Shown here: positions 1 to 64,000 of the stretch, piece after piece
How the letters are laid out: every line of letters starts with the position of its first letter
Numbering within the stretch: the first letter of the stretch is position 1
Virus record (IMG/VR): IMGVR_UViG_3300033463_000048
Span: 39,434 to 103,433 of that record
DNA from: a virus
Taxonomy: Duplodnaviria > Heunggongvirae > Uroviricota > Caudoviricetes
Length of the DNA stretch: 64,000 nt
Direction: 5' to 3' (one strand)
The notes under the pieces: model-generated
The model's input: only the letters and a program-made list of their open reading frames with translations
Database searches by the model: none
What the model was told of the DNA's origin: nothing
Made by a program: the position numbers and the translations under genes

Positions 1-1270
1 TCATTTGAATAATATCCAAACAATAAAGAAGTAAGAATCCACCACCAGAACCACGCGCTGGACCGACAATTGTACCTGCGTTCCAACATTCATCTATATT
101 CTTTTGAAGATTTAAGAAGTATGCAGACCATCTTGCATTATTTACTTCAGAAGATTCCCAAGTACGCTGAAGATTGTCCTCTAATTCTCTATATGCTTCT
201 TCATTCTGCAAATCATCGTGCTTTTTAATTCCTTCAATTACCGCATTAACAAGATATTTATCAGAATAATGTGGAGATTCAATAAACTTTTTGAGAGTTG
301 GCATATATTCTACATATTTGTCATACTCATTCTCATACGTATTGATCGCGCGCCACATAAGTTCAGGGATACGCAAGGGTTTACATAAAGAGAAATCTTC
401 ACATTTATCTGCAATTTCTTTTATATTACTATATGCAATATCTAATTGCTCTTTCGTGAGATAAGGGAAGAAAGATTCTAATTCTTCTGTACCCATCATA
501 TAAGTGGTTGCATAGAAGTCATCAACCTCTCTATCACCATTCTGAGCATTCAAATAAGCCTTATGGATAAATCTATCTTCTTTAGACAAATAATGCGAGT
601 CAGTTGTGATAATATATGGAATGTTGTACTTTAAACTAAATTCCAATAACTGCTTATTCACAAGAATCTGCTCTTTGTTGTTACTTGGCTGCATTTCAAA
701 GTAGAAGTTTCCTTCTCCAAAAATCTGTGCCATTTGTCTAATCCAAATATCAATCTTATCCCATAAGGCGGGGTTAGACTGTGCCCTCAAAATCTGAGTG
801 GGAAGACATCCGCCAAGACATGCAGTACTACCTATTACATGTCCTGGGTTTGAACCAATTATATCTATTAAATCTTGATAATATGTTGGCACTCGTCTCA
901 TACTGCGTGATACATATGAACGCATCCACGCGCGAGTTGAGATTTCCATTATCTGTTTTGCGCCTACGAGATCGCGCGCGATAAGAATAAAATGATAATA
1001 TCTATCAACATCTTTATTATAATTATCTGCGTTTAATCCATTACGACAAAGATAAATCTCATTTCCTCTTAATGCTTTAATTTGAGGGAAGTCCTTTGCT
1101 ATTTGTTCAATTTTAATCCAAGAAGAAACTGTTTCGTGGTCAGTAAAAGCCAAGACAGAATGATCCAACTCAACTGCCTTCTTAAATGCGTCTTTTACTT
1201 TGATAATACAATCACGGAGACGAAGATTTGAATACTCTGTGTGACCGTGAAGACTACCTGGATATATCAT
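1..1270 (-). CDS. dnaE: DNA polymerase III alpha-like (DnaE-type) N-terminal PHP domain; gene continues beyond window start
   Basis: Minus-strand ATG at 1268-1270 preceded by an RBS. Translation begins MIYPGSLHGHTEYS...LAFTDHE (PHP metal-binding motifs) and later contains GPARGSGGGFLLLY, which resembles the DnaE motif GPGRGSAAGS. The reading frame runs off position 1. Confidence 0.7.
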   Translation of the reverse strand, partial: MIYPGSLHGHTEYSNLRLRDCIIKVKDAFKKAVELDHSVLAFTDHETVSSWIKIEQIAKDFPQIKALRGNEIYLCRNGLNADNYNKDVDRYYHFILIARDLVGAKQIMEISTRAWMRSYVSRSMRRVPTYYQDLIDIIGSNPGHVIGSTACLGGCLPTQILRAQSNPALWDKIDIWIRQMAQIFGEGNFYFEMQPSNNKEQILVNKQLLEFSLKYNIPYIITTDSHYLSKEDRFIHKAYLNAQNGDREVDDFYATTYMMGTEELESFFPYLTKEQLDIAYSNIKEIADKCEDFSLCKPLRIPELMWRAINTYENEYDKYVEYMPTLKKFIESPHYSDKYLVNAVIEGIKKHDDLQNEEAYRELEDNLQRTWESSEVNNARWSAYFLNLQKNIDECWNAGTIVGPARGSGGGFLLLYCLDIIQM

Positions 1271-1297
1271 AAAATTTCTCCTTTTTACCTATTTTCT

Positions 1298-1336
1298 ATA
1301 ATAATTATACTATAATTTTGTAATTTTTTCAAGTTT
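1298..1336 (-). promoter_or_regulatory. conserved promoter-family member (minus orientation) upstream of dnaE-like gene
   Basis: Plus coordinates attata 1304-09 and tttcaa 1327-32; minus strand reads TTGAAA-17-TATAAT. Confidence 0.6.
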
Positions 1337-3095
1337 AAAAATCAAGAATACTGTCTGTAATTTCAAAGTTATCAACCATAATCTGCGCGCTTATCTTTCC
1401 GCACCATTCATTTAAGTTGGCGCGACCAATAAGTGTTATGGTCATTTTATCATATTTTTTAAACTCATCAATTCTTTTACATTTAAAGAACATATATGAC
1501 ACACCATTAACTGTAATTTTAACTGTATCATTTGTCTTACCCATAATTTGAATTGCAGATTTAGGAATATCTCTTAAAGTAACTTTAATAATTGGTTGGG
1601 GATTACCTTGTCCCCAAATATAATCGGTACTTCCAATTTCTTTAATAAGTTTTTCTATATCTTGATCAGTACCTTCTCTTTCAAAGTTAATATCATAGCA
1701 ACTTTCGGTAAAATTTAAATGTGAAAGTTCTTTATTAGCAAAATCGTGTAGGGCGCGAAGCTTTGAGTTTGGAATTGAAACTCCAAAAGCTTGATCGTGT
1801 CCTTCAGCATATTCCATTAATCCACTATTTAAAAGAAAACGTCTAAAGTCCTTTAACTCACTCTGACTTACTCCTCGCGCGCTACCGCGGATATAACCTT
1901 CATCATTAAGTCGTGCAACAATAGTTGGGCGCTTATGCTTGTCTGCAAGGCGCATTGCGATAAGTCCATTCAACTCTGAAGGAAATATATCTTCATCCTC
2001 AAGTCTAATAAAAAGAATTTGATTAGAAAGCAAATCATTTTTTGCAATCTTCATTTCCATTCTTTCACAAACATCGTCTCTAATCTTATTTTGATGGTCT
2101 CTATTATTACCACATTCACGTGCGGCTTCATTGGCAATTGTATCCATTTCACCTTTATGTCCTCGCTTTTCGCTAGGAATTAATTGATTACCATCCAAGA
2201 AAGCTTTAACCATCTTTTCTTTAGATGCTTGTGAACCAACTCTAATTGTAGCATTTACAAGAGGAACCAAATAAAATGCAACTGAAATTGGGTTTAGTTT
2301 ATCACAAATATCTTCAAAACTTGCACCAACCTTGCCACTAATTGAATAACCTTGTTTTTCAATTAAGGTTCTAAAAAATACGTTTTTGATATTTTCAGCC
2401 TTAAGACCAATTCTGATAATATATGCGTTCTCTGGTTCAACTACACTACCCATATCACCAATTATACCGAAGGCCGCGAGATCAATATAGTCAAATGCAT
2501 ATGATACATTCAAAAGTCTGTCTATATATCGACAAAATTGAAATACTACTCCAGCACCGGTAAGTTGCTTATTAGGATAATTCGGAGAGGTTTGATTATT
2601 AATAATAATTGCATTATCACTAAGCTGACTTCCATCAGAAAGTTCATGATGGTCAAGGACCAGGCAAGGAGCTACTTCCTTAAGTCGTTCGTGATAGATA
2701 TAATCATTAGTAGAACTATCGGGAAGAATAATTAAATCATATTCATCGTCACTATCTAAGATCTGCTGACAAATATCCTCAAGTCCGTGTTGTTTCCCGG
2801 AATGAATATATACGGTAATTATTTTTTCAGGATTTATTTTCTTAGTATATCCATAAGCAATTGCGGCTGAAGTAAATCCATCATTATCACTATCTACCAC
2901 CAAGGCAAAAGGTTTATTGCTGTTCACCTTACTTACATATAACTCCGCGCCTTCTTTAATATTTTTTAACTTACAGGGGTCTGATAGTTGATCGGGATAT
3001 GGATAAAGTACAGACCCTACATCCAACCCACGGGCGTGGAGTAAATTATTTAAGTAATCTGATTGAAAATTTTCATTTACTAACTTACACTTCAT
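1335..3095 (-). CDS. recJ: RecJ-like DHH-family ssDNA exonuclease
   Basis: DHH phosphoesterase motifs VVDSDNDGFTSAA and LVLDHH; GGH-like region; 586 aa. Confidence 0.65.
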   Translation of the reverse strand: MKCKLVNENFQSDYLNNLLHARGLDVGSVLYPYPDQLSDPCKLKNIKEGAELYVSKVNSNKPFALVVDSDNDGFTSAAIAYGYTKKINPEKIITVYIHSGKQHGLEDICQQILDSDDEYDLIILPDSSTNDYIYHERLKEVAPCLVLDHHELSDGSQLSDNAIIINNQTSPNYPNKQLTGAGVVFQFCRYIDRLLNVSYAFDYIDLAAFGIIGDMGSVVEPENAYIIRIGLKAENIKNVFFRTLIEKQGYSISGKVGASFEDICDKLNPISVAFYLVPLVNATIRVGSQASKEKMVKAFLDGNQLIPSEKRGHKGEMDTIANEAARECGNNRDHQNKIRDDVCERMEMKIAKNDLLSNQILFIRLEDEDIFPSELNGLIAMRLADKHKRPTIVARLNDEGYIRGSARGVSQSELKDFRRFLLNSGLMEYAEGHDQAFGVSIPNSKLRALHDFANKELSHLNFTESCYDINFEREGTDQDIEKLIKEIGSTDYIWGQGNPQPIIKVTLRDIPKSAIQIMGKTNDTVKITVNGVSYMFFKCKRIDEFKKYDKMTITLIGRANLNEWCGKISAQIMVDNFEITDSILDF

Positions 3096-4144
3096 TTAAT
3101 TTTTACCCTTTTCTCTAAAAGTTTTTCAAAAATTTCTTCTCCCTTGTCACAAGGAGAATCTTTAAGTTCGGTCAAACTATTCATATCATATATAAAACTC
3201 ATTTGACCATAGTTTTTATATTTATTACAAAACTCTTTTAACTTATTAAAATATTTTTCGCTTCTTCCAATTTCTTCATTATCATAACAGATAATAATTT
3301 CTCTTGGATGACAAGTTTTTACTAATAGTTTCATTTGAAACTTATTTAAGCTACTACCACATGTTGCAACTGCGCAGTTGGGACGAGAAAAACTATCTAA
3401 TTTAAGAACGCTTTTTTCACCCTCAAATAGAAGAGCATATCCTTCTCGTTTTATATTTTCTTTATTGATATTAAGTCCATATAAATTTAAACCAAGAGGA
3501 TGCGCATACCATTTGCCTTCTATACAAACTGGCATATATTTACCAAATTCTTTTGCTTCTTCTTCATTAAGTGCGCGACCACGGATTCCAACCAATTTAC
3601 CATTCACATCATAATGTGGAATAATAATCTTATTTCTACTAATAGAATAAGATATGTTAAACCTATCCATCGCTTCCTTTGTAATTCCCTCATTTAACCA
3701 TTCGGGCGCATAGAATTTAGTAAAACATTCTAATATACAAGGATCATAAGTTGTAAGTTCAGGAACATCTTCAAACTTATATTTATCACGCACACTATTA
3801 TATTTTTCAACTGCAAAGTCATTACCTAAACTATATTTACTACAATCTAAAATTACTTGATAGATATCTTGAAACCAATCATAATCAATATCGCGCGTTT
3901 CATAAAATCGCTTTAAGAAAGTAAAGATAGAAAAACTATCGGAACAATCTGTATAACAATGAAATATATGATTGTTTTTATAATAATATAATTTCCACGA
4001 TGCAGTTTCTATATTTGCATTATGACATACAGTAGGCATAATGAGGGCTTCATCTGTTTCTTTGAAAGGTATGCCCATTCTTTCTAATAATTTCTTTATA
4101 CTTTCAACGTCTAAGTTATCTGTAATTTCTTGATAATTAATCAT
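3092..4144 (-). CDS. dnaG: DNA primase (DnaG-like zinc-binding plus TOPRIM)
   Basis: Cys/His cluster CHNANIE...HCYTDC near the N-terminus; acidic TOPRIM-like motifs LLFEGEKS and CYDNEE; overlaps helicase gene in operon. Confidence 0.6.
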   Translation of the reverse strand: MINYQEITDNLDVESIKKLLERMGIPFKETDEALIMPTVCHNANIETASWKLYYYKNNHIFHCYTDCSDSFSIFTFLKRFYETRDIDYDWFQDIYQVILDCSKYSLGNDFAVEKYNSVRDKYKFEDVPELTTYDPCILECFTKFYAPEWLNEGITKEAMDRFNISYSISRNKIIIPHYDVNGKLVGIRGRALNEEEAKEFGKYMPVCIEGKWYAHPLGLNLYGLNINKENIKREGYALLFEGEKSVLKLDSFSRPNCAVATCGSSLNKFQMKLLVKTCHPREIIICYDNEEIGRSEKYFNKLKEFCNKYKNYGQMSFIYDMNSLTELKDSPCDKGEEIFEKLLEKRVKIK

Positions 4145-5703
4145 TTCTCACCATTTAACTCTTTCGTCATCTGTGTTATTTCTGCAAATTCTTCGTCGTC
4201 CCAATTATATACTTCATAAGCGTTTTGTGTAAAGAAATTCTCAATTGGATCAAGTCGAGAGTCAGTTATAAACAAATCAACTTTCTTTAATCTTGCTAAA
4301 TCCACAATAGACCAAATTCTAACTTGTGTCCATTTACCACTTCTAACTTTAAATATATCTGTTACACAGTTTGGCATACCATATTTTTCTATTGTTGGCT
4401 TTAAAATCTCAAGTTCTTCTTTTGTTGGACGCGCCATAATTGCACCATTATCTGCTTTATTAATTGTGCTACGACCACCTGCCAAACTTGCTTCATTTCT
4501 TATATTTTTATTATCATCTGCATTTGCATTAACCTGAGTTGAAGTAAACATCGCAACATTTAATTCAACCGCCAAATCTTTAAGCGCAGTAGAAAACATC
4601 AACAAAACTTCGTCATTTCTCAAACTAAATCCTTGGAACTCACGCAACAGACTTGGGCCAATGAAGATATAATCATAGAACACATATCCAATATTTTTAG
4701 TTAAACAATTCTCTCTTACAATCAATTTAACCGATTCAATTGTTGGATTCGGCATTTTTACCAATACAAAATTATCCTTAAATCTTTCTACAATTCTCTG
4801 TGCCTTTTCGATTAATTCCATTTCTGCTTTCGTGAAATGTCCATAATCAAAACGACTATCATCAATATCAGTTAAATATGCAAGAACCATCCGTCTAACT
4901 TGCTTAAATGTCTGCTCAGTTACAATAAACAGAACTTTCTCACTACTACCGCGCTGCTCCCATTTTCTATTATTTGAGTTATATCTAATAGGATATGCTA
5001 AATAACATGCATCTGCTACTGCTTGACGCGTCTTACCCACGCCAGATGAACCTGATCTAATAGTCAATGCACCAGGCTGTGCGCCACCAATAACCTCATT
5101 ATAGATAGATCCTTGGATGGGGAGACCGATAGTAACTTCATTATTCAATTCATCAAGGAAGCCAGTAAAATCGTCTGCCAAATTTTCAACCTTGACTTCT
5201 TCTGATTGTGCATATTTATTCTCTAAATGGAGAACTTTTTTCTTTACAGTATCACAAATTTCTTGAGTTGTTAAACTCTCAAACCGCGCATTAATCTGTT
5301 CTGCCTTTGGATTTGTAAAGTCATCACAATAAAATTCTGATACATCAAAACCTTGTTTATTTAAATCGCGCAAAAGATTTATTTTCTTTAATCTTCCATA
5401 ATAATATGGAAACAAATCAACAGAACTTAATTCAATTATATCATTTAAATATTCAATTCCATTCTGTTGAGAAAATACAGTCTTTGCCATATCATTGACT
5501 TCAAGATAATTCTCAATATCAATAGGATTTATGGTGTTCGCGCCTTGTGAGTGAAGACCTACAATTGCAGTGAATATGTACTTTTCAAATTTTGTAGAGA
5601 AATCGGATACTGTCAGAGCATATTTATCAACTTCACTTAAAAGTTGTGCTCTCTTCATAAGACAACCCAATACTTGCTGGATAGTAGTCTTATCAGCAAC
5701 CAT
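4141..5703 (-). CDS. dnaB: DnaB-family replicative DNA helicase
   Basis: RecA-like core with Walker A GAQPGALTIRSGSSGVGKT and DnaB-like N-terminal domain; 520 aa. Confidence 0.7.
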   Translation of the reverse strand: MVADKTTIQQVLGCLMKRAQLLSEVDKYALTVSDFSTKFEKYIFTAIVGLHSQGANTINPIDIENYLEVNDMAKTVFSQQNGIEYLNDIIELSSVDLFPYYYGRLKKINLLRDLNKQGFDVSEFYCDDFTNPKAEQINARFESLTTQEICDTVKKKVLHLENKYAQSEEVKVENLADDFTGFLDELNNEVTIGLPIQGSIYNEVIGGAQPGALTIRSGSSGVGKTRQAVADACYLAYPIRYNSNNRKWEQRGSSEKVLFIVTEQTFKQVRRMVLAYLTDIDDSRFDYGHFTKAEMELIEKAQRIVERFKDNFVLVKMPNPTIESVKLIVRENCLTKNIGYVFYDYIFIGPSLLREFQGFSLRNDEVLLMFSTALKDLAVELNVAMFTSTQVNANADDNKNIRNEASLAGGRSTINKADNGAIMARPTKEELEILKPTIEKYGMPNCVTDIFKVRSGKWTQVRIWSIVDLARLKKVDLFITDSRLDPIENFFTQNAYEVYNWDDEEFAEITQMTKELNGEK

Positions 5704-5704
5704 A

Positions 5705-6253
5705 TTATTCCTCCTCTTCTATCTCATCAAAATTAAAAGCTTTAACTTGTCTTAATCTTTTTGACCGTTGAACAGATTGTACATCGCGCGCGAAACGTTG
5801 TTTCAACTGCTCTTCAATCTTCTGGCAAATACCAACTTCACGCTGTTCAAGACGCGCCCAATATTCGCATCCTTCCGTATAAATATATGGGATAATTCCA
5901 ATTCCACCTTCAGACTTATCTTTGTCTCCTTTTTTTACATCATAAAAATATCGAAGACAAAAATAAATTCCCTTCGCTGTCATTTTCTTTTTTAAAAAAT
6001 TATCCCATTGAGATTTCATTTTTAAGAAATCAACTACAATTTTTTGATCCTTCATTAAGAAATCCCAACTTGCTTGGAACCATAACTCATCATCCATTTC
6101 TGCTTCAATTGATTTTGCTTTTCGTCCAAAATTCTCATAGCATTTTAGATGATAATACCAATTAGTTGATGGCATAACCCAATCTTTTTCCTTATCGGTA
6201 TCAAATTGTTCTTTACAAATTCGACATTTTACTATATGCATATGATTCACCAA
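5705..6253 (-). CDS. hypothetical protein with N-terminal CxxC...HxxC zinc-finger
   Basis: ORF with HIVKCRICKEQF...YHLKCY; own promoter motif upstream. Confidence 0.4.
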   Translation of the reverse strand: MVNHMHIVKCRICKEQFDTDKEKDWVMPSTNWYYHLKCYENFGRKAKSIEAEMDDELWFQASWDFLMKDQKIVVDFLKMKSQWDNFLKKKMTAKGIYFCLRYFYDVKKGDKDKSEGGIGIIPYIYTEGCEYWARLEQREVGICQKIEEQLKQRFARDVQSVQRSKRLRQVKAFNFDEIEEEE

Positions 6254-6277
6254 CTTTTTTTAAAGATTTTTATTTCT

Positions 6278-6343
6278 ATAATAATTATACACTAATTTTG
6301 CAAAAAAATCAAATTTAGGGTGCCGCACTCAGTACGGCACCCT
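6278..6343 (-). promoter_or_regulatory. terminator hairpin (agggtgccg...cggcaccct) immediately followed by conserved promoter (TTGATT-17-TATAAT) on minus strand
   Basis: Hairpin 6317-6343; plus coordinates aatcaa 6307-12, attata 6284-89. Confidence 0.65.
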
Positions 6344-6354
6344 TGGGTTGGTTA

Positions 6355-7341
6355 TTACTTAAGCATATTTTCCATTTCCATTACTGCGAGTTCAAGCACT
6401 TCTGCCTGATCTTCAGTAACTTCAGAAAGTTTAATTTTGCGCCCGAAGGTAATCTCAAGTTTCTTCAGAATACGTTCAGCAATTTCTTTCTTCTCTTCTT
6501 CTGTAGAACCCTTCTCAAGATTTTTTGCCCATAGTTCGCCAGCATAAGATTTAAGCTCATTAAAGTCAATTTCTTTAACTTCACGCTCAATTTTATCGAC
6601 GATTGTAGCATTATTATTAGTGCCTTCTGCTTCGATTGCTTTTACAAGATTATCTAAAACCGCTTGATAAGAGAATTCAATCTTAGGCGGAAAATAAGTA
6701 AATCTGTTTCCTGCTCTAACAGTAGGAGTTTCGCGCGTATAAAGCATACGGTGAGAAATTCCGTTTTCATCAAACTCCATTACGCCAATTCCAATTATAT
6801 CAACTAATCTGTTGATTACATTGAAGGCGCGCTTATCAAGTTTTGGTTGAATACGCACAACAGTTTTATCTGTATCAACCTCAATTTCTTTTTCTTCAGT
6901 ATGGCAAGCAAAAACCATACCATATCCAAGATTTGCTATTGAAAGAATAGTTTTCTGAAATTCCGCTTCGTAAAGCGCGTATGCTTTACCATAAGGTAAA
7001 TCACCAAGTGATTGAACACTATTCTGTGAACATACAAAATCCTGGCAAAGAGTTGCGGCTAAGTCAATCGTATCAAAACAGATAGTATGGAATTTCTCTC
7101 TAACCTTAGGGTCTTTAAGCTGCTTTACTATCTGTTTGACTTCACTCCAAGTAGTAACCGTTTGTGCATAAACCCCGGCATGGGCGTTAAGTCCGGGTTC
7201 AAAAGAAAGAATTAACGCCCCAGGGATGTTACACATAAAAGTTGTCTTACCATATTTATAAGGTGCGGCAAGAAGGATATACTTATTGGATAGGTCCCGT
7301 GTAATTACGGTAGGCTCGAGAGCCAATAAATCTATTGCCAT
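6355..7341 (-). CDS. P-loop ATPase (AAA_24/Sak4-like recombination-associated ATPase)
   Basis: Walker A LLAAPYKYGKTTF near the N-terminus; Walker B-like ICFDTID; located with replication genes. Confidence 0.5.
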   Translation of the reverse strand: MAIDLLALEPTVITRDLSNKYILLAAPYKYGKTTFMCNIPGALILSFEPGLNAHAGVYAQTVTTWSEVKQIVKQLKDPKVREKFHTICFDTIDLAATLCQDFVCSQNSVQSLGDLPYGKAYALYEAEFQKTILSIANLGYGMVFACHTEEKEIEVDTDKTVVRIQPKLDKRAFNVINRLVDIIGIGVMEFDENGISHRMLYTRETPTVRAGNRFTYFPPKIEFSYQAVLDNLVKAIEAEGTNNNATIVDKIEREVKEIDFNELKSYAGELWAKNLEKGSTEEEKKEIAERILKKLEITFGRKIKLSEVTEDQAEVLELAVMEMENMLK

Positions 7342-7360
7342 ATTGTCCCCTCCTTAGGAA

Positions 7361-8284
7361 TTAAAATCCTAAACTAGCGAGGTCAATACCCTTTCCTTTA
7401 GACGAAGTAGTATTAGCACTTGCATTAGTCTTAGTTTCTGCCTGAGACTTCAACTTAGCAAGACGTGCCTTTCTTAATTCTCCACCGCGCAAAATCTCTG
7501 CATCAGAGAACTCATAATCGCCATCCTTTGGAGGCCATCCAGCACGAAGAACCAACTCACTTACATTTCTTGTACGAGTTGTGTACATCGTCTCGTCACC
7601 AAATCCTGCGCCTTCAATTTCCTTAGTTTCTGTGATACTTGAGAAGTTAAGTACACCCATTGTATCAACGGTAGAACCAGGAGTCCAGTTGTCCTGAATA
7701 AATGCAATAGCCTTATCATTAGCTACAACAAAATCCATTACATCTGCGCTCTCATCATACTTAATCAAGATACCTTTAACCACAAGACGACCAGTAGGCT
7801 CATCGTTCTTAATTTCTTCTGAAATGCTCTGTACATACATAGGAGCAATAGAGAACTTAGCAGTCATCTTAGTATCCTTGTTAGGAGTGATGATGTTAAT
7901 AAAACTTGCTGTGACACGTGGGAAAGATACAAGAGCATCACCCTTATAATACTCATTCATCTCAAGTCGCGCACCACTGATATTAACCCATGTTGCCTTC
8001 TCAATACCAACCGATGCGATAGACTGGATCTTATCAATAACTTCATTAAGAGAAGCATAAATCTTATTAGGAGTTTTATCCTTCTTAAACTCCGGCTGGA
8101 ATACAGATACCGGAATCTCAAGAACGGTAGGATCTTCATCTGCGCTATAAAGCGCCTGTTCTACTCTAATCTTAAGAGTACCTCTAATGCAGTTGTTAGT
8201 TACGCCATCTTTTACATATGATGCTTTTTCCAAATCATTTTCGCTTACGATACCACAAATTGTTACGTCAATTACACTCTTCAT
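7361..8284 (-). CDS. hypothetical protein, possible phage SSB-like DNA-binding protein
   Basis: 307 aa; C-terminal tail GIDLASLGF ends in an aromatic residue, as in the interaction tails of some phage SSBs; position between ATPase and topoisomerase genes; weak. Confidence 0.3.
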   Translation of the reverse strand: MKSVIDVTICGIVSENDLEKASYVKDGVTNNCIRGTLKIRVEQALYSADEDPTVLEIPVSVFQPEFKKDKTPNKIYASLNEVIDKIQSIASVGIEKATWVNISGARLEMNEYYKGDALVSFPRVTASFINIITPNKDTKMTAKFSIAPMYVQSISEEIKNDEPTGRLVVKGILIKYDESADVMDFVVANDKAIAFIQDNWTPGSTVDTMGVLNFSSITETKEIEGAGFGDETMYTTRTRNVSELVLRAGWPPKDGDYEFSDAEILRGGELRKARLAKLKSQAETKTNASANTTSSKGKGIDLASLGF

Positions 8285-8320
8285 TTTTTAAATTCCTCTT
8301 TTTCATTTCATTTCTTTTTC

Positions 8321-8357
8321 GTAGAAAATGGGCGGGGCTTATTTCATCCCCGCCCGG
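8321..8357 (-). terminator. rho-independent terminator (minus strand)
   Basis: gggcgggg-cttatttcat-ccccgccc with T-run on minus strand. Confidence 0.8.
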
Positions 8358-8385
8358 TGTTCTTTGGACTAACCTCTATTTTTAA

Positions 8386-8641
8386 TTACTCTTCAGCATC
8401 GAGGTCAAGATCCTTACCAGCGTCAGTAAGGAATACATACTTAACAGGCTTGTCCTCACCCTCAACAGTAACCTTCTCATAGTCTACAAGACCCTTAGCC
8501 TTAGGTCCCTTTGTGCCAAGACCAGTGATAACAGGATTAAGCTGCTTTGCTTCCTTGCCAAGTGCATTGCACAACTCAGTAAACTCTACTCTACCATTGT
8601 CCTTAAGATACTTGATTACGTCTTTCTGATTGTTTGTCATT
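8386..8641 (-). CDS. small winged-helix-like protein (start probably MTNNQK at 8641)
   Basis: RBS ggagaaacaaacaaATG; tandem upstream promoters; acidic C-terminus. Confidence 0.4.
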
Positions 8642-8704
8642 TGTTTGTTTCTCCTAAACATTTTTAATATTGTAATTTTGTTATGAAAGTTCTTTCAACT
8701 TTCT

Positions 8705-8862
8705 AAATAAATTATACCAAAGTTTTTAGAAAAAATCAAATTTTAAATCTCAATTCTTATAAAATTTTTAAGGCTTTTCTAAACCGTGCAAATAGATTTA
8801 AAAATTTTTTCTTTCTTTCACTTTCTAACTATATTATACATAAATTTTGTATAATATTCAAA
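8705..8862 (-). promoter_or_regulatory. two tandem conserved promoters (minus orientation) upstream of 8386..8641 gene
   Basis: attata 8711-16 / aatcaa 8734-39 and attata 8833-38 / attcaa 8856-61 (plus coordinates); both 17-bp spacers. Confidence 0.55.
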
Positions 8863-8873
8863 TTTTATAAACG

Positions 8874-11243
8874 TTATTCACATTTTAAAATTTTTAAAAC
8901 TTCGCCAACATCGTTTAATTTAATGGATTTAATTCCAACAGTTAATTTTGATTGAAGTGGCACATCGTCAGAGGTTAATTTAATTGTAGAAAGGGAAGAA
9001 CCAATAATTAAGTCGACTTTTTGAGATATAGGTATAAAGTCTGCTAACGAATCAGTTCCGTTAAATTTTTGGATTTTTGAACCTTTAGTATTCTTTCCTT
9101 GAAGGCTAAATTCCTTATAGTCTGTTCTCTTAAAAAGTCCATTACGAGAGATTGAAATAATTTCTTTTGTATCTTTTGGAATTAAATGGGCGGCTATTAC
9201 TTCATCACCTTCATTTAATTTAATACCATGTACTCCCGCAGTTACACGACCAGTGGCGCGGACATCATCCGTTTTAGTAATAAGGAAGTTACCACTCTTG
9301 GTTGCAATACCAATATCTTCTTCATTACAAGGAAGAACCGCAACAATTTTATCACCATTATTAAGGTTGATCGCGCGTAGTGATCCACGTTTTAAGTTAT
9401 ATTCACTTAATTCAGTCTTCTTTAACATACCATCTTTAGTTATAAAGATTATATATTTTTGAGACTTATTAGATTGAGTGAGCGCGCAAACTCGGTTATT
9501 ATCTCCAAGAGAAATATAGTTTGAGATATATGTCTTTTGGTTTAGTTCAATAGAAGATGCTTTACAATTATACACATCACCTGACTCTGTAAAGAAAAGT
9601 AAATCACCCGTATTATCTGTAATAATAGAGGTTGTTACATATTCATCCTTATCGAGTTTGAGTTTATTACCCACACCACCTCTACGCTGAGTATAGAGAG
9701 TAGAGGACTCAATGGCGATTAGGTTATCTTTATTTGTAAGAGAAACCTGAAGTTGTTTTTTCTCTACGGGTTCATCATCAGTAGAAGAAAGATTCATAAC
9801 TCTCGTGCGGCGTGCATCACCAAATTTATCCGCAACTTCTTTCCAACCGTTTATCAACTGTTGGTTAAAGAGTTCTTCTGTATTTAAAATCTTTTCAATA
9901 CGTACGCTTTCTTTAACCAATTCTTCGCGTTCATCTTCAAGTTTCTTTACTTCCAAATGCGCAAGACGAGATAATTTCATATCTAATACGGCTTTTGCCT
10001 GCGCATCATCGAGTAAGAAATTTTTCTGTAATGCGGATGATGCGGTCGCAGTAGAAGAAGAAGTTTTAATTACTTGAACAACTTCCTCAATACTAGCGAG
10101 ACAGATTAAAAGCCCATCTATAATATGAATACGGTCTTTAATTTTCTTAAAATCAAATTCAAAACCACGTCGATATACTTCTTTTTCGTGATCAATATGG
10201 GCTTGAAGCATTTCTTTCCAAGTAAAGACTTTTGGATACCGCCCGTTTTCAAGCATTGTAAAATTAATCCCAAAATAAGATTGAAGAGAAGTATTCTTAA
10301 AAAGATACCTCAATACTTTATCGGGGTTAGCTGTTTTTGTAAGATAAATTTTAATTAGTGGTTTCTCACCGGTTAAATCATTAAATCTATCTATGCCTGG
10401 ATTTGTTAATTTCTTTTTTTCTTCTTCGTTAATTATATCTTCTAATTCTTTACAAATAGTATTCGTATAAACAGAATATGGAATTTCCGTAACTTCAAAA
10501 CATCTATCTTTAGGATTGTATTCAACCACACTTCTTATTTTACAAGCGGCTCCATTACCAACGCGCATAGATTCTTTTACTTCTGCTTCGTTATATAATA
10601 TACCTCCCGTTGCAAAGTCAGGAACACAATATATATCTTCAAAATCACAGTTTGGATTTTGCAAAAGAGTAATAAGTGCATTATTAATTTCTCTTATATT
10701 ATATTGTGGAATTGATGAAGCCGCACCAACTGCTATACCTTGCGAGCCATTACAAATATTGTAAAACCCTTTGCTTGGAATTACAGAAGGCAATTCATTT
10801 CCCTCTATACCAATAGGATTATCCCACCATTCTTTTATGGTATCTTTTGCAATATCATTAAAAAGATATTCTCCTAAAGCAGAAAATCTTATTTTAGTAT
10901 AACGCATAGCCGCCCAGTTTTCACTTTCAATAAGATTACCACCATTACCTTTTACTTCCATAAGAGGATATCTCATAGAAAAAGGCTGTGCAGCTCTCAT
11001 TATGATTCCTAAACAAGACGTATCACCATGTAGATACCAACCACCTTTAAGCGCATCCCCTACGGGACCTGTGGAAGCTTGATGGGGTTTATTGTGGGGA
11101 TACTTGTTTTTATACATACAATAAAATATTGCTCGTGCAGATGGTTTTATTGCATCTCTTACATCAATGAGGGCGCGACTTTGAATTGTCGCACCAGCAT
11201 ATTGAGTAAAACTTTCTTCTATTTTTTCCTTTAGATTACTCAT
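8874..11243 (-). CDS. gyrA: type II DNA topoisomerase subunit A (GyrA/ParC-like)
   Basis: SRALIDVRDAIKPSARAIFYCMY matches the GyrA active-site region; C-terminal beta-pinwheel-like repeats; 789 aa. Confidence 0.85.
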   Translation of the reverse strand: MSNLKEKIEESFTQYAGATIQSRALIDVRDAIKPSARAIFYCMYKNKYPHNKPHQASTGPVGDALKGGWYLHGDTSCLGIIMRAAQPFSMRYPLMEVKGNGGNLIESENWAAMRYTKIRFSALGEYLFNDIAKDTIKEWWDNPIGIEGNELPSVIPSKGFYNICNGSQGIAVGAASSIPQYNIREINNALITLLQNPNCDFEDIYCVPDFATGGILYNEAEVKESMRVGNGAACKIRSVVEYNPKDRCFEVTEIPYSVYTNTICKELEDIINEEEKKKLTNPGIDRFNDLTGEKPLIKIYLTKTANPDKVLRYLFKNTSLQSYFGINFTMLENGRYPKVFTWKEMLQAHIDHEKEVYRRGFEFDFKKIKDRIHIIDGLLICLASIEEVVQVIKTSSSTATASSALQKNFLLDDAQAKAVLDMKLSRLAHLEVKKLEDEREELVKESVRIEKILNTEELFNQQLINGWKEVADKFGDARRTRVMNLSSTDDEPVEKKQLQVSLTNKDNLIAIESSTLYTQRRGGVGNKLKLDKDEYVTTSIITDNTGDLLFFTESGDVYNCKASSIELNQKTYISNYISLGDNNRVCALTQSNKSQKYIIFITKDGMLKKTELSEYNLKRGSLRAINLNNGDKIVAVLPCNEEDIGIATKSGNFLITKTDDVRATGRVTAGVHGIKLNEGDEVIAAHLIPKDTKEIISISRNGLFKRTDYKEFSLQGKNTKGSKIQKFNGTDSLADFIPISQKVDLIIGSSLSTIKLTSDDVPLQSKLTVGIKSIKLNDVGEVLKILKCE

Positions 11244-11246
11244 TAT

Positions 11247-13109
11247 TTACTCCCTTATAGTTGAAAAATCAATTTTATTCATTATAAATTCTTTACGTGG
11301 TTCTACATTTTCACCCATCAAATCATAAAGAAGATTAATTGCTTCTTCATTCCATTCCATAGTTTCCAATCTTTGATATTGTGGACTAAACATAGAAGTT
11401 CTAACCTGTTCTGGCTCTAAAGAACCAAGACCCTTATTACGTTGAATATGTCCTTTTATAGTTGGACGTGCAGCATCCATTTCTTCATCTGTAAAATAAT
11501 AGCTTTCTTTCCCATTATGTTCTACAATATATAATGGAGAACGAAGCCAACATAAACGCCCTTCTTTAATAAATTCAGGCGCAAGGAATTGAAGAGCGGC
11601 CATAATTAAAAGACCAATATGATAACCATCTGCATCGGCATCAGTACATATTGCCAATTTTCCATAGCGCAATTTCTTGGAGTCATATTTTCCGGGAATA
11701 ATGTTCATTGCACTGAGAATAAGTTTAATTTCTTCATTTTCAAAAATTCTTTCTTCAGAATTTGAAAGGCAATTAATTATTTTACCTCTTAAAGCAAGAA
11801 GTCCAAATTTTTTATAATCGCGCCCTTGAGCAACACCGCCCAAAGCAGAATCACCTTCTTGAAGAAGAAGGATAGAATTTTCTCCTAAGAACTCAGCGTC
11901 TTTTAATTTATCAGATGCAAAAACTTTCTTCTTTTGATTTTTTTCTACTTCTTTTACCGCACCCAATACTTGTTGGCGCGCCTTTTCTGCTGCGGCTTCT
12001 GCTTTAGCAATTTTCTTCATTAATTCTACAATAGAATTAAATTCATCTGCGTGTCTAATTTTCATTTGCTTTAATGCATCAGAAAAAGCATTAGACGCGA
12101 GAGTGCGAAGATTTGCATTATTAATTTTCGATTTAGTTTGATTTGCAAAGGAAGGTTGCCCAACAGAACAGTTTATTACATAGAACATGCCCTTGCGGAT
12201 ACTATCCCCATCAAATTCAGATTTAGCAAGATTATTAAAAGTTCTTGTAATTGCGTTCTTTGCGCCCGTCACTGGTGTACCACCTTCGGGACAACGTAAA
12301 CCATTTACAAATACATATGATTGTTCGCGCCCATCAGACCATTGAAAGGCAATTTCAACTTTGTCTCCACTTTCATCTTGCGCGCTACCGGTTACAATAT
12401 GCTTATGTAATGGCTTTTGAATATTGTCTTTTACAAAATCTTGAATACCATTCTTAGAACAAAATGATTTCTTCTTTTTACCATCTTCTATTACTTCAAA
12501 AGTAATCCCGGTATAAAGATAAGAAATTGCTTTAATGTCTTCACAAATTTTGTCATAAGAATAAGTTATATCGCCATTCTTAAAAACTTTGGCGTCGGGC
12601 GCAAACGAGATATAAGTTCCATTCTTTTCTGAAGTTTTAAACTCTTTATAATCTTTAAGATTACCTTCTTCAAAATCTGCTTGCGCGCAAACTCCATCAC
12701 GATAGGATTTTACGGTAAACTTAGTAGAACTTAAACACACACACTTTGCGCCGATACCATTTAAGCCTGATACATTCTTATATACATGATCATCAAACTT
12801 ACCACCTGTATGGGATTTAGAATAGATAGAAACCAATACATTCTCTCCATCTTCTCTAATACCAAAAGGTACTCCACGTCCATAGTCACGTACAGTAATA
12901 GTATTGGTTTTTGTATCAAGGTCAATAGAAATTTTATCTCCATAACCGGCAATTGCTTCGTCAGTAGAGTTATTAATAATTTCCTTAAGTGCTTGATAGG
13001 CTCCATCACTATCATCCGATCCAAGATACATCTGGATACGGGTACGGACACCTGTACGGAAGTCTAATGATTTAATGTCATCAATTCCATAATTTTCCAT
13101 TAAACTCAT
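11247..13109 (-). CDS. gyrB: type II DNA topoisomerase subunit B (GyrB-like GHKL ATPase plus TOPRIM)
   Basis: GHKL motifs (IINNSTDEA, GLNGIGAK), TOPRIM EGDSALG, 620 aa immediately upstream of subunit A. Confidence 0.85.
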   Translation of the reverse strand: MSLMENYGIDDIKSLDFRTGVRTRIQMYLGSDDSDGAYQALKEIINNSTDEAIAGYGDKISIDLDTKTNTITVRDYGRGVPFGIREDGENVLVSIYSKSHTGGKFDDHVYKNVSGLNGIGAKCVCLSSTKFTVKSYRDGVCAQADFEEGNLKDYKEFKTSEKNGTYISFAPDAKVFKNGDITYSYDKICEDIKAISYLYTGITFEVIEDGKKKKSFCSKNGIQDFVKDNIQKPLHKHIVTGSAQDESGDKVEIAFQWSDGREQSYVFVNGLRCPEGGTPVTGAKNAITRTFNNLAKSEFDGDSIRKGMFYVINCSVGQPSFANQTKSKINNANLRTLASNAFSDALKQMKIRHADEFNSIVELMKKIAKAEAAAEKARQQVLGAVKEVEKNQKKKVFASDKLKDAEFLGENSILLLQEGDSALGGVAQGRDYKKFGLLALRGKIINCLSNSEERIFENEEIKLILSAMNIIPGKYDSKKLRYGKLAICTDADADGYHIGLLIMAALQFLAPEFIKEGRLCWLRSPLYIVEHNGKESYYFTDEEMDAARPTIKGHIQRNKGLGSLEPEQVRTSMFSPQYQRLETMEWNEEAINLLYDLMGENVEPRKEFIMNKIDFSTIRE

Positions 13110-13125
13110 ACTCCTTCTATTTTAT

Positions 13126-13188
13126 ATATAAATTATACAATAATTTTGTTTAAAAATCAAATTTAGGCATCATTTATTGATGCCTAAA
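13126..13188 (-). promoter_or_regulatory. terminator hairpin (ttaggcatca...tgatgcctaa) followed by conserved promoter (minus orientation) upstream of gyrB-like gene
   Basis: attata 13132-37, aatcaa 13155-60, 17-bp spacer; hairpin 13163-13188. Confidence 0.65.
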
Positions 13189-13901
13189 GCTTTTTCAGTA
13201 TTTTCTTTAAATTTAATGTGTAATAATCCCGCAGATGGATCCCACGGTTTTGGATATATACAATGAACTATGGTTAATGGAATTTTTTCTACCTCACTTT
13301 GTCTATCAGTTAAACGAGAACAATTATAACAATGATTAATAAATTTTATTTTCCCCTTACAGATTGTATTAATAGCATCTTGGTCTGGGAATTTTAATTT
13401 TTTGGTTTGAAGTAAATTACATAATTTTAAATCAATATGATCTCTACGCATAGCACGCAAATTAAGAAGTAAAACACCACTATTTATATAATTTTCTTTT
13501 GTATGAATTCCAGTTTCTGCTTCTTTTACTCCACACATATAATTTTCTTCAAAATCAGTATTCCATAAATTTTTTATTTTATTATAAAAGAAAACGTCTA
13601 AATCAAGATAAAGTATTTTATCTTCAAGTAAAATTTGAGAAACATAACAACGAGTAAAAGACATATACGTCCAAGCATTATCTTTATTTGGTCCATCTTT
13701 TATATATTTTGGAAAATTATTTATATTAACTAATCTAACTCTTTTATCTAAAGGGTATGGAAATTCATCATCTTCTATAAAAAGATAAATACGATATACT
13801 TCTGGATTAGTTTTAACCAAATTATATATAATACCTGGCGCATATTCATATAAGTTTCTTGTAATGGAAAACATTACGGTTATATCATTATTACCATCCA
13901 T
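13170..13901 (-). CDS. family 8 glycosyltransferase (LgtC/galactosyl- or glucosyltransferase-like)
   Basis: DLDVFF (DxD), NSGVLLLNL and HCxxPKPW motifs typical of GT8. Confidence 0.7.
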   Translation of the reverse strand: MDGNNDITVMFSITRNLYEYAPGIIYNLVKTNPEVYRIYLFIEDDEFPYPLDKRVRLVNINNFPKYIKDGPNKDNAWTYMSFTRCYVSQILLEDKILYLDLDVFFYNKIKNLWNTDFEENYMCGVKEAETGIHTKENYINSGVLLLNLRAMRRDHIDLKLCNLLQTKKLKFPDQDAINTICKGKIKFINHCYNCSRLTDRQSEVEKIPLTIVHCIYPKPWDPSAGLLHIKFKENTEKALGINK

Positions 13902-14964
13902 ACATTTCTTTCTCCCGTTTAGTTTTCTTTGGCATATTTGTCCAAACTAACAAATCACGTGCTCTTGTGGCTGCTACATAACTTAAGCACTTTTCTTCAG
14001 TATTATACATACGCGCCCCAACCACAATTACGTTCTTTCGCTCTAAGCCTTTCGCGCTATGAATTGTGAGGATTTTAACTGTGTTGTCTTCCATTTTTTC
14101 TCGAAGTTGTTCTGTGGTTAATTCGTTTCTTTTAAGTATATCGTATGGAAGTCCAACATCTTTAAATTTTCGTGCCACTTCATCAATTTGCGCATTAGTA
14201 CGAGTAAGAACAAACCAATCACGATATTCGTCTGTACTCTTTCTAATTCCTTTTACAATTTTACTTAAGTCATAAGTCATATCATAAACTTTACCGATAT
14301 TATCTCGCGCGGGATAAGATGTGTCCATATAATCTAATCCGGCAAGATTGATAATACGTTTTGCAAAATTTAATATCGCGCGACTATTACGGAAATTTTT
14401 GGTTAGGTCGTAGGTTTTTATTTTGGGGTCTTTTGCTAAGTCAAGGAGTATGTCAGGTCGGCTACCGCGGAACGTATAAATACTTTGACGCCAATCGCCC
14501 ACCATCATCCATTTCTTTGGCTTAATATAGTCAAGGATAACCTTAAACTGCATATCTGTAGAATCTTGCGCCTCATCAAGAAATAGATAATCCACTTCTC
14601 TAATACAATGAAGATTCTTACTAATTAAGTTAAACAAATCATCAAACTTTTCTTCTGATATAATAAAAGAAGTATCAATTCCATTTGAAGTTAAAAGAGA
14701 ATTAACATAAGAATGGATAGTTCCTACAAACATTCCATCTTTATAATCTTCCCCAAGGCGTGCACGTAGAACTTCTGCGGCGTTATTTGTGAAAGTAAAA
14801 ACTACAATTCGCACGGGATTGGTATCTGGCATTTGAAGTACTTTTCTAACCTTTTCAGTTAAAGTTTCTGTTTTTCCACTTGCGGCTGTAGCATTTACTA
14901 CAATAAAATCTTCTGTTGAATTGATAACTGCTTGCTGTTCTTCTGTAAAATCTTTATATTCCAT
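13891..14964 (-). CDS. compact UvrD/PcrA-like SF1 helicase
   Basis: Motif I VVNATAASGKT, motif VI-like LTIHSAKGLERKNVIVVGA; 357 aa. Confidence 0.6.
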   Translation of the reverse strand: MEYKDFTEEQQAVINSTEDFIVVNATAASGKTETLTEKVRKVLQMPDTNPVRIVVFTFTNNAAEVLRARLGEDYKDGMFVGTIHSYVNSLLTSNGIDTSFIISEEKFDDLFNLISKNLHCIREVDYLFLDEAQDSTDMQFKVILDYIKPKKWMMVGDWRQSIYTFRGSRPDILLDLAKDPKIKTYDLTKNFRNSRAILNFAKRIINLAGLDYMDTSYPARDNIGKVYDMTYDLSKIVKGIRKSTDEYRDWFVLTRTNAQIDEVARKFKDVGLPYDILKRNELTTEQLREKMEDNTVKILTIHSAKGLERKNVIVVGARMYNTEEKCLSYVAATRARDLLVWTNMPKKTKREKEMYGW

Positions 14965-16052
14965 TAATTTTCCTCTTCTACTTGATATTCTATAAGTTTT
15001 CTTTTTTGAGAATTAGAATACCTAAAATATCTATTATGAGTATGCTTCTTTTTTCCATCGCAAACTTTTTTGATGTCATTATAAGAAAAACCCAATTCTT
15101 TTTCTGCTTGTGTGGAAGATTTATATTTTTTAATAATACTACCATTTTCATCTATTTCTTCTATTTCACAACATTGAGAAGATAAAAGATATTTTTCATA
15201 TCGTTCTTCAAAACTATCTATTCCATTAAGTCTAAACCAAATATACCCTCCAGCGGTAATTTGATTACCTAATGCTGCGGCTTTTATACTACTAACATCT
15301 ATTTTTAATTGTTTTGATGCTTCACCAGCACTTTTCCAATTCTTAACAAAATTACCCTCTAAGTCATATTGACAGAGTATTTTTGTTATTGTTTTATTAT
15401 TTTTAACATCTTCTATTATTTTATTTATATTTTGTTCATCTTTCTTATAAATCCATATATAACCACATCCATAATGATGTGAAGGAATAAGTTTAGGCAA
15501 ATCTAAACCAGTTTCTTTTTTTGCTTGAGCGTAATTTTCATATATTCCAATTAAGTCTCCATTAAAGGTATATTGTAGCACTGTTCGCGGTTGACAATAT
15601 AATTCCAAAGACTTAACTCTTTTTAGAATACAGCTACGAGATGCGCCTAAAAGATTAGCAACCACAGGAACAGATTTTAATTCTTTATATGCTTCTATAA
15701 TTTCTTCATCAGAGAATTTTTGATGACCGCTACCACCACTTGAGATATTATATCCTATTTCCTTATTTGTTGAATTATATAAATCAATATAATATATTTC
15801 TTTATCATTTAATTCTTCATTTTTTACTCTTTCTAGTATTTCTCTTTTAAAATTTTTTTTACCATATTTTTTAATAGCATTACATAAAGCAGGACAATCA
15901 TTATTTGGATTATTATAAGCCCAAAAAATATGTTGCTGCCATCTTATGGGTTCTGGTACAATAGTTTGACCTATATATATTTTATTATTAATTAAATTTG
16001 TAATTTTATAAATTACTCCCATATTATCCTCCAGACTTAATATTATATCCAT
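14964..16052 (-). CDS. GIY-YIG homing endonuclease
   Basis: GVIYKITNLINNKIYIGQT ... YNISSGG GIY-YIG core; C-terminal DNA-binding repeats. Confidence 0.8.
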   Translation of the reverse strand: MDIILSLEDNMGVIYKITNLINNKIYIGQTIVPEPIRWQQHIFWAYNNPNNDCPALCNAIKKYGKKNFKREILERVKNEELNDKEIYYIDLYNSTNKEIGYNISSGGSGHQKFSDEEIIEAYKELKSVPVVANLLGASRSCILKRVKSLELYCQPRTVLQYTFNGDLIGIYENYAQAKKETGLDLPKLIPSHHYGCGYIWIYKKDEQNINKIIEDVKNNKTITKILCQYDLEGNFVKNWKSAGEASKQLKIDVSSIKAAALGNQITAGGYIWFRLNGIDSFEERYEKYLLSSQCCEIEEIDENGSIIKKYKSSTQAEKELGFSYNDIKKVCDGKKKHTHNRYFRYSNSQKRKLIEYQVEEEN

Positions 16053-17070
16053 AGATATCTGATTTATAAAAATCTATATAAAATTTTTCTCTTTCACCTA
16101 GATTTTTATCTAATGGAACTTCTTCTAATATTGTAAAAGTAAAATTATCCCAATTACTAAATAATGCTTTATGGATATTTGTTCTACTTATTGTTCCAAT
16201 ATTAAGTGAGGTTTTTATGTGCTCAGTCCATCTTTTTGTGATTTCTGCTTTAGTTTTACCTATATAAATTTCTCCACTTTTTTCATTTTTAATCATATAT
16301 ATAACATTTTTGGGATCTTTATTTCCTAAAGTTCTTTTCAGCATATTTTTAAAAGGTTGTTGAATATATTCTGTCCATATTATTTTATAAATGGTTTCTT
16401 TATTATTAAAATGATTTAATATAGAAACCAAATAGTTTATATCTGCTTTTGCTTCATCGGATAAACAAACTCTATAGAAATCTTGATTTTCAGAAATTTC
16501 ACGTTGACGTAGAATTTCCTTATTTATAACTTCGCGTTTTTGACGATAGTCTTCAACTTCTGTTTTAAGAGAAGAAAGTTCGAGATTCGCCCTCTCGATT
16601 TCTTCTCTATGCTTTTCCAAGAACTCTTCTAATTCTTCGCTTGACTCAGATTTAAGTTGTGAGAGTATAGAATCAAGTTGAGATTTATAAGAAGTATAAT
16701 TGGAATTATAGTAGTTTTGAAGAGTAAGGTCAATATTGTCTTTTTTAATTTGGAGTTGATTTTGAAGTTGAGCTTCAATTTCTTGCGCGCTTTCACGCTT
16801 AGATTCCAAAGTTTTTTCAATGCCGCGCAGATTAGATTTAGCAACTTCAGCATTTGCAATGGCCACGTCTGCGAGATTTTTGGCTTGGGTAAGTCTTTCT
16901 TCCTCTTTCCGCTCCAAGGACGAAATTTCCCATAATCTATTTTTATAAGATTCTTCTAATTTTTTATTTAATTCTATATAACTATCTTTAGAAAGTTTAT
17001 TTACTTTCTTTTTAAAGTAAATTATATAAATTAATAAACCTATAATTAAAGTAATTAAAAAATAATACAT
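16024..17070 (-). CDS. membrane-anchored coiled-coil protein with C-terminal GIY-YIG nuclease domain
   Basis: N-terminal TM helix LITLIIGLLIYIIYF, long Glu/Lys/Leu-rich heptad region, C-terminal VIYMIKNEKSGEIYIGKT...YNIKSGG. Confidence 0.6.
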   Translation of the reverse strand: MYYFLITLIIGLLIYIIYFKKKVNKLSKDSYIELNKKLEESYKNRLWEISSLERKEEERLTQAKNLADVAIANAEVAKSNLRGIEKTLESKRESAQEIEAQLQNQLQIKKDNIDLTLQNYYNSNYTSYKSQLDSILSQLKSESSEELEEFLEKHREEIERANLELSSLKTEVEDYRQKREVINKEILRQREISENQDFYRVCLSDEAKADINYLVSILNHFNNKETIYKIIWTEYIQQPFKNMLKRTLGNKDPKNVIYMIKNEKSGEIYIGKTKAEITKRWTEHIKTSLNIGTISRTNIHKALFSNWDNFTFTILEEVPLDKNLGEREKFYIDFYKSDIYGYNIKSGG

Positions 17071-17078
17071 ATAAATTA

Positions 17079-17125
17079 CCCTCCCTTATATAGTAATTAT
17101 ACCATAAATAAGAGAGGGTGTCAAA
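17079..17125 (-). promoter_or_regulatory. promoter (TTGACA-17-TATAAT, minus strand) whose -10 lies in the loop of an 10-bp hairpin
   Basis: ccctccctta 17079-88 / taagagaggg 17109-18; attata 17096-17101; tgtcaa 17119-24. Confidence 0.55.
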
Positions 17126-17129
17126 TTTT

Positions 17130-17645
17130 TCAATTTATAAAAAGCTCTTCATCATCCGATACAACTTCCCAATCAACGGTGCGTAAATACATTCGTTCTA
17201 TTCTTCCATTACCGTCTTCGTTTTTATAATCAATATATAACTTATCTAAAATTTCCCTATCTGTTTCCGGAATTTTTCTTATCTTCTTATATTTACTATA
17301 AATACGCTCTATATCAGTACGAAGTAAATCGCGGTTACTTGCATTTAATAAATTAATTTTATGATCGATTCCACCGATAATTTCTTTAAATTCCATATCT
17401 GCGTCATGAAGTTTTGTAAATTCTGGCTGTAATGCGTTCTTTACATCTTCAATTATGGTTTTTCGTAGTTTTTTATTTTCATCTTCCTTCTTTTTCTTAA
17501 TACGTTTACCAAAGAATAGAGTAACCCCTTTCATTCCACCAAGGATCACTCCAACTGCTGCCACAATAGAAGAAACGTAAATTAAAAAATCTACGATATT
17601 AAATACGAATAAAAATGATAACATTCTGTTGCGCCTCCCACACAC
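17130..17645 (-). CDS. small membrane protein (one TM, basic and acidic C-terminal region)
   Basis: Hydrophobic segment LSFLFVFNIVDFLIYVSSIVAAVGVIL; function unknown. Confidence 0.4.
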   Translation of the reverse strand: MCGRRNRMLSFLFVFNIVDFLIYVSSIVAAVGVILGGMKGVTLFFGKRIKKKKEDENKKLRKTIIEDVKNALQPEFTKLHDADMEFKEIIGGIDHKINLLNASNRDLLRTDIERIYSKYKKIRKIPETDREILDKLYIDYKNEDGNGRIERMYLRTVDWEVVSDDEELFIN

Positions 17646-17749
17646 GCTTTCTAACTAAAAGTGGAAGAATTATAAAGGGACTCAAAAAAGGTGATAGTCG
17701 AAGTAATTTTTTTACTTTATAAAAGAAGAAAGGACTTAAGGAGGCTTTT

Positions 17750-18067
17750 ATGGTTTGGATTAAGGATAAAGAAAATGAAATTCATTTTACAAGAGGAGAT
17801 AGCGGAAATTTCTCTGTAAGTTTATTTAATAAAGATGGAAGCGCATGTACGATGGGCGCAAATGATACAATTATTTTTTCTATGAGAAATGACCAAATGG
17901 TTGTGTTGACCAAAACTTTTACTACAAATCAAATTATAATTAACCCAAGTGATACAAAAAAACTCGCCTGTCAGCCTTATAGATATGAAGTTGAATTACA
18001 TAGTGGAAATAATGTATATACTGTAATTGCTTGGTCACTTTTTATTTTGGAAAGAGAGGTTTTATAA
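17750..18067 (+). CDS. hypothetical protein (first gene of plus-strand structural block)
   Basis: RBS aaggagg upstream; 105 aa. Confidence 0.45.
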   Translation: MVWIKDKENEIHFTRGDSGNFSVSLFNKDGSACTMGANDTIIFSMRNDQMVVLTKTFTTNQIIINPSDTKKLACQPYRYEVELHSGNNVYTVIAWSLFILEREVL

Positions 18068-18247
18068 TGGATTTGATGCCGGGGATTATGGACTTGAGTC
18101 GTCCTAATTATAAAGATAGTGAAATATATGGGAAAATTAAAATAGATAACTATGTAGTTGGCGCGCTCACCATAAACTCTTTGGTTACGGCAACCATAAA
18201 TACTGTAAATTATGTTGAGGGCGCAGTACACGTAGAGGGAGTAAATA

Positions 18248-18604
18248 ATGAATGAGGGATATATTTTAAGAGGAACTACTCCTCATTTAACAATTAAACT
18301 TAAACCTCAAGACCTCACAGTCGATCAAATAGATGCGCTTGAATGGTGTTTTAAACAAGGAAAGATAATTTTAAAGAAAGGATTAAATGACTGTATTGTT
18401 GATACGGAATTAAATACAGTTACATATCATTTCTTAGAGTCTGAAACCCTTATGTTTGGTACAGATTCAAGCGTGAAATTCCAACTTAGATTTAAAGTTG
18501 GAAATGAGTTAATTGGTACGAAGGAAGCAAAACTTACCTTTACTGAACTTTTGAGTAATTCTGAGTTTGAGGATGAAGGAAATGTTGAACAACCTGGAAC
18601 TTAA
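18248..18604 (+). CDS. hypothetical virion-associated protein
   Basis: ORF with RBS ggaggg; overlaps neighbours. Confidence 0.45.
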   Translation: MNEGYILRGTTPHLTIKLKPQDLTVDQIDALEWCFKQGKIILKKGLNDCIVDTELNTVTYHFLESETLMFGTDSSVKFQLRFKVGNELIGTKEAKLTFTELLSNSEFEDEGNVEQPGT

Positions 18605-18965
18605 TATGAAAGTTATAAAGCCAATTAAACTAATTGATTGTGAGATTAGTCTTGATGGGAACTACTTAGATATAGAAAAAGAAATTAATTCTGCTTCAAT
18701 TACTGTAGATTTAGATTGGGAATTAGATATAGAAACCGAAATGAGTTTAAATTTGGTTAGCTATGAATTTGAAGTGGATTTAATGTATAGAGTGGAGGGT
18801 GGCGGTCAGTACCCGGAATATCATGGCCCGTATCTTGTAATTCCAAAATCAGTTGATCAAGAATTAGGTACAAAGGATAAAATTACAAAAAGAAATGTAT
18901 TAGTAAAAGAAGTCCCTACGGCGGAAACTTCAAACACAAAGGGATATACTTTTACTATATTATAG
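18567..18965 (+). CDS. hypothetical virion-associated protein
   Basis: 132-aa ORF in structural block. Confidence 0.4.
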   Translation: MRMKEMLNNLELNMKVIKPIKLIDCEISLDGNYLDIEKEINSASITVDLDWELDIETEMSLNLVSYEFEVDLMYRVEGGGQYPEYHGPYLVIPKSVDQELGTKDKITKRNVLVKEVPTAETSNTKGYTFTIL

Positions 18966-18977
18966 GAGGAAAAATAA

Positions 18978-19565
18978 ATGCCAATTCCTGAGCATACAAT
19001 AAATAAAGTCATTTATGATGGAAATGTGCTTATTGACTTGACGAGCGATACCGTTGTTGCAAATAAATTATTGTATGGTTATACCGCGCACAGTGCGGAT
19101 GGTGAGATTATTACTGGTACTTGTACCTTTGATGCAGATACTAGTGATGCAACAGCAACAGTTGCTGAAGTTTTAAGCGGAAAAACGTTTTATAAAAATG
19201 GACAGAAGTTGACCGGTACAATGACCAATAGAGGCGCAGTTACCGGTACAATTAGTACAGTAGCGGGTGTATATACAATTCCGCAAGGTTACCACGATGG
19301 TAGTGGCACAGTTAGTATTGATTCTACAGAACAAAGTAAAATTATAGCGGGCAATATTAAGTCTGGAGTTATTATCTTAGGAGTAACTGGTACATATACT
19401 GGTGAAGCAATTAGCGCGCAATCTAAGAATGCAACTCCTACTACTAGTCAACAGACTATTACCCCTGATTCTGGATATGATTACTTGAGTCAGGTAGTAA
19501 TTGCTGCGATTCCTTATACCGAGACAATTAACGCGGCGGGAGGATATACTGCTAGTATTGCCTAA
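18978..19565 (+). CDS. tail fibre-associated protein sharing N-terminal anchor domain with downstream fibre
   Basis: N-terminus TINKVIYDGNVLIDLTSDTV nearly identical to N-terminus of 19581..22502; Gly/Thr-rich repeats. Confidence 0.55.
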   Translation: MPIPEHTINKVIYDGNVLIDLTSDTVVANKLLYGYTAHSADGEIITGTCTFDADTSDATATVAEVLSGKTFYKNGQKLTGTMTNRGAVTGTISTVAGVYTIPQGYHDGSGTVSIDSTEQSKIIAGNIKSGVIILGVTGTYTGEAISAQSKNATPTTSQQTITPDSGYDYLSQVVIAAIPYTETINAAGGYTASIA

Positions 19566-19580
19566 TTGGAGTAAAAGGAT

Positions 19581-22502
19581 ATGGCGATTAATAAAGTCAT
19601 TTATGATGGGAATACGTTAATTGATTTGACAAGTGATACTGTGGATGCAAGTACACTATTAGTTGGATATACTGCACACGATCGTAGTGGCGCGGTTATT
19701 AATGGTGCATTTGATTCAAGTATTTACGTTTTAAAAGCTGGAGATACGATGACCGGCGCGCTCACCTTATCGGGCGCGCCTACTTCTAATTTACACGCTG
19801 CAACTAAAAAATACGTAGATGATGCTGTTGGCGCAATTACAGATACGAAAGTTACGCAGACAGTTACAACTACTAGCGCGGCTTATCCTATTCTTTTTGG
19901 CGCAAGTTCTATTACACTTAACTCAGAAGCAACGACCAAAACCGAGGGCGCGCGGATCAGTGGTGCGATTAGTGTTAATCCTGCTACGGGTACTATTAAT
20001 GCAAGACGTATTCATACGGGAACTACTTCACAGTATGGGCGCGTTGTGTTGGGTAATGGTATTGCGAATGGTACTGCTGGATGCTCTCATGGAGAGATTT
20101 ATATTTATGGTAAAGGGGATAAGTATGCTAGAATTTATGATAAAGATGGCGTACTTACTGCAAATAGAGAACTTTATTTTCCTAATATAAGTGGGTATAT
20201 TACCATTATAGATTCCATAACGGGTACTGCCGGAAATGGGAAGACGATTACAAGTTTTACCAATAGTAATGGTGAGGTAGATATTACTTTTGGTAATATA
20301 TCTATCACTAAATCTCAAGTAAGTGATTTTCCAACTCTTGCGACTGTAGCAACTAGTGGATCTTACAATGATTTAAGTAATAAACCGACTATTCCTACAA
20401 TTACTGATACCTATTCTGGGACTTCCTCTAACGGAATGAGCGGTAAAGCAGTTAAAAGTGCCATTGATGCACTTGATGGATCTATTACAGGTTCGGCTGG
20501 ATCAGGTAAAACCCTTACTGCATTTTCACAGACCAATGGTGTAGTTAGCGCGACTTTTGGAAATATTAGTATAACTAAATCTCAAGTTTCTGATTTTCCT
20601 ACATTAGCTACCGTAGCAACTAGTGGAAGTTATAATGACTTAACTAATAAGCCCACTACTTTTGTACTAAAAGCGGGCGATACAATGACCGGTGAACTTA
20701 TTATGGATAATAAGGCGGTCAAAGTTAATATTGGTAATAGTGCTATTGCTACATTCCAAGCGATCGCACAATCGGGTGTAAAATGTACTAGTTCTTATAT
20801 ATCTGGCGCCTGTGCGCATGGTATGTGGTCAACTGGTTATGCTACTTCGTTAACAGATACAACCACTTATGTGGAAGATGGAGCATGGATAATTTATCGT
20901 ACAACTGGTGGAGATATTTGCATTCCTAAATGGGGTTCTATTGGAACAGCATCTAAACCTATATATTTTGATGCATATGGTAAGCCGCTTGAATGTAATA
21001 CAATTCCAACAATAACCGATACGTATTCGGGAACTTCTTCTGATGGTATGAGCGGTAAGGCTGTAAAAAGTGCTATTGATGCGCTTGACGGATCAGTTAC
21101 GGGAAGCGCGGGCGCTGGAAAGACTTTAACTGCTTTTTCTCAGACTAATGGAGTGGTAACGGCTACATTTGGAAATATATCTATTACTAAGTCCCAAGTG
21201 AGCGATTTTCCTACACTTGCAACAGTTGCAACGAGCGGAAGCTATACCGATTTAAGTAATAAACCTACTATTACTGATGAAAATGTATTACAAACACAGA
21301 CCCTTTCAAGTAATACAAGTACATATCCTATCTTATTTTCTGCAACTTCTCATACAGCAGGAAATGATCCATCTACGACTACAACAGGCGCAAGAATAAG
21401 TGGTGGAATTTTTTATCAACCATCAACTGCAACATTATATGTAAGAAAAATTCATTCTAGTACTACAACTGCATATAGTAGAGTTGTTCTTGGTAATGGA
21501 ATTGCTGATGGAACGGCTGGTGCCTGCGATGGTAGAATTGTTATTTATGGTAAAGGAACTAAGTATTTCCAACTTGCAGATAATAATAATGCATTGACTG
21601 CAGATCGTACACTTAATGCACCTGACGTAAGTGGTACTATTGCAACTCTTGAACATATATATAGTATATCTGGTCGTGTAGCAACAATTGCTGCCAATTC
21701 TAATTTAAATTCCTCAGCCTTTACTGTGCCGGGTAGGTATTATTGTAGTTCTACTAATGCTGCTACATTAACTAATAGCCCGGTTACAACTACTGGATTT
21801 GTTATGGATGTAGAGAATTTAGTTGGTAGTGCAATGGTAGAAATTGGAGGCACCGCAAGTAATTATCGTAGAAGAACAATTCGTGGAGCAACTTCTTCTG
21901 ACTGTGTATATATACAAATTTGTTATACTGACTCAAGTAAAGTAGAAACCTATAATAGCTGGATTAGAATGGCTTCTACAAGTACCGCACTTTTGAAGTC
22001 CGGTGGAACAATGACGGGCGCCTTAACACTTTCTGGCGCGCCAACATCAAATCTTCATGCGGCGACAAAGAAATATGTAGATGATGCAGTTTCAGGATTA
22101 AGTGGAACAGTTACATCTGTAGAAGTTACGGGTAGTAAGGGAATTAGTGTAAGTGGTAGTCCGATTACTACTAGTGGAACTATTGCAGTTAGTGTATCTA
22201 CTTCAAGTGGAACGGCTACAAGAAATACAACTAATACTTCTGCGGGTGTAGTTAAATATAATAAATATGGTAGAGTTGTAAATGTATATACTGATACAAA
22301 TATTACTTGTAGTGGTACATTAAATAGTGGTAAAGTAATATGTACTCTTCCAAAGCCTGCACAAATAACTACTGTTGGAGAATTTAGCTTTGGCTCTTAT
22401 TCTTCAGTTCCATTTGCAATTAATACCGATGGAGAGTTATATCCACTTTCAACGATATCTGGAACCGGTAGAGTTGGTTTCACATATATATCTGCTTCTT
22501 AA
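19581..22502 (+). CDS. tail fibre protein with internal repeats
   Basis: 973 aa; LKAGDTMTGALTLSGAPTSNLHAATKKYVDDAV motif at both ends; three copies of a ~90-130-aa repeat. Confidence 0.65.
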   Translation: MAINKVIYDGNTLIDLTSDTVDASTLLVGYTAHDRSGAVINGAFDSSIYVLKAGDTMTGALTLSGAPTSNLHAATKKYVDDAVGAITDTKVTQTVTTTSAAYPILFGASSITLNSEATTKTEGARISGAISVNPATGTINARRIHTGTTSQYGRVVLGNGIANGTAGCSHGEIYIYGKGDKYARIYDKDGVLTANRELYFPNISGYITIIDSITGTAGNGKTITSFTNSNGEVDITFGNISITKSQVSDFPTLATVATSGSYNDLSNKPTIPTITDTYSGTSSNGMSGKAVKSAIDALDGSITGSAGSGKTLTAFSQTNGVVSATFGNISITKSQVSDFPTLATVATSGSYNDLTNKPTTFVLKAGDTMTGELIMDNKAVKVNIGNSAIATFQAIAQSGVKCTSSYISGACAHGMWSTGYATSLTDTTTYVEDGAWIIYRTTGGDICIPKWGSIGTASKPIYFDAYGKPLECNTIPTITDTYSGTSSDGMSGKAVKSAIDALDGSVTGSAGAGKTLTAFSQTNGVVTATFGNISITKSQVSDFPTLATVATSGSYTDLSNKPTITDENVLQTQTLSSNTSTYPILFSATSHTAGNDPSTTTTGARISGGIFYQPSTATLYVRKIHSSTTTAYSRVVLGNGIADGTAGACDGRIVIYGKGTKYFQLADNNNALTADRTLNAPDVSGTIATLEHIYSISGRVATIAANSNLNSSAFTVPGRYYCSSTNAATLTNSPVTTTGFVMDVENLVGSAMVEIGGTASNYRRRTIRGATSSDCVYIQICYTDSSKVETYNSWIRMASTSTALLKSGGTMTGALTLSGAPTSNLHAATKKYVDDAVSGLSGTVTSVEVTGSKGISVSGSPITTSGTIAVSVSTSSGTATRNTTNTSAGVVKYNKYGRVVNVYTDTNITCSGTLNSGKVICTLPKPAQITTVGEFSFGSYSSVPFAINTDGELYPLSTISGTGRVGFTYISAS
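20200..21265 (+). repeat. intragenic tandem/dispersed repeats (three copies of FGNISITKSQVSDFPTLATVATSGSY(N/T)DL(S/T)NKPT module)
   Basis: Near-identical nucleotide blocks at ~20270-20400, ~20560-20660 and ~21170-21260. Confidence 0.7.
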
Positions 22503-22517
22503 GGAGGAAGTTAAAAA

Positions 22518-22721
22518 ATGTATTATTTAGCAATTATTCAAAATTATACAACACCGGCCTTTTATGCTTATGATACAAAAAGTGCCGCATTGAGTGCGTT
22601 TCATAATGAATTGGCATATCGCCATGAATCGCGCACTTCAACGGTTTGTATTTTGTATGATAGAAAAGGTAACGAGTTAAAAAGAGATTATTATGATGTA
22701 CAAGATGTAGAGGAGGTATAA
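22518..22721 (+). CDS. hypothetical protein
   Basis: RBS aaggagg; 67 aa. Confidence 0.4.
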   Translation: MYYLAIIQNYTTPAFYAYDTKSAALSAFHNELAYRHESRTSTVCILYDRKGNELKRDYYDVQDVEEV

Positions 22722-22725
22722 GTAA

Positions 22726-22911
22726 ATGGTAAAACTTATTAGTACAAATGGGGTTTATGATGCTCCAATTCCTACCTACTATATTGAAGATGAGAATGAC
22801 TTGACTAATGTACCTGCCGAAGCGCCCGCTGGAACGATTGTGGAGTGTAATGCGAGTGGTGGATTTAAGCTATTTATGAAGGATAGCCAAGGGAATTTTA
22901 ATGAACTTTAA
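22726..22911 (+). CDS. hypothetical protein
   Basis: 61 aa, RBS ggaggt. Confidence 0.35.
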   Translation: MVKLISTNGVYDAPIPTYYIEDENDLTNVPAEAPAGTIVECNASGGFKLFMKDSQGNFNEL

Positions 22912-22922
22912 GAGGTGAGAGT

Positions 22923-23570
22923 ATGGAAGATAGAGATTTAATGCTTTATTCTTATCTTAAAGGAAAAGGAGGCGGAGGCGGCGGTGGCGGAGAAAAGCCG
23001 CTAAAAATTCTTGATTATCAAGAAGTTAGAAGTGGTAATGGTACTTCTTGGACTTCCAAATCTTTTTCATTAAAGGCTGGGGATACTCTTATTTTTGCTA
23101 TAATGCATAGAGATGAAATTACTACCGCACCTCAAGGTTTTACTTTGATTACAAGTAATCAATCTATGAGTTGGCAACGAATTTCGATATATGCCTATAC
23201 TGCAACAGACACGGAAACTAAGACGGCAAGTTTTACACTATCTAATGCAAGAAGATATGATTGTTATTTATGGAAAATGGAAAACGTGTCCGTATCTGAA
23301 AATGCTAGTTTAAAAAAGGGACAAAAGTATAGTGGTAGTTTTTCATTTACGAATGAATATCGACCAATGTTGATTTTATTTGGTTGTTATAATGGTAATA
23401 ATTGGAGCCTTTCTAGTGAATTAAAAGGACAACTTATATTTCCGGTTATGGAATTCACAACTTATGCAATAAATTTTAATACTGCTTATTCTTCTACACT
23501 TACCTTTACTGCTCCAAGTGATCAATGGAGTACGGCAGGTATATATTTAACAGAAGTAAGCGAACCTTAA
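22923..23570 (+). CDS. hypothetical structural protein with poly-Gly linker
   Basis: KGKGGGGGGGGEK linker then beta-rich domain; followed by strong terminator. Confidence 0.45.
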   Translation: MEDRDLMLYSYLKGKGGGGGGGGEKPLKILDYQEVRSGNGTSWTSKSFSLKAGDTLIFAIMHRDEITTAPQGFTLITSNQSMSWQRISIYAYTATDTETKTASFTLSNARRYDCYLWKMENVSVSENASLKKGQKYSGSFSFTNEYRPMLILFGCYNGNNWSLSSELKGQLIFPVMEFTTYAINFNTAYSSTLTFTAPSDQWSTAGIYLTEVSEP

Positions 23571-23599
23571 ATTTGTTTTTAAGGTAATAAAGAATAACT

Positions 23600-23625
23600 A
23601 GAAGGGACATTAGTCCCTTCTTTTT
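23600..23625 (+). terminator. rho-independent terminator
   Basis: gaagggac-atta-gtcccttc followed by ttttt. Confidence 0.8.
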
Positions 23626-23764
23626 ATATACTTTTTATATAAAATGCCCAATCCCTATATAAATCTTTGTTGAAACGTGATACGCATTTCCTCACACCAT
23701 TCGTGAGATTGCGCATCACGTTTTTTACTTTAGAATAGAACAGAGAAAAGGAGGAAAAATCTAA

Positions 23765-24157
23765 ATGTTCATTGCATATAACCCAAACCCAATCGCGCGC
23801 AGAGTAGGAGATTGTAGCGTGCGAGCTATCGCCAAAGCACTATCTATTTCTTGGGAAGAAGCCTACGCACGCCTTACCGCTGCAGGATTTGCTATGGGCG
23901 ATATGCCATCTGCGGATATAGTATGGGGTGCAGTATTACGACAAAACGGTTTCGCGCGCGAAGCAATACCTAATACTTGCCCCGACTGCTATACCGCGCA
24001 AGATTTTTGTAAAGACCATCAAACCGGCACATATGTACTCTCCTTCGGTGGCCATGTAGTTACGGTAGTAGATGGGAATTTATATGATACTTGGGATAGT
24101 TCCCAACTAATCCCGCAATTCTATTGGTATAAGGAGAAAGAAAATGGAACTGAATAG
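23765..24157 (+). CDS. hypothetical protein with possible Cys/His peptidase-like dyad
   Basis: GDCSVRAIAKAL ... GGHVVTVVDG pattern; speculative. Confidence 0.3.
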   Translation: MFIAYNPNPIARRVGDCSVRAIAKALSISWEEAYARLTAAGFAMGDMPSADIVWGAVLRQNGFAREAIPNTCPDCYTAQDFCKDHQTGTYVLSFGGHVVTVVDGNLYDTWDSSQLIPQFYWYKEKENGTE

Positions 24158-24524
24158 GAATTATAATTATTATACCCCATATGTACCAACTTACGTTGGC
24201 TCTCAACAGATTCCTACGTATTCTTTGCGCCCTACACCTCTCCAATGGTATTGGTTCCAAGGCGGAGAAGAGGTTGCAAAGAACTGGTCGGTAATGCCGG
24301 GTAACACAGTTGCACTATGGGATGCAGATACGCAAGTTATATATTTAAAATCGACCGATCAAACTGGACGCCCAACCATTCAGACTTTGGATTATACAAT
24401 CCGTGAAAATATGGTGAGCGCGCCAAGTGAGTATATAACTAAGTCAGAACTTGATTCTGCAATTTCTTCTCTTCAAGAGAAGTTAGATTCTATTTTAAAG
24501 AAAAAGGAGGATAAGTCTAAATGA
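24144..24524 (+). CDS. hypothetical protein
   Basis: 126-aa ORF, ATGA overlap with upstream gene. Confidence 0.4.
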   Translation: MELNRNYNYYTPYVPTYVGSQQIPTYSLRPTPLQWYWFQGGEEVAKNWSVMPGNTVALWDADTQVIYLKSTDQTGRPTIQTLDYTIRENMVSAPSEYITKSELDSAISSLQEKLDSILKKKEDKSK

Positions 24525-24727
24525 ATCCACTCTACCAACAATTAATGGCTAACTCGCCTGCTAATGGCGCGATGAATTTACTTCAGCGTTTTATGGAGTT
24601 TAGAAATAACTTTTCAGGAAATGCACAGCAAGAGGTTCAAAAGCTCCTGAATTCTGGTCGCATTTCTCAAGAACAGTATAATAATGCAATAATGCAAGCA
24701 CAACAATTATCTCAATTTTTTAAGTAA
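24521..24727 (+). CDS. hypothetical protein
   Basis: 68 aa, Gln/Asn-rich. Confidence 0.35.
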   Translation: MNPLYQQLMANSPANGAMNLLQRFMEFRNNFSGNAQQEVQKLLNSGRISQEQYNNAIMQAQQLSQFFK

Positions 24728-24781
24728 TAAATCGGTGCGCACGATTTATATATAATTTATTTTTTAGGAGGACATAAAGAA

Positions 24782-25438
24782 ATGGCTTTAACAGAAAGCG
24801 AAGGAATGGGTACAACTATGCTCGTTTCACCCGCCGGTGCGAACGGTGGATTTGGTAACGGATTTGGAGACGGTGGCTGGTGGATTTTGTTGCTGTTTAT
24901 TCTCCTTGGTGGTAATGGCTTCGGAGGTAATGGAATGGGAGGAATCTATCCTTGGATGAATCAGTCTAACCAAATCTCAAATGGTTTTGAGAACCAACTT
25001 TTAAATTCTAATATCGCTGGTATTAGAGGAGATTTAGGCGCACTTCAGAACGCGCTTATTGATGGACAGTTTGCAAATCTTCAGCAAAGCTTTGGCGTAC
25101 AGAGCGCACTTCAGAATTGCTGCTGCGAGAATAGAGGCGCGATTGCGGATCTTAAATATACGATTGCAACGGAAAACTGCGCGGATCGTGCGGCGGTTTC
25201 TGATGCATTGCGCGATGTAATTGTGGCGCAGACTGCATCTACTCAGAGAATCCTCGATCAGATGTGCCAGGATAGAATTGATGCGAAGAACGAGAAAATT
25301 GCTGATCTTCAGAGACAACTTACTATGGCTAGTCTTTCGGCTGCACAGAATGCTCAGACGCAGACTATTCTTGCGGATAATGCACTTCAGACAGTTACTT
25401 TGGAGCAGTATCTTCGTAGTCAGGCCGCTACCGCCTAA
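24782..25438 (+). CDS. Gly-rich membrane protein with coiled-coil C-terminus
   Basis: GFGNGFGDGGWWILLLFILLGG TM segment, CCCENRG motif, Ala/Gln-rich coiled coil. Confidence 0.45.
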   Translation: MALTESEGMGTTMLVSPAGANGGFGNGFGDGGWWILLLFILLGGNGFGGNGMGGIYPWMNQSNQISNGFENQLLNSNIAGIRGDLGALQNALIDGQFANLQQSFGVQSALQNCCCENRGAIADLKYTIATENCADRAAVSDALRDVIVAQTASTQRILDQMCQDRIDAKNEKIADLQRQLTMASLSAAQNAQTQTILADNALQTVTLEQYLRSQAATA

Positions 25439-25449
25439 GGAGGTAGTAT

Positions 25450-25755
25450 ATGCATAAGCTTTATGAATTAAAAGAAACGCTTTGTAAGGAATTAGAGGAA
25501 TATGCAAAGAGAGGAAGTAATTTAGATTTACAAAGTTTAAATACAATTGATACACTCGCGCACGCTATAAAGAATTTGGATAAGATAATTGGCGCGAATG
25601 ATTATTCTTCTATGAATTCCTATGGTAATGGTTGGTCTACTCGTGGACGCTATAGTTATAGTGATATGAAAGAGGGATTAAAGAAATTAATTGATAGCGC
25701 GCCGGATGAGCAGACAAAAAGTGAATTAATGCGTATGGCGCAGAGATTTGAATAA
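25450..25755 (+). CDS. hypothetical protein
   Basis: 101 aa; followed by terminator. Confidence 0.4.
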   Translation: MHKLYELKETLCKELEEYAKRGSNLDLQSLNTIDTLAHAIKNLDKIIGANDYSSMNSYGNGWSTRGRYSYSDMKEGLKKLIDSAPDEQTKSELMRMAQRFE

Positions 25756-25772
25756 GTTTATTCTCATACTGA

Positions 25773-25809
25773 AGGGAGAGACTCTAAGTTTTAGAGTCTC
25801 TTCTTTTTT
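25773..25809 (+). terminator. rho-independent terminator
   Basis: gggagagactctaa-gtt-ttagagtctcttc followed by tttttt. Confidence 0.8.
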
Positions 25810-25854
25810 ATATATAAAGGCTTTAAAAAATTTACTTTATTTGAGAAAGAAGTC

Positions 25855-25895
25855 CCAATTTGACTTTCATTGGGATTTATGGTATAATTTAAGAG
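25855..25895 (+). promoter_or_regulatory. sigma-A-type promoter (TTGACT-17-TATAAT) with -35 box inside a hairpin loop
   Basis: ttgact 25860-65, tataat 25883-88, spacer 17; inverted repeat tcccaat/attggga flanks -35. Confidence 0.6.
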
Positions 25896-25928
25896 AATAG
25901 GGAAAGTTTAATTGGAGGAAAAGGATTT

Positions 25929-28772
25929 ATGAGATATAGAGGTGCGGTAAATTATTATGTAAATTTGCCTGCTAATCCTGTACAAGGAGACGTATGGGTA
26001 GTACGTTATCAAGGAGCATCGGGCCAGACTCCTAATGGACATGCATATTGTTGGGAGAATGCGCCGGTTACTACAGATAGAACATATATTGGAGACGTAG
26101 CGGCTTATACAAATTTAGTTAACCATCAATCGGATATAATTAATTGGTTAAAAGATAAAGAACAAAAAGGTATTGCTTGGGCGGGGTTTATTTTTGGAAA
26201 TAATATTACATTTATGGCGCCCAGTAGTACTATTGCAGATGAAGAAGGAGAATATAATAGAGGTGATTTTTTATATCCTCTTGTTTATAGAACTTTAAAT
26301 GGAAGTATATATAATTATAAAATTAGAAAATCAGATAAAGTATCTAATAGTGGTTCTAATTTTAGAGGAAATTATGCTTTTGATTGGAGGCATTATTATA
26401 GTCCGACAAACACTTTAATAGTTTTACCAAGTGCTATAACGTATAGATTATATAATGGAGATTCAACAGAAAATGTAACTATAAATAATGTTCTTTATAC
26501 AAGTTATGCTTTTGGTAGAGTTTCTCCAGGTTCAGTTTCTAGTCCTCCTACAAATACAAATCAATATCAACAATATTTTGGTAATAATACTTCTTCAACA
26601 ATTTATTACGACTGTTTTACTACAGATGAGGCTTCTACCGTTATTGGTAACTTCGTTTCAAGTCGTCCTCTTCTTGATGTAAATGGCGTGCTTGTAGAAC
26701 CTGGTCCTACCACATATACTCTTTGTTATGCTGGTACTGAAGAAGCTCTCCAATGGGTAGATCTTGGTGATCTTGGTGGCAATCTCCCTTCCGGTAAAGG
26801 GAAAATTTACTATAATGGAATCTGTTATAGTGCCGGCGGTGGAGAAAGTGGGAAGTTTTTCCATAGAGAAGAAATTGATACGACTACTTCTAATTTAATT
26901 GTAGTTGATAATTCAACTTTTACCAATCCAAACTCGACTCCTTTAGCAGAGAATATTATTTTATTAAATGAAAGTGAATTAACTCTTATTGCAGATAGTG
27001 AGAACGAATGTAATAGTAATATTATCGCGCAAGAAGGAGGATTAATTACTGGTAAGAAAATTTCAAATAATATAATCCTTGGAAAATATAATTATATATA
27101 TAGTGATAATTATTTTAAAAATGCAATTATATTAGGGCAAAGCAACCACTATGCATCATCAACTACGCCTAATAGTGATTCAAATCCAATTTTAATTGGA
27201 TATAATAATACCGTAGAATGCGATGGCGCGCTTGAAACGAGTACTGTTGATGTGCCTTATATTTTATTAGGTTCTAATAATACTGCATATGAACAAAGTG
27301 ACACAGAAAATAGTTATTATGTTGCTGCAATTGGAAATTCTAATACAGTTAAAGGTACAAAAAGTATTGCCATTGGATATAACGTTATTGTAAGCGGAGA
27401 ATATACTAATTCGCTTGGGACCTCTTATTGGGGAAATAATACTGTTTTAGGTAATGAGATAAATGTTAGTGGCTCTTATATAAAAGCACTTGGTAGAAGT
27501 ATAAATTTTGGTAATAGTTCTGAAATGGTCTTGATAGGTCAAATTCTTAACGGTGCCAACGCATATGAAAGTGCGGTTATTGGATACTATAATAGTATGG
27601 CTAGTTCTACTTGTTGTGGTGTTTTTGGTGCAAATACTTATACTTTTGCCGGAAATTATTATACATATGCTATTGGAGTACAAAATCAAGCAACTTCATC
27701 ATATTATTCTTATATTTTAGGTTATTATAATCGTATAAATGGTTCTAATTTTGGACATATTGTTGGATATAATAACACAATTAATAGTTGTAGTTATCAA
27801 GGTGCCTATATATTTGGATATACTAATTCTTTAAGTGCCGCCAACGATAGTTATGTAATAGGACAAGAGAATACAGTTACTGGTAGTATGTATAATTATG
27901 CTATTGGTAAAAATATTTATCTTTTAAATGGTTCTAATAATAACCTTATTTTTGGTAAGGGTATAGAATTAACGAGTTTTTCTGATAAAATTCGTATTGG
28001 TTATTATCCATTAACTAATAATGATTTCTTTGCTATTGGTGATGGAGAAGATTCTAGTCGTTCTTCAGTTTTTCGTATTGACGCAAATAAAAACTTCTAT
28101 CTAAACTCAACTGTTCCATTACCTCCAGTTCCAAGCGCAGATGGAACTTATACGCTTTCTGTTGCATCGGGCGCATCATCATGGGTGACTGGTGGAGGTG
28201 GAAGTTCGGTAGTTGCAAATCCTAGTGGAAGCGCGACTGATTCACTTACGAAGATTTCTATTGATAATATAATTTATAGTTTAAGTGGAACGGGTACTTA
28301 TGTAGAGGCAAACCCTAGTGGTACGGGAAGTACAGACTTAACTTCAGTTGAAATTGGAAGCACAATTTATAATATACCACAAGGAGTTAATGTAGTTGCT
28401 AATCCAAGTGGAACCGCAAGTACGGACTTAACTTCTCTTGAAGTGGGTAGTACAGTATATTCAATTCCTCAGGGAACGAGCGTAACAGCGAATCCAAGTG
28501 GAAGTGCAACCGACACATTAAACAAATTACAGGTCGGCTCGACGATTTACAGCATCCCATCCGGCGGCGGACTGATCGTATCAGGAACACTTGCAGCCGG
28601 CGCAACATCAATCACATTGTCAGATGCCGGAATAACAACTTCTGCAATGGTAGACATTTATACTGACGAATACGGAGTAAACCCAACAGACGCCGTTGTT
28701 ACAAATGGAAGCATCACACTGACCTTTGCAGCACGTCAGACAGCATTAAACATAAAGGTTTGTTTTTCATAG
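25929..28772 (+). CDS. tailspike / receptor-binding protein with parallel beta-helix repeats and C-terminal tandem repeats
   Basis: 947 aa; repeated GxNNTV/NxxxG beta-helix-like units; four tandem ~38-aa repeats ANPSG(S/T)A(T/S)D...; C-terminus GC-rich. Confidence 0.6.
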   Translation: MRYRGAVNYYVNLPANPVQGDVWVVRYQGASGQTPNGHAYCWENAPVTTDRTYIGDVAAYTNLVNHQSDIINWLKDKEQKGIAWAGFIFGNNITFMAPSSTIADEEGEYNRGDFLYPLVYRTLNGSIYNYKIRKSDKVSNSGSNFRGNYAFDWRHYYSPTNTLIVLPSAITYRLYNGDSTENVTINNVLYTSYAFGRVSPGSVSSPPTNTNQYQQYFGNNTSSTIYYDCFTTDEASTVIGNFVSSRPLLDVNGVLVEPGPTTYTLCYAGTEEALQWVDLGDLGGNLPSGKGKIYYNGICYSAGGGESGKFFHREEIDTTTSNLIVVDNSTFTNPNSTPLAENIILLNESELTLIADSENECNSNIIAQEGGLITGKKISNNIILGKYNYIYSDNYFKNAIILGQSNHYASSTTPNSDSNPILIGYNNTVECDGALETSTVDVPYILLGSNNTAYEQSDTENSYYVAAIGNSNTVKGTKSIAIGYNVIVSGEYTNSLGTSYWGNNTVLGNEINVSGSYIKALGRSINFGNSSEMVLIGQILNGANAYESAVIGYYNSMASSTCCGVFGANTYTFAGNYYTYAIGVQNQATSSYYSYILGYYNRINGSNFGHIVGYNNTINSCSYQGAYIFGYTNSLSAANDSYVIGQENTVTGSMYNYAIGKNIYLLNGSNNNLIFGKGIELTSFSDKIRIGYYPLTNNDFFAIGDGEDSSRSSVFRIDANKNFYLNSTVPLPPVPSADGTYTLSVASGASSWVTGGGGSSVVANPSGSATDSLTKISIDNIIYSLSGTGTYVEANPSGTGSTDLTSVEIGSTIYNIPQGVNVVANPSGTASTDLTSLEVGSTVYSIPQGTSVTANPSGSATDTLNKLQVGSTIYSIPSGGGLIVSGTLAAGATSITLSDAGITTSAMVDIYTDEYGVNPTDAVVTNGSITLTFAARQTALNIKVCFS
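28196..28560 (+). repeat. four tandem ~114-bp coding repeats in tailspike C-terminal region
   Basis: ANPSGSATDSLTKISIDNIIYSLSG / ANPSGTGSTDLTSVEIGSTIYNIPQG / ANPSGTASTDLTSLEVGSTVYSIPQG / ANPSGSATDTLNKLQVGSTIYSIPSG. Confidence 0.7.
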
Positions 28773-28784
28773 GAGGACGGCAAC

Positions 28785-29396
28785 ATGGCTTTTTTTCGAT
28801 GCGGAACAGGCAGTGGCGGAACAACAATTGTTGCGCCCGAAATAACAGGATCATTCGGAAATGCAAACGGCCTTCAAATTCAAAACGGGAAGTATATTCG
28901 AAACTTCGGGACAGGTGCAAATGATAATTCCTTCTATCCGCGAACAAGCAGCAATTCTGCGCCTGTGTATGATTTTTCAAAAGATTTTCACATGCGCTTG
29001 AAAGTGAAGTTTACAGGCACATTTTCCGGCGGACAAAGGATTTGCGATCCGCTTATAATTTACTTCAGACAGTCAGGAACGGGAAACAGGGCCGTTGTAG
29101 AATGGTTAGACATAAACAATGCAATCAATTATATCAGGGTGGGCGGCGACGAATTAAACTATACAGCTGACACATGGTATACTATCGACTTGGAAAGCAT
29201 CAGCAATGTTCAAACGTTTACTATCACAGACGGCGTCACGACTGTTACAAAAACAGAACACTTTGCGCAACATGCGGCAATGACAAATCAACGCTTCGGA
29301 AATATCGACAGAACAAATTTGTCTGCTGTGTTTGATTTTTCAGATTGCTTCTTTGAACAGGACGGCGTTATACTGTGGGGCAACAGAAATTCTTGA
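28785..29396 (+). CDS. hypothetical protein in GC-rich mosaic segment (possible receptor-binding accessory protein)
   Basis: RBS aggagg; codon usage and GC clearly higher than flanks. Confidence 0.5.
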   Translation: MAFFRCGTGSGGTTIVAPEITGSFGNANGLQIQNGKYIRNFGTGANDNSFYPRTSSNSAPVYDFSKDFHMRLKVKFTGTFSGGQRICDPLIIYFRQSGTGNRAVVEWLDINNAINYIRVGGDELNYTADTWYTIDLESISNVQTFTITDGVTTVTKTEHFAQHAAMTNQRFGNIDRTNLSAVFDFSDCFFEQDGVILWGNRNS

Positions 29397-29456
29397 TGCG
29401 CACAAAAACCGTCTGAAAATTTCATTTTCAACACATTTTGAAAATTATATAAAATA

Positions 29457-29490
29457 AAGGCATCAGATTTATTTCTGATGCCTTTTCCAA
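29457..29490. terminator. bidirectional rho-independent terminator
   Basis: aaaggcatcaga-tttat-ttctgatgcctttt between convergent genes. Confidence 0.75.
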
Positions 29491-29867
29491 TCTTCATCGT
29501 TCTTCCATTTACTTCGCGCCAAAAACTTATTCTGAAATAAGTCTTCCGCACAATTTATATCTTCAATTTCCCAATAGGGAATACAGTAAATATAAATCTT
29601 ATTCGCTAAACAATAAGAAATTTTTCTCCTATCTCGTTCTTGCGCCTTATGAAATTCGGTCCGGTTTTTGAAATAGATAGGTATCTGTTGGTAATGTTGG
29701 GCGCCGTTGAACTCGAGGATTGAATTTCTACTTGGGATATAGAAATCAAACCTATACTTTCCTCCACGTAAATCCTCAAACGTCTTTTCGCGCTCAAACT
29801 TAATTCCTTTTTTATTTAATAAATCTGCAACTTTTTCTTCGCCTTTACTCATAATTATCCACCTCAC
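29469..29867 (-). CDS. PD-(D/E)XK-like (DUF559/Vsr-like) endonuclease inserted opposite to the structural operon
   Basis: GIKFEREK...YRFDFYIP...ILEFNGAQHY resembles the restriction-endonuclease-like fold. Confidence 0.45.
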   Translation of the reverse strand: MRWIIMSKGEEKVADLLNKKGIKFEREKTFEDLRGGKYRFDFYIPSRNSILEFNGAQHYQQIPIYFKNRTEFHKAQERDRRKISYCLANKIYIYCIPYWEIEDINCAEDLFQNKFLARSKWKNDEDWKRHQK

Positions 29868-29947
29868 TACAATAAAGTAGATTTCTTATAAAAAAACTCT
29901 ACTTATTATAGAGAAAAAGGAATTTTTCACAAAAGGAGCAAAAGGAA

Positions 29948-30805
29948 ATGATAGAAGAAAGAGCACGTTTTATACAACGTTCAAATCCAACCAATAGTTG
30001 GGTTACATATAATCCCGTTCTCCGAAAAGGAGAAATTGGAATAGAAGAAACAACTGATGGGCGCAGATTAATGAAAATCGGTGATGGACAGACTCCGTGG
30101 AATAATCTTCCATATGCAGAACCATACACTGATAAAACACTCTCACTCCACGACTACGCCGCAGACGCTTGGGCGGTAGGAGCGCGTATTAGTGATTTAG
30201 AGTCACGCGTTATAATTCTCGAAAATCCCAAAGTAGAAATTTCTACGTTTTCGTGCGCGCCATCATCTTTTCAATTAGGAAATATAGTTACGTCTGTAGT
30301 ATTAACTTGGAATTATATAAATGGGGAAGATGTAGTATCTCAGTCGATTAATGGAACTTCTATTCCTATTGCCGATAGAACTTACACATTCTCTGATCAA
30401 TCAATTACTTCAACTACAAGTTTTACTTTAACTTGTATAGATACAGATAATCGCTCAATTTCTAAAACAATTTATTTAACGGCGCTACCAATTATTGTTT
30501 ATGGTGCCGCGGAGATCCCATCTGAATACGATTCTACGTTCTTAAATTCCTTAAGCTCTCAACTTTATGATGGAACAGATACATCAGTTACTATAAATGC
30601 CGCAACTAATAAATATTCCTATATTTGTTATCCATTACGTTACGGCGCAAAACATTTCCTTTTTAATAATATAGAAGGCGGTTTTGCTTATCAAGATACA
30701 ATAAGCTATACTAACTCCTATGGCTATACTGAAAGCTATTACATTTACCGTTCAGATTATCCAAGTCTCGGACAAATAAAAATTAAACTAAGAGGTGAAG
30801 TATAA
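29948..30805 (+). CDS. tail fibre protein with conserved N-terminal NPVLxxGExGxE...KIGDGxTxWNxLPY motif
   Basis: RSNPTNSWVTYNPVLRKGEIGIEETTDGRRLMKIGDGQTPWNNLPY, a motif shared by many phage and prophage fibre and hyaluronidase N-termini. Confidence 0.55.
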   Translation: MIEERARFIQRSNPTNSWVTYNPVLRKGEIGIEETTDGRRLMKIGDGQTPWNNLPYAEPYTDKTLSLHDYAADAWAVGARISDLESRVIILENPKVEISTFSCAPSSFQLGNIVTSVVLTWNYINGEDVVSQSINGTSIPIADRTYTFSDQSITSTTSFTLTCIDTDNRSISKTIYLTALPIIVYGAAEIPSEYDSTFLNSLSSQLYDGTDTSVTINAATNKYSYICYPLRYGAKHFLFNNIEGGFAYQDTISYTNSYGYTESYYIYRSDYPSLGQIKIKLRGEV

Positions 30806-31269
30806 TGAGTTATTTCTCAACCGATTTAATAACGGGACTTCACCCAAAAAGTGATTTCCCCGTTCTTCAATCACATTATGTTGAAGTAGAAGATGATGGG
30901 CGCAGATTAAATCAAAGACTTCCATTTCTTTGTACGTCTCTACCTACGGCTTCTGCTGATTATTTCATGACTACAGCGATTCTTTCGCAAGGTGATAATA
31001 CAATTCCATATATTTGTCTCATAGTAGAGGGCACATACCAATGGGTTTTATATTCTGACCTAATAAATGGTGGCACTGGCGTTGATTCTCTTGAGTCTTT
31101 AAGCGATACAGATATTTCTCAAAAGAAAAATCAAGACATACTTTACTATGATAGTTCAAGTAATATGTGGAAAAACCGTTTATTTTCAAAACGTGTGAGC
31201 GCGACAGAATATGCTCTTGTAGATAATAAATATACAGATAATGTAATTTATTTTGTAACTAACGACTAA
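30805..31269 (+). CDS. hypothetical tail-associated protein
   Basis: ATGA overlap with upstream fibre gene; 154 aa. Confidence 0.4.
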   Translation: MSYFSTDLITGLHPKSDFPVLQSHYVEVEDDGRRLNQRLPFLCTSLPTASADYFMTTAILSQGDNTIPYICLIVEGTYQWVLYSDLINGGTGVDSLESLSDTDISQKKNQDILYYDSSSNMWKNRLFSKRVSATEYALVDNKYTDNVIYFVTND

Positions 31270-31282
31270 AGGAGGAATTTAA

Positions 31283-32464
31283 ATGGCAACTGCATTTATG
31301 TATGTAGAAGATTTTCTTGCGGGATGCTATTCATTTGTAGGAGTTTCAAAATATGTAAGTGGTGGATATGGTCAACCACTTACAAGCGCTTTTCTCGCAG
31401 GAAAAGAAAATAAGAAATGGTTTAAGGATAAATCAAAGCAAGACCCTTCAAAGACTAACTGGGAATATCTTTCTCAATTTGCAGATCAGGGATGGTATTG
31501 CACTGACTGCGTATGTCTTTTAAAAGGTGTACTTTGGGGATATCGTGGTGATGGCACAGAAGGTAAATTTGGCTCTAATGGAGTAGAAGATTCTACTGAT
31601 GCAGAATTTTATGATATGTGCTATAATAAAATAGATATTTCTAAGGGGAAAAATAGAGATAAGCTTAAGCCGGGAATGATCCTTCATATGAAGGGACACG
31701 TTGGTACTGTATTTAAGGTTAATGGAAGTGATATTAAAGTAATTGAGAGTTCTCCTAGCCTTGATGGAACTAAAGTAAGTTCAATTAACTATCAACAGTG
31801 GACTGGTGCTGGATATAGTCCTTATATTATTTATGAAGCGAAACCACAGCCACAACCTACACCTGCACCTGTGATAGATCCTATTAAAGCGGGAGATATA
31901 GTTACAATTAAAGAAGGCGCAATTTATGGTGGATCTGCATATGGGACAAAAGTACCTTCTGCCTATATTGGAAAGCCTTATACCGTAACAAAAGTAGAAA
32001 CTCATAATAATGAGAAAGAGGCTTTAATTAAAGAACTTAATTCTTGGGTTCCTACTATGTACCTTACAGTAGTTAAAATTACTGTTGGGATGACTGTAGA
32101 GATTGTTGAGGGCGCGGTGTATGGAGGATCATCTTATGGAGTAAAGGTTCCAAGTGGATGTATTGGTAAGCCTTATACCGTAACCAAAATTGAAACTCAT
32201 AATAATGAAGAAGAGGCACTTTTAAAAGAACTTAATTCTTGGGTTGCGACTAAGTACCTTAAGCCTTATGTAGCAACGACTACACAGAAATATCCTGTAA
32301 AAACCGTATGGGTACAGAATTTGAATGTGAGATATGGGCCTGCAATGTATTATTCAGTAGTGGATATGGTTCATAAAGGAACCAAATTTACTGTATATGA
32401 AACAAAAGGCGATTGGGCACGCGTCGGTAAGAATCAATGGGTTTATAAAAAATATCTTGAATAA
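31283..32464 (+). CDS. endolysin: NlpC/P60- or CHAP-like Cys/His peptidase plus two cell-wall-binding repeats plus C-terminal SH3b-like domain
   Basis: Catalytic-like Cys (GWYCTDCVCLLKG) and His (HVGTVF); two ~65-aa repeats (IYGGSAYG..KPYTVTK.ETHNNE); C-terminal SH3b-like WVQNLNVRYGP...GDWARV. Confidence 0.7.
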   Translation: MATAFMYVEDFLAGCYSFVGVSKYVSGGYGQPLTSAFLAGKENKKWFKDKSKQDPSKTNWEYLSQFADQGWYCTDCVCLLKGVLWGYRGDGTEGKFGSNGVEDSTDAEFYDMCYNKIDISKGKNRDKLKPGMILHMKGHVGTVFKVNGSDIKVIESSPSLDGTKVSSINYQQWTGAGYSPYIIYEAKPQPQPTPAPVIDPIKAGDIVTIKEGAIYGGSAYGTKVPSAYIGKPYTVTKVETHNNEKEALIKELNSWVPTMYLTVVKITVGMTVEIVEGAVYGGSSYGVKVPSGCIGKPYTVTKIETHNNEEEALLKELNSWVATKYLKPYVATTTQKYPVKTVWVQNLNVRYGPAMYYSVVDMVHKGTKFTVYETKGDWARVGKNQWVYKKYLE

Positions 32465-32498
32465 AAAAGAGAGGAGTCAATTATGACTCCTCTTTTAT

Positions 32499-33599
32499 TT
32501 ACTCTAATACCTGCGCCCAATCACATTCTCTAGGCGTCTTATCATCACGGAACCTAATAAGGCGGGGGTGGCGAATATGATGAGATACCTTATCAATCTG
32601 CATACCACCAACTTCTACAACCTTACCTTTATACGCTTCAGGGTTAGCTAAAACTTCTTCAGTAAGTCCGCTCAAATCACCAAAATAAACTGGCTGTCCA
32701 TCCTTTACCAGTCCAAGTTTAAGCGATCCCGCCCAACCATTATAAAAGTTCTTTGTAACTGGCACAATCGGTTCACCACGCATATAATCTTGGTAGTAAA
32801 CACCCTCAGGTAGATTCTCTTCTTTAATATTATCATACCAATAAGTCCACAACTCAATAGATTTTCCTTGATAAAGTTTAGAAGCAGGATTATACCCCAT
32901 GATAAAGCAATCAATAGTTTGTTTAAGTTCTTGCTTTACCTTAATACTTACTCGCGCGGGAGTACGCTTATCATATACGATAGCGTCATTGCGCATAATA
33001 ACCATTCCTTCGCGCCCACTAGCAAGATATTCTTGAAGTTTGTCCCATAATTCTTCACCCTCATAAAATTCTGCATAGTGAATATATTCACTAGAATATT
33101 TCTTCATTTGGTTAATATAATTTTGACGTTCTTTGTATGGAGTTTTATTTAGATTTTTCCCTTCAAAAGCCATACAATCAAAGATATGAAAATGAAGTGG
33201 GGTTTTCTTTTGACGTTCTATTGCTTTTTCTTTAAGGCAACCAAGAATACTAGTAACATTTTTACTACCCTCTGCATCTGGAATATAAACTTCTGCAAGA
33301 ACACAAGTTCCATTTGGGAGAATACCCATCCATTCTTTAAGCTGCGGCACCCAATCAATTTTATCCACAACTTCCCCGTTTACATTTCGTGAGCGCGCGA
33401 TCATAAAACAATTGCCATCTTCATCCTTAAGGATGCGTTGATAAAATCCATCTACTTTTAAACTCCCACTATATTCTCCTGAAAAAATAGCATTTTTTAC
33501 AGTTTCTTTTCTAATATTTTCAGAAGTAGAAGCGGGAAAACTCCAATATTTCATTGGAGAAATATTAAGCCAATCAATTTTATTAATATAACCTTTCAT
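32499..33599 (-). CDS. ATP-dependent DNA (or RNA) ligase
   Basis: Adenylation motif I SLKVDGF (KxDG), OB-fold-like C-terminal region. Confidence 0.65.
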   Translation of the reverse strand: MKGYINKIDWLNISPMKYWSFPASTSENIRKETVKNAIFSGEYSGSLKVDGFYQRILKDEDGNCFMIARSRNVNGEVVDKIDWVPQLKEWMGILPNGTCVLAEVYIPDAEGSKNVTSILGCLKEKAIERQKKTPLHFHIFDCMAFEGKNLNKTPYKERQNYINQMKKYSSEYIHYAEFYEGEELWDKLQEYLASGREGMVIMRNDAIVYDKRTPARVSIKVKQELKQTIDCFIMGYNPASKLYQGKSIELWTYWYDNIKEENLPEGVYYQDYMRGEPIVPVTKNFYNGWAGSLKLGLVKDGQPVYFGDLSGLTEEVLANPEAYKGKVVEVGGMQIDKVSHHIRHPRLIRFRDDKTPRECDWAQVLE

Positions 33600-34420
33600 T
33601 CAATATATCTCCATTCGTATCCATTACAAGTTTTTCTTTTACCTTTACACACTTTTGAAATACTGCTAGGATCTGTTTTAGTTTCTTCACCGGCTTGTTT
33701 TATTGTGTTATATTCTTTTATCAGTTTTCCATTTTTGTATTGTCCTACTTTTCTTAATGGACATTGTTTTAATTTTCTTTTTTGAGGAAGTTCATCTCCT
33801 TCTCTTATCCAAAAGAAACCTTTATATCCATTTTTAGTATTACAAGCAGTTTTTATACTATCCTTATTAAAACCAGTAATATAACTTGCTTCCTTTAAAG
33901 AAGAATAAGAGTTTACTAATTCTAATTCTTCTGTATATTGTAATACTCTTGATTCACTTTGCTTTATCCCGCTGTGTAAAAATCCTCTATCAATAATTTC
34001 TTCTTTATCATAAAGTCCTAATTCTTTCAACACATCTACAACAGATGAATACCACACCCCAAGTTCTTCTGATATTTGACGGACTGATTGTCCTTCTAGA
34101 TATTTAGTAGCAACTTCTTCTCTTTGTATCCATTTTCGGCCATCTCCTCCAATGGTGGTATTGTATCCATTTTTAATTGTGTCTAATTCTTTAATCCAAT
34201 AGATTTCTCTTTCATTAAGAATTTCATCAGAAACATTCTCTTCTAAAGGAATTATAGAAAAATGTTCTAAACCATATTTATTCATCGCTCGATATAAATG
34301 AGTATCGCTCTTCTTTGAAGCATAAATATGTTTACTCCAACGCGAAGCTAAAGTTTCAACAGTTTTCCCAATATAAATTTTTGAATTAAGATCATTTATA
34401 ATTTTATAAATAGTTCCCAT
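33596..34420 (-). CDS. GIY-YIG homing endonuclease
   Basis: GTIYKIINDLNSKIYIGKT ... YNTTIGGDG; C-terminal HTH-like repeats. Confidence 0.8.
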   Translation of the reverse strand: MGTIYKIINDLNSKIYIGKTVETLASRWSKHIYASKKSDTHLYRAMNKYGLEHFSIIPLEENVSDEILNEREIYWIKELDTIKNGYNTTIGGDGRKWIQREEVATKYLEGQSVRQISEELGVWYSSVVDVLKELGLYDKEEIIDRGFLHSGIKQSESRVLQYTEELELVNSYSSLKEASYITGFNKDSIKTACNTKNGYKGFFWIREGDELPQKRKLKQCPLRKVGQYKNGKLIKEYNTIKQAGEETKTDPSSISKVCKGKRKTCNGYEWRYIE

Positions 34421-34508
34421 AAGAAAATTCCTCCTGTTTTCTAAAATAAAGTAAAGATTTGTCCAAGGAAATCTACTTTTAAGATGCCATTTATAAAATA
34501 ATTATAAC

Positions 34509-35045
34509 TTAATTTTCTTTTTCTTTCAAATTTAAAGTCTCAAGGAAGAACTCTGCGGTTTCCTTTAACTCATCAATCGTTCCGTCATTTAAAATCCAAT
34601 AATCATAAGTATAATCAAAGACTTCTTCATCTGCATGATTGGAAGTTTCTTTTTCTTCTGCTTCTTTTCTGGATACAAATATAGTTGTCGCGCTGAATAC
34701 GTCTTTAAGTTTCTCAAGTTCCTTTGGTTCTCTTACACAAATAAATAATGCGCAATCATCTATAACTCCTTCAGATGCAAGTACGTCTTCCCAAAGTCCT
34801 TTTTCATATTCCAACTCTTTAAGAGGAACGTCTCTCCACTCGGTAAGTAAATCTTTCATGTCAGAAAGAAACTTTCTGTCCTTTGGAGTTTTCTCTCCAT
34901 TCCAACCACAATAAAATGCAATTTTCTTTACAAAATCAATTGATGAAATGCTATGTGCGCGAACACCCAAGATATCTTTACAATAATTAATAAATGTGTC
35001 TTTACCAGCGGTTGCACAGCCATTAACCAAAATTACTTTTATCAT
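34509..35045 (-). CDS. deoxynucleoside monophosphate kinase-like P-loop kinase
   Basis: MIKVILVNGCATAGKDTF resembles the T4 gp1 dNMP kinase N-terminus. Confidence 0.55.
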   Translation of the reverse strand: MIKVILVNGCATAGKDTFINYCKDILGVRAHSISSIDFVKKIAFYCGWNGEKTPKDRKFLSDMKDLLTEWRDVPLKELEYEKGLWEDVLASEGVIDDCALFICVREPKELEKLKDVFSATTIFVSRKEAEEKETSNHADEEVFDYTYDYWILNDGTIDELKETAEFFLETLNLKEKEN

Positions 35046-36000
35046 ATTCTACTCCTAGTTCATTAAGCCACTCTAAAAAAGTTTGTGGAAATACATAAAT
35101 TTTCTTATCTATTGATTTAAATTGGTGTATTTTATCAGAAAGTTCTTCCCAAAATTTAGGACTATTTATTGCTTTTTTTATTGCTGGAATCGAAAAAAAA
35201 TCTTTTAAAAGACGGATTATTTCTTCAGGAATTTCGAATCCGCGTGCTAATGCTGTTTGGAAATATCCGTATGAATGAAAACCATATCCTGCCAGTTTAT
35301 ATACATTTATTCCCTTTTCGTTAAGAAAAATAACTGCTTTGCATACAGCAGTAATATAATCTAGTCCTAAAATACCATTACGTGCAGTGCCTGTTGCTCT
35401 AGTTAAAGAATTATTTTCATCTCTCCAAAGATATAATGGATCCTCTAAATATTTTACATTAGAAGTAAGTCCCATACACTTGATTAAGAAACAAATATCT
35501 TCATTACCTCTAAGCCCTTCTTCAAATCTTATATCATTATTTCTAAGAAAAGAAGTTTTAAAAATTTTTCCATGAAGCCAAATCCTGGCACTAGTTTTAG
35601 GATGAATAAGTTGATCTGCGCTTTTCTTTGATTCTACAGCAATTGTAGACATTACTATGTCAGTATTTAAGTCACGAGTAATTTCATAACTTAATTTTTT
35701 TATTGTATTAGGCATCAGCATATCATCTGAATCAAGAAAAGTTACATAATCTATATTAGATCTATAACATATATCTAACCCATATTGGCGCGCCATGCCT
35801 GGACCGCTATTCTTTTCCATTCTAAAGCATTTAATATGTAATTTATCTACGTATTCATCACATATTTCACATAAATCAATATCACTACAATCATCAATTA
35901 CAATTGTGAAAAAACGTTTGTTTGTTTGATTAACCAAAGAGTCAAGAGCCTCTCTTAACTGATCTGGTCGGTTATAAGCTGGAATTATAACTGCTAACAT
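35023..36000 (-). CDS. family 2 glycosyltransferase (GT-A fold)
   Basis: IIPAYNRPDQLREALDSL...IDDCSD and DSDD motifs. Confidence 0.75.
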   Translation of the reverse strand: MLAVIIPAYNRPDQLREALDSLVNQTNKRFFTIVIDDCSDIDLCEICDEYVDKLHIKCFRMEKNSGPGMARQYGLDICYRSNIDYVTFLDSDDMLMPNTIKKLSYEITRDLNTDIVMSTIAVESKKSADQLIHPKTSARIWLHGKIFKTSFLRNNDIRFEEGLRGNEDICFLIKCMGLTSNVKYLEDPLYLWRDENNSLTRATGTARNGILGLDYITAVCKAVIFLNEKGINVYKLAGYGFHSYGYFQTALARGFEIPEEIIRLLKDFFSIPAIKKAINSPKFWEELSDKIHQFKSIDKKIYVFPQTFLEWLNELGVEYDKSNFG

Positions 36001-36456
36001 TTACTTCTCCTTGACCGCGGCGCCCTTAGCAAGACAGTCAACCATTTCATTGCCTTTAATACCCGCGTGTCCTTTTACTTTAAAAAATTCATATTGTGGA
36101 TTCTCAAAGAAAGGAATTAACTCTTCCCACAGATCGCGGTTTTTAACTACCGTGTTCTTCGAGGTAATCCACCCATTTTCTTTCCACTTTATATACCACT
36201 TTTGCTTATAAGCATTAATAAAGTAGGCAGAGTCACTATAAATACCAATTACTTCTCCCATATCGGCATAACGTTTAGCTAACTTGCACCCTTCAAGCGC
36301 ACCCATAAGTTCCATTCGGTTATTTGTGGTTTTTTCAAAAGGGCCGCCTGAGAAGTAGAATTTATCTTGTCCTATCTGAAGCATAATACCGTATCCACCT
36401 ATAGATTCTTCGGTACCATTACCGCGCGTACTACCATCAGTATAGACTTGAATCAT
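36001..36456 (-). CDS. rnhA: ribonuclease H (RNase HI)
   Basis: YTDGS, NNRMEL, SDS, KVKGHAGIKGNEMVDCLA catalytic motifs. Confidence 0.8.
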   Translation of the reverse strand: MIQVYTDGSTRGNGTEESIGGYGIMLQIGQDKFYFSGGPFEKTTNNRMELMGALEGCKLAKRYADMGEVIGIYSDSAYFINAYKQKWYIKWKENGWITSKNTVVKNRDLWEELIPFFENPQYEFFKVKGHAGIKGNEMVDCLAKGAAVKEK

Positions 36457-36836
36457 TTTATTTTTCCTTTCGTTTTAAGATAGTAATCAATAAGATCCTT
36501 TGCTTTATAATACTCTAAATCAAGTACTCCTTCGTAGGACTTCTTGATTATTTTTTGAAGTTTAACTACATCAACACCTTTTTCTTTTAACTTTTTAATT
36601 TTACAACCATACTTTTTTCCAAGTTTTCTTCTTAAGAAGAAACCTAAATTGGCTTTAAGTTCTTTTCTAACTAAGTTCGCAACCATCGCGCCCATTGCTA
36701 AATAGACCTCTTCTCTATCCCCGAAGCGATTATCAAAACTACTAAAGTCTAGACAAATCTCTTTCTTATCAATAGAATACATATTGATTAAGGTTGCAAT
36801 AGATGATAAAATTCCATCATAATCTTTTTCACTCAT
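36453..36836 (-). CDS. hypothetical basic protein
   Basis: 127-aa ORF with promoter motif upstream at 36860-36898. Confidence 0.4.
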   Translation of the reverse strand: MSEKDYDGILSSIATLINMYSIDKKEICLDFSSFDNRFGDREEVYLAMGAMVANLVRKELKANLGFFLRRKLGKKYGCKIKKLKEKGVDVVKLQKIIKKSYEGVLDLEYYKAKDLIDYYLKTKGKIK

Positions 36837-36859
36837 TTGAACAAACTCCTTCCCATTTT

Positions 36860-36898
36860 TCTTTTATTATACCATACTTTTTCAGAAAAAGCAAATTT
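36860..36898 (-). promoter_or_regulatory. conserved promoter-family member (minus orientation)
   Basis: Minus strand reads aagcaa(-35-like)-17 bp-tataat; plus-strand coordinates attata 36866-71, aagcaa 36889-94. Confidence 0.55.
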
Positions 36899-36959
36899 AC
36901 TGATTTTGATTTCAATTTTTTTACTTATTTTAAGAGAAAGAAAATTTGAAAAAATTTTT

Positions 36960-37000
36960 AAATTGTGTTATTCGCGTGCGCACCCGCGCGTCATGCGCGC
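36960..37000. promoter_or_regulatory. cluster of GC palindromes (GTGCGCAC, CGCGCG-tcatg-CGCGCG) in AT-rich divergent intergenic region; candidate operator
   Basis: ttattcgcgtgcgcacccgcgcgtcatgcgcgcgttatttt immediately downstream of an AAATTTGAAAAAATTTTTAAATTG promoter-like motif. Confidence 0.5.
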
Positions 37001-37044
37001 GTTATTTTAATAAGGAAGTCATTTTGGAGAAAAGGAGTTTTTGT

Positions 37045-38058
37045 ATGGGAGTAGATTTTGTAGATTTCTCTTTCAATGGGAGAACCAATAGACAACTAAA
37101 TATCTCACGTGTCAGTGACGGCTCACGATATACAGAACAGCTACTTCCTCAATTAAAGGACACAACAGTTGATCCCGAGGGAGTAGATGGAGTTTTATTT
37201 TTTAATACATTTTATAAAACTAAACAAATTACATTAAATATTGCTTTTGATGCAGTTACAGAAACACAACTTAGGGAAATACGTAAAATTTTCTGTGGGC
37301 GCCAACCGGCAGATTTAATTTTTTACGAACGTCCATATAAGATATATAATGCAAAAGTAACTGGCACACCAGAAATTAAAGTTATCCCTTTTAGAGAAAG
37401 ACTTGTTTCTGGTAGTAATACTTATATCTTACCTGCAAATGATCCAATTCGTAGTGCAATTCCAGGGGATGATGGAGTGCGCACAGAAATGGTCTATGCA
37501 GAAAATCCGGTACGTATATATAAAGGAGAGGGTACAATAACTCTCTCTGCTTTCACCCCATATGCACACACGCCTGAGAATGGCAAATATCTTGATGGCG
37601 CGGCTTATAGTTCTTGTACTAATATAAGTGACTGGGCAGAAAGCGCGGGATTACTCCCTCATCAAACAGTAGATGGGGTTACTTATGATTCATTTTCTCA
37701 TCTTACTAATCAGATAAGAGTATATAATCCTGGCGATTTGCCTACTCCGTTTGTTTTAAAATTTCAAACAACCGCGGCTGGAGAAACTTCGATTAGCCTT
37801 GGAAAAACAGGACAACTCCCTGAATATGTTCTCACCTTAAATTCCCCTTCTGCGGGAGCATACTTTCTTTTGGACAGTAAGCAGGGACTTATATATAACT
37901 GCGATTCAAGTTATAATCCTATTTCCGTAGCAAATAATTATATAACCGGTGGTACGGCATTATTTAAAATCGGACTTTGTACAATTGAAGATGATTATCG
38001 TTTTACTTTAAGTAATGTATCTAATGCTACCATCTTATATAATTATCTATATTTCTAA
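37045..38058 (+). CDS. siphovirus-type distal tail protein (Dit)-like / phage tail family protein
   Basis: Start MGVDFVDFSFNGRTN with RBS aaaaggag; FxFNG N-terminus resembles Dit; the annotated ORF start at 36946 is probably too far upstream. Confidence 0.45.
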   Translation: MGVDFVDFSFNGRTNRQLNISRVSDGSRYTEQLLPQLKDTTVDPEGVDGVLFFNTFYKTKQITLNIAFDAVTETQLREIRKIFCGRQPADLIFYERPYKIYNAKVTGTPEIKVIPFRERLVSGSNTYILPANDPIRSAIPGDDGVRTEMVYAENPVRIYKGEGTITLSAFTPYAHTPENGKYLDGAAYSSCTNISDWAESAGLLPHQTVDGVTYDSFSHLTNQIRVYNPGDLPTPFVLKFQTTAAGETSISLGKTGQLPEYVLTLNSPSAGAYFLLDSKQGLIYNCDSSYNPISVANNYITGGTALFKIGLCTIEDDYRFTLSNVSNATILYNYLYF

Positions 38059-38070
38059 GGAGGAAAATTT

Positions 38071-38382
38071 ATGGACTATGTAATTGTAATTCTTAAATTG
38101 GTTTGTTTCCTTGCGGCGCAAATTCCTCTTATTATCCAACTAATTAAATATGTAAAGACTGCCGCAAAGGAAAAAGACGGTTGGAAACGTCTTGTAGGAC
38201 TTGCATTAGTTTACATTCAAGAAGCAGAAAAACTTTTTGATAATGGCGCGAGTCGTAAAGAATGGGTTTCTACAATGATTCTTACTACTGCTGATGAAAT
38301 TGGATATAAACTTAGTGAAGATGAACTTTCTAAGTTGATTGATGATTTAGTTGGAATGAGTAAGAATGTTAATGTTGGATAA
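38071..38382 (+). CDS. putative holin-like small membrane protein
   Basis: N-terminal TM helix, charged C-terminus, 103 aa, followed by terminator. Confidence 0.4.
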   Translation: MDYVIVILKLVCFLAAQIPLIIQLIKYVKTAAKEKDGWKRLVGLALVYIQEAEKLFDNGASRKEWVSTMILTTADEIGYKLSEDELSKLIDDLVGMSKNVNVG

Positions 38383-38387
38383 GTTTG

Positions 38388-38417
38388 AAGGCTAGTCTAA
38401 GGACTAGCCTTTAAAAT
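38388..38417 (+). terminator. rho-independent terminator
   Basis: aaggctagtc-taag-gactagcctt followed by T-rich run. Confidence 0.7.
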
Positions 38418-38455
38418 TTGAAAATTTTATAAAATTTAGGTATAATTTATGTAGA
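38412..38455 (+). promoter_or_regulatory. conserved promoter-family member
   Basis: ttgaaa 38418-23, tataat 38441-46, spacer 17, then TTATGTAGAAAG. Confidence 0.65.
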
Positions 38456-38480
38456 AAGAGTAAAAGGAGAAAAAGTTTAA

Positions 38481-38783
38481 ATGGCTAATGCAGTTACAAA
38501 AGAGAAGATTAAGCAAATTAATCAGCTTTATTATGAATATCATAACTATGCAAAGGTTGGTAGAGAGTTAGGCATCGGCGCGGCAACTGTTAAAAAGTAT
38601 GTTGATCCCAACTACGCGCCCGTTGATGAAAGTTTGATAATCCGGTTCGATCCGGAAAAGGATATGCCCAGGGAATTCTCCACTCAGAGGTTTATGGAAG
38701 TTGAGAATTTTGGCGATTTGTGCATTCTTACGGAAGATGAACGAGAAGAAATAGAGATACTTCACGGAGAAATGGAGATTTAA
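38481..38783 (+). CDS. HTH DNA-binding protein (sigma region-4-like), possible transcription regulator
   Basis: YAKVGRELGIGAATVKKYV helix-turn-helix. Confidence 0.45.
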   Translation: MANAVTKEKIKQINQLYYEYHNYAKVGRELGIGAATVKKYVDPNYAPVDESLIIRFDPEKDMPREFSTQRFMEVENFGDLCILTEDEREEIEILHGEMEI

Positions 38784-38784
38784 G

Positions 38785-39144
38785 ATGATTGAGAAAAAAA
38801 AGATTTTCTATTTTAGGGAACGCGAAGGCGAACCTAATAGATATACTCTTGCAATAGATTATGATCTTGCAGAAGAGTTTTATATTAAATCTACAGAAGG
38901 AAGTTTCAACGTACTATTCGCGCGAGTTTTAAATATGGATTATCCAACCTTTCTTCGGTTTTGTCGAGACGTTGGTGGCGCGGAATTGATTGGTAAGAAC
39001 ACGTCTTATGTATATCCCGTCTTTAAAAAGACAAGCGAAGCAATTCAGATTTTGGATATGCTGAATGCGCAGATGAATTTGATTAAGTGGGAAAAGGATC
39101 ATCCCGATTGGGAAAAGCATCAGGAATATTTGGAGAAGAAATGA
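38785..39144 (+). CDS. hypothetical protein
   Basis: 119 aa; ATGA overlap with next gene. Confidence 0.4.
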   Translation: MIEKKKIFYFREREGEPNRYTLAIDYDLAEEFYIKSTEGSFNVLFARVLNMDYPTFLRFCRDVGGAELIGKNTSYVYPVFKKTSEAIQILDMLNAQMNLIKWEKDHPDWEKHQEYLEKK

Positions 39145-40010
39145 ATATAAATATTGATGATTTAAAAGCTTGTTTGGAAAAAGATTTACAAATTGTCTCA
39201 GAAGAAGAATTTGAATGGAGAGAAAAAGAAAAAAGGAGCCACGGAGATTTTTATACTCTTGAAGAAATTTGTGGAAAAGTTCAAGAGGGTATAGTTCCTT
39301 ATCAGATTCTTTGGTATATTTTGAGATATTACGTCTTAGATAAAAAAGAAATTTCAAAAATTGTTTCTACACTTGAAATTGATCGAGTGTTATTTGATAC
39401 AGATAAAGCGTATAATTCTTTTGGAGTAACTGGAAATTGTGAAGAAGTTAGTCATAGTGAAGAGATAACTTCCTCAAAACTAGTACATAATAGTTCTTAT
39501 GTAAGAGATAGTTATGATGTCGGCGCGTCGAAATATGTAAGTAATAGTTCATATATTTCTTCAAGTAAAAAGATAACTTATTCTACTCATATTTTTGACT
39601 CAAGTAATGTGGACCATTCGGCTTATATCTCAACTTCTTCAGGGGTAACTGATTGTCAGTACATTAAATTAGGAAATAATATTTCAAATAGTGTTTTTTG
39701 TCTTGGCTGTGACGATTTTGAAAATGGTTTATTCTGTGCCTTTATTAAAAATGAAAAAGATAAGTATTTTATCTTTAACAAAGAAGTTTCAAAAGAAAAT
39801 TTTGATAGGGCGCGAGACGATTTAATTGATATGTTTGGAAAGTTCTTTTATGTAGAACGCAATAAAGATGGCACCTATATTAAAGAGCGTGATATAAATG
39901 CCTTTAAAGAATATTGTTCTTCTATTGTTGGATATGATAAGGTAATATTTGATTATCTAATGAGAGAGATATTTGGTTTGTGGAAGCCAGTGGTGATGGG
40001 AAAATTTTGA
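39141..40010 (+). CDS. hypothetical protein with Ser/Asn-rich pentapeptide-like repeats
   Basis: Start MNINIDDL at 39141; repeats SNSSYISSSKKITYSTHIFDSSNV. Confidence 0.45.
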   Translation: MNINIDDLKACLEKDLQIVSEEEFEWREKEKRSHGDFYTLEEICGKVQEGIVPYQILWYILRYYVLDKKEISKIVSTLEIDRVLFDTDKAYNSFGVTGNCEEVSHSEEITSSKLVHNSSYVRDSYDVGASKYVSNSSYISSSKKITYSTHIFDSSNVDHSAYISTSSGVTDCQYIKLGNNISNSVFCLGCDDFENGLFCAFIKNEKDKYFIFNKEVSKENFDRARDDLIDMFGKFFYVERNKDGTYIKERDINAFKEYCSSIVGYDKVIFDYLMREIFGLWKPVVMGKF

Positions 40011-40164
40011 AATTTTCTAAAATTTAAATTATAATAAGTTTATAAAGAGTTCCGAGTGAAAGCCTAGCGCTTGGGGAGGAAAGCGGTATAAAGTCCTCAA
40101 CACCATAAATGTAGAAACCGGTTATACTGGGGCCGGCGGCGCGGAAAGTAGGAACTCTAATATC

Positions 40165-40236
40165 AGGGGTATAGCACAATGGTTAGTGCACCAGGCTTTG
40201 ACCCTGGGGATGCGGGTTCGATCCCCACTACCCTTG
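40165..40236 (+). tRNA. tRNA-Gln (anticodon TTG)
   Basis: Acceptor AGGGGTA/TACCCTT (one G-U), D-arm GCAC-AATGGTTA-GTGC, anticodon arm CCAGG-CTTTGAC-CCTGG, T-loop TTCGATC. Confidence 0.65.
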
Positions 40237-40266
40237 CTTAAGATTATTAAAAGGAGAAATAAAAAA

Positions 40267-40404
40267 ATGACTAACTCAGAAAAGCTGGCACTAATGGAAA
40301 ATCGTTATATTACTCTTAAAGAAAAAGAAAAGAATATTAAGTGTCCGGGAGTTCTTCGTCGCCTCGCGCGCGAAATTAGAAATTTGAAAAAGAAAGGAAA
40401 CTAA
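40267..40404 (+). CDS. small basic protein
   Basis: MTNSEKLALMENRY...; RBS aaaggag; the upstream part of the annotated ORF overlaps the tRNA. Confidence 0.35.
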   Translation: MTNSEKLALMENRYITLKEKEKNIKCPGVLRRLAREIRNLKKKGN

Positions 40405-40405
40405 A

Positions 40406-40666
40406 ATGGAGTGGAAAGATCACAAAGCCACTAAATGTGTTTTCGATACCGAAGATAAAAAGGCTATTTATCGAGTGATAGGAATGTTAGAGTATATACG
40501 TATGCAAAGGAATTGTATGGAAGCTGATGGTTTTACAACCTTTTTGCAAATGGGTGGTCTTCCTACTATTTATAGCGTAGATACTTTAAATAAAATCATA
40601 GAAGTTCTTAAAGATATGATGGAAAATACAACTATTGAACTATTAGAAAGGAATAAAAATGCTTAA
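40406..40666 (+). CDS. hypothetical protein
   Basis: 86 aa. Confidence 0.4.
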   Translation: MEWKDHKATKCVFDTEDKKAIYRVIGMLEYIRMQRNCMEADGFTTFLQMGGLPTIYSVDTLNKIIEVLKDMMENTTIELLERNKNA

Positions 40667-40877
40667 ACTTACTTTCTCAGAAAAATTTGTTAATGCGCCG
40701 GATTTTTATCACGATATTGATTTTACGACTAATCTGAGTGAAGATGCTTCTATTGGTGATTATGTAGATGCATTTAAGAAGTTTCTTTTTGCAGCAGGCT
40801 TTTATCCCGATACTATTAATAAGTATATTAATGATGATGCCTTAGATGAGTTTTATAATAGTCAGATTTCTGACTAA
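40659..40877 (+). CDS. hypothetical protein
   Basis: 72 aa. Confidence 0.35.
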   Translation: MLKLTFSEKFVNAPDFYHDIDFTTNLSEDASIGDYVDAFKKFLFAAGFYPDTINKYINDDALDEFYNSQISD

Positions 40878-40903
40878 ATATATCTTTGTGGGAGGAACCC
40901 CAT

Positions 40904-41116
40904 ATGAGTCTCGACAAAGCAATTAAACACAAGAAAGAAAAACGTAAACCTTATTACGGTTCAAAAGCTGTCTGTAAAAGTTGCCGCAATAATGGTAGTT
41001 GTGAATGGTGTAAAGAAAATCGTCTACACAAATTTGAGAAATCAGTAATTATAGACGACGAAATGCAAGCGGAAATTGATACAGCGATAAGTGTAGAAAG
41101 AGAAGAAAATGTATAA
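40904..41116 (+). CDS. small Cys-rich (CxxC...CxxC) protein
   Basis: MSLDKAIK...CKSCRNNGSCEWC. Confidence 0.4.
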   Translation: MSLDKAIKHKKEKRKPYYGSKAVCKSCRNNGSCEWCKENRLHKFEKSVIIDDEMQAEIDTAISVEREENV

Positions 41117-41309
41117 ATTTCAAAATGTAAAATCAAGCGCAATTTCAAAAATAGGATTTGATAAAGAAACTAATAAATTAGCTGTAATTTTCCACCACGG
41201 TAGAGAATATGAATATGAGGGTGTTTCAGAAGCAACCTTTAAGCAGTTTATAAACGCTCCGTCAATCGGAAAATATTATAATCAGCATATTAAAGGACTT
41301 CTTCCTTAG
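41109..41309 (+). CDS. KTSC-domain protein
   Basis: SSAISKIGFDKETNKLAVIFHHGREYEYEGVSEATFKQFINAPSIGKYYNQHIK matches the KTSC domain pattern. Confidence 0.55.
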   Translation: MYKFQNVKSSAISKIGFDKETNKLAVIFHHGREYEYEGVSEATFKQFINAPSIGKYYNQHIKGLLP

Positions 41310-41329
41310 TAAAAGATAGAATTTTAAAA

Positions 41330-41369
41330 CGGAACTCCCACTTTTATTTAAGGGAGTTCCGATTTTTTT
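41330..41369 (+). terminator. rho-independent terminator
   Basis: cggaactccc-12 nt loop-gggagttccg followed by attttttt. Confidence 0.8.
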
Positions 41370-41387
41370 GGAGGAATAAATATATAA

Positions 41388-42002
41388 ATGGCAAAATATG
41401 AAAAGTATGAGGGTATGTCCCTTCCAGATCCTGATCGCGTGCAATACTATGAGCAACTTACGAATCGTACAATGTGGATTGTAGATGAGATAGATGACTC
41501 ACTTTATTCAGTGATTGAAAAAATTATTCGATTTAATAGAGAAGATGCAGAGGCGGGATTGGATGATCCTTATGATCGTCAGCCTATTAAACTTATAATC
41601 GCATCACCTGGAGGACTTGTTGATAATGCGCGCTCACTTGTTTCTATTATGGCGATTTCTCAAACTCCAATTATTACAATTGGTATTGGACAAGTAGCGA
41701 GCGCGGCATCAATGATCTTCTTGGCAGGGCATAAGCGTATTGCTACAAAGAATACTTATTTCGTATTTCATAATGGAAGTTGTGAAAATTTGAGTGGTAC
41801 TTTTGCTGAATTACGCGCTTTCATGATGAATTATGAAAAGGAAATAGAAGAACTTTCTGAATTTTATAAAGAATATACTTCATTTGATCCAGAGTATATT
41901 GATGAAAAATTAAATGAAGGAGATTGGTATATTAGAATCGATGAAGCTATAAAGTGTGGAATCGTTGATGAAGTTACAGACGATATATCAATTTTCTTTT
42001 AA
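41388..42002 (+). CDS. clpP: ClpP-family serine protease
   Basis: IASPGGLV and GQVASAASMIFLAGHKR match ClpP catalytic Ser and His regions. Confidence 0.65.
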   Translation: MAKYEKYEGMSLPDPDRVQYYEQLTNRTMWIVDEIDDSLYSVIEKIIRFNREDAEAGLDDPYDRQPIKLIIASPGGLVDNARSLVSIMAISQTPIITIGIGQVASAASMIFLAGHKRIATKNTYFVFHNGSCENLSGTFAELRAFMMNYEKEIEELSEFYKEYTSFDPEYIDEKLNEGDWYIRIDEAIKCGIVDEVTDDISIFF

Positions 42003-42013
42003 AGGAGAATTAA

Positions 42014-43630
42014 ATGATAAATTATTTCGGCTATCTTGAAGTGGAACTTAATGATGAGGACTTTGCAACACTACAAGGAGGAAGCACACCTGAGTCTTTG
42101 GGAGAGTTAAAAGAGAACCAATATATTATTGCTAAAGACCGGTTTGGGAGAGTTGAATATTTTCAGTTTAAGAATAGTAAAGTAGAAAGAATTTTATATA
42201 CTGAATTAGGGAATGATTTTACAGGTAAAATTAAACCATTAAACGACCAACAAGTTTGCGCCTTTCATATGTTAAGAGATAAGGACGTTCCGGTGAAACT
42301 TATAACTGGTAAGTTTGGTACCGGTAAGGCGCAACCAATAGATACAGTAATCCCTACCCCAATGGGTATGAAGAGACTTGGGGATATAAAAGTTGGAGAT
42401 TATGTGTTCGCGCGTGATGGACGTAAAACGAAAGTTTTAGGTATATTTCCTCAAGGAGTTCTTACTAATTATAGAGTAGAACTTAGCGACGGGCGCGTTG
42501 TATTTTGTAATGATGAACATATTTGGACTTGCGTGGATAAAGATGGAAATTTTTTTGATACTACAATTAAAGAAATTATAAGTTCTTATATGTTATATGA
42601 GGGAGAATATTATAGAATCCCTTGGAACGAAGCAGTTAAATATGAAGCAGTTATAGACGAAAGGGATTTTTATAAGGAAGGACATTACATCTCTTGTGAA
42701 ATTCCTAAAGAATTTATGACCGCGCCGATTGATCAAAGAATGCGTCTTTTAGCTGGAATTATTGATTCTAAAGGACTTATCAAGGCACGCCGCTTATATT
42801 TAAGACTTAAGGACTTTAATCTTATTAGGGATATGTATTCTTTCTTAATGGGATTAGGAATTTACGCATATAATGATGATACTGTAATTGAAGATAACTT
42901 AACTGCGGAAATTCATTTATGTTTAAACGAAAAGCAAATAAGTGAAATTTCTCCTTATCTTTATATGTTTGAATTAGAGAGACAAATCGATCCCGAGGAG
43001 AAACCTGCACTAGAAATCACCGATATATATACTGTTGGTGAAGCAGAAATGGTATGTATTTTGGTTGATAATCCAGAGCATTTATATTTGACTAATGATT
43101 ATATTGTAACTCATAATACAATGGCAAATATTGTTGCCGCGCTGGAAGCGGTTCAAAAGGGTGAGTTTGAGAAGATTATATTTATTAGAAATAATGTACA
43201 AGTGGCTGGGACAGATCCCATTGGCGCACTTCCAGGAGACGAACATGATAAACTTCTTCCGTATTTAATGCCTTTTGCAGACCATTGCGGTGGTATAGAA
43301 GGTATTCAAAGATTAATAGAAGAAGAAAAACTTGAAGTAATTCCTCTTGCTTTTTTAAGAGGTCGTAGTATTAGAAATGCTATTCTTTATTCAATGGAAT
43401 CAGAAAATTTAACTAAAGAACATATTCAATTAATTTTAGGAAGAGTAGATAAGGGTTCTCAGTTATGGATGGATGGAGATATTAAGCAAAGAGATAAGGC
43501 TATATTTGAAAAGTCTCAAGGACTTGAAATTATGATTGAAAGACTGGCGGGGAATCCTTTATTTGGCTATGTAAATTTAGTTAAGTCAGAACGTTCACCA
43601 ATAGCCGCACTTAGCGATCTACTTGATTAA
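42014..43630 (+). CDS. phoH: PhoH-like ATPase interrupted by an intein
   Basis: The 105-aa N-extein ends GKFGTGK; the C-extein TMANIVAALEAVQKGEFEKIIFIRNN...LPGDEHDKLLPYLMPFADH is a PhoH core. Removing residues 106-368 restores the Walker A motif GTGKT. Confidence 0.8.
   Translation: MINYFGYLEVELNDEDFATLQGGSTPESLGELKENQYIIAKDRFGRVEYFQFKNSKVERILYTELGNDFTGKIKPLNDQQVCAFHMLRDKDVPVKLITGKFGTGKAQPIDTVIPTPMGMKRLGDIKVGDYVFARDGRKTKVLGIFPQGVLTNYRVELSDGRVVFCNDEHIWTCVDKDGNFFDTTIKEIISSYMLYEGEYYRIPWNEAVKYEAVIDERDFYKEGHYISCEIPKEFMTAPIDQRMRLLAGIIDSKGLIKARRLYLRLKDFNLIRDMYSFLMGLGIYAYNDDTVIEDNLTAEIHLCLNEKQISEISPYLYMFELERQIDPEEKPALEITDIYTVGEAEMVCILVDNPEHLYLTNDYIVTHNTMANIVAALEAVQKGEFEKIIFIRNNVQVAGTDPIGALPGDEHDKLLPYLMPFADHCGGIEGIQRLIEEEKLEVIPLAFLRGRSIRNAILYSMESENLTKEHIQLILGRVDKGSQLWMDGDIKQRDKAIFEKSQGLEIMIERLAGNPLFGYVNLVKSERSPIAALSDLLD
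42329..43117 (+). mobile_element. intein (263 aa) with LAGLIDADG homing-endonuclease domain; Ala1, C-terminal HN, +1 Thr
   Basis: Block A AQPIDTVI, block B NDEHIWT, LAGLIDADG-like MRLLAGIIDSKG, C-terminal YIVTHN followed by T. Confidence 0.75.
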
Positions 43631-44435
43631 GGTATTAAAAATGACAAATATTTATAAGATAACAAATATTGTTAATGGTAATATTTATATTGGAAAAACA
43701 ATTAACAATATTAATGACCGTTGGAAAGAACATATTTACTCTGCGATATCAAAAGATAAAGATGGTAATTGTCCTCTTCATTGTGCTATTAGAAAATATG
43801 GAAAAGAAAATTTTTTAATAGAATTAATTGATAGGTGCGAGGATTTTGATAGTTCAAATAAGGAAAAGTATTGGATAAAATACTATGATTCTTATAATAA
43901 TGGATATAATGCTACTTTGGGTGGGGATGGAAATCCATTATATGATAGAGAATATATCAAAAAATTATGGGACGATGGGCTGTCTAATAAAGAAATTAGA
44001 GAAATTATTGGTTGTGATAAGAAAGTAATAAGAAAGACTCTTTATTCTTATGGCATAACAAAAGAAGAGCTTTATAAAAGAAGAGGGAAGAATATAGAGA
44101 AAGATATAGATAAAGATTATTTAAAAGAGTTATGGGATGAAGAGCTAACTCTAACCCAAATTGCCGAAATTTTTAATGTTGAACAAAAAACTATTATGCG
44201 AAGATTAGAAAAAATTGGTATTGACTCTAATCAACGACATAATAGATATTATGATTCACTTTTAAAGGTTCATTGGTCTGTTATTTTAAATTTGTATAAA
44301 GAAGGAAAAACTATTTCAGAAATTCGAAAAATAACGGGCTGTGGATTTAATTCTATAGAAAAAACAATAATCAGGCATCGAGACTATTTAAAAGATAAAA
44401 ATGAAGTCAGGACTATGGCTGATTTGCTTGATTAA
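43623..44435 (+). CDS. GIY-YIG homing endonuclease
   Basis: NIYKITNIVNGNIYIGKT ... YNATLGGDG; repeated HTH-like modules. Confidence 0.8.
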   Translation: MIKVLKMTNIYKITNIVNGNIYIGKTINNINDRWKEHIYSAISKDKDGNCPLHCAIRKYGKENFLIELIDRCEDFDSSNKEKYWIKYYDSYNNGYNATLGGDGNPLYDREYIKKLWDDGLSNKEIREIIGCDKKVIRKTLYSYGITKEELYKRRGKNIEKDIDKDYLKELWDEELTLTQIAEIFNVEQKTIMRRLEKIGIDSNQRHNRYYDSLLKVHWSVILNLYKEGKTISEIRKITGCGFNSIEKTIIRHRDYLKDKNEVRTMADLLD

Positions 44436-44452
44436 GTTGAGGAGGAAGAGGT

Positions 44453-46447
44453 ATGAGAGGATATACCTATTATAATCCAGGTGGTGCCGCCGGCATGAGG
44501 GATAGATATTATAGCGTAATTAATTTAAATGACCCATTTAATAAACCCAATCCTTATGGTATGGCTGCAATAAGAAATGCTAAGGATACTATAACAGAAT
44601 CTCGTGTTTCTATTGAACATTTGGCCGATTATCTTGATCAATTGGCTGCTAGGCTAGAAAATGATGAAGATAGATATATTCAAAAGAAGATAGCTCAGTT
44701 TGAAAAAGACCCTTATTTTAAAGGAGAAATTGAGGGAGAAACAAATGGCGTGGGAATGTTAAGAGCAATAAAAGATGCTCAAAAAAAGGGTAATTATTCT
44801 GATGCTTTTACTCTTTTGTTTAATGCCAGACAATCTCTTCAAACTTTAATGAATCAACGAAATGCATCTATAAGAACTTTTAAAAAAAATGCAAAAAATC
44901 TTCAAGGCATACAAAAAACAACCGAATGGCGCGAAAATGTAGACCTTGTAAAATTAATGAATGATGATAAACTTTTTGAAGAACTTGAAAATAGTTTTGA
45001 ACAAAGTTTTGATATTAATGATCCTAAACTGAGTCCAAAATTTACTAATGAATATTATATTGGTATAGCAGAAAAAATGGAAGAAGCAATCCGAAATGAG
45101 CAATTTCGAAGAGGAAATTATGCAAATTTAGATCCTGTCTTTAAAAGAAAAGGAGGAATAACAGACCAAATTAAAGACATATTTGCTCAAGCTGGACTTA
45201 TAAGAATGACAAATTCAGAAAGAGAATTATTGAAAGATATAAATCATAAAGAAAGTAACGCTGATAAACTTAGAGATTCAAAAATAAATGCTATTCTAAA
45301 AAAGGCAGTTTTGCAGAATACGGACATGAAGAAAAGAAATAAAAAACAGTCAACTCTTTTGAAAGAAATTTTGGATGTTATAAATTCTGGCGACCCTACT
45401 GAGTTATTTGGTTCTTTAAAATTACAAAAAGATATGGGAGTCATTGGAGTAGCGCTAACTGGTTCTCAAAGAGGAAAAAGAACTAACTGGTTAGGTGAAT
45501 CTTTTACAGTACAAAGAAGAGAAGACGTTGTTGCTTTTGATATTACTACTGATTATGATAAAGTTGTTGAAAAAGTAAGAGATTATTTTTATAATACTTA
45601 TGATTGGGCTACAATGTCTACTGAGCAAATGGAAAAATTAATTCAAGAAACCGCCCAAAAATGGGTAGAGGAAGGACGCGCCTTAGAAGATTTTTTTACT
45701 ATAAGAATAAATACTAAAGGTTATACTTCTAATCTTGATTTAGCTATTTTAAATAAAGGTACAAAATTAAAAGCGGCTGAAACCAATTTAATAAATCTTT
45801 CACAGAGTTTGAAGAGTGTTCAAGGTAACGTAGATAAGATAACTGGCTCTTCAGCAAGTAATTTTATAGGGAAGGCAAAAAGCATAGATAATCTTATTTT
45901 TTTGTTAGATAGCGCAATTCCTATTGGTATGTCTAGTGATATTTTATCTTCAATAGAAGATTGTATTGCTTCTATGTGTTGGATTTGGATGTGGGATGCC
46001 AATATGACAGATTTAGTTAATTTAGGAGATAATTCATCCAATTCAAATACTTTATATTTATTTCAATCTGGTGGTGCTTTGTTTAGTGGCTCTCAAATTA
46101 TTAAAGAGGCTTCAAAAGAAATAAAAGGCACGAGTATGGGTGGTATTATTAAAGTACATTTATCAATGACAAAAGATGTAAATAGAGAATATTATTTAAG
46201 TTTAAAAGAAAAGTTCCCTGTACCAGCAATTACAAAAGGAGAATCTTATACATATATAGATTCAAAAGGGCGAGAAAAAACTAGTAATAAGCATTATGGT
46301 AGCTATGAAGATCAACAAAAAGCATTGGAAAAACGTTGGGTTATGTTGAGAAATAAAGTTATAAATGATAGTACCTTACATATTGATTTTAATCAAAGGA
46401 TGATGGATAGTTTGCTTATGAAATTATCTGTTTTAAGAAATTTGTAA
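44453..46447 (+). CDS. large hypothetical protein (664 aa)
   Basis: No recognisable motif; coiled-coil-rich middle. Confidence 0.4.
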   Translation: MRGYTYYNPGGAAGMRDRYYSVINLNDPFNKPNPYGMAAIRNAKDTITESRVSIEHLADYLDQLAARLENDEDRYIQKKIAQFEKDPYFKGEIEGETNGVGMLRAIKDAQKKGNYSDAFTLLFNARQSLQTLMNQRNASIRTFKKNAKNLQGIQKTTEWRENVDLVKLMNDDKLFEELENSFEQSFDINDPKLSPKFTNEYYIGIAEKMEEAIRNEQFRRGNYANLDPVFKRKGGITDQIKDIFAQAGLIRMTNSERELLKDINHKESNADKLRDSKINAILKKAVLQNTDMKKRNKKQSTLLKEILDVINSGDPTELFGSLKLQKDMGVIGVALTGSQRGKRTNWLGESFTVQRREDVVAFDITTDYDKVVEKVRDYFYNTYDWATMSTEQMEKLIQETAQKWVEEGRALEDFFTIRINTKGYTSNLDLAILNKGTKLKAAETNLINLSQSLKSVQGNVDKITGSSASNFIGKAKSIDNLIFLLDSAIPIGMSSDILSSIEDCIASMCWIWMWDANMTDLVNLGDNSSNSNTLYLFQSGGALFSGSQIIKEASKEIKGTSMGGIIKVHLSMTKDVNREYYLSLKEKFPVPAITKGESYTYIDSKGREKTSNKHYGSYEDQQKALEKRWVMLRNKVINDSTLHIDFNQRMMDSLLMKLSVLRNL

Positions 46448-46500
46448 ATTTTTTAAAATTATAATATAATAAAAGAAAAAGAGAAAGAGAGTTTAAAGAA

Positions 46501-47382
46501 ATGACTGTATTTTTAACCGGTGATACACATGGCGAAACTATAGATACATATCAGCGTATTAATTATATGCTGAATAATGAAAGGGAAAAAGCAGATGGAT
46601 TTATTGCTTCTGATGATACTGTTTTGGTTATTTTGGGAGATTTTGGAGGGAACTTCGGAGGAGGACAGTCAGTAGAAGATATCGAATTTAAAGAAATGCT
46701 AGAAGAGTTTGGAATTACATATTTTGTAATTCGTGGCAATCATGACCAGCGCCCTTCTAACTTATTTAATGGTGATACTTGGCATTTCGAGCAAATGTTC
46801 GATGGTCCTACTTATGTAGAAAATAGATTCCCACATATCCATTATGCAATGGATTATCCTTGGGTTTATAATATCGAAGGTAAGAAGACCTTGGTCCTTC
46901 CTGGCGCATATAGTGTAGATAAGGGTTGGCGCATTAATTATGAGAGAAGATATAAAATTCCTATTTGGTTCCCTGATGAGCAGATGACTTCTGCAGAACG
47001 CGAGTATGCTATGACTTTGTGTAGACTTAATGATTTTAAGTTTGATATGATTCTTAGCCATACCGCTCCTTTTTCTAAGATTCCTCATTCTAGTTTTAAA
47101 TATGGAAGAGATATTATTAATGGTTGTGTAGTAGATACTACTATGGAAGAACTTTTTGATAATATTTATAAGATGTGTGAATTTAAACTATGGGCCTGGG
47201 GTCACTATCACGAGAATTTTGGCGCAAAAGACCTTAGCGAGGACAAATATTATCTTTGCCTTTATGAAAGAATTGATAGTCTTGAAAAATTGTTTTACAA
47301 TGGCCCAAGCTATCGATATGCAGAAAGACAAGATATATATAATAAAGTTTTTGAAAAAGTAGAGGACACAAATGGACAGTAA
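46501..47382 (+). CDS. calcineurin-like metallophosphoesterase (Ser/Thr phosphatase-like)
   Basis: GDTHG, GDFGGN, GNHDQ motifs. Confidence 0.7.
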   Translation: MTVFLTGDTHGETIDTYQRINYMLNNEREKADGFIASDDTVLVILGDFGGNFGGGQSVEDIEFKEMLEEFGITYFVIRGNHDQRPSNLFNGDTWHFEQMFDGPTYVENRFPHIHYAMDYPWVYNIEGKKTLVLPGAYSVDKGWRINYERRYKIPIWFPDEQMTSAEREYAMTLCRLNDFKFDMILSHTAPFSKIPHSSFKYGRDIINGCVVDTTMEELFDNIYKMCEFKLWAWGHYHENFGAKDLSEDKYYLCLYERIDSLEKLFYNGPSYRYAERQDIYNKVFEKVEDTNGQ

Positions 47383-48220
47383 GGATTTAAGGTTTATAAA
47401 GTTTTTACTTCTTTTAATTATTATTGGGATTATATATGTATTATATGATCTTAGTAATAATAACCGAGAAATAGAAACTTGGAAAGTAGATTGGGGAGTA
47501 GATGAAACACCCACAGTAGAACCTTCTCCCACAGAAGGAATGGGGATTTCAATATCGCGCGCGAAGCCTACGGATTGGATTTCTCCTACTCCAACTTTTA
47601 CAATTACGCCGGAGCCGACGGCAACGCCGACTCCGACTTTTGTTGTAATAGACACACCTACTCCTAAGCCTACGAAAACTCCTAAACCTACTAAAACACC
47701 TACTTCTAAACCGACTCCGCGCCCTACACCAAAACCTACACAATCCGTATATCCATGTGAAAAGACGGTGCCGCGCGGTGGTCATGATTGGAAACCATGG
47801 GCGCGCCATACAAAAATTACACTTAAATCTTCACCACAGTATAAGCTACAGAAGAAAGCAAAGACGGATTCTAATGGGTTGAGATATTGTATAGATCCCA
47901 GTGGTGAAAAAAGATACTGTGTCGCGCTGAATACGTATTGGTGCGGCGGTAGCCCTGAAGATATTGGAAGATGTTTTGATGTGGTTATGGCTAATGGAAG
48001 TACACTTAAGTGTTGTTTGGGTGATGTAAAGAAAGATGAGAACTCATGGAAGGGGCAATGTAAGTTTGGAAGTAAGGGAGAATTATTAGAATTCCAAGCA
48101 GAGCAAAAGAAATTAAGTAAGAAAATAAATGGTGATGTATCCGCGCTAGGTGGCGCATTTGAAGGAGAAGCAGTTAAGATAATTGCTTATGACTTCTTTA
48201 TAGAAGGGTTTGGTGAATAA
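47372..48220 (+). CDS. membrane-anchored protein with Pro/Thr-rich linker and Cys-rich C-terminal domain
   Basis: TM LLLLIIIGIIYVLY; PTPTxxP repeats; 9 Cys in C-terminal 120 aa. Confidence 0.45.
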   Translation: MDSKDLRFIKFLLLLIIIGIIYVLYDLSNNNREIETWKVDWGVDETPTVEPSPTEGMGISISRAKPTDWISPTPTFTITPEPTATPTPTFVVIDTPTPKPTKTPKPTKTPTSKPTPRPTPKPTQSVYPCEKTVPRGGHDWKPWARHTKITLKSSPQYKLQKKAKTDSNGLRYCIDPSGEKRYCVALNTYWCGGSPEDIGRCFDVVMANGSTLKCCLGDVKKDENSWKGQCKFGSKGELLEFQAEQKKLSKKINGDVSALGGAFEGEAVKIIAYDFFIEGFGE

Positions 48221-48308
48221 AATGGAATTTATTTTTCTTTTTATTTTGTTTATGTGGCTATTTGATGATTTTGACTCGGAGAAAAGAGACGACGAGTAGG
48301 GAGGCACT

Positions 48309-48554
48309 GTGGATATTGTCACAATATTATCAATTTTTGGATTAGTTTCTACTATAAGTGGGAATGTATTAATTAATTATAGAAGAAAAATTGGATTTTT
48401 GGTTTGGATTATTGGTAATATATTGTGGATTTTAGTTAATGTGTTTGGGACGTTTAATGTGTTTATGGTTATAATGTATGTACTTTATGCGGTACTTAAT
48501 GTTGATGGCTGGATTAAATGGAGTAAAATACAAAAAGGAAAGGCTTCTAAGTAG
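48309..48554 (+). CDS. small polytopic membrane protein (GTG start)
   Basis: Three hydrophobic segments; 81 aa. Confidence 0.4.
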   Translation: MDIVTILSIFGLVSTISGNVLINYRRKIGFLVWIIGNILWILVNVFGTFNVFMVIMYVLYAVLNVDGWIKWSKIQKGKASK

Positions 48555-48566
48555 AGGCCTTTTTAA
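48539..48566 (+). terminator. rho-independent terminator
   Basis: aaggcttctaagtagaggcc ttttt. Confidence 0.65.
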
Positions 48567-48606
48567 ATTTGAAAATTTTTTAAAATTATTATATAATTTA
48601 TATAGA
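48563..48606 (+). promoter_or_regulatory. conserved promoter-family member
   Basis: ttgaaa 48569-74, tataat 48592-97, spacer 17, then TTATATAGAAAA. Confidence 0.65.
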
Positions 48607-48628
48607 AAATAAAGAAAGGAATAAAAAA

Positions 48629-48835
48629 ATGGATACGGCTTTCTATTTGGATGCAGAAAAGTTTGTACGATTTATCGGTGATTTGGCTGATAAGGTTCCG
48701 AAGACACCCTTAACGCGCGATGTAGTTAATAGAATTATTGATTATGTTGAGCAGAATATGGAACATAAAGAGTTCTGTCCTTATGGTTTTACTGAGATAG
48801 ATAAAGAAGTTTGTGGAGTTTGTAGAAGTAACTAA
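48629..48835 (+). CDS. hypothetical protein
   Basis: 68 aa, C-terminal CxxC. Confidence 0.4.
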   Translation: MDTAFYLDAEKFVRFIGDLADKVPKTPLTRDVVNRIIDYVEQNMEHKEFCPYGFTEIDKEVCGVCRSN

Positions 48836-48858
48836 GAGATAGAAAGAAGGATACAACT

Positions 48859-49545
48859 ATGGGAAAGTTCTATGAGAGTCCTACTGAGAAAGAAATGGAA
48901 ATTGCTAGAGAAATCTGCGGATATATAAATGATGATACTTCAATTGGTGCTCTTGCTTCTTTTGGGATATATTGGGTTAATGCCGGTTGTGAAAAATCAG
49001 TTTATAGAAGCGATAAATTGCCCGGTTGGGTTATAAAAGAAGGCAATGAAAGTTGTTATTATGAAGCAAAAAATTATGAGCGCGCGAAAGAAGAGGGACT
49101 TACTTTTTATTTTGCGCCTTCGTATTTTATAGTAAAAAAAGAAAAGGAAGTCGGTAGTAAAGAGCATAGTGTGATTATTGATAGATATTATACTATGCAG
49201 AAAGAAGTAATTTGTGATGAAGGCACAAATTGGGATAGCGTTAATGAGTATATTAAAAATAATTATTATACTGATGAAGACTTTGATAAAGTAGAAAGTG
49301 GCGAACGTCTAGAAAGCGAGATTTTTGAAAAATATGAAGAAGATCTTAGTGATATGGATAACGTAGATGCGCTTATTGGTTTCACTAACGCAATAGAAAA
49401 AGATATTTTTGAAGAATTTTGTGATAGGCTTAATTTGAACGATCTTCATTTGGGAAACTTTGGATTTAGTACAGAAGAAAGAAGAACTGTTATTGTAGAT
49501 TACAGTGGCTATCATTGCTGGGAAACTTTTGGAGAAATTGCATAG
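48859..49545 (+). CDS. hypothetical acidic protein
   Basis: 228 aa. Confidence 0.45.
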   Translation: MGKFYESPTEKEMEIAREICGYINDDTSIGALASFGIYWVNAGCEKSVYRSDKLPGWVIKEGNESCYYEAKNYERAKEEGLTFYFAPSYFIVKKEKEVGSKEHSVIIDRYYTMQKEVICDEGTNWDSVNEYIKNNYYTDEDFDKVESGERLESEIFEKYEEDLSDMDNVDALIGFTNAIEKDIFEEFCDRLNLNDLHLGNFGFSTEERRTVIVDYSGYHCWETFGEIA

Positions 49546-49594
49546 GTTTTTGTATAAAATATACAAAAAAAACGAAAAGTCGAGAAGTAAATTT

Positions 49595-49640
49595 TACTTT
49601 TTGACTTTTTTTTAAATTTTTGGTATAATATATATAGAAA
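49595..49640 (+). promoter_or_regulatory. sigma-A-type promoter (TTGACT-17-TATAAT), variant of conserved family
   Basis: ttgact 49601-06, tataat 49624-29, followed by ATATATAGAAAGAGTGAG. Confidence 0.65.
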
Positions 49641-49661
49641 GAGTGAGAAAGGAATAAAGAA

Positions 49662-49919
49662 ATGGAATTGTTTCTAAAAAGCAAAAAGGGAGAAAATAAA
49701 TATTATAAAACGGATATTTATATGGATCCGCTGCCTGAGAGTTGCTATAAATGTCCGTTCTTTTATTTGACCAACCCTGATGAAGGAGGTGGTTGGTATG
49801 AGCATTGGACTTGTTTTTTAGGAGTACTCAGAACAAAAAGAGATTATGCTGGAATTGCATTGGAAAGAAGTAAGAAGTGTCCACTTAAGAAAGGAGTTAA
49901 AAATGAAATTCTTAGTTGA
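49662..49919 (+). CDS. hypothetical protein
   Basis: 85 aa. Confidence 0.4.
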   Translation: MELFLKSKKGENKYYKTDIYMDPLPESCYKCPFFYLTNPDEGGGWYEHWTCFLGVLRTKRDYAGIALERSKKCPLKKGVKNEILS

Positions 49920-50091
49920 ATATAGAGAAGCAAAATATTGCACTGCTGAAGTTTATGCAGATACTAGTGAAAAAGCAAAAGAAAAATTTATACAAGAATG
50001 GGAAAGTGGAAGAGCCTTTTGTGTAGACGAAAGTGGTTTAGAATTAGACATTTACAATGTTTGTGAGGACAATGAAAATGAGAACAATTGA
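49903..50091 (+). CDS. hypothetical protein (start MKFLVEY)
   Basis: RBS aaaggag; 62 aa. Confidence 0.35.
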   Translation: MKFLVEYREAKYCTAEVYADTSEKAKEKFIQEWESGRAFCVDESGLELDIYNVCEDNENENN

Positions 50092-50368
50092 TGTAGATGC
50101 ATTACTTCAAAAGGCAAAGATTATAAAAGTAAAAATCGGCGGCGATAAAGTTGTCGATATGATTATGGTGCAGGATTTGATGAGCGCACCAACTGTTGAA
50201 GCAACTCTCGAAGAAACTCATTGGCTTTTTGATAAGAGTAATAAGGATAAGTTTATCTGCGCGAAATGCGGAAATTCTATTAGTGGAGATATGATTGGAG
50301 GACGTTATGTCGCGCACAATGGGTTTTTCCCTTATCCTTATTGTCCTATGTGTGGAAGAAAGGCATAA
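50057..50368 (+). CDS. zinc-ribbon family small protein (C-terminal YPYCPMCGRKA)
   Basis: CAKCG...YCPMCG. Confidence 0.45.
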   Translation: MFVRTMKMRTIDVDALLQKAKIIKVKIGGDKVVDMIMVQDLMSAPTVEATLEETHWLFDKSNKDKFICAKCGNSISGDMIGGRYVAHNGFFPYPYCPMCGRKA

Positions 50369-50371
50369 AAA

Positions 50372-50596
50372 ATGAACGAATGGATTCCTATTACAAAACA
50401 ACTACCGGAAGAAAAAAGAACAAAAGGTTATGGTTTATGTAATGTATTAGTAACACATAAATATTCTGGTGTCTTACGTACTGGTAAAGCTATATTTACT
50501 AATGGAAAATTTTATACTATAAATTATCAAATACCAGATGAGACCGTAATTGCTTGGATGCCATTACCTGAACCATATAAAAGAGAAGAGGTATAG
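50372..50596 (+). CDS. hypothetical protein
   Basis: 74 aa. Confidence 0.4.
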   Translation: MNEWIPITKQLPEEKRTKGYGLCNVLVTHKYSGVLRTGKAIFTNGKFYTINYQIPDETVIAWMPLPEPYKREEV

Positions 50597-50598
50597 AA

Positions 50599-50991
50599 AT
50601 GGAAGAGTTTACAGTTGAGTATGGAAGAACTTTTACACTTACAATTGGTGATGTAGAAGTATGTAATCTTGTGATTAACAATGGAGTTAATGGTAAGTGG
50701 ACTATTACTGCGTGGTATACAAAAGAAGGTTATGGTCATAAAGGATATGGTACTCAACTGATGAAGCGCGCGATTAATCAGATGTACGAGTGGTATGGAA
50801 AGCCGCGCGTAATTGAATACGTATGGAATGGCGCGAATCAGTATGTATATGATTGGTTAGAGAAGTTTGATCCGGTATGTAAGTGCCCATTAGCTGTGTT
50901 GAAGATGCAGAATGATGATGAGTGGGACGCGCATATTTATTTGTTGAATGTAGATAAATTTTTGGAATATTTTGGAGTAGAGAATGAGTAA
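50599..50991 (+). CDS. possible GNAT-like acetyltransferase
   Basis: GYGHKGYGTQLMKRAI resembles GNAT motif A; weak. Confidence 0.3.
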   Translation: MEEFTVEYGRTFTLTIGDVEVCNLVINNGVNGKWTITAWYTKEGYGHKGYGTQLMKRAINQMYEWYGKPRVIEYVWNGANQYVYDWLEKFDPVCKCPLAVLKMQNDDEWDAHIYLLNVDKFLEYFGVENE

Positions 50992-51409
50992 AGAATTTAA
51001 TAAAACAGAAGAGAAAGAGCTTGAGACAAAAGTGCGAAATATTTGGTCTAATTATCTTACTTTAGATTCTGATGTTAAGGATATTATATATAGTTATAAA
51101 GGTATTTATCCTTTTGATATCTGTAATATAAATGTTGCTAATGGATATATTGATATTGATTATTCTTATAGCAAGGATAAGGGTAACTTAGATTTATATT
51201 TTGATTATATTTCTTTCCCAATTGAATGGCTTTTTTATTATATTAATGATCGTGAGTATTTTGGTTATAAAATAGAAGAGCAGAAAATGTGGGATGAACA
51301 GGCAGAAAAAGAAAGACGGTATGAAGAACTCAAAGAAATTTATAGATATAAAGAAGCTGAGTTTGAAGAATATTTGAGACTTAAGGAAGAATTTGGAGAT
51401 TTAAAATGA
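50984..51409 (+). CDS. hypothetical acidic protein
   Basis: 141 aa. Confidence 0.4.
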   Translation: MSKEFNKTEEKELETKVRNIWSNYLTLDSDVKDIIYSYKGIYPFDICNINVANGYIDIDYSYSKDKGNLDLYFDYISFPIEWLFYYINDREYFGYKIEEQKMWDEQAEKERRYEELKEIYRYKEAEFEEYLRLKEEFGDLK

Positions 51410-51469
51410 GTGATTGGTATACAGATTATTGTCCAAATTGCGGCGCAGAAATGGAGGTAGACGAATGAG
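51407..51469 (+). pseudogene. 20-codon remnant ORF (MSDWYTDYCPNCGAEMEVDE), apparent internal-deletion relic of a zinc-ribbon paralogue
   Basis: Its C-terminus mirrors ...YCPHCGARMEVNK of the next gene. It ends in the same GGAGGTAGACGAATGA junction seen at 52134-52149. Confidence 0.45.
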
Positions 51470-51794
51470 ACTGATTGATGCGGATGCTGTAAGTGAACAA
51501 ATGCGACCATATATAAGTTTGCACAAAAACTCCGAAGATTTATTTTTGGCGGGATGTGGCGACGGAGCATATCATTATCAATTTGCAGTTGACCACGCAC
51601 CAACCATCGAGGAACGCAAGACGGGCAAGTGGGAAGTAAAACTCATTCGTCCCATTGCTCACTTGCTTATATGCTCTAACTGCGGAGCGGAGATAAACAT
51701 AACAGAAGAAGCGCACTTGGAATACTACAAAAGAGATTTTCGATACTGTCCGCATTGCGGTGCAAGGATGGAGGTAAACAAATGTGGGCAATAA
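51465..51794 (+). CDS. zinc-ribbon family small protein
   Basis: Start MRLIDADAV; CSNCG...YCPHCGARM. Confidence 0.45.
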   Translation: MRLIDADAVSEQMRPYISLHKNSEDLFLAGCGDGAYHYQFAVDHAPTIEERKTGKWEVKLIRPIAHLLICSNCGAEINITEEAHLEYYKRDFRYCPHCGARMEVNKCGQ

Positions 51795-51922
51795 TTGGCG
51801 TTGTTATTGGTATTATTATTAATCGACTTATAATCGAGCCATTGGAAGAAAGACGCTATAGAAAGATGTGTGAAGATGCAGGGCTTATTCCAGTACAGTG
51901 GTACTACAGACGGAGGTAAACA

Positions 51923-52150
51923 ATGACGGATAAAGAGATTATCGATCTTGTAGCGGAGAAAGTCACAGAGGCATATAGCCGAGGTGTTAAGGACGGAATG
52001 AAGATGGCAAATGATTATCGAACAGTAACAATAAAGGACATTTATCCATCGTTTCCATCACAAGCCGACATGGTTTCAGTATATGCCGCACCCGTATACC
52101 CTCGGTACAATACAGTTATGACACAAGAGAAAGTGGAGGTAGACGAATGA
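51923..52150 (+). CDS. hypothetical protein
   Basis: 75 aa; ends at conserved GGAGGTAGACGAATGA junction. Confidence 0.4.
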   Translation: MTDKEIIDLVAEKVTEAYSRGVKDGMKMANDYRTVTIKDIYPSFPSQADMVSVYAAPVYPRYNTVMTQEKVEVDE

Positions 52151-52455
52151 CAGCACAAGAAATGATGGTAAGAAGTGAAATAAGACAAATCCTTAATGAA
52201 GCAGGAATCAATAGAGAAACCATTAAACAAATGGTAAAAGATACTATTACAGATGTTGTAAAAGCGCAAGTAAATCAAGTTCTTATGGAACGTAAGGAAA
52301 AAGACTTAAAGGAAGTTGTAATAGATTATTTAGATAGTAATATGTGGGGTATTATACGTAAAGTAACAGATGAAGTGGTCAAGCAGAAAATGCGTTGGCT
52401 TGATTTTTCTGTAAAAGTTGATGTTACGGATAAGAGTAAAAAAGAGGTAGAGTAA
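52147..52455 (+). CDS. hypothetical protein
   Basis: 102 aa. Confidence 0.4.
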   Translation: MTAQEMMVRSEIRQILNEAGINRETIKQMVKDTITDVVKAQVNQVLMERKEKDLKEVVIDYLDSNMWGIIRKVTDEVVKQKMRWLDFSVKVDVTDKSKKEVE

Positions 52456-52658
52456 TGGGAATTTATGTTGATATTACTTTACGAAATTCAAAAACAGGTG
52501 AAGAAAAAATAATTGAGTTTTGGAGCGCGGCTTCATATTCTGAAGCATGGCGCGGAGCTGTTGAGAAGGGATTACATAAGTTAAGTGACCTTTGGTCTCC
52601 CGAAGGGGATGATAAATATTGGTTTTTAGCGAGTCTTACAGATACGACAAGGAGATAA
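52455..52658 (+). CDS. hypothetical protein
   Basis: 67 aa. Confidence 0.35.
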   Translation: MGIYVDITLRNSKTGEEKIIEFWSAASYSEAWRGAVEKGLHKLSDLWSPEGDDKYWFLASLTDTTRR

Positions 52659-52664
52659 AATGGA

Positions 52665-52967
52665 ATGGCAAAATATATAATTACAATGCCTGTATGTTAT
52701 AAAAAAGCATTAGAAAATGATACATTTGGTTCTCATAAATGGGATTGGATCTTTAGGGAACTCTGTAAAATAGCGAAACCATATGAAGAACCCGAGGAAG
52801 CAGAATGGAAAGACTATTATTTTATGGGTCAGCGCGAAGGATTAGAGTGTTCTAAATGTCATAATGTAGTGGATTTTTATCGTTTTCCTTACTGTCCTTG
52901 GTGCGGAAGAAAGATGAAAATCGCGCCTTGTGGTGGGCGCAGAGGATTAGGAGTAATAGATGACTAA
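52665..52967 (+). CDS. zinc-ribbon family small protein (FPYCPWCGRKM)
   Basis: CSKCH...YCPWCG. Confidence 0.45.
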   Translation: MAKYIITMPVCYKKALENDTFGSHKWDWIFRELCKIAKPYEEPEEAEWKDYYFMGQREGLECSKCHNVVDFYRFPYCPWCGRKMKIAPCGGRRGLGVIDD

Positions 52968-53160
52968 TAAAGAAAAAGCAATTGTAATGGCACATACTGG
53001 AATTTGTATGCTTACTGGAGATAAAATGAAATATTTTTACGAGTATTTGGAAGAGTTATATGGTAGACCGGTATATACCCATGAGATTCTTTATTTAGAT
53101 ATTAAAGAAAAGTCTAAGAAGGATTTTATTAAATTATGTAAGGATATAGAAGTAAAATAA
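52960..53160 (+). CDS. hypothetical protein
   Basis: 66 aa. Confidence 0.35.
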   Translation: MTNKEKAIVMAHTGICMLTGDKMKYFYEYLEELYGRPVYTHEILYLDIKEKSKKDFIKLCKDIEVK

Positions 53161-53180
53161 AAATAAAAGGAGAAATATAA

Positions 53181-54161
53181 ATGATTTTTTCAATTGTTGG
53201 ACTTATTATTGCTGTTGTTGGATTTTTCTTGCTTAATGAAGTTACAGAATCAATCGCAACGCGCCTTTTGGCATCAGTTCTGACTCTCGTTGTCTTTGTA
53301 ATTCTTGGGTGTATTACTTCTGTTCCTACCGGTAACACTGGTGTAGTTGTTACCTTCGGACATGTAGAAGATTACACTCTAGATTCTGGTATCCATTTTG
53401 TTGCACCTTGGCAGACAGTAAAGAAAATGGATAATAAGACGCAGATTTATAATGTAGAGTTATCTTGCTTTTCTTCCGACATTCAGGAAGTAACTATTAA
53501 GTATGCAGTAAACTATAGTATTGATAAGCAGAATGCGCAGATTATTTATAAGACAATTGGTGAAAACTATGTTGCTACTGTAATGGAGCCAAAGGTTCAA
53601 GAAGCAGTAAAGGGTATTATTGCAAAATATACTGCTGAGCAGTTGATTGGTATTCGTGCGAACTTGTCTACTCAGGTAGAAGAAATTCTCACTGCGTCTT
53701 TGGCAAATTATTATATTAATGTAGTATCTACTTCCCTTAGCGACATTGATTTTACCGATGCCTTCACTGATGCTGTAGAAAAGAAACAGGTGGCAGAACA
53801 GAATAAGTTGCGCGCTAAGACTGAGCAGGAACAGGCAATTATCGAGGCTAATGCGTCTGCAGAGAAGCAGGTAATTAAGGCGCAGGCAGATGCTGATGCG
53901 GCGATTATCGCGGCAGAGGCTGATAAGAAGGTACAGCAGATTAATGCTGATGCGGCTGAGTATGCGGGACAGAAGGAAGCTGCGATTTTGAGTAATATTG
54001 GTGAGCAGTTGACGAAGTATCCGGGATTGCGCGAGTATTATTACTTCCAGGCTTGGGATGGGAAACTTCCTATTACTATGCTTGGTGGAGATACAAGTGT
54101 AATTATGGATGGATTAGTTAATTCTGAAAACAATGTTGAAATTGAAAAGGGCGTAGAGTAA
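53181..54161 (+). CDS. SPFH/band-7 (prohibitin/HflK-C-like) membrane protein
   Basis: N-terminal TM(s), then SPFH-like core and long Ala/Gln/Glu coiled coil. Confidence 0.55.
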   Translation: MIFSIVGLIIAVVGFFLLNEVTESIATRLLASVLTLVVFVILGCITSVPTGNTGVVVTFGHVEDYTLDSGIHFVAPWQTVKKMDNKTQIYNVELSCFSSDIQEVTIKYAVNYSIDKQNAQIIYKTIGENYVATVMEPKVQEAVKGIIAKYTAEQLIGIRANLSTQVEEILTASLANYYINVVSTSLSDIDFTDAFTDAVEKKQVAEQNKLRAKTEQEQAIIEANASAEKQVIKAQADADAAIIAAEADKKVQQINADAAEYAGQKEAAILSNIGEQLTKYPGLREYYYFQAWDGKLPITMLGGDTSVIMDGLVNSENNVEIEKGVE

Positions 54162-54185
54162 TCTGCGCCCTTAGGGGAGATTTAA

Positions 54186-54581
54186 ATGGTAGATATATCA
54201 GTATATAATAACTGCATGAATAAACTTGCAAAAGATAATATAAAAATTAATGAATATGGTGCTTTAGAGGTTAATGCGGATGTATTTATAAAAGCAAATA
54301 TGTCTGATAAAGAAATCAAAGATTTTATCTATCAAATTTTTGATATGATGATTGAAGATTGGAATGAGGAGCATCCTTATATAGAAGCTAATTTCACTAA
54401 TTTTATTGGTGAAAGATTTTTAAGTTATCTTGAGGATTTTGAATTTAATTGCTTTGAAAGTGATAGTTTTTGGGATATTACTATTTATTATAAAAATTCA
54501 ATTATATACGTATGGGGCAACGCTTTTGAAGGCTACATTCATTTAGGTTATGAAGGCGATAAGGTAGAGGAAGAAGAATGA
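54186..54581 (+). CDS. hypothetical protein
   Basis: 131 aa. Confidence 0.4.
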   Translation: MVDISVYNNCMNKLAKDNIKINEYGALEVNADVFIKANMSDKEIKDFIYQIFDMMIEDWNEEHPYIEANFTNFIGERFLSYLEDFEFNCFESDSFWDITIYYKNSIIYVWGNAFEGYIHLGYEGDKVEEEE

Positions 54582-54853
54582 AGAATACTTATGATTATTT
54601 TAATAGGGTTAAATCACTCTATGAGGAATGTATGAATAAAATGGAACCCCAAGACCACAAGGAAATGGGATTTCTCCTCGGGATGCAACACGCGCGAGAT
54701 ATATTGGTAAGGGAGTATCATAATTATACTATGAATGAGTTGGAGAATTTATTTGTTACTCCGTTACCCACGGAAAAAGTTGTTGACTTATTCTTCAATA
54801 AGGATTTGGCTAATTTTCTAGAAGATTGTTTAGATAAGGAGAAAGATAAATGA
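54578..54853 (+). CDS. hypothetical protein
   Basis: 91 aa. Confidence 0.4.
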   Translation: MKNTYDYFNRVKSLYEECMNKMEPQDHKEMGFLLGMQHARDILVREYHNYTMNELENLFVTPLPTEKVVDLFFNKDLANFLEDCLDKEKDK

Positions 54854-55146
54854 AGAAATTTAGTAAATTTGATAAGTTTATATTTGGTTTAACCGCAGCA
54901 ATTGTAATTTTCTTAATTGTTGTACTTGTTCTAATTTTCGCGCCTTCAAAGCGTGAGCCATTTAATAAAGAATTGTATGACCAGTTTATTGCAGTAGAGA
55001 AGTACGGTAATAGTCAGAGGGGATTGCTTATTGTGTATGATAAGGATACAAAGGTAATGTATTATTTTATTGATGATGCATATCAGATGGCACTTACCCC
55101 TATTTATAATAGTGATGGAACCATTAGACTTTACGAAGGCGAGTAA
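54850..55146 (+). CDS. small membrane protein
   Basis: TM LTAAIVIFLIVVLVLIF. Confidence 0.4.
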   Translation: MKKFSKFDKFIFGLTAAIVIFLIVVLVLIFAPSKREPFNKELYDQFIAVEKYGNSQRGLLIVYDKDTKVMYYFIDDAYQMALTPIYNSDGTIRLYEGE

Positions 55147-55147
55147 A

Positions 55148-55678
55148 ATGGGAAAATATTGGAGACACTTCAAAACAGTATGTAAACATAAATTCTTTGT
55201 ATTCAAAGAGTGCAGAAAATGTGGAATAACTTGGCAAGGATTTGTACACGACTTGTCTAAATTTTCTGTTACTGAATTTATGCCATCTGCAAAATATTTT
55301 CAAGGTGACAGAAGCCCAATTCAAGCAGAGAAAGAAGCGATAGGCTACAGCAAGGCTTGGCTACATCATAAATCACATAATAAACATCATTGGCAGTATT
55401 GGACAGATTTTGGCACGAGTGGAAACATCATCAAAGTAAAGATTCCGATTAAGTATGTAATCGAAATGGTATGTGACTGGATTGGAGCGGGAAAAGCATA
55501 TTCAACAAAGAAGTGGGGTCAAACTGAGCCACTTGATTATTATATAAATCACATCAAAAAAGAATCCCACATTCATCCTGAAACAGAAAGAACAGTGATG
55601 TATCTGTTACAGGTTCTTGCAGACAAAGGACCGGATAAATTTCACAATGAAGCAAAGAAATTGCTGAAAGAAGGGTAA
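55148..55678 (+). CDS. His-rich hypothetical protein (WLHHKSHNKHHWQYW)
   Basis: Start MGKYWRH after TAA; 176 aa. Confidence 0.4.
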   Translation: MGKYWRHFKTVCKHKFFVFKECRKCGITWQGFVHDLSKFSVTEFMPSAKYFQGDRSPIQAEKEAIGYSKAWLHHKSHNKHHWQYWTDFGTSGNIIKVKIPIKYVIEMVCDWIGAGKAYSTKKWGQTEPLDYYINHIKKESHIHPETERTVMYLLQVLADKGPDKFHNEAKKLLKEG

Positions 55679-55681
55679 AAA

Positions 55682-55930
55682 ATGGGAATTTTTTATGATA
55701 AATATGTTTTCTTCAGATATAGTAATAGAAATGATTTCGTTCCAGATTATCCCGAAGATTTTGAGAAAATTGTAAAGTATCTACAATCTCAGGGTAAAAT
55801 TAAATGTAGTGCGCGCCGGTTACAGAGTCTCTATAGAGATTATTGTGATGAAACTGCTAGTGCGGGTTGGTTGGACGTCGATGAAGATGTACTTGCGCGT
55901 TTTGCAGAATGGTTGAATAGACAAGATTAA
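55682..55930 (+). CDS. hypothetical protein
   Basis: 82 aa. Confidence 0.4.
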   Translation: MGIFYDKYVFFRYSNRNDFVPDYPEDFEKIVKYLQSQGKIKCSARRLQSLYRDYCDETASAGWLDVDEDVLARFAEWLNRQD

Positions 55931-55941
55931 AGGAGATAAAA

Positions 55942-56514
55942 ATGCATTATTGTACTTATATTTTTACAGAGAAAATCCCAACCAATGAAGATATCGATAG
56001 AGTAATGGCTCCATTTTATGAGGGCGATTTCTATCGAAAACTTGATGAAGGTAGTGATGGTGAACGCCCCGCATTTTTGTGGGATTGGTGTGTCCTTGGT
56101 GGACGTTATTGCGGAGACATTAAACTTAGAATTGACAAAGATAACAAAGAATATAAATGGTATATCTATATGTCTGGTGGGAGAGAGGGAAAGATTTTTC
56201 GTTCTAGTATCTTTAAAACTCTTTCTTCAGGCGAAAAAATTTATTTTAGTGAAGAAGATTATTATCCATACATGGGCTGGCACGATGGATACTTATATGT
56301 AGATGGCGCCTATGCAAAAGATATAATGAATATTGATGATCTTAATTGCTATCAGTTTATTGACGAGAATGGAATGGGTTTTGCACGTGAGTCTTGGAAT
56401 GATGCAGCAGAGAAATTTGAAAAAGATGAACTTTTTGATGAAGAGTTTAAAGCAACTATTGAGCGCGCAAAAGAAAATAATTTGTTTATTACGGTGATTG
56501 ATTGTCATGATTAA
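55942..56514 (+). CDS. hypothetical protein
   Basis: 190 aa. Confidence 0.4.
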   Translation: MHYCTYIFTEKIPTNEDIDRVMAPFYEGDFYRKLDEGSDGERPAFLWDWCVLGGRYCGDIKLRIDKDNKEYKWYIYMSGGREGKIFRSSIFKTLSSGEKIYFSEEDYYPYMGWHDGYLYVDGAYAKDIMNIDDLNCYQFIDENGMGFARESWNDAAEKFEKDELFDEEFKATIERAKENNLFITVIDCHD

Positions 56515-56539
56515 AGATTTTACCAAGGAAAAGAAGAAA

Positions 56540-56734
56540 ATGTGCGATTGTAGAAAATGTGAAAACTCTGAGTTAAGATGGGGTGATAAAGGCGAACTCG
56601 TATGTTGGCTTCAGAGTGATATAGAATATATTCATTATTGTGATTGGGCAGTAGAAATGGTAGAGAATGGAAAAGATTTTTACTGTGAAGATTATAAAGA
56701 AGAACCAGGAAAATTTTTGGAGGAAGATAAATGA
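56540..56734 (+). CDS. small Cys-rich protein (MCDCRKC...)
   Basis: RBS aaggaaaag; CxC...C..C. Confidence 0.35.
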   Translation: MCDCRKCENSELRWGDKGELVCWLQSDIEYIHYCDWAVEMVENGKDFYCEDYKEEPGKFLEEDK

Positions 56735-57141
56735 ATATGACTGGATGGATATGTCCAACTTGTGGGCGCACTTACTCTCCATATGTGAGTACGTGTGAGT
56801 ATTGTAATGAAACCTATGATAATGGGATGGATAAAATTATATCGAAGGGCGCACTGCCACAGAAAGAAGAGATTGTAGTAGAGTCCAAACCAAACATTGA
56901 TTTGACTAGTATTATTGCGCCTATTCGAGAAGAAATTATAGATTTGAGACGAGATTTACCTTTAGATATTACTGATAAATCAATCAGAGATCGTCAAGAA
57001 GGGTATAATCTCGCAATTGATGACGTACTTGAATTAATTGATAGTGAAACCACAGATAAAACTGTTGTAATTGAAATCACAAATCCTTTCTGTAAGGGAA
57101 ATTGTGAAACTTGTACTATGAATTGTAAACGGAGGGGATAA
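56731..57141 (+). CDS. hypothetical protein with N- and C-terminal Cys clusters
   Basis: WICPTCG...CEYC ... CKGNCETCTMNC. Confidence 0.4.
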   Translation: MNMTGWICPTCGRTYSPYVSTCEYCNETYDNGMDKIISKGALPQKEEIVVESKPNIDLTSIIAPIREEIIDLRRDLPLDITDKSIRDRQEGYNLAIDDVLELIDSETTDKTVVIEITNPFCKGNCETCTMNCKRRG

Positions 57142-57142
57142 T

Positions 57143-57442
57143 ATGGACTCATTTATTTATAAAGCAAGCACAATGCGTGGAGAAACTCAACTTGCTCTTA
57201 CTGAAATTGAAATTAAGCGGCGCATTAACGAAACAATTAAAAACGCAGCAATTGCCGGTGAGTATTGGTGTCATTTTGTTATGCCTACACTACTTGAAGA
57301 GAAAGTTGTTGACGATATTGTAAGTGCGCTTCTTGCGTGTGGATATAGAGTTAAGGTTATGTTTAATAAAACATACTGTTTAACCATTCTTTGGGCGCCG
57401 GAAGATATGAAAGTTACTTTCGATGGAGAAGACTGGAGTTAA
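57143..57442 (+). CDS. hypothetical protein
   Basis: 99 aa. Confidence 0.4.
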   Translation: MDSFIYKASTMRGETQLALTEIEIKRRINETIKNAAIAGEYWCHFVMPTLLEEKVVDDIVSALLACGYRVKVMFNKTYCLTILWAPEDMKVTFDGEDWS

Positions 57443-57445
57443 GCT

Positions 57446-57667
57446 ATGGAAGAACTTAGAGATCGTGATTTAATGAACATCTATGAAATCTACGACCGAC
57501 TTCTCGATCTTGCTTGCGCGACTAATGATAAAGAAGAGGAATTGGTTTTGAGAAATGCAAGCAGAATGCTTAGAGAAATTGAAATTTATGCTAATAATAT
57601 ATCTGAAAATGATAATATGTTTTGGTCTAAAGGCGTTATAAAGGATATTATCTATCCTCTTGGATAA
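57446..57667 (+). CDS. hypothetical protein
   Basis: 73 aa. Confidence 0.35.
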   Translation: MEELRDRDLMNIYEIYDRLLDLACATNDKEEELVLRNASRMLREIEIYANNISENDNMFWSKGVIKDIIYPLG

Positions 57668-57671
57668 GCTA

Positions 57672-57716
57672 TAAAAAATTTGAAAAAAATATAAAATTAT
57701 ATTATAATTAATATAG
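57672..57716 (+). promoter_or_regulatory. conserved promoter-family member
   Basis: ttgaaa 57680-85, tataat 57703-08, spacer 17, then TAATATAGAAAATAAG. Confidence 0.6.
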
Positions 57717-57738
57717 AAAATAAGAAAGGAGCTTAAAA

Positions 57739-57984
57739 ATGGAACATCTTATCCCTGAAGAATTTAACTCTAAAGAATTTAACTACAACATTGAACTTTG
57801 TATGGAAGTTGTAGAAAAATTCCATAGAATTCAGTTGATTGATAGCGATCTTGCTGCTGCAATTATTCCTACTCTAATCGATAATTATGCAGATGGACTT
57901 GGTATTGATGCAGTTGAATTTGCAAAAACTCTTGTCCCATTGATTGAAACCAATCACCGTGAAAACCCGGAATTATACAAATAA
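57739..57984 (+). CDS. hypothetical acidic protein
   Basis: 81 aa. Confidence 0.4.
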   Translation: MEHLIPEEFNSKEFNYNIELCMEVVEKFHRIQLIDSDLAAAIIPTLIDNYADGLGIDAVEFAKTLVPLIETNHRENPELYK

Positions 57985-58026
57985 AATTTGAAAAAGTTTT
58001 AAAATTATTGTATAATTTATTTAGAA
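57982..58026 (+). promoter_or_regulatory. conserved promoter-family member
   Basis: ttgaaa 57988-93, tataat 58011-16, spacer 17, then TTATTTAGAAAGTTGAGAGAG. Confidence 0.65.
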
Positions 58027-58061
58027 AGTTGAGAGAGAATTAAAAAGAAAGGAGAGTAAGA

Positions 58062-58475
58062 ATGGGACTTGATATGGGTGTAGTAGTGGAACGTTATCCT
58101 GAAACTACGGTAAAAACTATTGGAATGAATCGTCTGTTTAAGAAAACTGACCAGGCGGTTTATGAAGATTCGAATTTTAAAAAGCCGCTTACAGAAGTAA
58201 TATATTTTCGTAATGCGTATGAAATCCGCAATCGTCTTTCGAGAGTTATCGCACACAACCATTTTTGGGGAGAGTTCGCCCATAAGGGTGGATATGCTAT
58301 TCTTACTCTTCGTGATGTTGCGCGCTTCATCGAAGTTCTTGATGAAATGAGCAAAGAAAAAGAGAATGATGATTATTACATTCCTACAAAAGAAGATGTG
58401 CGTAACATGAAAATTCTTTATCGCTTTATGAAACTTAATCCTAACGCTTCTGTTAAGTATTATGACTCTTTTTAA
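58062..58475 (+). CDS. hypothetical protein
   Basis: 137 aa. Confidence 0.45.
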   Translation: MGLDMGVVVERYPETTVKTIGMNRLFKKTDQAVYEDSNFKKPLTEVIYFRNAYEIRNRLSRVIAHNHFWGEFAHKGGYAILTLRDVARFIEVLDEMSKEKENDDYYIPTKEDVRNMKILYRFMKLNPNASVKYYDSF

Positions 58476-58487
58476 AGGAGAAATAGT

Positions 58488-58688
58488 ATGGACGAAAGAT
58501 ATAAGGAATTAATGCGCGCTCAACGCAAGTATGATAATTTAATTACTCTAATAGATAGTGGTGAATATAAGCCTACTGCAAGAGATTTTAGAGAGCTAGA
58601 GCACGCAAAAAAGGATTTGGAGTCTGCATATGCAGATACATATATTTTTGAGGAAATTATAGATAAGGAGAATTATAATGAAAACTAA
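58488..58688 (+). CDS. hypothetical protein
   Basis: 66 aa. Confidence 0.35.
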   Translation: MDERYKELMRAQRKYDNLITLIDSGEYKPTARDFRELEHAKKDLESAYADTYIFEEIIDKENYNEN

Positions 58689-58850
58689 AACCGTACCTGC
58701 ACTGATGCCCACTAGGAAAGCACGTCGCGCGAGAGCAAAGAACAATATGTATGATGTACCTCATTTGTTTAAGCGTACTTCAGCGCGCAATGCAAAGCGT
58801 CAGAGTTATTTCTCACTTCATTGGAGAGAGGCGGTAATGTTTGATGAGTG
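58678..58850 (+). CDS. small basic protein (MKTKTVPALMPTRKARRARAKNNMYD...)
   Basis: 57 codons, Arg/Lys-rich; below the ORF-track cutoff. Confidence 0.3.
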
Positions 58851-59161
58851 ATTTTGAGAACCAACTTCAAATTATTCTTTCAAAACATATTCTCGTTTTT
58901 ACACCCGACTATCACGTTGTAGTATATAGTTGGCGCGCCATGCAAGAATTAGCGGAATACTTCAAAACTTACCAAAGCGCGCACACAGATTTTCTATATA
59001 CCTCTATGGCGCAGTCTACTGCGCCTGGGGATTATGCTGGCGCGGATGCGTGGGGCGCATTTAGTTGGGTAGATAATGGTGAAATTAAAATGTTTGGATT
59101 AAATTTTATGCAGGAAGCGCAGGAAAATAGATTTAAGCAATTTAATTCCACTTCTAATTGA
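58841..59161 (+). CDS. hypothetical protein
   Basis: 106 aa; last ORF before long non-coding region. Confidence 0.4.
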   Translation: MMSDFENQLQIILSKHILVFTPDYHVVVYSWRAMQELAEYFKTYQSAHTDFLYTSMAQSTAPGDYAGADAWGAFSWVDNGEIKMFGLNFMQEAQENRFKQFNSTSN

Positions 59162-59303
59162 ACTCATTAGTTTACGGAAAACCGCGAACTAATGGGTTCG
59201 CGAGATAAGTTCAACTCTTATATGAGTTATTGGTTTGACTTTATTTGACTCCTTTCTTTAGTTGTACCTCTTTCTTACAGCGCGGACGAGAGTTCGCGCA
59301 CCT

Positions 59304-59381
59304 GGGGGTAAGAATGGTTTCGACTACGCTTAAACCCAAAGTGGACTGCGTAGGACGCGGGATCGTAACCCGCTACCTCCA
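59304..59381 (+). ncRNA. non-canonical tRNA-like element (candidate tRNA mimic/Y-RNA-like module)
   Basis: Acceptor-like GGGGGTA/TACCTCC plus discriminator A. T-arm GCGGG-ATCGTAA-CCCGC. Internal CTACGC-18 nt-GCGTAG stem instead of a canonical anticodon arm. Lies within an ORF-free GC-rich segment. Confidence 0.4.
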
Positions 59382-59571
59382 CTCAGGAAGACCATCCCAT
59401 CGCGGCGTATGATCTTCTACCGTTATCATGAATTTCGAGTACTTAAACTACCACCGGCACTCAACTTAGGCGTCCTTGAGATATGCGAGTCAGTGATATG
59501 TGGCATTTAGTGGGGAACGGTATATAAGAACGCAAAGTAAAGTACTCCTCTCTTTGAGAGAATTAAAATTT

Positions 59572-59616
59572 TAAAATTTGAAAAAGTTTTAAAATTTTGG
59601 TATAATTTTTATAGAA
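59572..59616 (+). promoter_or_regulatory. conserved promoter-family member
   Basis: ttgaaa 59578-83, tataat 59601-06, spacer 17, then TTTTATAGAAAGTTGAGAGAG. Confidence 0.65.
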
Positions 59617-59655
59617 AGTTGAGAGAGAAATCTCACTTTATATTACAACAATATC

Positions 59656-59725
59656 GCGGAGTAGAGGAGAGGAACCTTGCTAGGCCCATAACCTAGAGAC
59701 GCGAGTTCGAATCTCGCCTTCCGCA
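59656..59725 (+). tRNA. tRNA-Met/Ile2-like (anticodon CAT) with short D-arm
   Basis: T-arm GCGAG-TTCGAAT-CTCGC, anticodon arm CTAGG-CCCATAA-CCTAG, acceptor GCGGAGT/CTTCCGC with one mismatch. Confidence 0.5.
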
Positions 59726-59729
59726 ATCA

Positions 59730-60110
59730 AAGGTGCACACAGCAAACTTTTTAAACAAGCATATGATTAGGGATCATATCCTCCACAATAGGATAAGCGA
59801 AGTTGGCGCCTTGTATTTTTAACTTAAAAGCACTTACTGCAATTTTAAAACCGCCGAAAGGCTCCACAGATTAAAGATGAAAATGCAACTTTAGTGGCAT
59901 CCTGCCATAAACTTAAAAAAGTGCTTTGGAATTTTTAAAACTTAAAAGCTCACCCAGCAAACTTAAATTGGGATAATAAAACAACATTGTGAACGCTGTT
60001 TTTAAGTGGTTCAAGTCCACTATAAAGAGCTTTGTAAATTGAAAAGAAACTTAAACGCCCTTTCTGCAATCTTAAAAAATAGCTTAAAGGTAAAGCAATT
60101 CACTTGTAAT
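59730..60110 (+). repeat. array of degenerate 30-45-nt repeats (AACTTAAAAGC..C(A/T)GCAAAC/CTGCAAT.. units) with embedded tRNA-arm-like hairpins
   Basis: Units gcacacagcaaac, gcacttactgcaat, gctcacccagcaaac, gccctttctgcaat each preceded by aactt-aaaag. T-arm-like GTGGTTCAAGTCCAC at ~60005. No ORF of 60 aa or longer on either strand. Confidence 0.5.
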
Positions 60111-60160
60111 GAATATATGCGGTTCGAATCCGTTTTTGGGCGTTGTATTTTTACTAAACT
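60063..60160 (+). other. degenerate tRNA-like sequence (anticodon-arm ATTCA-CTTGTAA-TGAAT; T-loop GCGG-TTCGAAT-CCGT)
   Basis: Imperfect acceptor pairing; probably a decayed tRNA or tRNA-like RNA. Confidence 0.3.
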
Positions 60161-60175
60161 TAAAGGAGAATTCTT

Positions 60176-61765
60176 ATGTCAGATTTTTGGTCACTTATGA
60201 AAAACGAAGATAATTACACATATACAGAGAATGGCGCAGTAGCATATAAGAGTTCTCTTAATAAGTGTTTGGATATGTTTGCAACCTTCGGCGCTTTGAG
60301 AAAAGAGTCCGATTGGTCAACATATACGCAGATATTCCTCGATGCAATTGCTGAGGATCCTGTAACTGCAATGAAGGTTTTGTTCTATGTGCGTGATATT
60401 CGTGGTGGACAGGGCGCACGTACAATCTTCCGTAAGTGTATGGAAGCTCTCGTAAATACTCATACGGATTATCTTAAGGCTGTAATTGAGTTAATTCCTG
60501 AGTATGGTAGATGGGATGACCTTTTTGTACTAATTAAATACCGTAATAGAGAAGTAAATCAGATTATTCTTGAGTTCATTGCTAAGACCCTTACAACTGA
60601 TCTCTGTGGATTATCTAATACACTTCTTGCAAAGTGGATGCCTTCAGAGTCTGCCTCAAATGTAGAGCAGAAGAAGTTGGCTGCATACTTTACAAATAGA
60701 CTTTTCAATGGAGATAAGAGAACTTATCGTAAGACAATTTCTCGTCTTCGTGAGAATAGTCATATTGTAGAGACTTCAATGTCCGCAAATAAGTGGGATA
60801 TTGATTTCTCAAAGGTGCCTTCACGGGCATCTCTAAAATATAAAGACGCCTTCTATAACCACAATCCTGAGGGTTATACAAAGTATCTGTATGATGTCGC
60901 AACCGGTAAGGCTAAGATTAATGCGGCTGCTTTGTTCCCAGTAGATATTGTAGAAAAGGCTCAGATAACTTCTCTTAGCGATAAGAGAAATGTTATCACC
61001 CTTGATGCAATGTGGAAGGCTCTTCCTAACTACCTTGAAGGTAAGGAAGAAACTGGATTGTGTGTTGTAGACGTTTCCGGTTCCATGAGTGGAACACCTT
61101 TGAACGTTGCTTTGTCACTTGGCTTGTACTGTGCAGAGCGCGCGAAGGGTCCTTACAATGGAAAGTTTATTACATTCTCTGAGAGACCTCAGATGGTTGA
61201 AGTTCGCGGCAAGAATCTTGTCGAGAAGCTTCAGAATATGAATCGCGCGCATTGGGATATGAATACAAATATCGAAGCGGTATTTGATTTGATTCTCGAT
61301 ACGGCAATTCGTAATAAGCTTCCACAGTCTGATATTCCTTCAAAGTTGTATATCATTAGTGATATGCAGTTTGACGCAGCAAGAAATGAGTATGGTTCTT
61401 GGTACGGTTATCGCCGTAAGCCAAGAGCTAACGAAAGAACCTTTATGACAACCATAAAGGAGAAGTTTGCTCGTGCGGGCTATGATATGCCACTTCTTGT
61501 GTACTGGAATGTAAGACCAAGTAAGGCGGGAATGTTTCAGGAAACCGTCGGTGGTGAACAGTGCTGTATGGTTAGCGGGTTCTCTCCTTCGTTGTTCAAG
61601 GCTGTAATTGAAGGCACTTCTTACGAAGAGCAGGTAATTACAACCGAAACGGGCGAGAAGAAGACCGTTACCGTACAGAAGCTGAACCCATTGGATATGA
61701 TGATGAAGACATTGTCAAATCCAAGATACGATGCGGTTGGTGAAGCAATGAAGGCGTTTAGTTAA
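60176..61765 (+). CDS. Ro60/TROVE-like RNA-binding protein with C-terminal vWA (MIDAS DxSGS) domain
   Basis: N-terminus GAVAYKSSLNKCLDMFATFGAL and VLFYVRDIRGGQGARTIF fit a TROVE-like pattern. The vWA MIDAS motif is CVVDVSGSMSGTPL. The C-terminal CCMVSGFSPSLFKAVI parallels Ro60 MCGFDTGALDVI. Total length 529 aa. Confidence 0.5.
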   Translation: MSDFWSLMKNEDNYTYTENGAVAYKSSLNKCLDMFATFGALRKESDWSTYTQIFLDAIAEDPVTAMKVLFYVRDIRGGQGARTIFRKCMEALVNTHTDYLKAVIELIPEYGRWDDLFVLIKYRNREVNQIILEFIAKTLTTDLCGLSNTLLAKWMPSESASNVEQKKLAAYFTNRLFNGDKRTYRKTISRLRENSHIVETSMSANKWDIDFSKVPSRASLKYKDAFYNHNPEGYTKYLYDVATGKAKINAAALFPVDIVEKAQITSLSDKRNVITLDAMWKALPNYLEGKEETGLCVVDVSGSMSGTPLNVALSLGLYCAERAKGPYNGKFITFSERPQMVEVRGKNLVEKLQNMNRAHWDMNTNIEAVFDLILDTAIRNKLPQSDIPSKLYIISDMQFDAARNEYGSWYGYRRKPRANERTFMTTIKEKFARAGYDMPLLVYWNVRPSKAGMFQETVGGEQCCMVSGFSPSLFKAVIEGTSYEEQVITTETGEKKTVTVQKLNPLDMMMKTLSNPRYDAVGEAMKAFS

Positions 61766-61787
61766 AACCTAAACGCCTTTTTCTTTT
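61751..61787 (+). terminator. rho-independent terminator overlapping the stop codon and abutting tRNA-Asp
   Basis: aaggcgtttag-ttaaaac-ctaaacgcctt followed by tttcttttg. Confidence 0.75.
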
Positions 61788-61859
61788 GGTTCTATGGTAT
61801 AACGGTTAGAATGTCGCGCTGTCAACGCGGAGACGGGAGTTCAACTCTCCCTAGAACCG
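61788..61859 (+). tRNA. tRNA-Asp (GTC)
   Basis: Acceptor GGTTCTA/TAGAACC, anticodon loop CTGTCAA, T-arm GGGAG-TTCAACT-CTCCC. Confidence 0.8.
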
Positions 61860-61864
61860 TCTAT

Positions 61865-61937
61865 GGTGGAAGTGGCAGATAGGCAATGCGCTAGATTGTG
61901 GCTCTAGTTTATGCGAGTTCAAATCTCGTCTTCTACC
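61865..61937 (+). tRNA. tRNA-His (GTG) with encoded G-1 and C73
   Basis: Extra 5' G, acceptor GTGGAAG/CTTCTAC, anticodon arm CTAGA-TTGTGGC-TCTAG, T-arm GCGAG-TTCAAAT-CTCGT. Confidence 0.8.
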
Positions 61938-61945
61938 TTTAATAT

Positions 61946-62025
61946 GGGCGTGTAGCCTAATTGGCTGAGGCAGCAAACTGTTAATTTGTCCTTCGGGAAT
62001 GTGGGTTCAAGTCCCACCGCGCCCG
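61946..62025 (+). tRNA. tRNA-Asn (GTT)-like with extended 11-nt variable region
   Basis: Acceptor GGGCGTG/CGCGCCC, D-arm GCCT-AATTGGCTG-AGGC, anticodon loop CTGTTAA, T-arm GTGGG-TTCAAGT-CCCAC. Confidence 0.55.
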
Positions 62026-62035
62026 CTTATAAAAT

Positions 62036-62117
62036 GCGCGTATCGCCTAGTGGTAGGGCACATGACTTTTAATCATGCGGATATAATCCATCGGTGGTTC
62101 GAATCCACTTGCGCGCA
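62036..62117 (+). tRNA. tRNA-Lys (TTT)-like with long 15-nt variable arm
   Basis: Acceptor GCGCGTA/TGCGCGC, anticodon arm CATGA-CTTTTAA-TCATG, T-arm GGTGG-TTCGAAT-CCACT. Confidence 0.55.
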
Positions 62118-62204
62118 GTAAATTTTGAACCCTGTTTTAAACTATTATATTTATTTATTAACAATTTTACTTATAGTTAGAAAATAAATAGGAGGCTCAA
62201 TAAA

Positions 62205-62816
62205 ATGAGTAATAGTAAATCAGTGGTTAATCATATCAAAAAAAGAAAAAGAGATTTGGTAAGACTTTTTGGAGGGAAATGCTGTATTTGTGGTTTTGAT
62301 AAATATCCAGAGGCTTTAGAATTCCATCATATTAATCCCGAAGAGAAAGAGTTTGGTTTAATGGAGAAAGGTGCAACAACAAAAGCTTTGGAAAAACAAT
62401 TAAAAGAGCTAAAAAAATGCATTATGGTTTGTTCTAATTGTCATAAAGGCATTCATGCTGGAAGAATTGAGTTACCAACAGAAGTTCCTGGGTACGATGA
62501 AGAAATTGCTGAAGAACTACTAAGAGAAAACTACCGAATTAAACATGGACAGCAATTTTATTGTCCTCGATGCGGGGCGCCTGTAAGTACGAAAGGTGTT
62601 CATTGTATTCCATGTTCAAATCTTTTATCTAGAAAAGTAGATAGACCGAGCAGAGAAGAATTAAAAGAACTTATTCGAAATGTTGCCTTTACAAAAATTG
62701 CTGAAAAATTTGGTGTCTCAGACAATGCAGTTCGTAAATGGTGTAAAACATATAATTTACCATCAAAGAAAAAAGAAATATCCAATTATTCAGATGAAGA
62801 TTGGGAAAAAATTTAG
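62205..62816 (+). CDS. HNH homing endonuclease with C-terminal HTH
   Basis: CCICG...LEFHHINPEEKEF...CSNCH HNH core; second Cys4 cluster; C-terminal IAEKFGVSDNAVRKWC. Confidence 0.8.
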   Translation: MSNSKSVVNHIKKRKRDLVRLFGGKCCICGFDKYPEALEFHHINPEEKEFGLMEKGATTKALEKQLKELKKCIMVCSNCHKGIHAGRIELPTEVPGYDEEIAEELLRENYRIKHGQQFYCPRCGAPVSTKGVHCIPCSNLLSRKVDRPSREELKELIRNVAFTKIAEKFGVSDNAVRKWCKTYNLPSKKKEISNYSDEDWEKI

Positions 62817-62821
62817 TAAAT

Positions 62822-62893
62822 GCTCCTATAGTTTAATTGGTAAAATAAAAGCCTTGTAATCTTTAGTTCTCCGTTCGATTCGGAGTGGGAGCT
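62822..62893 (+). tRNA. tRNA-Thr (TGT)-like
   Basis: Acceptor GCTCCTA/TGGGAGC, anticodon loop CTTGTAA with weak stem, T-arm CTCCG-TTCGATT-CGGAG. Confidence 0.55.
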
Positions 62894-62944
62894 TTTCCGC
62901 ACGGAATAGGTGCGAGCTACGCGCCGTATCTATTTTGTGTATAT

Positions 62945-63029
62945 GCCGGATTGGAGTAATTGGTTATCTCAAGGACCTGCTAAGTCCTCCCACTGAAAGG
63001 TGGTGTGCGTTCGAGTCGCGCATCCGGCG
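62945..63029 (+). tRNA. tRNA-Ser (GCT), class II
   Basis: Acceptor GCCGGAT/ATCCGGC, anticodon arm AGGAC-CTGCTAA-GTCCT, long variable arm CCCACTGAAAGGTGG, T-arm GTGCG-TTCGAGT-CGCGC. Confidence 0.8.
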
Positions 63030-63034
63030 CTTAT

Positions 63035-63109
63035 GTGTACGTACCCAAGTGGTTTAAGGGGCTGGACTGCAACTCCAGTATTTCGTGAGTTCGAATCTCA
63101 CCGTACACT
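63035..63109 (+). tRNA. tRNA-Cys (GCA)
   Basis: Acceptor GTGTACG/CGTACAC, anticodon arm CTGGA-CTGCAAC-TCCAG, T-arm GTGAG-TTCGAAT-CTCAC. Confidence 0.8.
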
Positions 63110-63114
63110 CTTAT

Positions 63115-63196
63115 GCTGCGTGTCCGGGCGGTGAGGGAGCGGTCTTGAAAATCGTTGGCTTGAAAGGGCTTGTAGGTTCGAATCCTATGCGCAGCG
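63115..63196 (+). tRNA. tRNA-Ser (TGA)-like
   Basis: Acceptor GCTGCGT/GCGCAGC, anticodon loop CTTGAAA, wobble-rich variable arm, T-arm GTAGG-TTCGAAT-CCTAT; D-arm irregular. Confidence 0.5.
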
Positions 63197-63202
63197 CTCT
63201 AT

Positions 63203-63276
63203 GGAAGCGTAATTCAGTTGGTCAGAATGCTCGTCTGATAAGCGAGTTGTCGGTAGTTCGAGTCTACCCGTTTCCA
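63203..63276 (+). tRNA. tRNA-Ile (GAT)
   Basis: Acceptor GGAAGCG/CGTTTCC, D-arm ATTC-AGTTGGTCA-GAAT, anticodon loop CTGATAA, T-arm GGTAG-TTCGAGT-CTACC. Confidence 0.8.
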
Positions 63277-63281
63277 CTTAT

Positions 63282-63353
63282 GCGGCCGTGGTGTAATGGT
63301 AGCATAGCGGTCTCCAAAACCGCGAGATTAGAGTTCAAATCTCTACGGTCGTG
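63282..63353 (+). tRNA. tRNA-Trp (CCA)
   Basis: Anticodon arm GCGGT-CTCCAAA-ACCGC, T-arm TAGAG-TTCAAAT-CTCTA, acceptor GCGGCCG/CGGTCGT (two G-U). Confidence 0.75.
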
Positions 63354-63377
63354 TATTTTAAATAGGTAGGTAAACTT

Positions 63378-63794
63378 ATGATAAAAAAGTGTTTAATTTG
63401 TGGAAATGAATTTGAAACAATCGAGCATGGTGAAGCAAGGAAATATTGTTTTGAGTGTTCACCTTCTTATAAAAAAGGAGATAATGTTGGCAGAGCCAAT
63501 ACTATTACTGCGATTAGGCACGCCTTAAAAAACGAATTAATTAAAAGAAAGGGCGGTGCTTGCGAGAAGTGCGGATATAATAGATGTTATGCTAGCCTTG
63601 AATTTCATCATTTAAACCCTGAAGAAAAAGAATTTACTATAAGTGAATACTGTTCGGGGAATAATGTTAGGGTTGAGTTGGCTCTTGAAGAAATTAAAAA
63701 GTGCGCTTTATTGTGTGCTAATTGTCATCGTGAATTCCATGACTTAAATACAAAAGAAAATATTACTTATGAAGAGTTTTTAAATGCTCAGTAA
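63378..63794 (+). CDS. HNH homing endonuclease (paralogue of 62205..62816)
   Basis: CLICG...LEFHHLNPEEKEF...CANCH; stop codon overlaps first bases of tRNA-Phe. Confidence 0.8.
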   Translation: MIKKCLICGNEFETIEHGEARKYCFECSPSYKKGDNVGRANTITAIRHALKNELIKRKGGACEKCGYNRCYASLEFHHLNPEEKEFTISEYCSGNNVRVELALEEIKKCALLCANCHREFHDLNTKENITYEEFLNAQ

Positions 63795-63858
63795 GCTAAT
63801 CAGGTGAAAGCGCCTGCCTGAAGAGCAGGAGAGTCTGGTTCGATACCAGAACTGAGCA
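63786..63858 (+). tRNA. tRNA-Phe (GAA)
   Basis: Acceptor GCTCAGT/ACTGAGC, anticodon arm CCTGC-CTGAAGA-GCAGG, T-arm TCTGG-TTCGATA-CCAGA. Confidence 0.75.
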
Positions 63859-63861
63859 TCT

Positions 63862-63933
63862 ATCCCCGTAGGCTAATGGAAAGACCGATTGGCTACGAAC
63901 CAATTAGTATCAGTTCGACTCTGGTTGGGGATG
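63862..63933 (+). tRNA. tRNA-Arg (ACG)
   Basis: Acceptor ATCCCCG/TGGGGAT, anticodon arm ATTGG-CTACGAA-CCAAT, T-arm ATCAG-TTCGACT-CTGGT. Confidence 0.7.
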
Positions 63934-63939
63934 TATAAT

Positions 63940-64000
63940 GCCGAGGGAACTGGCGTTCGGTCGGGCCTCATAAGCTCGATAGGGTGGGATCGAAACCCAT
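63940..64000 (+). tRNA. partial tRNA-like (possible CAT anticodon) truncated by window end
   Basis: Acceptor-like GCCGAGG, anticodon-like CGGGC-CTCATAA-GCTCG, T-arm start GTGGG-ATCGAAA-CCCAT at the window edge. Confidence 0.3.

Follow-up and report, generated by a model that had tools for sequence, protein, structure and literature searches.

A lineage-wide excess of GCGC and CGCG in an AT-rich SPbeta-like phage and its uncultured relatives

Genes, motif counts and G+C runs of the window

The stretch of DNA analysed here, hereafter the window (64,000 nt, 34.7% G+C), belongs to an uncultured, AT-rich SPbeta-like phage that encodes a dCMP deaminase, a dUTPase and an anaerobic ribonucleotide reductase, and it carries the features listed in Table 1. 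An earlier note on this DNA described GCGC, CGCG and GCGCGC as strikingly abundant, and the counts bear this out. The window contains 311 GCGC (5.37x base composition and 4.0x a first-order Markov model), 217 CGCG (3.75x and 3.5x), 43 GCGCGC, 36 CGCGCG and six GGCGCGCC, while dinucleotide-preserving shuffles yield 2.6 +/- 1.8 GCGCGC and 0.16 GGCGCGCC. The trinucleotides GCG/CGC reach 1.93x expectation, and an order-2 Markov model leaves residuals of 1.36x for GCGC and 1.19x for CGCG. Under an order-3 model, which matches 4-mer counts by construction, the hexamer ratios are 0.85 and 1.03; the signal thus lies at the level of 3- and 4-mers and longer alternating runs receive no further favour. 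Alternating G/C runs of at least 4 nt number 302 (about 4.7 per kb) and are equally dense along the whole 64 kb. The recurrence of the motifs that had been noted by eye therefore holds; about 90 instances had been given for 300 to 28200, and the first 28 kb contains about 125 such runs.

Table 1. Features of the window that are rich or poor in GCGC/CGCG sites, and selected G+C-only runs
Feature	Position	Strand	Remarks
DNA polymerase III alpha, N-terminal part (PHP domain, YorL-like)	1..1271	-	runs off the window; 15 sites vs 2.5 expected
GIY-YIG homing-endonuclease gene	14964..16052	-	26% G+C, 2 sites only; contrast to core genes
GIY-YIG homing-endonuclease gene	33596..34420	-	1 site; contrast to core genes
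GIY-YIG homing-endonuclease-like gene (assigned by eye from N-terminal motif, not Pfam)	43623..44435	+	0 GCGC/CGCG sites, 27% G+C; contrast to core genes
Gene without assigned function	22923..23570	+	0 sites at 34% G+C; contrast to core genes
DUF5662 gene	55070..55678	+	0 sites although 36% G+C; contrast to core genes
Longest alternating run CGCGCGCG	5785..5792		codons TTC GCG CGC GAT
Remaining four CGCGCGCG copies	starts 973, 23953, 40365, 47556
GGCGCGCC, one of six copies	11975..11982		topoisomerase II B-subunit gene; codons AAG GCG CGC CAA (Lys-Ala-Arg-Gln)
Remaining five GGCGCGCC copies	starts 19773, 22035, 35787, 47800, 58932
Paired G+C-only runs CCGGCGCGC (Thr-Gly-Ala-Leu) and CGGGCGCGCC (Ser-Gly-Ala-Pro)	19753..19780	+	18 nt apart, tail-fibre gene
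Sole TCGCGA of the window	59198..59203		7.3 expected from shuffles, ~23 from CGCG count

Most copies of both tetramers are embedded in pure G+C runs of 5-12 nt, only 44 of the 311 GCGC and 13 of the 217 CGCG having A/T on both flanks. CGCG mostly amounts to GCGC plus one base, and CGCG without an adjoining GCGC is depleted. Pure G+C runs of at least 5 nt number 420 against about 211 expected, with an excess that grows with length: 1.4x at 5 nt, 2.2x at 6 nt, 4.2x at 7 nt and 6x at 8 nt or more (20x in L028/L029). CCGGCGCGC and CGGGCGCGCC, for example, are typical Gly-Ala codon pairs spelled with G/C-ending codons. Enrichment is graded, decreasing from GCGC to CGCG, then GGCG and GCGG, GCCG/CGGC, GGGC and CCGG, and finally GGGG; GGCG, GCGG and GCCG are enriched 2-2.4x. 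No extended consensus was found around GCGC/CGCG in the window. CG with A/T flanks is depleted (0.5-0.6x), which duplex stability leaves unexplained.

Codon context, intergenic DNA and placement

The proposals that rare codon pairs produce the motif and that selection acts at the nucleotide level are both upheld. In the window, Gly is encoded by GGC in 54% of cases when an Ala codon follows and in 11% otherwise, and Ala by GCG in 50% of cases ahead of a C-initial codon and in 17% otherwise. The codon-preserving shuffle that had been suggested was done on synonymous codons within each gene, keeping protein sequence and codon usage. The window genes contain 276 GCGC against 109.7 +/- 8.3 (2.5x, z=20), 187 CGCG against 89.7 (2.1x, z=12) and 38 GCGCGC against 7.3, ratios that are not near 1, and pure G+C runs of at least 6 nt stand at 2.3x (z=14.7). 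Shuffling the order of codons gives 3.3x for GCGC and 2.45x for CGCG. As for strand and frame, for which a check had also been suggested, the excess is seen in each of the three frames and no strand bias of GCGC/CGCG exists in the window. Intergenic DNA of the window contains 17 GCGC against 2.7 expected, and the family-wide excess is 4.26x in intergenic and 4.27x in coding DNA. In the same way, the base completing GCGC is used at 50-61% of four-fold sites of the window against a baseline of about 11%, at all four motif positions, and at 39-53% against 11-14% over 140,000 four-fold sites of the family. With all frames and intergenic DNA affected, translation is not the cause; these data place the excess at the DNA level, where something resembling selection maintains it at silent and non-coding sites. 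A translational preference for Gly-Ala, Ala-Arg and similar codon pairs would explain why motif sites coincide with specific pairs, but it is almost certainly wrong, being already refuted by the equality of intergenic and coding excess, by the frames and by the alike behaviour of the motif positions.

The spacing between sites fits an exponential distribution (KS p=0.52; index of dispersion 1.38), with no preferred distance found in the window and with 13 gaps of more than 800 nt against 6.9 expected under Poisson. This does not favour the packaging or protein-binding signal that had been envisaged. Nor does a Chi-like signal find support: GCGCG and CGCGC occur 113 times each, the extensions of GCGC reflect only the general coding-strand G>C skew, and no enrichment is seen for known Firmicute Chi words (GCGCGTG, four copies on both strands together; GAAGCGG, four; AGCGG/CCGCT, 29/19). 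Known Firmicute Chi sequences do have a GCG core. A T5-like nick signal could also be considered, as the T5 nick consensus R/GCGCRGG contains GCGC, with nicks confined to one strand (cf. the "nick-less strand"; PMC3517423). By comparison, the ten GCGCRGG copies of the window are spread over both strands (6 + 4), in proportion to the GCGC excess. The core is palindromic and one relative lacks GCGC altogether (see below). Any polar or positioned signal, whether for recombination, packaging or nicking, is thus extremely improbable, and is largely refuted already by the missing polarity.

Relatives, restriction and turnover of the motif

The polymerase III alpha gene fragment was the query that retrieved the family, a related set of 1.47 Mb of loci; the ratios come from the 78 loci of at least 10 kb. 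The signature recurs in about 80 relatives, most of them sampled in the rumen. It is common to most members of what is a large phage family, uncultured and found in rumen and gut. Their medians are 4.1x for GCGC and 3.2x for CGCG, with values up to 10x, and the two ratios co-vary across loci (Spearman 0.90). The signature is absent from SPbeta (GCGC 0.48x, CGCG 0.02x), from the rumen Firmicute plasmids Butyrivibrio pCY360 and Ruminococcus albus pRUMAL01 (GCGC 1.75x and 1.04x, CGCG 0.66x and 0.51x), from unrelated rumen and gut phages and from one more rumen phage, unrelated except for its endolysin (0.89x and 0.41x). These comparisons bear on host mimicry, that is, on hosts sharing an oligonucleotide bias toward which the phages drifted. 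Phage k-mer usage generally tracks the host, most of the family comes from one habitat, the rumen, and binning placed part of its contigs in bacterial MAGs. However, these MAG labels conflict (Bacillota, Bacteroidaceae), two rumen Firmicute replicons and the endolysin-sharing phage lack the signature, such sites are classically scarce in low-GC Gram-positive genomes, as rare-cutter mapping shows, and phages of this kind use their own polymerase to replicate. No host match was found, and mimicry appears very unlikely.

In a few relatives, GCGC has been purged completely. For example, L038 has no GCGC in 18.8 kb, while GGCG, GCGG and GCCG remain at about 2x. Such purges indicate that the phages can do without the sites and that restriction can act on them. 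The single TCGCGA of the window shows restriction-type avoidance on top of an enriched core; AGCGCT is also avoided, and other short palindromes are low (GATC 0.53x, CATG 0.30x, CTAG 0.32x, AGCT 0.40x, GGCC 0.40x). The loss of GCGC in L038, joined to the avoidance of TCGCGA, AGCGCT and GGCC, implies that G+C-only sites are exposed to restriction, which argues against the idea of a DNA hypermodification neutralising GCGC-specific restriction.

Substitutions at four-fold sites were polarised on terminal branches by parsimony, from metagenome consensus sequences and with tens of events. G/C is lost at a rate per site of 0.198 in the motif, 0.182 in other G+C-only tetramers and 0.145 elsewhere, and C>T and G>A make up most of the motif's recent decay. 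Transitions that create the motif have a rate of 0.066, against 0.039 in controls (1.68x, p=0.006; 2.6x over all sites), and TGCA>CGCG arises repeatedly, 4-8 times more often than comparable double changes. Altogether, 57 losses and 34 gains were found on terminal branches. The excess is real, lineage-wide and at the DNA level, and the motif bases are unprotected from mutation. As recent losses exceed gains and the signature nevertheless persists, its long-term upkeep needs a fixation bias. The rates predict a ratio of motif to transition neighbour of 0.33; the alignments that gave these rates show 0.59, and the window shows 1.5-2. The window's own clade has 4/41 losses against 25/114, with gains at 2.7x control; in most clusters of relatives, the loss rate of the motif shows no reduction. 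At deeper divergence GCGC is kept better than comparable words: between the window and its relative L001, 58% of GCGC are conserved against 12-45% of other G+C-rich tetramers, at a third-position identity of 65%.

Likeness to known systems and possible causes

The phage motif resembles HIP1 (GCGATCGC) of cyanobacteria, a G+C-rich palindrome over-represented in coding DNA, in any frame, and in non-coding DNA, scattered, shared by lineages save for sporadic exceptions, its cause unexplained (PMC4390886). However, HIP1 is a defined 8-mer of cellular genomes whose core is recognised by orphan methyltransferases, whereas the phage motif, found in a virus family, has a 4-nt core, no extended consensus, graded related words and no methyltransferase found in the searches given below. 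Restriction-site avoidance in phages likewise shapes short palindromes at silent sites and differs between close relatives (PMC6286503). For GCGC/CGCG the sign is opposite, a 4-10x excess. The CCWGG excess of Escherichia coli, reportedly driven by Dcm/Vsr very-short-patch repair (Bhagwat and McClelland 1992; Merkl et al. 1992), is also a palindrome raised by a bias on single-base differences and not by a positioned function. Such repair should affect the methylated cytosine alone and deplete specifically the T-containing neighbour, whereas in the phage the four positions are alike and the transition neighbours GTGC/GCAC stand at 1.05x; no vsr gene was seen. Genome signatures and Z-DNA-prone words share with the motif a lineage-specific oligonucleotide bias independent of coding, but prokaryotes generally suppress alternating G-C runs of at least 6 nt (survey, PMC4060949), while those of the window reach about 19x composition. 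As alternating runs are only 0.73-1.03x relative to their own sub-words, tracts of Z-DNA length are not the target.

Among the remaining explanations, a context-dependent mutation bias would make A/T>G/C changes likelier beside G/C, the clusters being a neutral equilibrium, and could originate from the polymerase III alpha-type replisome, nucleotide pools or a repair enzyme. It would agree with the random placement, the equal coding and non-coding excess, the raised motif-creating transitions, the frequent TGCA>CGCG change and the single replication module common to the family. It remains unlikely: the rates predict about 1.2x baseline odds where the same data show 3.9x, clustered G/C mutates slightly faster and not slower, the signature endures over deep divergence despite the recent surplus of losses, transversion neighbours are depleted at least as strongly as transition neighbours, and homing-endonuclease genes, with the same replication machinery, lack the signature. 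Recognition of the exact site GCGC (CGCG as overlap) by a phage- or host-encoded orphan methyltransferase, modification enzyme or binding protein, marked or bound copies being useful, would be a tetranucleotide analogue of HIP1. The four palindrome positions are completed about equally, C is used at 21-23% in GCGT/GCGA contexts and jumps to 53-58% for GCGC, CGCG is enriched almost only where it overlaps GCGC, and the family-wide signature with sporadic loss recalls HIP1. Furthermore, mtbP is annotated in SPbeta, and multispecific C5-methyltransferases are known from SPbeta-group phages. However, a phmmer search with SPbeta MtbP found no C5-methyltransferase, either in the window or among 3,926 ORFs of the related loci (1.47 Mb, partial genomes). 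A Pfam scan gave none among the window proteins scanned, and none turned up in the roughly 30 kb lying downstream of the polymerase gene in the closest long relative. Around that gene, no gene family varies in step with the strength of the signature. The enrichment of non-cognate GGCG, GCGG and GCCG, the excess of G+C runs of any sequence and the survival of L038 without GCGC also speak against an exact site, which seems improbable on balance.

The explanation preferred here would be a random sprinkling, about 5 per kb, of pure G+C clusters of 4-12 nt around GCGC, on both strands and in every frame, written in genes by choosing G/C-ending codons where codons for Ala, Arg, Gly, Pro, Ser (AGC) or Cys stand side by side. 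The clusters decay fast via C>T and G>A without intrinsic protection, their abundance being held, across a family whose silent sites have turned over many times, by a fixation bias that favours completing or keeping them. This bias may be weak selection or selection-like biased repair, and we infer the former. The absence of the signature from homing-endonuclease genes counts against this explanation, since genome-wide selection requires their recent arrival; moreover, the lineages of most clusters of relatives could simply be decaying now. The graded, not all-or-none, enrichment suggests that the favoured property would be some physical trait of alternating G/C stacks, or one that is read loosely, and not an exact enzyme site; a candidate is how stable or stiff the duplex is locally within DNA that is otherwise AT-rich. 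That the benefit is physical is the weakest link of this explanation and a doubtful one. Stabilising clamps predict an even spacing, and the surplus of long gaps over Poisson counts against them. Each cluster would be dispensable, all copies being purged where the host evidently restricts GCGC. We lean, by a little, towards reading the excess as a compositional signature of the whole phage lineage and not as a set of positioned functional sites.

Size and placement of the excess

GCGC is found 311 times in the window, that is 5.37x the number expected from base composition and 4.0x that of a first-order model. CGCG is found 217 times (3.75x and 3.5x), and the trinucleotides GCG/CGC are at 1.93x. 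Dinucleotide-preserving shuffles give 2.6 +/- 1.8 GCGCGC for 43 observed, and 0.16 copies of GGCGCGCC for 6 observed. When synonymous codons are permuted inside genes, the observed 276 GCGC, 187 CGCG and 38 GCGCGC compare with 110 (2.5x, z=20), 90 (2.1x, z=12) and 7.3 expected. The abundance of GCGC and CGCG claimed in the earlier note thus stands after a codon-preserving control. The other palindromes are typical of a phage (CATG 0.30x, CTAG 0.32x, GGCC 0.40x, AGCT 0.40x, TCGA 0.49x, GATC 0.53x), GATC, CATG and GGCC being at 0.49-0.62x under the synonymous shuffle.

The sites are spread evenly across the 64 kb, with an exponential spacing (KS p=0.52), an index of dispersion of 1.38, and neither periodicity nor preferred inter-site distance within the window. 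The earlier note had proposed to look at strand and frame distribution: all three reading frames are occupied by GCGC (102/110/64) and the window displays no strand polarity, GCGCG and CGCGC being equally frequent (113/113) and block-wise counts tracking gene orientation only. Intergenic DNA of the window carries 17 GCGC and 11 CGCG for 2.7 expected in each case. Core genes are at 2-9x; genes with 0-2 sites are the GT8 gene, those of homing endonucleases and a few small ones.

Most copies lie within runs of pure G+C, A/T being present on both flanks of 44 of the 311 GCGC and 13 of the 217 CGCG. The CGCG excess is almost limited to copies preceded by G or followed by C, i.e., overlapping GCGC. 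Runs of 1-4 nt are at 0.9x, and the ratio then rises to 1.4x (5 nt), 2.2x (6 nt), 4.2x (7 nt) and 6x (at least 8 nt); runs of at least 6 nt are at 2.3x (z=14.7) under the synonymous shuffle. Those of 5-12 nt comprise many different sequences, with G/C favoured in flanks generally, and the long ones found in genes are Ala/Arg/Gly/Pro codon pairs with G/C-ending codons (e.g., GGC GCG CC or GCG CGC). As to an extended motif, flank logos and NGCGCN/NCGCGN tables reveal only a G/C preference and the avoidance of certain 6-mers. Longer alternating runs receive no extra favour, since they are at 0.73-1.03x of the prediction from their sub-words (GCGCGC 0.73x with a maximal-order model and 0.85x at order 3, CGCGCG 1.03x); the window has 0 copies of GCGCGCGC and 5 of CGCGCGCG.

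G+C-only tetramers are enriched to graded extents: GCGC 5.4, CGCG 3.75, GGCG 2.4, GCGG 2.1, GCCG/CGGC 1.4, CCGG 1.3, GGGC 1.1 and GGGG 0.7, down to GGCC, which is avoided (0.4). At four-fold sites of the window, the base that completes GCGC is present in 61%, 58%, 50% and 52% of cases for motif positions 1-4, versus a baseline of about 11%, and the one that completes CGCG in 37-47%; relatives repeat this completion pattern (140,000 four-fold sites). There is strong avoidance of six-base palindromes that contain an enriched core: the window has one TCGCGA versus 7.3 from shuffles, and relative to core counts AGCGCT is at 0.12x, ACGCGT at 0.13x and AGCGCC/GGCGCT at 0.26x.

The carrier phage and its relatives

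The window belongs to a large uncultured phage, with a G+C content of 34.7% over 64 kb. Its replication module is of SPbeta type (RecJ-like YorK, Toprim primase, DnaB-like helicase, Sak4-type AAA_24, YorF), the YorF-YorG-YorH-YorI-YorJ-YorK-YorL genes follow the SPbeta order, and the Pfam families of the module are YorF, AAA_24, SPbeta_YorH, DnaB_C, Toprim, DHH/RecJ_OB and PHP polymerase. By this module the carrier, as distinct from the motif, belongs to the SPbeta-like phages, YorF sharing 28-30% identity with the SPbeta group. The left edge of the window cuts the polymerase III alpha gene, only the start of which lies inside. Other genes encode both type II topoisomerase subunits, a UvrD-like helicase, tail fibres, an endolysin with SH3 repeats, an ATP-dependent ligase, RNase H, a ClpP-like protease, an intein-containing PhoH-like protein and at least four GIY-YIG homing endonucleases, all of these latter genes being almost devoid of GCGC/CGCG. 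No near match of the window was found among GenBank phages. Protein and contig searches led to a large family whose contigs measure 110-180 kb and come mostly from rumen samples.

The related set totals 1.47 Mb. Among its 78 loci of at least 10 kb, the medians are 4.1x for GCGC and 3.2x for CGCG, the two ratios co-varying among relatives (Spearman 0.90). The highest values, 9-10x, are those of the family members L028, L029 and L055. Intergenic DNA of the family (102 kb) and coding DNA are alike, with 4.26x and 4.27x for GCGC, 2.99x and 3.29x for CGCG.

This signature is absent from SPbeta itself (GCGC 0.48x, CGCG 0.02x). The type phage of the related group displays an extreme avoidance of CGCG, found once in 49 kb for about 45 expected. 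The signature is also absent from distant gut phages with a related topoisomerase, from Butyrivibrio pCY360 and Ruminococcus albus pRUMAL01, and from a rumen phage that is unrelated but has a related endolysin. Two of the distant human faecal phages, MT835476 and MT835484, have a different signature that is unusual too (CpG 1.8x, CTAG about 0, GGCC 0.1-0.2x).

Some family members depart from the others. Three loci (L056, L058, L059) are at 0.5-0.7x. The whole 18.8-kb locus of the family member L038 (IMGVR_UViG_3300031992_000100) has no GCGC at all for about 18 expected from composition and about 70 at the family level; CGCG is at 0.30x there, while GGCG, GCGG and GCCG keep about 2x. A GCGC count below the codon-preserving control is found in L038 only; in the window neither GCGC nor CGCG falls below it. 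L038 looks like a complete, restriction-driven purge of an otherwise favoured word. Low or zero GCGC in some members has the look of restriction avoidance, and shows the sites to be non-essential and without chemical protection. The hypermodification neutralising GCGC-specific restriction, considered in the earlier note, is not supported by such purged members.

Selfish elements are numerous in the family (see the table). A Mom-like gene occupies the exact position of the GT8 gene in two relatives. GATC is not avoided in the Mom-carrying loci (1.1-1.4x versus 0.02-0.8x in the rest of the family); the gene and these GATC levels are hints of adenine modification in some members.

Positions of features in the window, in family members and in SPbeta
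Feature	Sequence	Positions	Strand	Remark
G+C-rich inverted repeat	window	8330-8357		intergenic; GGGCGGGGC ttatttcat CCCCGCCCGG; two of the long G+C runs; probably an intrinsic terminator
GT8 glycosyltransferase gene	window	13170-13901	-	adjoins the topoisomerase II genes
PhoH-like gene with intein	window	42014-43630	+	
G+C-rich stretch without long ORF	window	58700-60100		1.4 kb around the tRNA-like gene; many of the window's intergenic GCGC/CGCG; may hold unannotated RNA genes
16 tRNA genes	window	59-64 kb		
tRNA-like gene with four-base anticodon (aatg)	window	59161-59229		ARAGORN
TCGCGA	window	59198-59203		
UvrD-like helicase gene with intein	L002	7282-9222		
Mom-like gene	L003	7249-8154		PF25680
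Mom-like gene	L004	1683-2840		PF25680
Polymerase gene interrupted by GIY-YIG genes	L011	9986-15030		
Bacillus phage SPbeta (L007)	NC_001884	85000-134416		

Turnover of the motif and candidate mechanisms

Between the window and its relative L001, which share 65% identity at third positions, 58% of GCGC are conserved, compared with 12-45% for other G+C-rich tetramers; 22 copies were lost and 28 are new. Polarised single-lineage changes at four-fold sites, scored in clusters of relatives 4-8% apart, indicate that G/C is substituted at 0.198 per site in the motif, 0.182 in other G+C-only tetramers and 0.145 elsewhere. Transitions that create the motif occur at 0.066 versus 0.039 for controls (1.68x, p=0.006). 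Losses outnumber gains, both for four-fold polarised events (57 and 34) and for whole tetramers (144 and 99), and are mainly C>T and G>A. The few events of the window's own clade agree (losses 4/41 versus 25/114; gains 2.7x control). These rates predict far fewer motifs than are present, so that neither low mutability nor mutation bias alone accounts for the abundance. Excess loss on recent branches joined to better long-term retention is what a fixation bias, i.e., selection or biased conversion, is expected to produce.

Double silent changes were scored in four alignments of related loci (L062/L072/L090, L030/L031/L032, L001/L002/window and L078/L079/L082). Among 316 ancestral TGCA, the change to CGCG recurred 8 times, at 4-8 times the rate seen for comparable double changes, and ACGT>GCGC was found 3 times, several-fold above comparable double changes at neighbouring third positions.

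Various mechanisms were weighed against these data. A protection of clustered G/C from deamination is ruled out by the faster loss of motif G/C than of other G/C, and an origin by multi-nucleotide insertion by the fact that 70 of the 99 gains are single transitions. Very-short-patch repair of the Dcm/Vsr type predicts that one cytosine is affected and its T neighbour depleted; neither is seen, GTGC/GCAC being at 1.05x and GCGT/ACGC at 0.89x, with transversion neighbours depleted at least equally. Z-DNA-length tracts are not the target, longer G/C tracts not being favoured beyond their sub-words. A general extension of dinucleotide repeats is excluded by ACAC/GTGT (0.53x), ATAT and TATA (about 1x). 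A general avoidance of other palindromes could have driven CG into G/C flanks; non-palindromic A/T-flanked CG is depleted equally, which excludes it.

An effect on translation is excluded by the intergenic and frame results. The Chi-like and packaging signals considered in the earlier note also fail. A Chi-like recombination signal does not agree with a palindromic core free of strand or orientation bias, and known Firmicute Chi words are not enriched. Packaging or nick signals are excluded because the sites have no polarity, consensus or preferred spacing and because L038 is free of GCGC; the T5-type nick consensus shows no strand specificity in the window.

Methyltransferases were also sought. 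The hunt relied on Pfam for window proteins, on phmmer searches with E. coli Dam and SPbeta MtbP as queries, on a regular expression for the DPPY motif and on a walk of about 30 kb past the polymerase gene in the closest long relative, the genomes being partly sampled. Neither a C5-methyltransferase nor another base-modifying enzyme turned up in the window, the sampled related loci (1.47 Mb) or this walk; there were a few weak Dam-like matches in some relatives and nothing else relevant. The walk crossed genes for NrdD, NrdG, dCMP deaminase, dUTPase, a RuvC-like protein and tail proteins. Among 321 gene families near the polymerase gene in 44 loci, none convincingly tracks signature strength. 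As for the host, a YorF scan of a genome collection gave only two short mis-binned phage contigs in MAGs, with conflicting labels. Endolysin homologues pointed to another phage, one that lacks the signature, and DUF5662 homologues to an Oscillospiraceae prophage of 59% G+C. A search for a host signature by proxy replicons was negative, and a scan with the TROVE-like gene found distant, unrelated phages only.

Preferred reading and significance

The excess is best read as a DNA-level signature of the whole lineage, made of short clusters of G+C only, with GCGC at their centre. A selection-like bias would keep these clusters against rapid decay by transitions, and restriction would override this bias wherever it applies. 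Tetramer enrichment rises with the number of GC/CG steps, the same order as that of nearest-neighbour stacking stability (SantaLucia parameters). As the graded enrichment follows this order, we incline to see the favoured feature as physical or loosely read, and not as an exact enzyme site. A simple clamp model does not fit: spacing is not even and A/T-flanked CG is depleted.

The closest analogue is HIP1 of cyanobacteria (PMC4390886). Like HIP1, GCGC is a palindrome far above composition in coding and non-coding DNA. However, HIP1 has a defined 8-nt consensus and comes with one or more orphan methyltransferases for its core, whereas the GCGC clusters have no single extended consensus and no such enzyme was found with them in the partly sampled genomes. 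The signature is also the reverse of what is usually seen in phages, restriction-site avoidance (PMC6286503), and of what is reported for prokaryotes, where alternating G-C words are generally suppressed (PMC4060949). No description of it was found in the literature searched.

It is rather unlikely, though conceivable, that the clusters are read by an unrecognised system of the phage family or of its hosts, such as a sequence-specific DNA modification, a DNA-binding protein that protects or condenses, or a component of defence or anti-defence. In that case highly iterated palindromes would have their first counterpart borne by a virus and of tetranucleotide scale, its copy number being positively selected and openly at odds with GCGC-specific restriction.

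Short palindromes of phages are normally treated only as avoided; here, one of them is in 4-10x excess in a large and abundant rumen/gut family. The excess is held at silent and non-coding positions despite quick decay, and the same word is erased in individual members. In this family a positive force and restriction avoidance thus bear on one and the same tetranucleotide, which provides a natural system and would make it possible to measure how strong non-coding selection is in viruses. The signature sets the family apart from other AT-rich phages and will distort k-mer-based host prediction and binning. It also predicts an unusual restriction pattern, with many HhaI, BstUI, BssHII and AscI sites in DNA of 35% G+C. 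Any reader of the motif, should there be one, would represent a new kind of phage function at the DNA level.

Follow-up and report, generated by a model that had tools for sequence, protein, structure and literature searches.

A family of promoter-like cassettes, some joined to terminator-like hairpins, in a 64-kb window of a rumen/gut phage genome

Closely similar A/T-rich segments recur between the genes of a 64,000-nucleotide stretch of DNA from a virus of the Caudoviricetes (the window, which here means this whole stretch), and they raise the question of what reads them and for which genes. The preferred answer, which on sequence grounds is considered quite probable, is that the host RNA polymerase with its primary sigma factor (sigma-A / sigma-70 type) uses them as strong promoters to transcribe pre-replicative genes. 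T4 and T5 are among the phages in which promoter families of this kind have been described before. The present analysis follows up a sequence-only reading of the same DNA, and describes the family, the hairpins and leaders associated with it, and the other explanations that have to be weighed.

The promoter family and the genes that it precedes

Twelve sites in the window (the tight sites) share one architecture of about 45 bp, comprising in order AAAT-TTGAnn, a 17-bp spacer with (T/C)AAAATT, TATAAT, a 6-nt discriminator of A and T only, and AGAAA(G). Numbered by the first T of the -35, they lie at 38418, 40007, 48569, 49601, 57680, 57988 and 59578 on the plus strand and at 13160, 8861, 8739, 6312 and 1332 on the minus strand. 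Upstream of the -35 is an A/T-rich tract ending in AAAT, and within the hexamer TTGA is invariant (12/12); the tally of hexamers is TTGAAA 7 (all plus strand), TTGATT 3, TTGACT 1 and TTGAAT 1. The (T/C)AAAATT block sits at about -22 to -17 inside the A/T-rich spacer, and TATAAT follows at exactly 17 bp at all twelve sites. The predicted start, T(-1)A(+1), stands at the canonical distance and opens a purine run, AGAAA(G), with TAGAAA at a fixed offset in ten of the twelve. Relatives and Gram-positive promoters usually have the canonical extended -10 (T-15 G-14); in the window it is found at just three of the tight sites (49601, 59578 and 8739), and it is mostly G at -13 that is conserved instead (9/12).

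Several claims of the sequence-only reading were thereby sharpened. It had counted at least 13 sites; the tight family is real, with 12 members, and three of the sites listed belong to a looser type. The 17-bp spacer that it gave to every copy was borne out, also at the looser sites before the genes starting at 17070, 36836 and 25929. Its written consensus matches no site (its spacer lacks one base, and even the best-fitting sites differ from it at 3-8 positions), and an extended -10 TG in many copies did not hold up.

In a leave-one-out position weight matrix (PWM) the tight members score 24-57 bits, against a maximum of 11 bits when the window was simulated 30 times with a first-order Markov model; with the full PWM the members range from 44 to 70 bits, and the best of all other window sites reaches 21. 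A repeat finder recovered the family without prior input (families D2-D5, D7, D8 and D11). Mechanically called ORFs leave about 7% of the window free, and all twelve sites fall in this part, each in the orientation of the gene or tRNA that follows; leaders run for 24-64 nt to a start codon with a Shine-Dalgarno (SD) sequence, and other copies lie shortly upstream of tRNAs.

On the plus strand, the copy at 38414..38458 (AAAT-TTGAAA-17-TATAAT-TTATGT-AGAAAG; 54 bits leave-one-out; predicted +1 38453) precedes an ORFan starting at 38481. The weakest tight member, at 40003..40047 (24 bits; TATAAA replaces TAGAAA), was absent from the earlier site list, and its predicted +1, 40042, is 123 nt upstream of tRNA-Gln (40165-40237). 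Further copies at 48565..48609 (predicted +1 48604), 49597..49641 (TTGACT, TGG-TATAAT; predicted +1 49636), 57676..57720 (predicted +1 57715) and 57984..58028 (leader AGAAAGTTGAGAGAGAA; predicted +1 58023) precede, respectively, a 68-aa ORF starting at 48629, a gene starting at 49662, an 81-aa ORFan starting at 57739 and a gene starting at 58062. The last plus-strand copy, at 59574..59618 (predicted +1 59613), stands before tRNA-Met (59656-59725) and a tRNA array, and is 87% identical over 70 nt to the copy at 57988 (57970-58039 versus 59560-59629).

On the minus strand, the copy at 13120..13164 (predicted +1 13125) precedes the genes for the large and small subunits of topoisomerase II. A tandem pair follows, with the upstream promoter at 8821..8865 (predicted +1 8826) and the downstream one at 8699..8743 (predicted +1 8704); the latter has a 64-nt leader and would serve the gene starting at 8641, then a 307-aa gene and a Sak4-like gene. 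The copy at 6272..6316 (predicted +1 6277) precedes the p182-DnaB-primase-RecJ operon, and that at 1292..1336 (predicted +1 1297) lies directly 3' of the RecJ stop codon, before a gene that starts at 1270 and runs off the window. The genes behind the family thus comprise ORFans without Pfam hits, topoisomerase II, the Sak4-like gene, DnaB/primase/RecJ and tRNAs.

Beside the tight sites are about four to five looser sigma-A-type promoters. A weaker family-like copy at 34489..34533 on the minus strand (-35 at 34529; AAAT-TTGAAA-17-TATAAT-TATTTT-ATAAAT; 13 bits; repeat family D5, 78%), also missing from the earlier list, lies upstream of a GIY-YIG homing-endonuclease gene. The promoters at 46438..46482 on the plus strand (TTGTAA-17-TATAAT-AAAAGAAAAAG; 21 bits), upstream of the phosphoesterase gene at 46501, and at 36854..36898 on the minus strand (TTGCTT-17-TGG-TATAAT; 14 bits), before the RNase H...ligase operon starting at 36836, form one sub-type (46442 and 36894) with a common TATAAT-AAAAGAAAAA (repeat family I5). 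A consensus TTGACA-17-TGG-TATAAT promoter at 17084..17128 on the minus strand (18.5 bits), before the helicase/HEG genes starting at 17070, and a TTGACT-17-TGG-TATAAT promoter at 25856..25900 on the plus strand, with its -35 in a hairpin loop and before a 947-aa gene starting at 25929, are without the family-specific blocks. The sequence-only reading had placed the sites before 17070, 36836 and 25929 in the family; they are indeed of sigma-A type, with 17-bp spacers and TGn, but are without AAAATT and TAGAAAG (14-21 bits). The virion (tail/lysis) module at 17.7-32.5 kb holds no tight member, only the looser sigma-A-type site at 25860.

Under the preferred explanation, the copies would stack near-optimal elements for the host enzyme (the AAAT tract, TTGA(A/C/T)n, the 17-bp spacer, TATAAT, the A/T-only discriminator and the T(-1)A(+1) start) and would drive the pre-replicative units, namely orphan genes, replication and recombination operons, and tRNA genes. 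We infer both the polymerase and the early timing of these transcripts, as well as their start sites.

Relatives, adjoining hairpins and transcript leaders

The window belongs to a large clade of uncultivated 110-190 kb rumen/gut phage contigs. No DNA match to deposited phages was returned by megablast, and topoisomerase identity to any deposited phage reaches 33% at best; protein identity is 75% with the closest relative and at most 47% with relatives on the ORFan side. Relatives carry the same promoters at the same intergenic positions, before orthologous operons whose proteins are just 35-70% identical. Among eight syntenic relatives, a promoter is found after topoS in 8/8 and before p182-DnaB in 6/8, and also before topoL, and is always co-oriented. 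The spacing TTGA-N19-TATAAT (17 bp) occurs 217 times in relatives, versus 14 and 18 times for spacers of 16 and 18 bp and about 15 expected by chance, and in 977 kb of relatives the PWM gives 92 unique matches above 20 bits versus none in shuffles. The same pattern is present in more than 120 contigs of gut/rumen Bacillota metagenome-assembled genomes (MAGs), where one instance, a promoter of the host, lies 10 nt ahead of an FMN riboswitch; the phage host is probably a member of the Bacillota, as judged from this pattern and from SD sequences that are AAGGAG-like.

A GC-rich hairpin abuts four of the tight copies, and a fifth copy has its -35 within the 3' arm of a hairpin (5/12 in total). The four had been named by the sequence-only reading and all are present, at 38388..38411 on the plus strand (dG -18 to -20.6, its T-run entering the AAAT/-35), 48539..48563 on the plus strand (dG -13 to -16), 13162..13188 on the minus strand (where the downstream AAATTTGATTTTT doubles as U-tract) and 6317..6343 on the minus strand (a strong GC-rich hairpin within a conserved composite), with an overall dG range of -12 to -22 and approximate ends at the two plus-strand sites. 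The fifth, at 49579..49615 on the plus strand, is an A/T-rich hairpin (dG -16.3) whose 3' arm holds the -35 TTGACT and is followed by T8; this embedded-terminator architecture is also found in relatives. The T-runs after the window hairpins are interrupted (TTTAAAAT, TTTTTAAAT and AAATTTGATTTTT), and a terminator-scan rule flags 6343-6317 and 13188-13162.

Clade-wide, a hairpin of dG <= -9 accompanies 39/105 promoters versus 1/60 shuffles; 14 abut the -35 and 16 carry it in the 3' arm. Before the p182 operon the terminator-promoter composite is present in 19/20 distinct relatives, with hairpins that end 1-11 nt ahead of TTGA (mean dG -17.7, z -5.6). Their stems are wholly different in sequence with the pairing kept, and the adjoining hairpins thus covary at this orthologous site. 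About a third of copies in the window and the clade are fused to an intrinsic-terminator-like hairpin that abuts the -35 or contains it in the 3' arm, and the T-rich spacer of the promoter would act as the U-tract of the hairpin. Fusion of hairpin and promoter suggests that the intergenic gap ends one transcription unit and starts the next, and the earlier description of a terminator-promoter cassette gains in silico support from geometry, intergenic position, orthologous conservation, hairpin covariation and the kinds of gene served; how efficiently the hairpins terminate is a matter of prediction.

The conserved transcript start differs in use between leaders. On long leaders only, AGAAAG(TT), which belongs to the TAGAAAG(TTGAGAGAG) leader pointed out by the sequence-only reading, forms the 5' arm of a 5'-terminal stem-loop. 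The stem-loop is found in 23/39 long leaders of the clade versus 0/64 short ones (long-leader minimum free energy (MFE) -4.7 versus -1.1 shuffled), and the clade hairpins always begin within 6 nt of the predicted +1, which indirectly supports the predicted start site. In the window, such structures occur at 59615..59639 on the plus strand, in the predicted tRNA precursor (+3 to +27; AAAGTTGAGA...TCTCACTTT; dG -7.7), and at 8685..8703 on the minus strand (+2 to +20; GAAAGTT-GAAAG-AACTTTC), the latter kept with different sequences in the orthologous leaders of relatives. Short leaders (24-39 nt) run from the transcript start directly into a purine-rich SD. On long or non-coding leaders, a stem-loop beginning 1-5 nt from the 5' end would, by analogy with Bacillus subtilis, shield the RNA from 5'-end-dependent decay.

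Alternative explanations

The promoter-early stem-loop cassettes (PeSLs) of T4-type phages (Arbiol, Comeau & Krisch 2010, PMC2839356; Comeau et al. 2014, PMC4122927) provide a precedent for a reading in which cassettes of about 70-90 bp are mainly homology patches, and the genes between them are gained, lost or swapped. Such a role would not exclude promoter function and is possible, if on balance doubtful. It would suit copies with the 87% identity noted above and exact runs of 18-24 nt, a single-ORFan unit bracketed by copies (57680 / 57739-57984 / 57988), and the small extra ORFs or homing-endonuclease-sized inserts beside conserved promoters in relatives (promoter-topoL and topoL-topoS). 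Against this, many copies mark stable, conserved operon boundaries rather than plastic regions, and the genomes compared are distant, as the protein identities given above indicate.

It is less likely that a phage-encoded RNA polymerase-binding protein, activator or repressor recognises the blocks peculiar to the family (the AAAT ahead of the -35, the AAAATT of the spacer, the discriminator T.AT.T and AGAAAG at the start) and through them turns this class of promoter on or off. Bacterial polymerase would still read the promoters, and such marks would add to the main explanation without contradicting it, on the model of gpT5.026 and the early discriminator in T5, or of MotA/AsiA and the middle promoters in T4. 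The blocks are more conserved than sigma contacts alone need, and a phage factor could read them; the window holds two sub-types, 12 sites with T.AT.T-AGAAA versus about four with other discriminators (17124, 25860, 36894 and 46442); in T5 it is chiefly the discriminator that sets early promoters apart from late ones, and contact with it is affected by a phage RNA polymerase-binding protein (PMC7472727); and the replication and tRNA genes served are 'middle' genes in T4 (PMC2988021). However, the -35 is canonical and at canonical distance, unlike that of MotA-type promoters, and no candidate regulator was seen among the window proteins scanned. These blocks also recur across a very broad range of contigs, and at least one host promoter, that of the FMN riboswitch, has them too; generic promoter strength therefore fits better than a phage-specific operator.

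Promoters for a single-subunit phage RNA polymerase of T7/SP6 type are highly improbable. The SP6 promoter has ...CACTATAGAAG, and the TATAAT-N5-TATAGAAAG of the window likewise forms a contiguous conserved block, from -12 to +6 and ending in TATAGAAAG; an invariant TTGA exactly 17 bp upstream with clade-wide spacing specificity is foreign to such promoters, TGn-TATAAT is common in relatives, and in at least one case the pattern stands before a riboswitch of a host. No RNA polymerase gene was found among the scanned ORFs of the 64-kb window, though a sigma factor or polymerase of the phage could be encoded in the part of the genome beyond it. Least probable of all are non-functional dispersed A/T-rich repeats or chance matches, for although the genome is 66% A+T and a generic scan gives 98 sigma-70-like matches in the window versus 92 in shuffles, this reading is effectively refuted by the PWM scores, the conservation of orthologous positions and the strictly intergenic, co-oriented placement.

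Comparison with known systems

The family, taken as host-type promoters, finds what are best read as its closest analogues in the PeSLs of T4-type phages and in the early promoters of T4 and T5. Like PeSLs, the cassettes are intergenic composites of about 70-100 bp, in which a strong sigma-70-like -35/-10 follows an A/T-rich tract and an SD and start codon lie downstream, and there are many copies per genome, often before ORFans. The terminator stem-loop of PeSLs, upstream of the -35 or overlapping it, has a putative counterpart in the terminator-like hairpins, which represent both sub-types here, although most copies are without one. The window phage is, however, unrelated to the T4-type myoviruses (Straboviridae) and has Gram-positive-type signals, its stems are not of the G-tract/C-tract kind, and many of its copies mark conserved replication-operon boundaries instead of plastic regions. 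PeSL copies recombine to give indels or mini-circles in plastic regions; recombination between the present cassettes is putative.

The early promoters of T4 are 'uber' UP/-35/TGn/-10 promoters with extra consensus regions (Hinton 2010, PMC2988021), and resemble the present family in being phage-wide, in their near-perfect host elements and in further consensus positions that sigma does not contact; each family presumably prevails over the promoters of the host right after infection. BLAST of a window copy returned annotated or predicted T4-type early promoters at about 81% over about 43 nt, with only marginal E-values. Differences lie in the -35, which is TTGA(A/C/T)n here versus GTTTAC, in the canonical TGn, present in just 3/12, and in the conserved AGAAAG start and AAAATT spacer block, which are specific to the window clade.

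In T5, genes of every class are transcribed by the host sigma-70 RNA polymerase, and a discriminator motif, ATATT, is common to the early promoters (PMC7472727). Those of PN25 type are, like the window promoters, of host sigma-70 type; in both, the spacer ends A/T-rich, the discriminator consists of A and T and is specific to the class, and the transcribed region is purine-rich and conserved. A T5-like promoter (Shivani, KP143763, 73068-73104) reads AATTATTGTATAAT-ATATAC-ATAAATTTGAGAGAGAA, compared with AATTATTGTATAAT-TTATTT-AGAAAGTTGAGAGAGAA in the window, a short and statistically marginal match (86% identity over 37 nt, E = 5e-3) that is most probably due to convergence under shared polymerase constraints and not to homology. 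The host of T5 is Gram-negative, and long leaders of the window clade, unlike T5, include the TTGAGAGAG stretch in a 5' stem-loop.

For the leaders, the nearest comparison is with B. subtilis, in which, among the examples drawn from PMC3997798, mRNAs are stabilised by 5' stem-loops and ribosome binding (its refs 109, 179, 180), including the 5' stem-loop of the aprE leader, the polypurine/SD-like sequence of an early RNA from phage SP82 and the protection of hbs by ribosomes. Although the leaders of the window clade are known purely computationally, they fall along similar lines: long leaders have a stem-loop at most about 5 nt from the predicted 5' end, and short leaders are polypurine, with a strong SD near the 5' end.

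A promoter family with a constant spacer

The window carries a dispersed family of closely similar promoters, twelve of which were first lined up by a scan for TTGAnn-N17-TAnAAT and share a common consensus: AAAT-TTGA(a/t/c)n, a T-rich stretch, (T/C)AAAATT, three bases, usually G, TATAAT, T(t/a)aT(a/t)T and AGAAA(g). Named by the first T of the -35 element, they lie at 38418, 40007, 48569, 49601, 57680, 57988 and 59578 on the plus strand and at 13160, 8861, 8739, 6312 and 1332 on the minus strand. The spacer is exactly 17 bp in all twelve, and every site lies outside the mechanically called open reading frames (ORFs), which make up 93% of the window, and is oriented toward the next gene. A position weight matrix (PWM) built from these sites scores its members at 44-70 bits and the next best window site at 21, leave-one-out scores are 24-57 bits against a best of 11 in 30 first-order Markov simulations, and an unsupervised repeat finder returned the same sites as the most populous dispersed families. 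The promoter family proposed in the sequence-only reading is thereby confirmed in its essentials; a generic promoter scan, by comparison, is uninformative in so A/T-rich a window (98 matches vs 92 in shuffles).

Some details of that proposal required revision. Its consensus as written has no exact match, even with 1-3 Ns allowed, because its spacer was one base short, and the PWM was used in its place. The sites before the genes at 17070, 36836 and 25929 are good sigma-A-type promoters that, at 14-21 bits, fall outside the family, and its list had missed both the member at 40007, upstream of tRNA-Gln, and a weak site at 34529 before a homing-endonuclease gene. An extended -10 element had been seen in many copies; the canonical T-15 G-14 occurs in only three of the twelve, and the conserved base is G-13.

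Several neighbouring features deserve mention in their own right. At 17084-17128 (minus strand), an inverted repeat, CCCTCTCTTAT...ATAAGGGAGGG, covers the -10 element of a consensus TTGACA-17-TATAAT promoter together with the Shine-Dalgarno (SD) sequence of the downstream gene, and could be an operator or, in read-through transcripts, a hairpin that sequesters the SD. Homing-endonuclease ORFs of the GIY-YIG type either split the helicase gene at 13891-17070 (minus strand) or are fused to it, and further homing-endonuclease genes lie at 33596-34420 (minus strand) and 43623-44435 (plus strand). Two minus-strand starts probably also need correction: that of p182, the first gene of the p182-DnaB-primase-RecJ operon, is more likely the ATG at 6241 than the mechanical 6253, judging from SD spacing and alignment with relatives, and that of the topoisomerase II large subunit may be 13100 rather than the mechanical 13109.

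Phage clade, conservation and polymerase

The window, with a G+C content of 31-41% and four strand blocks, encodes a two-subunit topoisomerase II, DnaB, primase, a RecJ-like nuclease, a Sak4-like annealing protein, RNase H, ligase, several GIY-YIG homing endonucleases, tail and lysis proteins, many ORFans and 16 tRNA genes. Among 50,697 records of deposited phages, megablast of 14 kb of the window gave no nucleotide-level match and the best protein identity of the topoisomerase was 33%, so that no usable annotated close relative is available. In IMG/VR, at least 59 loci encode a topoisomerase 42-76% identical, on rumen and gut metagenome contigs of up to about 180 kb, which indicates that the window is part of a large uncultivated phage from a populous clade. 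Searches with the topoisomerase or the DUF2828/DUF7788 protein found no near-identical genome; the latter, used to seek relatives for the ORFan/tRNA side, reached 47% identity at best, too distant to test for indels of the type known from the promoter-early stem-loop (PeSL) cassettes of T4-type phages.

The tRNA region itself holds several unusual elements. An 81-nt RNA at 59304-59384 (plus strand) resembles tmRNA in its tRNA-like domain alone (acceptor stem and T-arm): 14 nt stand in for the 308 positions that the model assigns to the mRNA-like and pseudoknot part. Its score is 42 bits, below the gathering score of 47; a relative (L184) has a full-length tmRNA at 111.8 bits. The window RNA could be a 'mini-tmRNA' of the phage or a gene in decay. 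A tRNA-like gene at 59161-59229 (plus strand; ARAGORN four-base anticodon aatg, Rfam tRNA 35.6 bits) lies directly 3' of the stop codon of the ORF at 58841-59161. The 350-nt gap between tRNA-Met and tRNA-Thr (59726-60072, plus strand) has no Rfam match and repeats a C(A/T)GCAA(A/T)(C/T)TT(A/T)AAA-like motif at least four times, with short hairpins in between; these could be processing signals or tRNA remnants. Within this tRNA/tmRNA-like cluster, the 529-aa DUF2828 and DUF7788 protein (60176-61765, plus strand; PHROG 850, 'RNA-binding protein') belongs to a family found very widely among large viral contigs (378 loci, identity at most 47%).

Eight relatives are syntenic with window positions 1-18 kb, with proteins 35-70% identical, and their PWM matches (15-49 bits) fall between the same genes as in the window, in the same orientation. 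A promoter stands after the topoisomerase small-subunit gene and before the unit of a small gene, the 307-aa protein p307 and Sak4 in all eight, and before p182-DnaB-primase-RecJ in six; the promoter of the large-subunit gene precedes it directly or with one extra small ORF between. Inserts of about 1 kb were also observed between the two topoisomerase subunit genes of relatives. In an unbiased count over 977 kb of relatives, TTGA-N19-TATAAT occurs 217 times vs 14 and 18 at the neighbouring spacings, with a chance expectation from composition of about 15. The elements of the promoter cassette are under selection and functional, and the family is clade-wide and positionally conserved.

The geometry of the family is that of the bacterial primary sigma factor. 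The pattern TTGA-N9-AAAATT-N4-TATAAT-N3-T-N-TAGAAA is present on over 120 contigs from bacterial genome bins, nearly all of them gut or rumen Bacillota. Many of these contigs are 140-184 kb long with several matches and are presumably binned phage genomes; at least one match belongs to the host, as a promoter with its predicted +1 10 nt upstream of an FMN riboswitch. Six contigs (L197, L198, L254, L272, L276 and L291) were considered as bearers of promoters of a known host RNA and rejected: Rfam found an RT-14 RNA, a reverse-transcriptase-associated ncRNA (96 bits), at 1688-1842 of the Bacilli contig L272, 4 kb from the promoter match and unrelated to the family described here. The overwhelming concentration of pattern matches in Bacillota metagenome-assembled genomes, together with the AAGGAG-like SD sequences of the window, makes a Gram-positive host likely. 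The window proteins scanned, which come from only part of the genome, include no sigma factor, RNA polymerase or evident regulator of transcription. Given this result, the primary-sigma geometry and the Bacillota bin matches, the family is read as promoters that engage the host polymerase with maximal strength. They serve ORFans, operons for replication and recombination, and tRNAs, and the tail/lysis block has no tight member; this distribution would fit a pre-replicative class. TATATA(A/T)A-type boxes in the virion module, at about 23625-23650, 24748-24760 and 25806-25818 (plus strand), stand after terminator hairpins or ahead of SD sequences and may represent a separate class of late promoters.

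Hairpins before and after the predicted start site

The four hairpins described as terminators in the sequence-only reading are all present, and its interpretation as terminator-promoter cassettes stands: the family is a real and well-supported one of host-type phage promoters, organised in terminator-promoter-leader cassettes. GC-rich hairpins adjoin the copies at 38418, 48569, 13160 and 6312, where the hairpin T-run merges with the AAAT/-35 segment; in a fifth copy, at 49601, the -35 TTGACT lies within the hairpin 3' arm and the T8 of the spacer is the hairpin U-tract. Global folding of 83-nt A/T-rich stretches was too noisy, and a best-single-hairpin search with shuffle control was used instead. 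Clade-wide, 39 of 105 promoters have a hairpin with dG of -9 or lower, compared with 1 of 60 shuffles; it ends at most 12 nt upstream of TTGA in 14 and contains the -35 in its 3' arm in 16. Very clear embedded variants, with the -35 in stem or loop, occur upstream of the topoisomerase genes of relatives, and putative terminators are often embedded in the promoter. Of 20 distinct relatives with a promoter at the p182 site, 19 also have a hairpin, which ends 1-11 nt before TTGA, with every stem different in sequence (mean dG -17.7, mean z -5.6). RNAalifold on a MAFFT alignment of this orthologous region gave no structure because MAFFT could not register stems of unrelated sequence, an alignment failure rather than evidence against hairpins, and was replaced by per-sequence folds with shuffles.

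Transcription is predicted to start at the A of TAGAAA, 7 nt past the -10 element with T at -1. Protein-coding targets begin 24-39 nt downstream, after purine-rich leaders that lack C and carry a strong SD. In two copies the leader is long or non-coding (8739, 64 nt; 59578, tRNA-Met); there, AGAAAGTT pairs with an AACTTTC-like segment further downstream, and the resulting hairpin starts at +2/+3. What had been described as a conserved TAGAAAG(TTGAGAGAG) leader is, from this pairing, the 5' arm and loop of a 5'-terminal stem-loop. The distinct leaders predicted in the window and its relatives number 103; such a hairpin (dG of -4 or lower, starting within 6 nt of the predicted +1) is found in 23 of 39 long leaders and 0 of 64 short ones, and the mean MFE of +1 to +32 is -4.7 kcal/mol vs -1.1 in shuffles. 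In the orthologous leader after the topoisomerase small-subunit gene the 5' stem-loop is kept and the sequences differ. The conserved leader is a 5'-terminal hairpin used only on long leaders, and its anchoring to the predicted +1 in many independent sequences lends indirect support to the start-site assignment. To judge from the references listed in PMC3997798, both this stem-loop and the polypurine, SD-proximal leaders match known 5' stabilisers of B. subtilis.

Relation to known promoter systems

The family provides a transcription-unit map (starts, stops and probably pre-replicative genes) for an uncharacterised, very widespread clade of large gut and rumen phages, and a small collection of promoter/5'-UTR parts of Gram-positive type that are probably very strong and self-insulated; the division between short leaders and 5' hairpins is a clean, testable prediction on RNA stabilisation.

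The composite architecture is that of the T4-type PeSLs. These combine a strong sigma-70-like promoter and an A/T-rich tract with a terminator stem-loop that precedes the promoter, overlaps it or lies within it; PeSLs often stand before ORFans, and recombination between them has been demonstrated (PMC2839356, PMC4122927). Strict membership cannot be claimed, since the phage is not T4-like, most copies have no stem-loop and no near-identical genome was found. Extra consensus positions are likewise a feature of the 'uber' early promoters of T4 (PMC2988021). T5 relies on host sigma-70 RNA polymerase throughout; a discriminator motif is common to its early promoters and may be exploited by an RNA polymerase-binding protein of the phage (PMC7472727). 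Blastn of one window copy returned, at marginal E-values, predicted T4-type early promoters and a T5-like promoter (AATTATTGTATAAT-ATATAC-ATAAATTTGAGAGAGAA, against AATTATTGTATAAT-TTATTT-AGAAAGTTGAGAGAGAA in the window), a likeness taken as convergence on the constraints of the same polymerase and not as homology.

A bolder reading, which we regard as rather improbable, would make the unit of about 90 bp more than a strong promoter, namely what the PeSL is in T4-type phages, but for phages of Gram-positive hosts: an expression cassette that insulates itself and is spread through the clade, whose copies shuffle genes and carry a class mark for a phage factor. Near-identical copies would mediate gene shuffling within a very large, uncultivated family of 110-190 kb gut and rumen phages, and the invariant discriminator with its AGAAAG start would be the mark that the factor reads to time shut-off, in parallel with the proposal for T5 early promoters. 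As a whole, the family is of a known kind and leaves the picture of phage takeover of host transcription unchanged; added here to the sequence-only reading are its spread across the clade, its positional conservation, the embedded putative terminators and the 5' hairpin of long leaders.

What the first reader, a model, noticed from the sequence alone, without database searches (positions are those of the whole stretch)
13170..13901. GT8 and GT2 glycosyltransferases plus a T4-gp1-like dNMP kinase in DNA-metabolism operons: possible DNA sugar hypermodification
A GT8 enzyme (13170..13901) is co-transcribed with a UvrD-like helicase and topoisomerase II. A GT2 enzyme (35023..36000) is adjacent to a dNMP kinase (34509..35045), RNase H and a ligase.

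In T-even and some Bacillus phages, glycosyltransferases in such contexts glucosylate hydroxymethylated bases, and the dNMP kinase phosphorylates the modified nucleotide.

Alternatively these enzymes modify teichoic acid or another host receptor.
Basis: inference. Interest (0 to 1): 0.55.

Follow-up and report, generated by a model that had tools for sequence, protein, structure and literature searches.

The report
Two phage sugar-transferases, target unproven
A large uncultured rumen phage carries two genuine, probably active sugar-adding enzymes inside its DNA-replication operons, but the tests I could run point to a cell-wall-type polymer or other non-DNA target at least as strongly as to sugar-decorated DNA.

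Summary
The genes are real. 13170-13901(-) is a GT8 enzyme and 35023-36000(-) is a GT2 enzyme. Both have intact catalytic motifs and confident models: GT8 resembles LgtC and GlyE, GT2 resembles TarS, TarP and RmlT.

The window is about 64 kb of a roughly 100 kb low-GC rumen phage with an SPbeta-like replication module.

The headline idea, sugar hypermodification of hydroxymethylated DNA, fails its own proposed test.
- No thymidylate-synthase-like hydroxymethylase, C5-methyltransferase or TET/JBP oxygenase was found in the window.
- None was found in about 47 kb of the closest sampled relative.
- A TS homologue occurs in only 5 of roughly 100 clade loci.
- The phage strongly avoids CATG, GATC, AGCT, GGCC and CTAG. 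Fully substituted hmC phages do not avoid such sites.
- The dNMP-kinase-like gene is a core clade gene, present with or without GT2, and does not match T4 Dnk.

Three things still favour DNA: operon embedding, DNA methyltransferases in the same slot of a relative, and a published GT2+GT8 precedent on 5hmC.

My ranking is teichoic-acid-type polymer (0.35), DNA (0.22), virion protein (0.15).

Separately, the clade shows an unexplained 5-fold GCGC and 25-fold GCGCGC enrichment.

The parts
13170..13901 (-). GT8 retaining glycosyltransferase (243 aa), soluble, minimal catalytic domain
   Evidence: Pfam PF01501, E 1.4e-24. AlphaFold2 model pLDDT 91.8. Foldseek: LgtC 7e-16, GlyE 2e-14. D100/D102, D173-Q174-D175 invariant and H213 nearly invariant in 40 homologues.
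13891..14964 (-). UvrD-like SF1 helicase; its stop overlaps the GT8 start by 11 nt
   Evidence: PF00580 1.4e-29, PF13361 5e-18. The helicase-GT8-topoisomerase order is conserved in L001 (91% GT8 identity) and L003 (56%).
13162..13188 (.). Bidirectional terminator-like hairpin over the GT8 stop codon, followed by a promoter-like site at 13160-13132(-)
   Evidence: 11-bp stem and T-rich tails on both strands. The promoter-like site is TTGATT-17-TATAAT.
8874..13109 (-). Type II topoisomerase subunits B (11247-13109) and A (8874-11243)
   Evidence: tblastn to phage topoisomerase II / gyrase. Pfam families in the orthologues: DNA_gyraseB, Toprim, DNA_topoisoIV.
17096..17124 (-). Consensus sigma-70-like promoter (12/12 with TG) at the head of the operon that ends with GT8
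35023..36000 (-). GT2 inverting glycosyltransferase (325 aa), soluble, TarS/TarP-like over its whole length
   Evidence: PF00535 2e-25. AlphaFold2 model pLDDT 92.3. Foldseek: TarS 1.4e-18, TarP 1e-17, RmlT 1e-14. D90, D92, D93, E167, D168 invariant in 42 homologues.
34509..35045 (-). P-loop kinase, probable dNMP kinase; core gene of the clade; overlaps the GT2 stop by 23 nt
   Evidence: PF21448 26.0 bits (cut-off 27.1); phrog_139 3.5e-9. Adjacent to RNase H without GT2 in L204, and in L202, where the kinase frame is interrupted. No match to T4 Dnk.
36001..36456 (-). RNase H; its stop abuts the GT2 start
   Evidence: PF00075 2e-31.
36453..36836 (-). 127-aa protein of unknown function, first gene of the RNase H-GT2 operon
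   Evidence: No Pfam or PHROG match. A 127-aa gene holds the same place before RNase H in the identical contig L013 and in the relative L218/L219.
33596..34420 (-). GIY-YIG homing endonuclease between the kinase and the ligase
   Evidence: PF01541 9.5e-10, I-HmuI NUMOD-like 3.6e-8.
32499..33599 (-). ATP-dependent DNA ligase, last gene of the operon; followed by a bidirectional terminator at 32467-32496
   Evidence: PF01068 4e-13, phrog_114 4e-29. Terminator.

Best explanation
The two genes encode cytoplasmic, soluble and probably active glycosyltransferases that work in sequence to build a short glycan.

- The TarS/TarP-like inverting GT2 transfers the first sugar from a nucleotide sugar onto a hydroxyl of a polyol-phosphate-type polymer.
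- The LgtC/GlyE-like retaining GT8 then adds an alpha-linked hexose to that sugar.

The most likely acceptor is a host cell-wall glycopolymer precursor, either wall teichoic acid or a related polymer, modified at the cytoplasmic face of the membrane during infection. This would remodel the cell surface, as prophage-encoded TarP does in S. aureus. It could block adsorption by competing phages or by progeny.

On this reading the pair does not globally decorate phage DNA. Both genes are accessory cargo placed in replication operons. The neighbouring kinase is an unrelated core replication gene.

Shown: family membership, intact catalytic motifs, folds, operon anatomy, accessory status, absence of a recognisable base-hydroxylating enzyme, and restriction-site avoidance.

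Inferred: the order of action, the acceptor and the biological benefit.
For: - GT2 fold. The best solved matches are all wall-teichoic-acid glycosyltransferases, aligned over 320-354 columns and so including the C-terminal helical domain: TarS 1.4e-18, TarP 1e-17, RmlT 1e-14. The best PHROG is the GtrB-like O-antigen conversion family at 6.8e-12. Predicted pI is 5.8, not basic.
- GT8 fold. It matches enzymes that extend an existing glycan (LgtC, GlyE, LARGE1), and its catalytic residues are invariant.
- One pathway. GT2-GT8 fusion proteins exist (P0200, P0201, P0206), and GT8 sits next to GT2 genes in other rumen phages (L007-L010, L014). GT2 occurs without GT8 at the helicase-topoisomerase slot in L181 and L216, and no GT8 lies next to the helicase in L218. 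This fits GT2 as primer and GT8 as extender.
- Bacterial relatives. The nearest GT2 homologues are chromosomal GT2 genes of ruminant-gut Bacillota MAGs.
- Gram-positive-type host. The lysin carries SH3_3 domains and the tape measure protein of the sampled relative carries a PG_binding_1 domain.
- Against the DNA rival: no TS, C5-methyltransferase or TET enzyme was found. Palindrome avoidance is strong in this phage and in the other GT2-bearing relatives L216 and L218.
Against: - The phage looks virulent. No integrase or repressor was found in the window, and no near-identical prophage copy of GT2 was found among 185,579 species genomes. Remodelling of newly made teichoic acid during a single lytic cycle would give limited benefit.
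- The genes are not in a moron-like cassette. They are translationally coupled to replication genes, and the RNase H-GT2-kinase-ligase order is kept down to 35% identity.
- No NCBIfam TarS/TarP-type model is matched. Only generic GT2 families score, and all are far below their cut-offs.
- Whether the unknown host makes a polyol-phosphate teichoic acid cannot be told.
- TarP is also the best PDB hit for proven DNA GT-A enzymes, although at a weaker E of 1e-5 to 1e-6. The fold therefore does not exclude DNA.
Confidence: 0.35

Rival explanations
1. DNA sugar hypermodification. GT2 puts a first sugar on a hydroxylated pyrimidine in phage DNA and GT8 extends it, giving protection from host nucleases.
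For: - Both genes are translationally coupled to replication genes.
- Synteny is conserved: GT8 down to 56% identity and GT2 down to 35%.
- GT8 homologues were inserted a second time, directly after NrdD-NrdG in L282 and L054, next to genes for nucleoside 2-deoxyribosyltransferase-like proteins and a xanthine/uracil permease.
- In relative L216 the same helicase-topoisomerase slot holds DNA methyltransferases: D12 class 9e-11, N6_N4 1e-4.
- Direct precedent: a TarP/JGT-like GT-A adds the first sugar to 5hmC and GT8-like enzymes add further sugars (Pyle et al.).
Against: - No acceptor-forming enzyme. No TS-like hydroxymethylase or 5hoC synthase, C5-methyltransferase or TET/JBP was found among all window ORFs or in 46.6 kb of relative IMGVR_UViG_3300031992_000039.
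- A TS homologue is present in only 5 of roughly 100 clade loci.
- No base-modification enzyme appears within 10 kb of this GT8 family in five independent genomic contexts.
- GT2 is not a TAGT member (16.5 bits against a cut-off of 27.5). Its match to phrog_842 is weak, at 5e-4.
- CATG, GATC, AGCT, GGCC and CTAG stand at about half the count expected from synonymous-codon shuffles, with z between -3.2 and -7.2. Phages with hydroxymethylated cytosine show no such avoidance.
- Pyle et al. themselves rate GT contigs without a neighbouring 5mYOX or ThyS as less likely to act on DNA.
Confidence: 0.22
2. Virion protein glycosylation. The pair O-glycosylates capsid or tail proteins, as described for mycobacteriophages and chloroviruses.
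For: - The closest GT8 homologues outside this lineage (40-46% identity) lie in ~38-40 kb rumen siphophages. There they form clusters with one or two GT2 genes, and in L009/L010 a sugar epimerase, next to terminase, portal, scaffold and capsid genes.
- GlyE, the second-best structural match of GT8, extends protein-linked glycans.
- Literature on mycobacteriophage virion glycosylation was located.
Against: - In this window both genes sit in replication operons on the strand opposite the tail genes.
- No GT2 match to a known protein O-glycosyltransferase ranks above the teichoic-acid enzymes.
- In siphophages the position just upstream of the terminase gene is also a common place for DNA-modification genes (my own knowledge), so that context is ambiguous.
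Confidence: 0.15
3. Another soluble acceptor. The pair glycosylates a host protein as part of takeover, or a small molecule or nucleoside as a detoxifying or counter-defence step.
For: - GT8-fold enzymes include protein-modifying glycogenin and UGGT.
- The GT2 model also matches the nucleoside glycosyltransferase AvpGT at 7.5e-14.
- In L282 and L054 the GT8 lies among nucleoside-salvage genes.
Against: - The AvpGT match has an rmsd of about 12 Å and ranks below the teichoic-acid enzymes.
- No specific candidate acceptor could be identified.
Confidence: 0.1

Closest known systems
TarP (prophage-encoded) and TarS of Staphylococcus aureus; RmlT of Listeria monocytogenes (wall teichoic acid glycosyltransferases, GT2)
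   Same: They are the best full-length structural matches of the window GT2. They share the GT-A catalytic domain with a D-x-D-D motif and an E-D pair. All are soluble cytoplasmic enzymes, and TarP is phage-borne.
   Different: - Identity is only 20-24%, TM-score is 0.6-0.67 and rmsd is 6-8 Å.
- No curated TarS or TarP sequence model is matched.
- The gene sits in a replication operon of an apparently virulent phage, not in a lysogenic-conversion cassette.
- It is paired with a GT8 extender.
'Subclass I' phage 5hmC glycan pathways (Pyle et al., bioRxiv 10.1101/2023.12.21.572611)
   Same: The same pair of enzyme types is involved. A TarP/JGT-like GT-A adds the first sugar. A family-8-like GT (resembling general stress protein A, WaaJ and WaaO) adds further sugars.
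   Different: - Those pathways are defined by an adjacent C5-methyltransferase and 5mYOX, which make the 5hmC acceptor. Nothing of that kind is recognisable here.
- Here the two glycosyltransferase genes lie 21 kb apart in two different operons.
T-even phage hmC glucosylation (gp42 hydroxymethylase, gp1 dNMP kinase, alpha- and beta-glucosyltransferases)
   Same: Glycosyltransferase genes are scattered among early DNA-metabolism genes, and a small P-loop kinase is present.
   Different: - There is no gp42-type enzyme.
- The T4 alpha- and beta-glucosyltransferases have a GT-B fold (my own knowledge), whereas these are GT-A.
- The kinase does not match T4 Dnk and is independent of the glycosyltransferases.
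- This genome avoids restriction sites, unlike hmC phages.
LgtC (Neisseria) and GlyE (Streptococcus pneumoniae), GT8
   Same: They are the best structural matches of the window GT8 (7e-16 and 2e-14). The DXD, DQD and His positions are conserved.
   Different: The window protein is a bare 243-aa catalytic domain. It lacks the C-terminal membrane-association helices of LgtC and the extra domain of GlyE. Identity is 21%.

Membership tests
Glycosyltransferase family 8 (Pfam PF01501, retaining GT-A) | Profile match above the curated threshold | tested here: met
   87.5 bits against a cut-off of 24.3, E 1.4e-24.
Glycosyltransferase family 8 (Pfam PF01501, retaining GT-A) | DXD metal/nucleotide-sugar motif, DQD motif and C-terminal His | tested here: met
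   D100, D102 and D173-Q174-D175 are invariant, and H213 is at least 90% conserved, in 40 homologues. The equivalence to LgtC residues rests on my own knowledge.
Glycosyltransferase family 8 (Pfam PF01501, retaining GT-A) | GT-A fold superposable on solved GT8 enzymes | tested here: met
   Model pLDDT 91.8. LgtC at E 7e-16 with TM 0.71, plus GlyE, 3tzt and glycogenin.
Glycosyltransferase family 2 (Pfam PF00535, inverting GT-A) | Profile match above the threshold, and conserved acidic motifs | tested here: met
   90.1 bits against a cut-off of 23.3. D90, D92, D93, E167 and D168 are invariant in 42 homologues.
TarS/TarP-type wall teichoic acid glycosyltransferases | Full-length fold similarity, including the domain after the GT-A core | tested here: met
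   TarS 1.4e-18 and TarP 1e-17 over 320-354 columns, TM 0.6-0.67, rmsd 6-8 Å.
TarS/TarP-type wall teichoic acid glycosyltransferases | Sequence-level assignment by a curated model | tested here: not met
   NCBIfam returns only generic GT2 families, with scores far below their cut-offs (best 74 bits against 423). No TarS or TarP model is matched.
TarS/TarP-type wall teichoic acid glycosyltransferases | The host makes a polyol-phosphate teichoic acid, and the enzyme glycosylates it | not testable with these tools
   The host is unknown. The closest bacterial GT2 homologues lie in ruminant Bacilli MAGs.
Phage DNA glycosylation systems (T-even; TET-associated; ThyS-associated) | An enzyme in the same genome that creates the hydroxyl acceptor on a base (TS-like hydroxymethylase or 5hoC synthase, or a C5-methyltransferase plus TET/JBP) | tested here: not met
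   None is recognisable among the window ORFs or in 46.6 kb of the closest sampled relative. About 12 kb of the genome remains unsampled, and several proteins of 190 aa or more have no family match.
Phage DNA glycosylation systems (T-even; TET-associated; ThyS-associated) | The glycosyltransferase belongs to a known DNA-glycosyltransferase family (TAGT PF20691; phrog_842 beta-glucosyl-HMC-alpha-glucosyltransferase) | tested here: not met
   TAGT scores 16.5 bits against a cut-off of 27.5. phrog_842 scores E 5e-4, against 6.8e-12 for the GtrB-like family.
Phage DNA glycosylation systems (T-even; TET-associated; ThyS-associated) | Relaxed avoidance of restriction sites, as expected for globally protected DNA | tested here: not met
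   Against synonymous-codon shuffles: CATG 0.55, GATC 0.60, AGCT 0.48, GGCC 0.51, CTAG 0.63, with z between -3.2 and -7.2.
Phage DNA glycosylation systems (T-even; TET-associated; ThyS-associated) | Modified nucleosides in virion DNA | not testable with these tools
   The phage is uncultured and only an assembled sequence is available.
T4 gp1-type dNMP kinase (Pfam PF21448) | Profile match above the threshold, and similarity to the solved T4 enzyme | tested here: inconclusive
   26.0 bits against a cut-off of 27.1, on the C-terminal 65 residues only. phrog_139 gives 3.5e-9. A P-loop G9..G14-K15-D16-T17 is visible in the sequence. No PDB match to T4 Dnk was found with the sequence or with a family profile.

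The most novel reading that the evidence does not exclude
The GT2/GT8 pair glycosylates phage DNA after all, but at a subset of sites. The acceptor would be made by an enzyme of no known family, one of the unannotated proteins of about 190-660 aa. In that case these phages would carry a new, partial and sequence-dependent sugar modification. It might be connected with the clade-wide, unexplained 5-fold GCGC and 25-fold GCGCGC enrichment. Against such a link, the enrichment is also seen in loci of relatives where no GT2 or GT8 gene was found.
Probability: 0.08. Interest if true: 0.8.

Novelty: new member of a known kind. Interest (0 to 1): 0.35.

Why it matters
If the pair acts on the cell envelope, an apparently virulent large phage of ruminant-gut Bacillota would be carrying TarP-like receptor remodelling inside its replication programme. 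That bears on phage competition and host range in the rumen.

If the pair acts on DNA, it would be a glycosylation route without any known acceptor-forming enzyme, which would be a real discovery.

Either way, the analysis shows that glycosyltransferases next to replication genes are not enough to call DNA hypermodification. The acceptor-forming enzyme and the restriction-site statistics need to be checked as well.

Tried and rejected
- **Close relatives among isolated phages.** There is no nucleotide match, and GT8 and GT2 give only 19-31% protein matches. Enterocloster phages share the kinase at 33-34%, but the neighbouring 307-aa gene is not a glycosyltransferase.
- **Retrieving this phage's own left flank.** The exact genome is not in the JGI collection, where the best match is 75%. 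The 103 kb contig that carries the identical GT2 was not delivered. I therefore walked along a relative with 75% polymerase identity.
- **Walking from the right end with the TROVE-like protein.** This returned only relatives at 47% identity or less and was of no use.
- **UvrD single-protein scan.** It found one locus. I replaced it with a topoisomerase IIB alignment scan, which gave 35 loci.
- **The kinase as a partner of GT2.** Rejected. RNase H, kinase and ligase are contiguous without GT2 in L204, and in L202, where the kinase frame is interrupted.
- **GCGC enrichment as a consequence of the glycosyltransferases.** Rejected. The enrichment is present in clade loci where no GT2 or GT8 was found.
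- **GCGC enrichment from codon usage, dinucleotide slippage or VSP-like repair.** Rejected.
- **PDB sequence searches of five unannotated proteins and of the siphophage GT8 C-terminal extension.** No hits.
- **BFVD fold search of GT2.** Only unnamed viral GT2 proteins were returned, and no T-even enzyme appeared among the listed matches.
Full report
**What the window is.** The 64-kb window has 34.7% G+C. It belongs to an uncultured phage of about 100 kb from ruminant gut metagenomes.
- Contigs carrying an identical GT2 reach 103,433 bp. A relative whose GT8 is 91% identical lies on a 100,152-bp contig from a metagenome assembly.
- No isolated phage matches at the nucleotide level.
- The left third of the window is a replication module on the minus strand: a DnaE-like PHP polymerase that runs off the window (PHP and DNA_pol3_alpha), RecJ, a Toprim primase, DnaB, AAA_24, a YorF-like protein, topoisomerase II A and B, GT8, a UvrD-like helicase and GIY-YIG homing endonucleases. 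I recognise this gene order as the yorF-yorL block of Bacillus prophage SPbeta (my own knowledge).
- Tail and lysis genes follow on the plus strand. Next comes a second minus-strand operon: a 127-aa protein, RNase H, GT2, the kinase, a homing endonuclease and the ligase. The rest holds further early genes and 16 tRNA genes.

**Checking the observation.** Both glycosyltransferase calls are correct at the stated coordinates.
- GT8 matches PF01501 at E 1.4e-24, and GT2 matches PF00535 at E 2e-25.
- GT8 overlaps the helicase stop by 11 nt. GT2 abuts the RNase H stop and overlaps the kinase start by 23 nt (coordinates).
- A terminator-like hairpin at 13162-13188 and a promoter-like site lie between GT8 and topoisomerase IIB. 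GT8 is therefore the last gene of the helicase operon, and co-transcription with the topoisomerase is uncertain.
- The dNMP-kinase label is weak. Pfam DNMK scores below its cut-off and matches the C-terminal part only. phrog_139 gives 3.5e-9. Neither the sequence nor a family profile finds T4 Dnk in the PDB.

**Are the enzymes functional, and what do they resemble?**
- GT8 has 271 homologues at E of 1e-5 or lower. In a 40-sequence alignment the DXD pair (D100, D102) and D173-Q174-D175 are invariant, and H213 is nearly so.
- The GT8 model (pLDDT 91.8) matches LgtC (7e-16), GlyE, an Anaerococcus GT8, LARGE1, UGGT and glycogenin. Most of these extend an existing glycan with an alpha-linked sugar.
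- The GT2 model (pLDDT 92.3) matches the wall-teichoic-acid glycosyltransferases over its whole length: TarS (1.4e-18), TarP (1e-17) and RmlT (1e-14). The nucleoside glycosyltransferase AvpGT follows, at a poor rmsd.
- D90, D92, D93, E167 and D168 of GT2 are invariant in 42 homologues.
- Neither protein has a signal peptide or membrane segment (read directly from the sequences). Predicted pI is 8.0 for GT8 and 5.8 for GT2.

**The two enzymes probably act in one pathway.**
- GT2-GT8 fusion proteins occur among the GT2 homologues (P0200, P0201, P0206).
- A 72-kb rumen phage contig carries one free GT8 plus two fusions.
- The next-closest GT8 homologues (40-46% identity) sit beside one or two GT2 genes in ~38-40 kb rumen siphophages, in L009/L010 with a sugar epimerase as well.
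- GT2 occurs without GT8 at the helicase-topoisomerase slot in L181 and L216, and no GT8 follows the helicase in L218. I infer that GT2 lays the first sugar and GT8 extends it.

**Both genes are accessory; the kinase is core.**
- Among the 23 of 35 relatives retrieved with topoisomerase IIB in which the slot lies between hits to both flanking genes, none has a GT8 in it.
- Elsewhere that slot holds small ORFs, nuclease-like proteins or homing endonucleases. In L216 it holds DNA methyltransferases: D12 class 9e-11 and N6_N4 1e-4.
- RNase H, kinase and ligase are contiguous without GT2 in L204, and in L202, where the kinase reading frame is interrupted. GT2 lies between RNase H and the kinase in the window, in L216 and L218 (35-39% identity) and just upstream of the kinase in L181.
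- The kinase therefore does not travel with GT2, and its adjacency is no argument for a modified nucleotide.
- GT8 homologues (34-36% identity) were also inserted right after NrdD-NrdG in L282 and L054. There they lie beside genes for nucleoside 2-deoxyribosyltransferase-like proteins and a xanthine/uracil permease.

- All window ORFs were scanned against Pfam and in part against PHROGs and NCBIfam. None matched a thymidylate-synthase family protein, C5-methyltransferase or TET/JBP oxygenase.
- I walked 46.6 kb along the closest sampled relative, IMGVR_UViG_3300031992_000039 (polymerase 75% identical). The order there is polymerase (interrupted by homing endonucleases), NrdD, NrdG, dCMP deaminase, a 304-aa dUTPase, RuvC and then tail genes including the tape measure protein. 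No hydroxymethylase was found.
- In two sets of 80 polymerase-centred loci (which share some contigs), 103 carry the NrdD block. A TS homologue occurs in five of them: L042, L071, L259, L275 and L276.
- Limits: about 12 kb of the genome, presumably head genes, was not sampled. This phage's own flank could not be retrieved. Several proteins of 190-664 aa have no family or PDB match.

**Restriction-site statistics.**
- Under a maximal-order Markov model, the two most under-represented of all 256 tetramers are palindromes: CATG (0.36, z -9.9) and GATC (0.58). GGCC (0.37) and CTAG (0.60) follow.
- I then shuffled synonymous codons within genes, which keeps the proteins and the codon usage. The ratios were CATG 0.55, GATC 0.60, AGCT 0.48, GGCC 0.51 and CTAG 0.63, with z between -3.2 and -7.2.
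- Other GT2-bearing relatives (L216, L218) and the siphophages with GT2/GT8 clusters (L007, L009) also avoid such sites strongly.
- Rusinov et al. found that coliphages with a hydroxymethylase avoid 2.4% of host sites, against 55.8% for relatives without one (PMC6286503).
- The avoidance argues against global base substitution in this phage. It does not exclude partial or motif-specific modification.

**What still favours DNA.**
- The genes are embedded in replication operons, and insertion among DNA or nucleotide-metabolism genes has happened more than once.
- DNA methyltransferases occupy the same slot in a relative.
- Pyle et al. (bioRxiv 10.1101/2023.12.21.572611) showed that TarP/JGT-like GT-A enzymes put the first sugar on 5hmC. 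They also showed that GT8-like enzymes (resembling GspA, WaaJ and WaaO) add further sugars, and that other pathways depend on an epimerase.
- However, those pathways are defined by a neighbouring C5-methyltransferase and 5mYOX, or by ThyS. The authors regard the 65% of GT contigs lacking these as less likely to act on DNA.
- Arabinosylated 5-hydroxycytosine also needs a TS homologue (PMC13326640).
- GT2 is not a member of TAGT and barely touches phrog_842.

**Verdict.** The pair is a real two-step glycan-building module of unknown acceptor. My ranking is below; the remainder is unassigned.

| Acceptor | Confidence |
|---|---|
| Teichoic-acid-type cell-wall polymer | 0.35 |
| DNA | 0.22 |
| Virion protein | 0.15 |
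| Another soluble acceptor | 0.10 |

This is a new member of known kinds of phage glycosyltransferase and of moderate interest. None of the three main readings is comfortable. The cell-wall reading fits the fold but not the apparently virulent lifestyle. The DNA reading fits the context but lacks an acceptor-forming enzyme.

**A separate, stranger observation.**
- The window holds 311 GCGC against 58 expected from base composition, 217 CGCG, and 43 GCGCGC against 1.7 expected.
- The sites occur in all three codon phases. Their spacing fits a Poisson process, and density is equal in coding and non-coding DNA.
- The excess survives synonymous-codon shuffling: GCGC z +18.5 and GCGCGC z +12.9.
- Other dinucleotide repeats are not enriched, and one-mutation neighbours of GCGC are not depleted.
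- The excess is 2-10 fold in nearly all members of the polymerase clade. It is absent from candidate host-like bacterial loci and from an Enterocloster phage.
- Two clade members, L042 and L259, have no GCGC at all.
- Site positions are kept more than those of other GC-rich tetramers at 88% identity, but they turn over by 72% identity while the density persists.
- The excess does not depend on GT2 or GT8 being present. I have no explanation for it.

Noticed in passing
whole window 1-64000; also L001, L003, L011, L013, L015-L094 and L181-L215: There is a large genome-wide excess of alternating G/C words. GCGC occurs 311 times against 58 expected, CGCG 217 times, and GCGCGC 43 times against 1.7 expected. 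The excess survives synonymous-codon shuffling (z +18.5). It appears in all codon phases, with Poisson spacing and equal density in coding and non-coding DNA. It is shared by nearly the whole polymerase clade, is absent from host-like bacterial loci, and does not depend on GT2 or GT8. Two clade members (L042, L259) have zero GCGC. The cause is unknown.
   Followed up: partly
whole window: Four-base palindromes are strongly avoided. Against synonymous shuffles the ratios are CATG 0.55, GATC 0.60, AGCT 0.48, GGCC 0.51 and CTAG 0.63. TCGCGA occurs once against 10.6 expected under the Markov model. Relatives avoid different sets of sites, for example GATC 2 of 71 expected in L071. This suggests host-specific restriction pressure.
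   Followed up: partly
window 59161-63934 and 40165-40237: ARAGORN tRNA genes: a cluster of 15 at 59161-63934 and tRNA-Gln at 40165. Rfam confirms 13 of the 16. One tRNA-like call, with a four-base anticodon (59161-59229), is not confirmed by Rfam.
   Followed up: partly
window 60176-61765 (+): A 529-aa TROVE/Ro-like protein (DUF2828 + DUF7788; phrog_850 'RNA-binding protein', E 9e-131) sits inside the tRNA cluster. The same family is widespread in large phage contigs (378 hits in IMG/VR).
   Followed up: no
window 14964-16052, 16024-17070, 33596-34420, 43623-44435 and 62205-62816; L015 12595-13404 and 15100-15924: Homing endonuclease genes are dense: four GIY-YIG and one HNH in the window. 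One GIY-YIG domain (16024-17070) is fused to an N-terminal membrane and coiled-coil region. In the relative, GIY-YIG genes split the DnaE-like polymerase into two ORFs.
   Followed up: no
window 42014-43630 (+): The PhoH-like protein is unusually long at 538 aa. The PhoH domain covers only residues 369-524, and there is a weak Hint-domain match at 120-157. This may be an intein or another insertion.
   Followed up: no
L216 18277-20713 (relative; the slot between UvrD and topoisomerase IIB): In a relative that has GT2 but no GT8 at this slot, the slot holds two to three DNA methyltransferase-like genes: D12 class 9e-11, N6_N4 1e-4 and a weak AviRa-like match. Other relatives carry EEP nuclease, DUF2726-like and GIY-YIG genes there. 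The slot is a hot spot for DNA-directed accessory genes.
   Followed up: partly
L282 17847-21094 and L054 17967-21056: In two clade members a GT8 homologue follows NrdD-NrdG. It is itself followed by genes for nucleoside 2-deoxyribosyltransferase-like proteins and a xanthine/uracil permease, an unusual nucleobase-salvage cassette for a phage.
   Followed up: partly
L096 10904-11818 (relative); conserved in 40 of the loci compared in the first tblastn survey: The clade's dUTPase is 304 aa. The dUTPase domain covers only residues ~133-228, and an N-terminal extension of about 130-140 aa is uncharacterised. dCMP deaminase is present in some members, and a TS homologue in only five loci.
   Followed up: no
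P0010, P0011, P0071 and related proteins (L007-L010): The GT8 homologues of small rumen siphophages carry a conserved C-terminal extension of about 90 aa that ends in a lysine-rich tail (for example KPKKKKTSKK). This suggests binding to a polyanion such as DNA, teichoic acid or membrane. No PDB match was found.
   Followed up: partly
window 29469-29867 (-): A lone minus-strand 132-aa ORF lies inside the plus-strand tail-gene block. It has a weak DUF559 (Vsr-like endonuclease fold) match, E 0.005.
   Followed up: no
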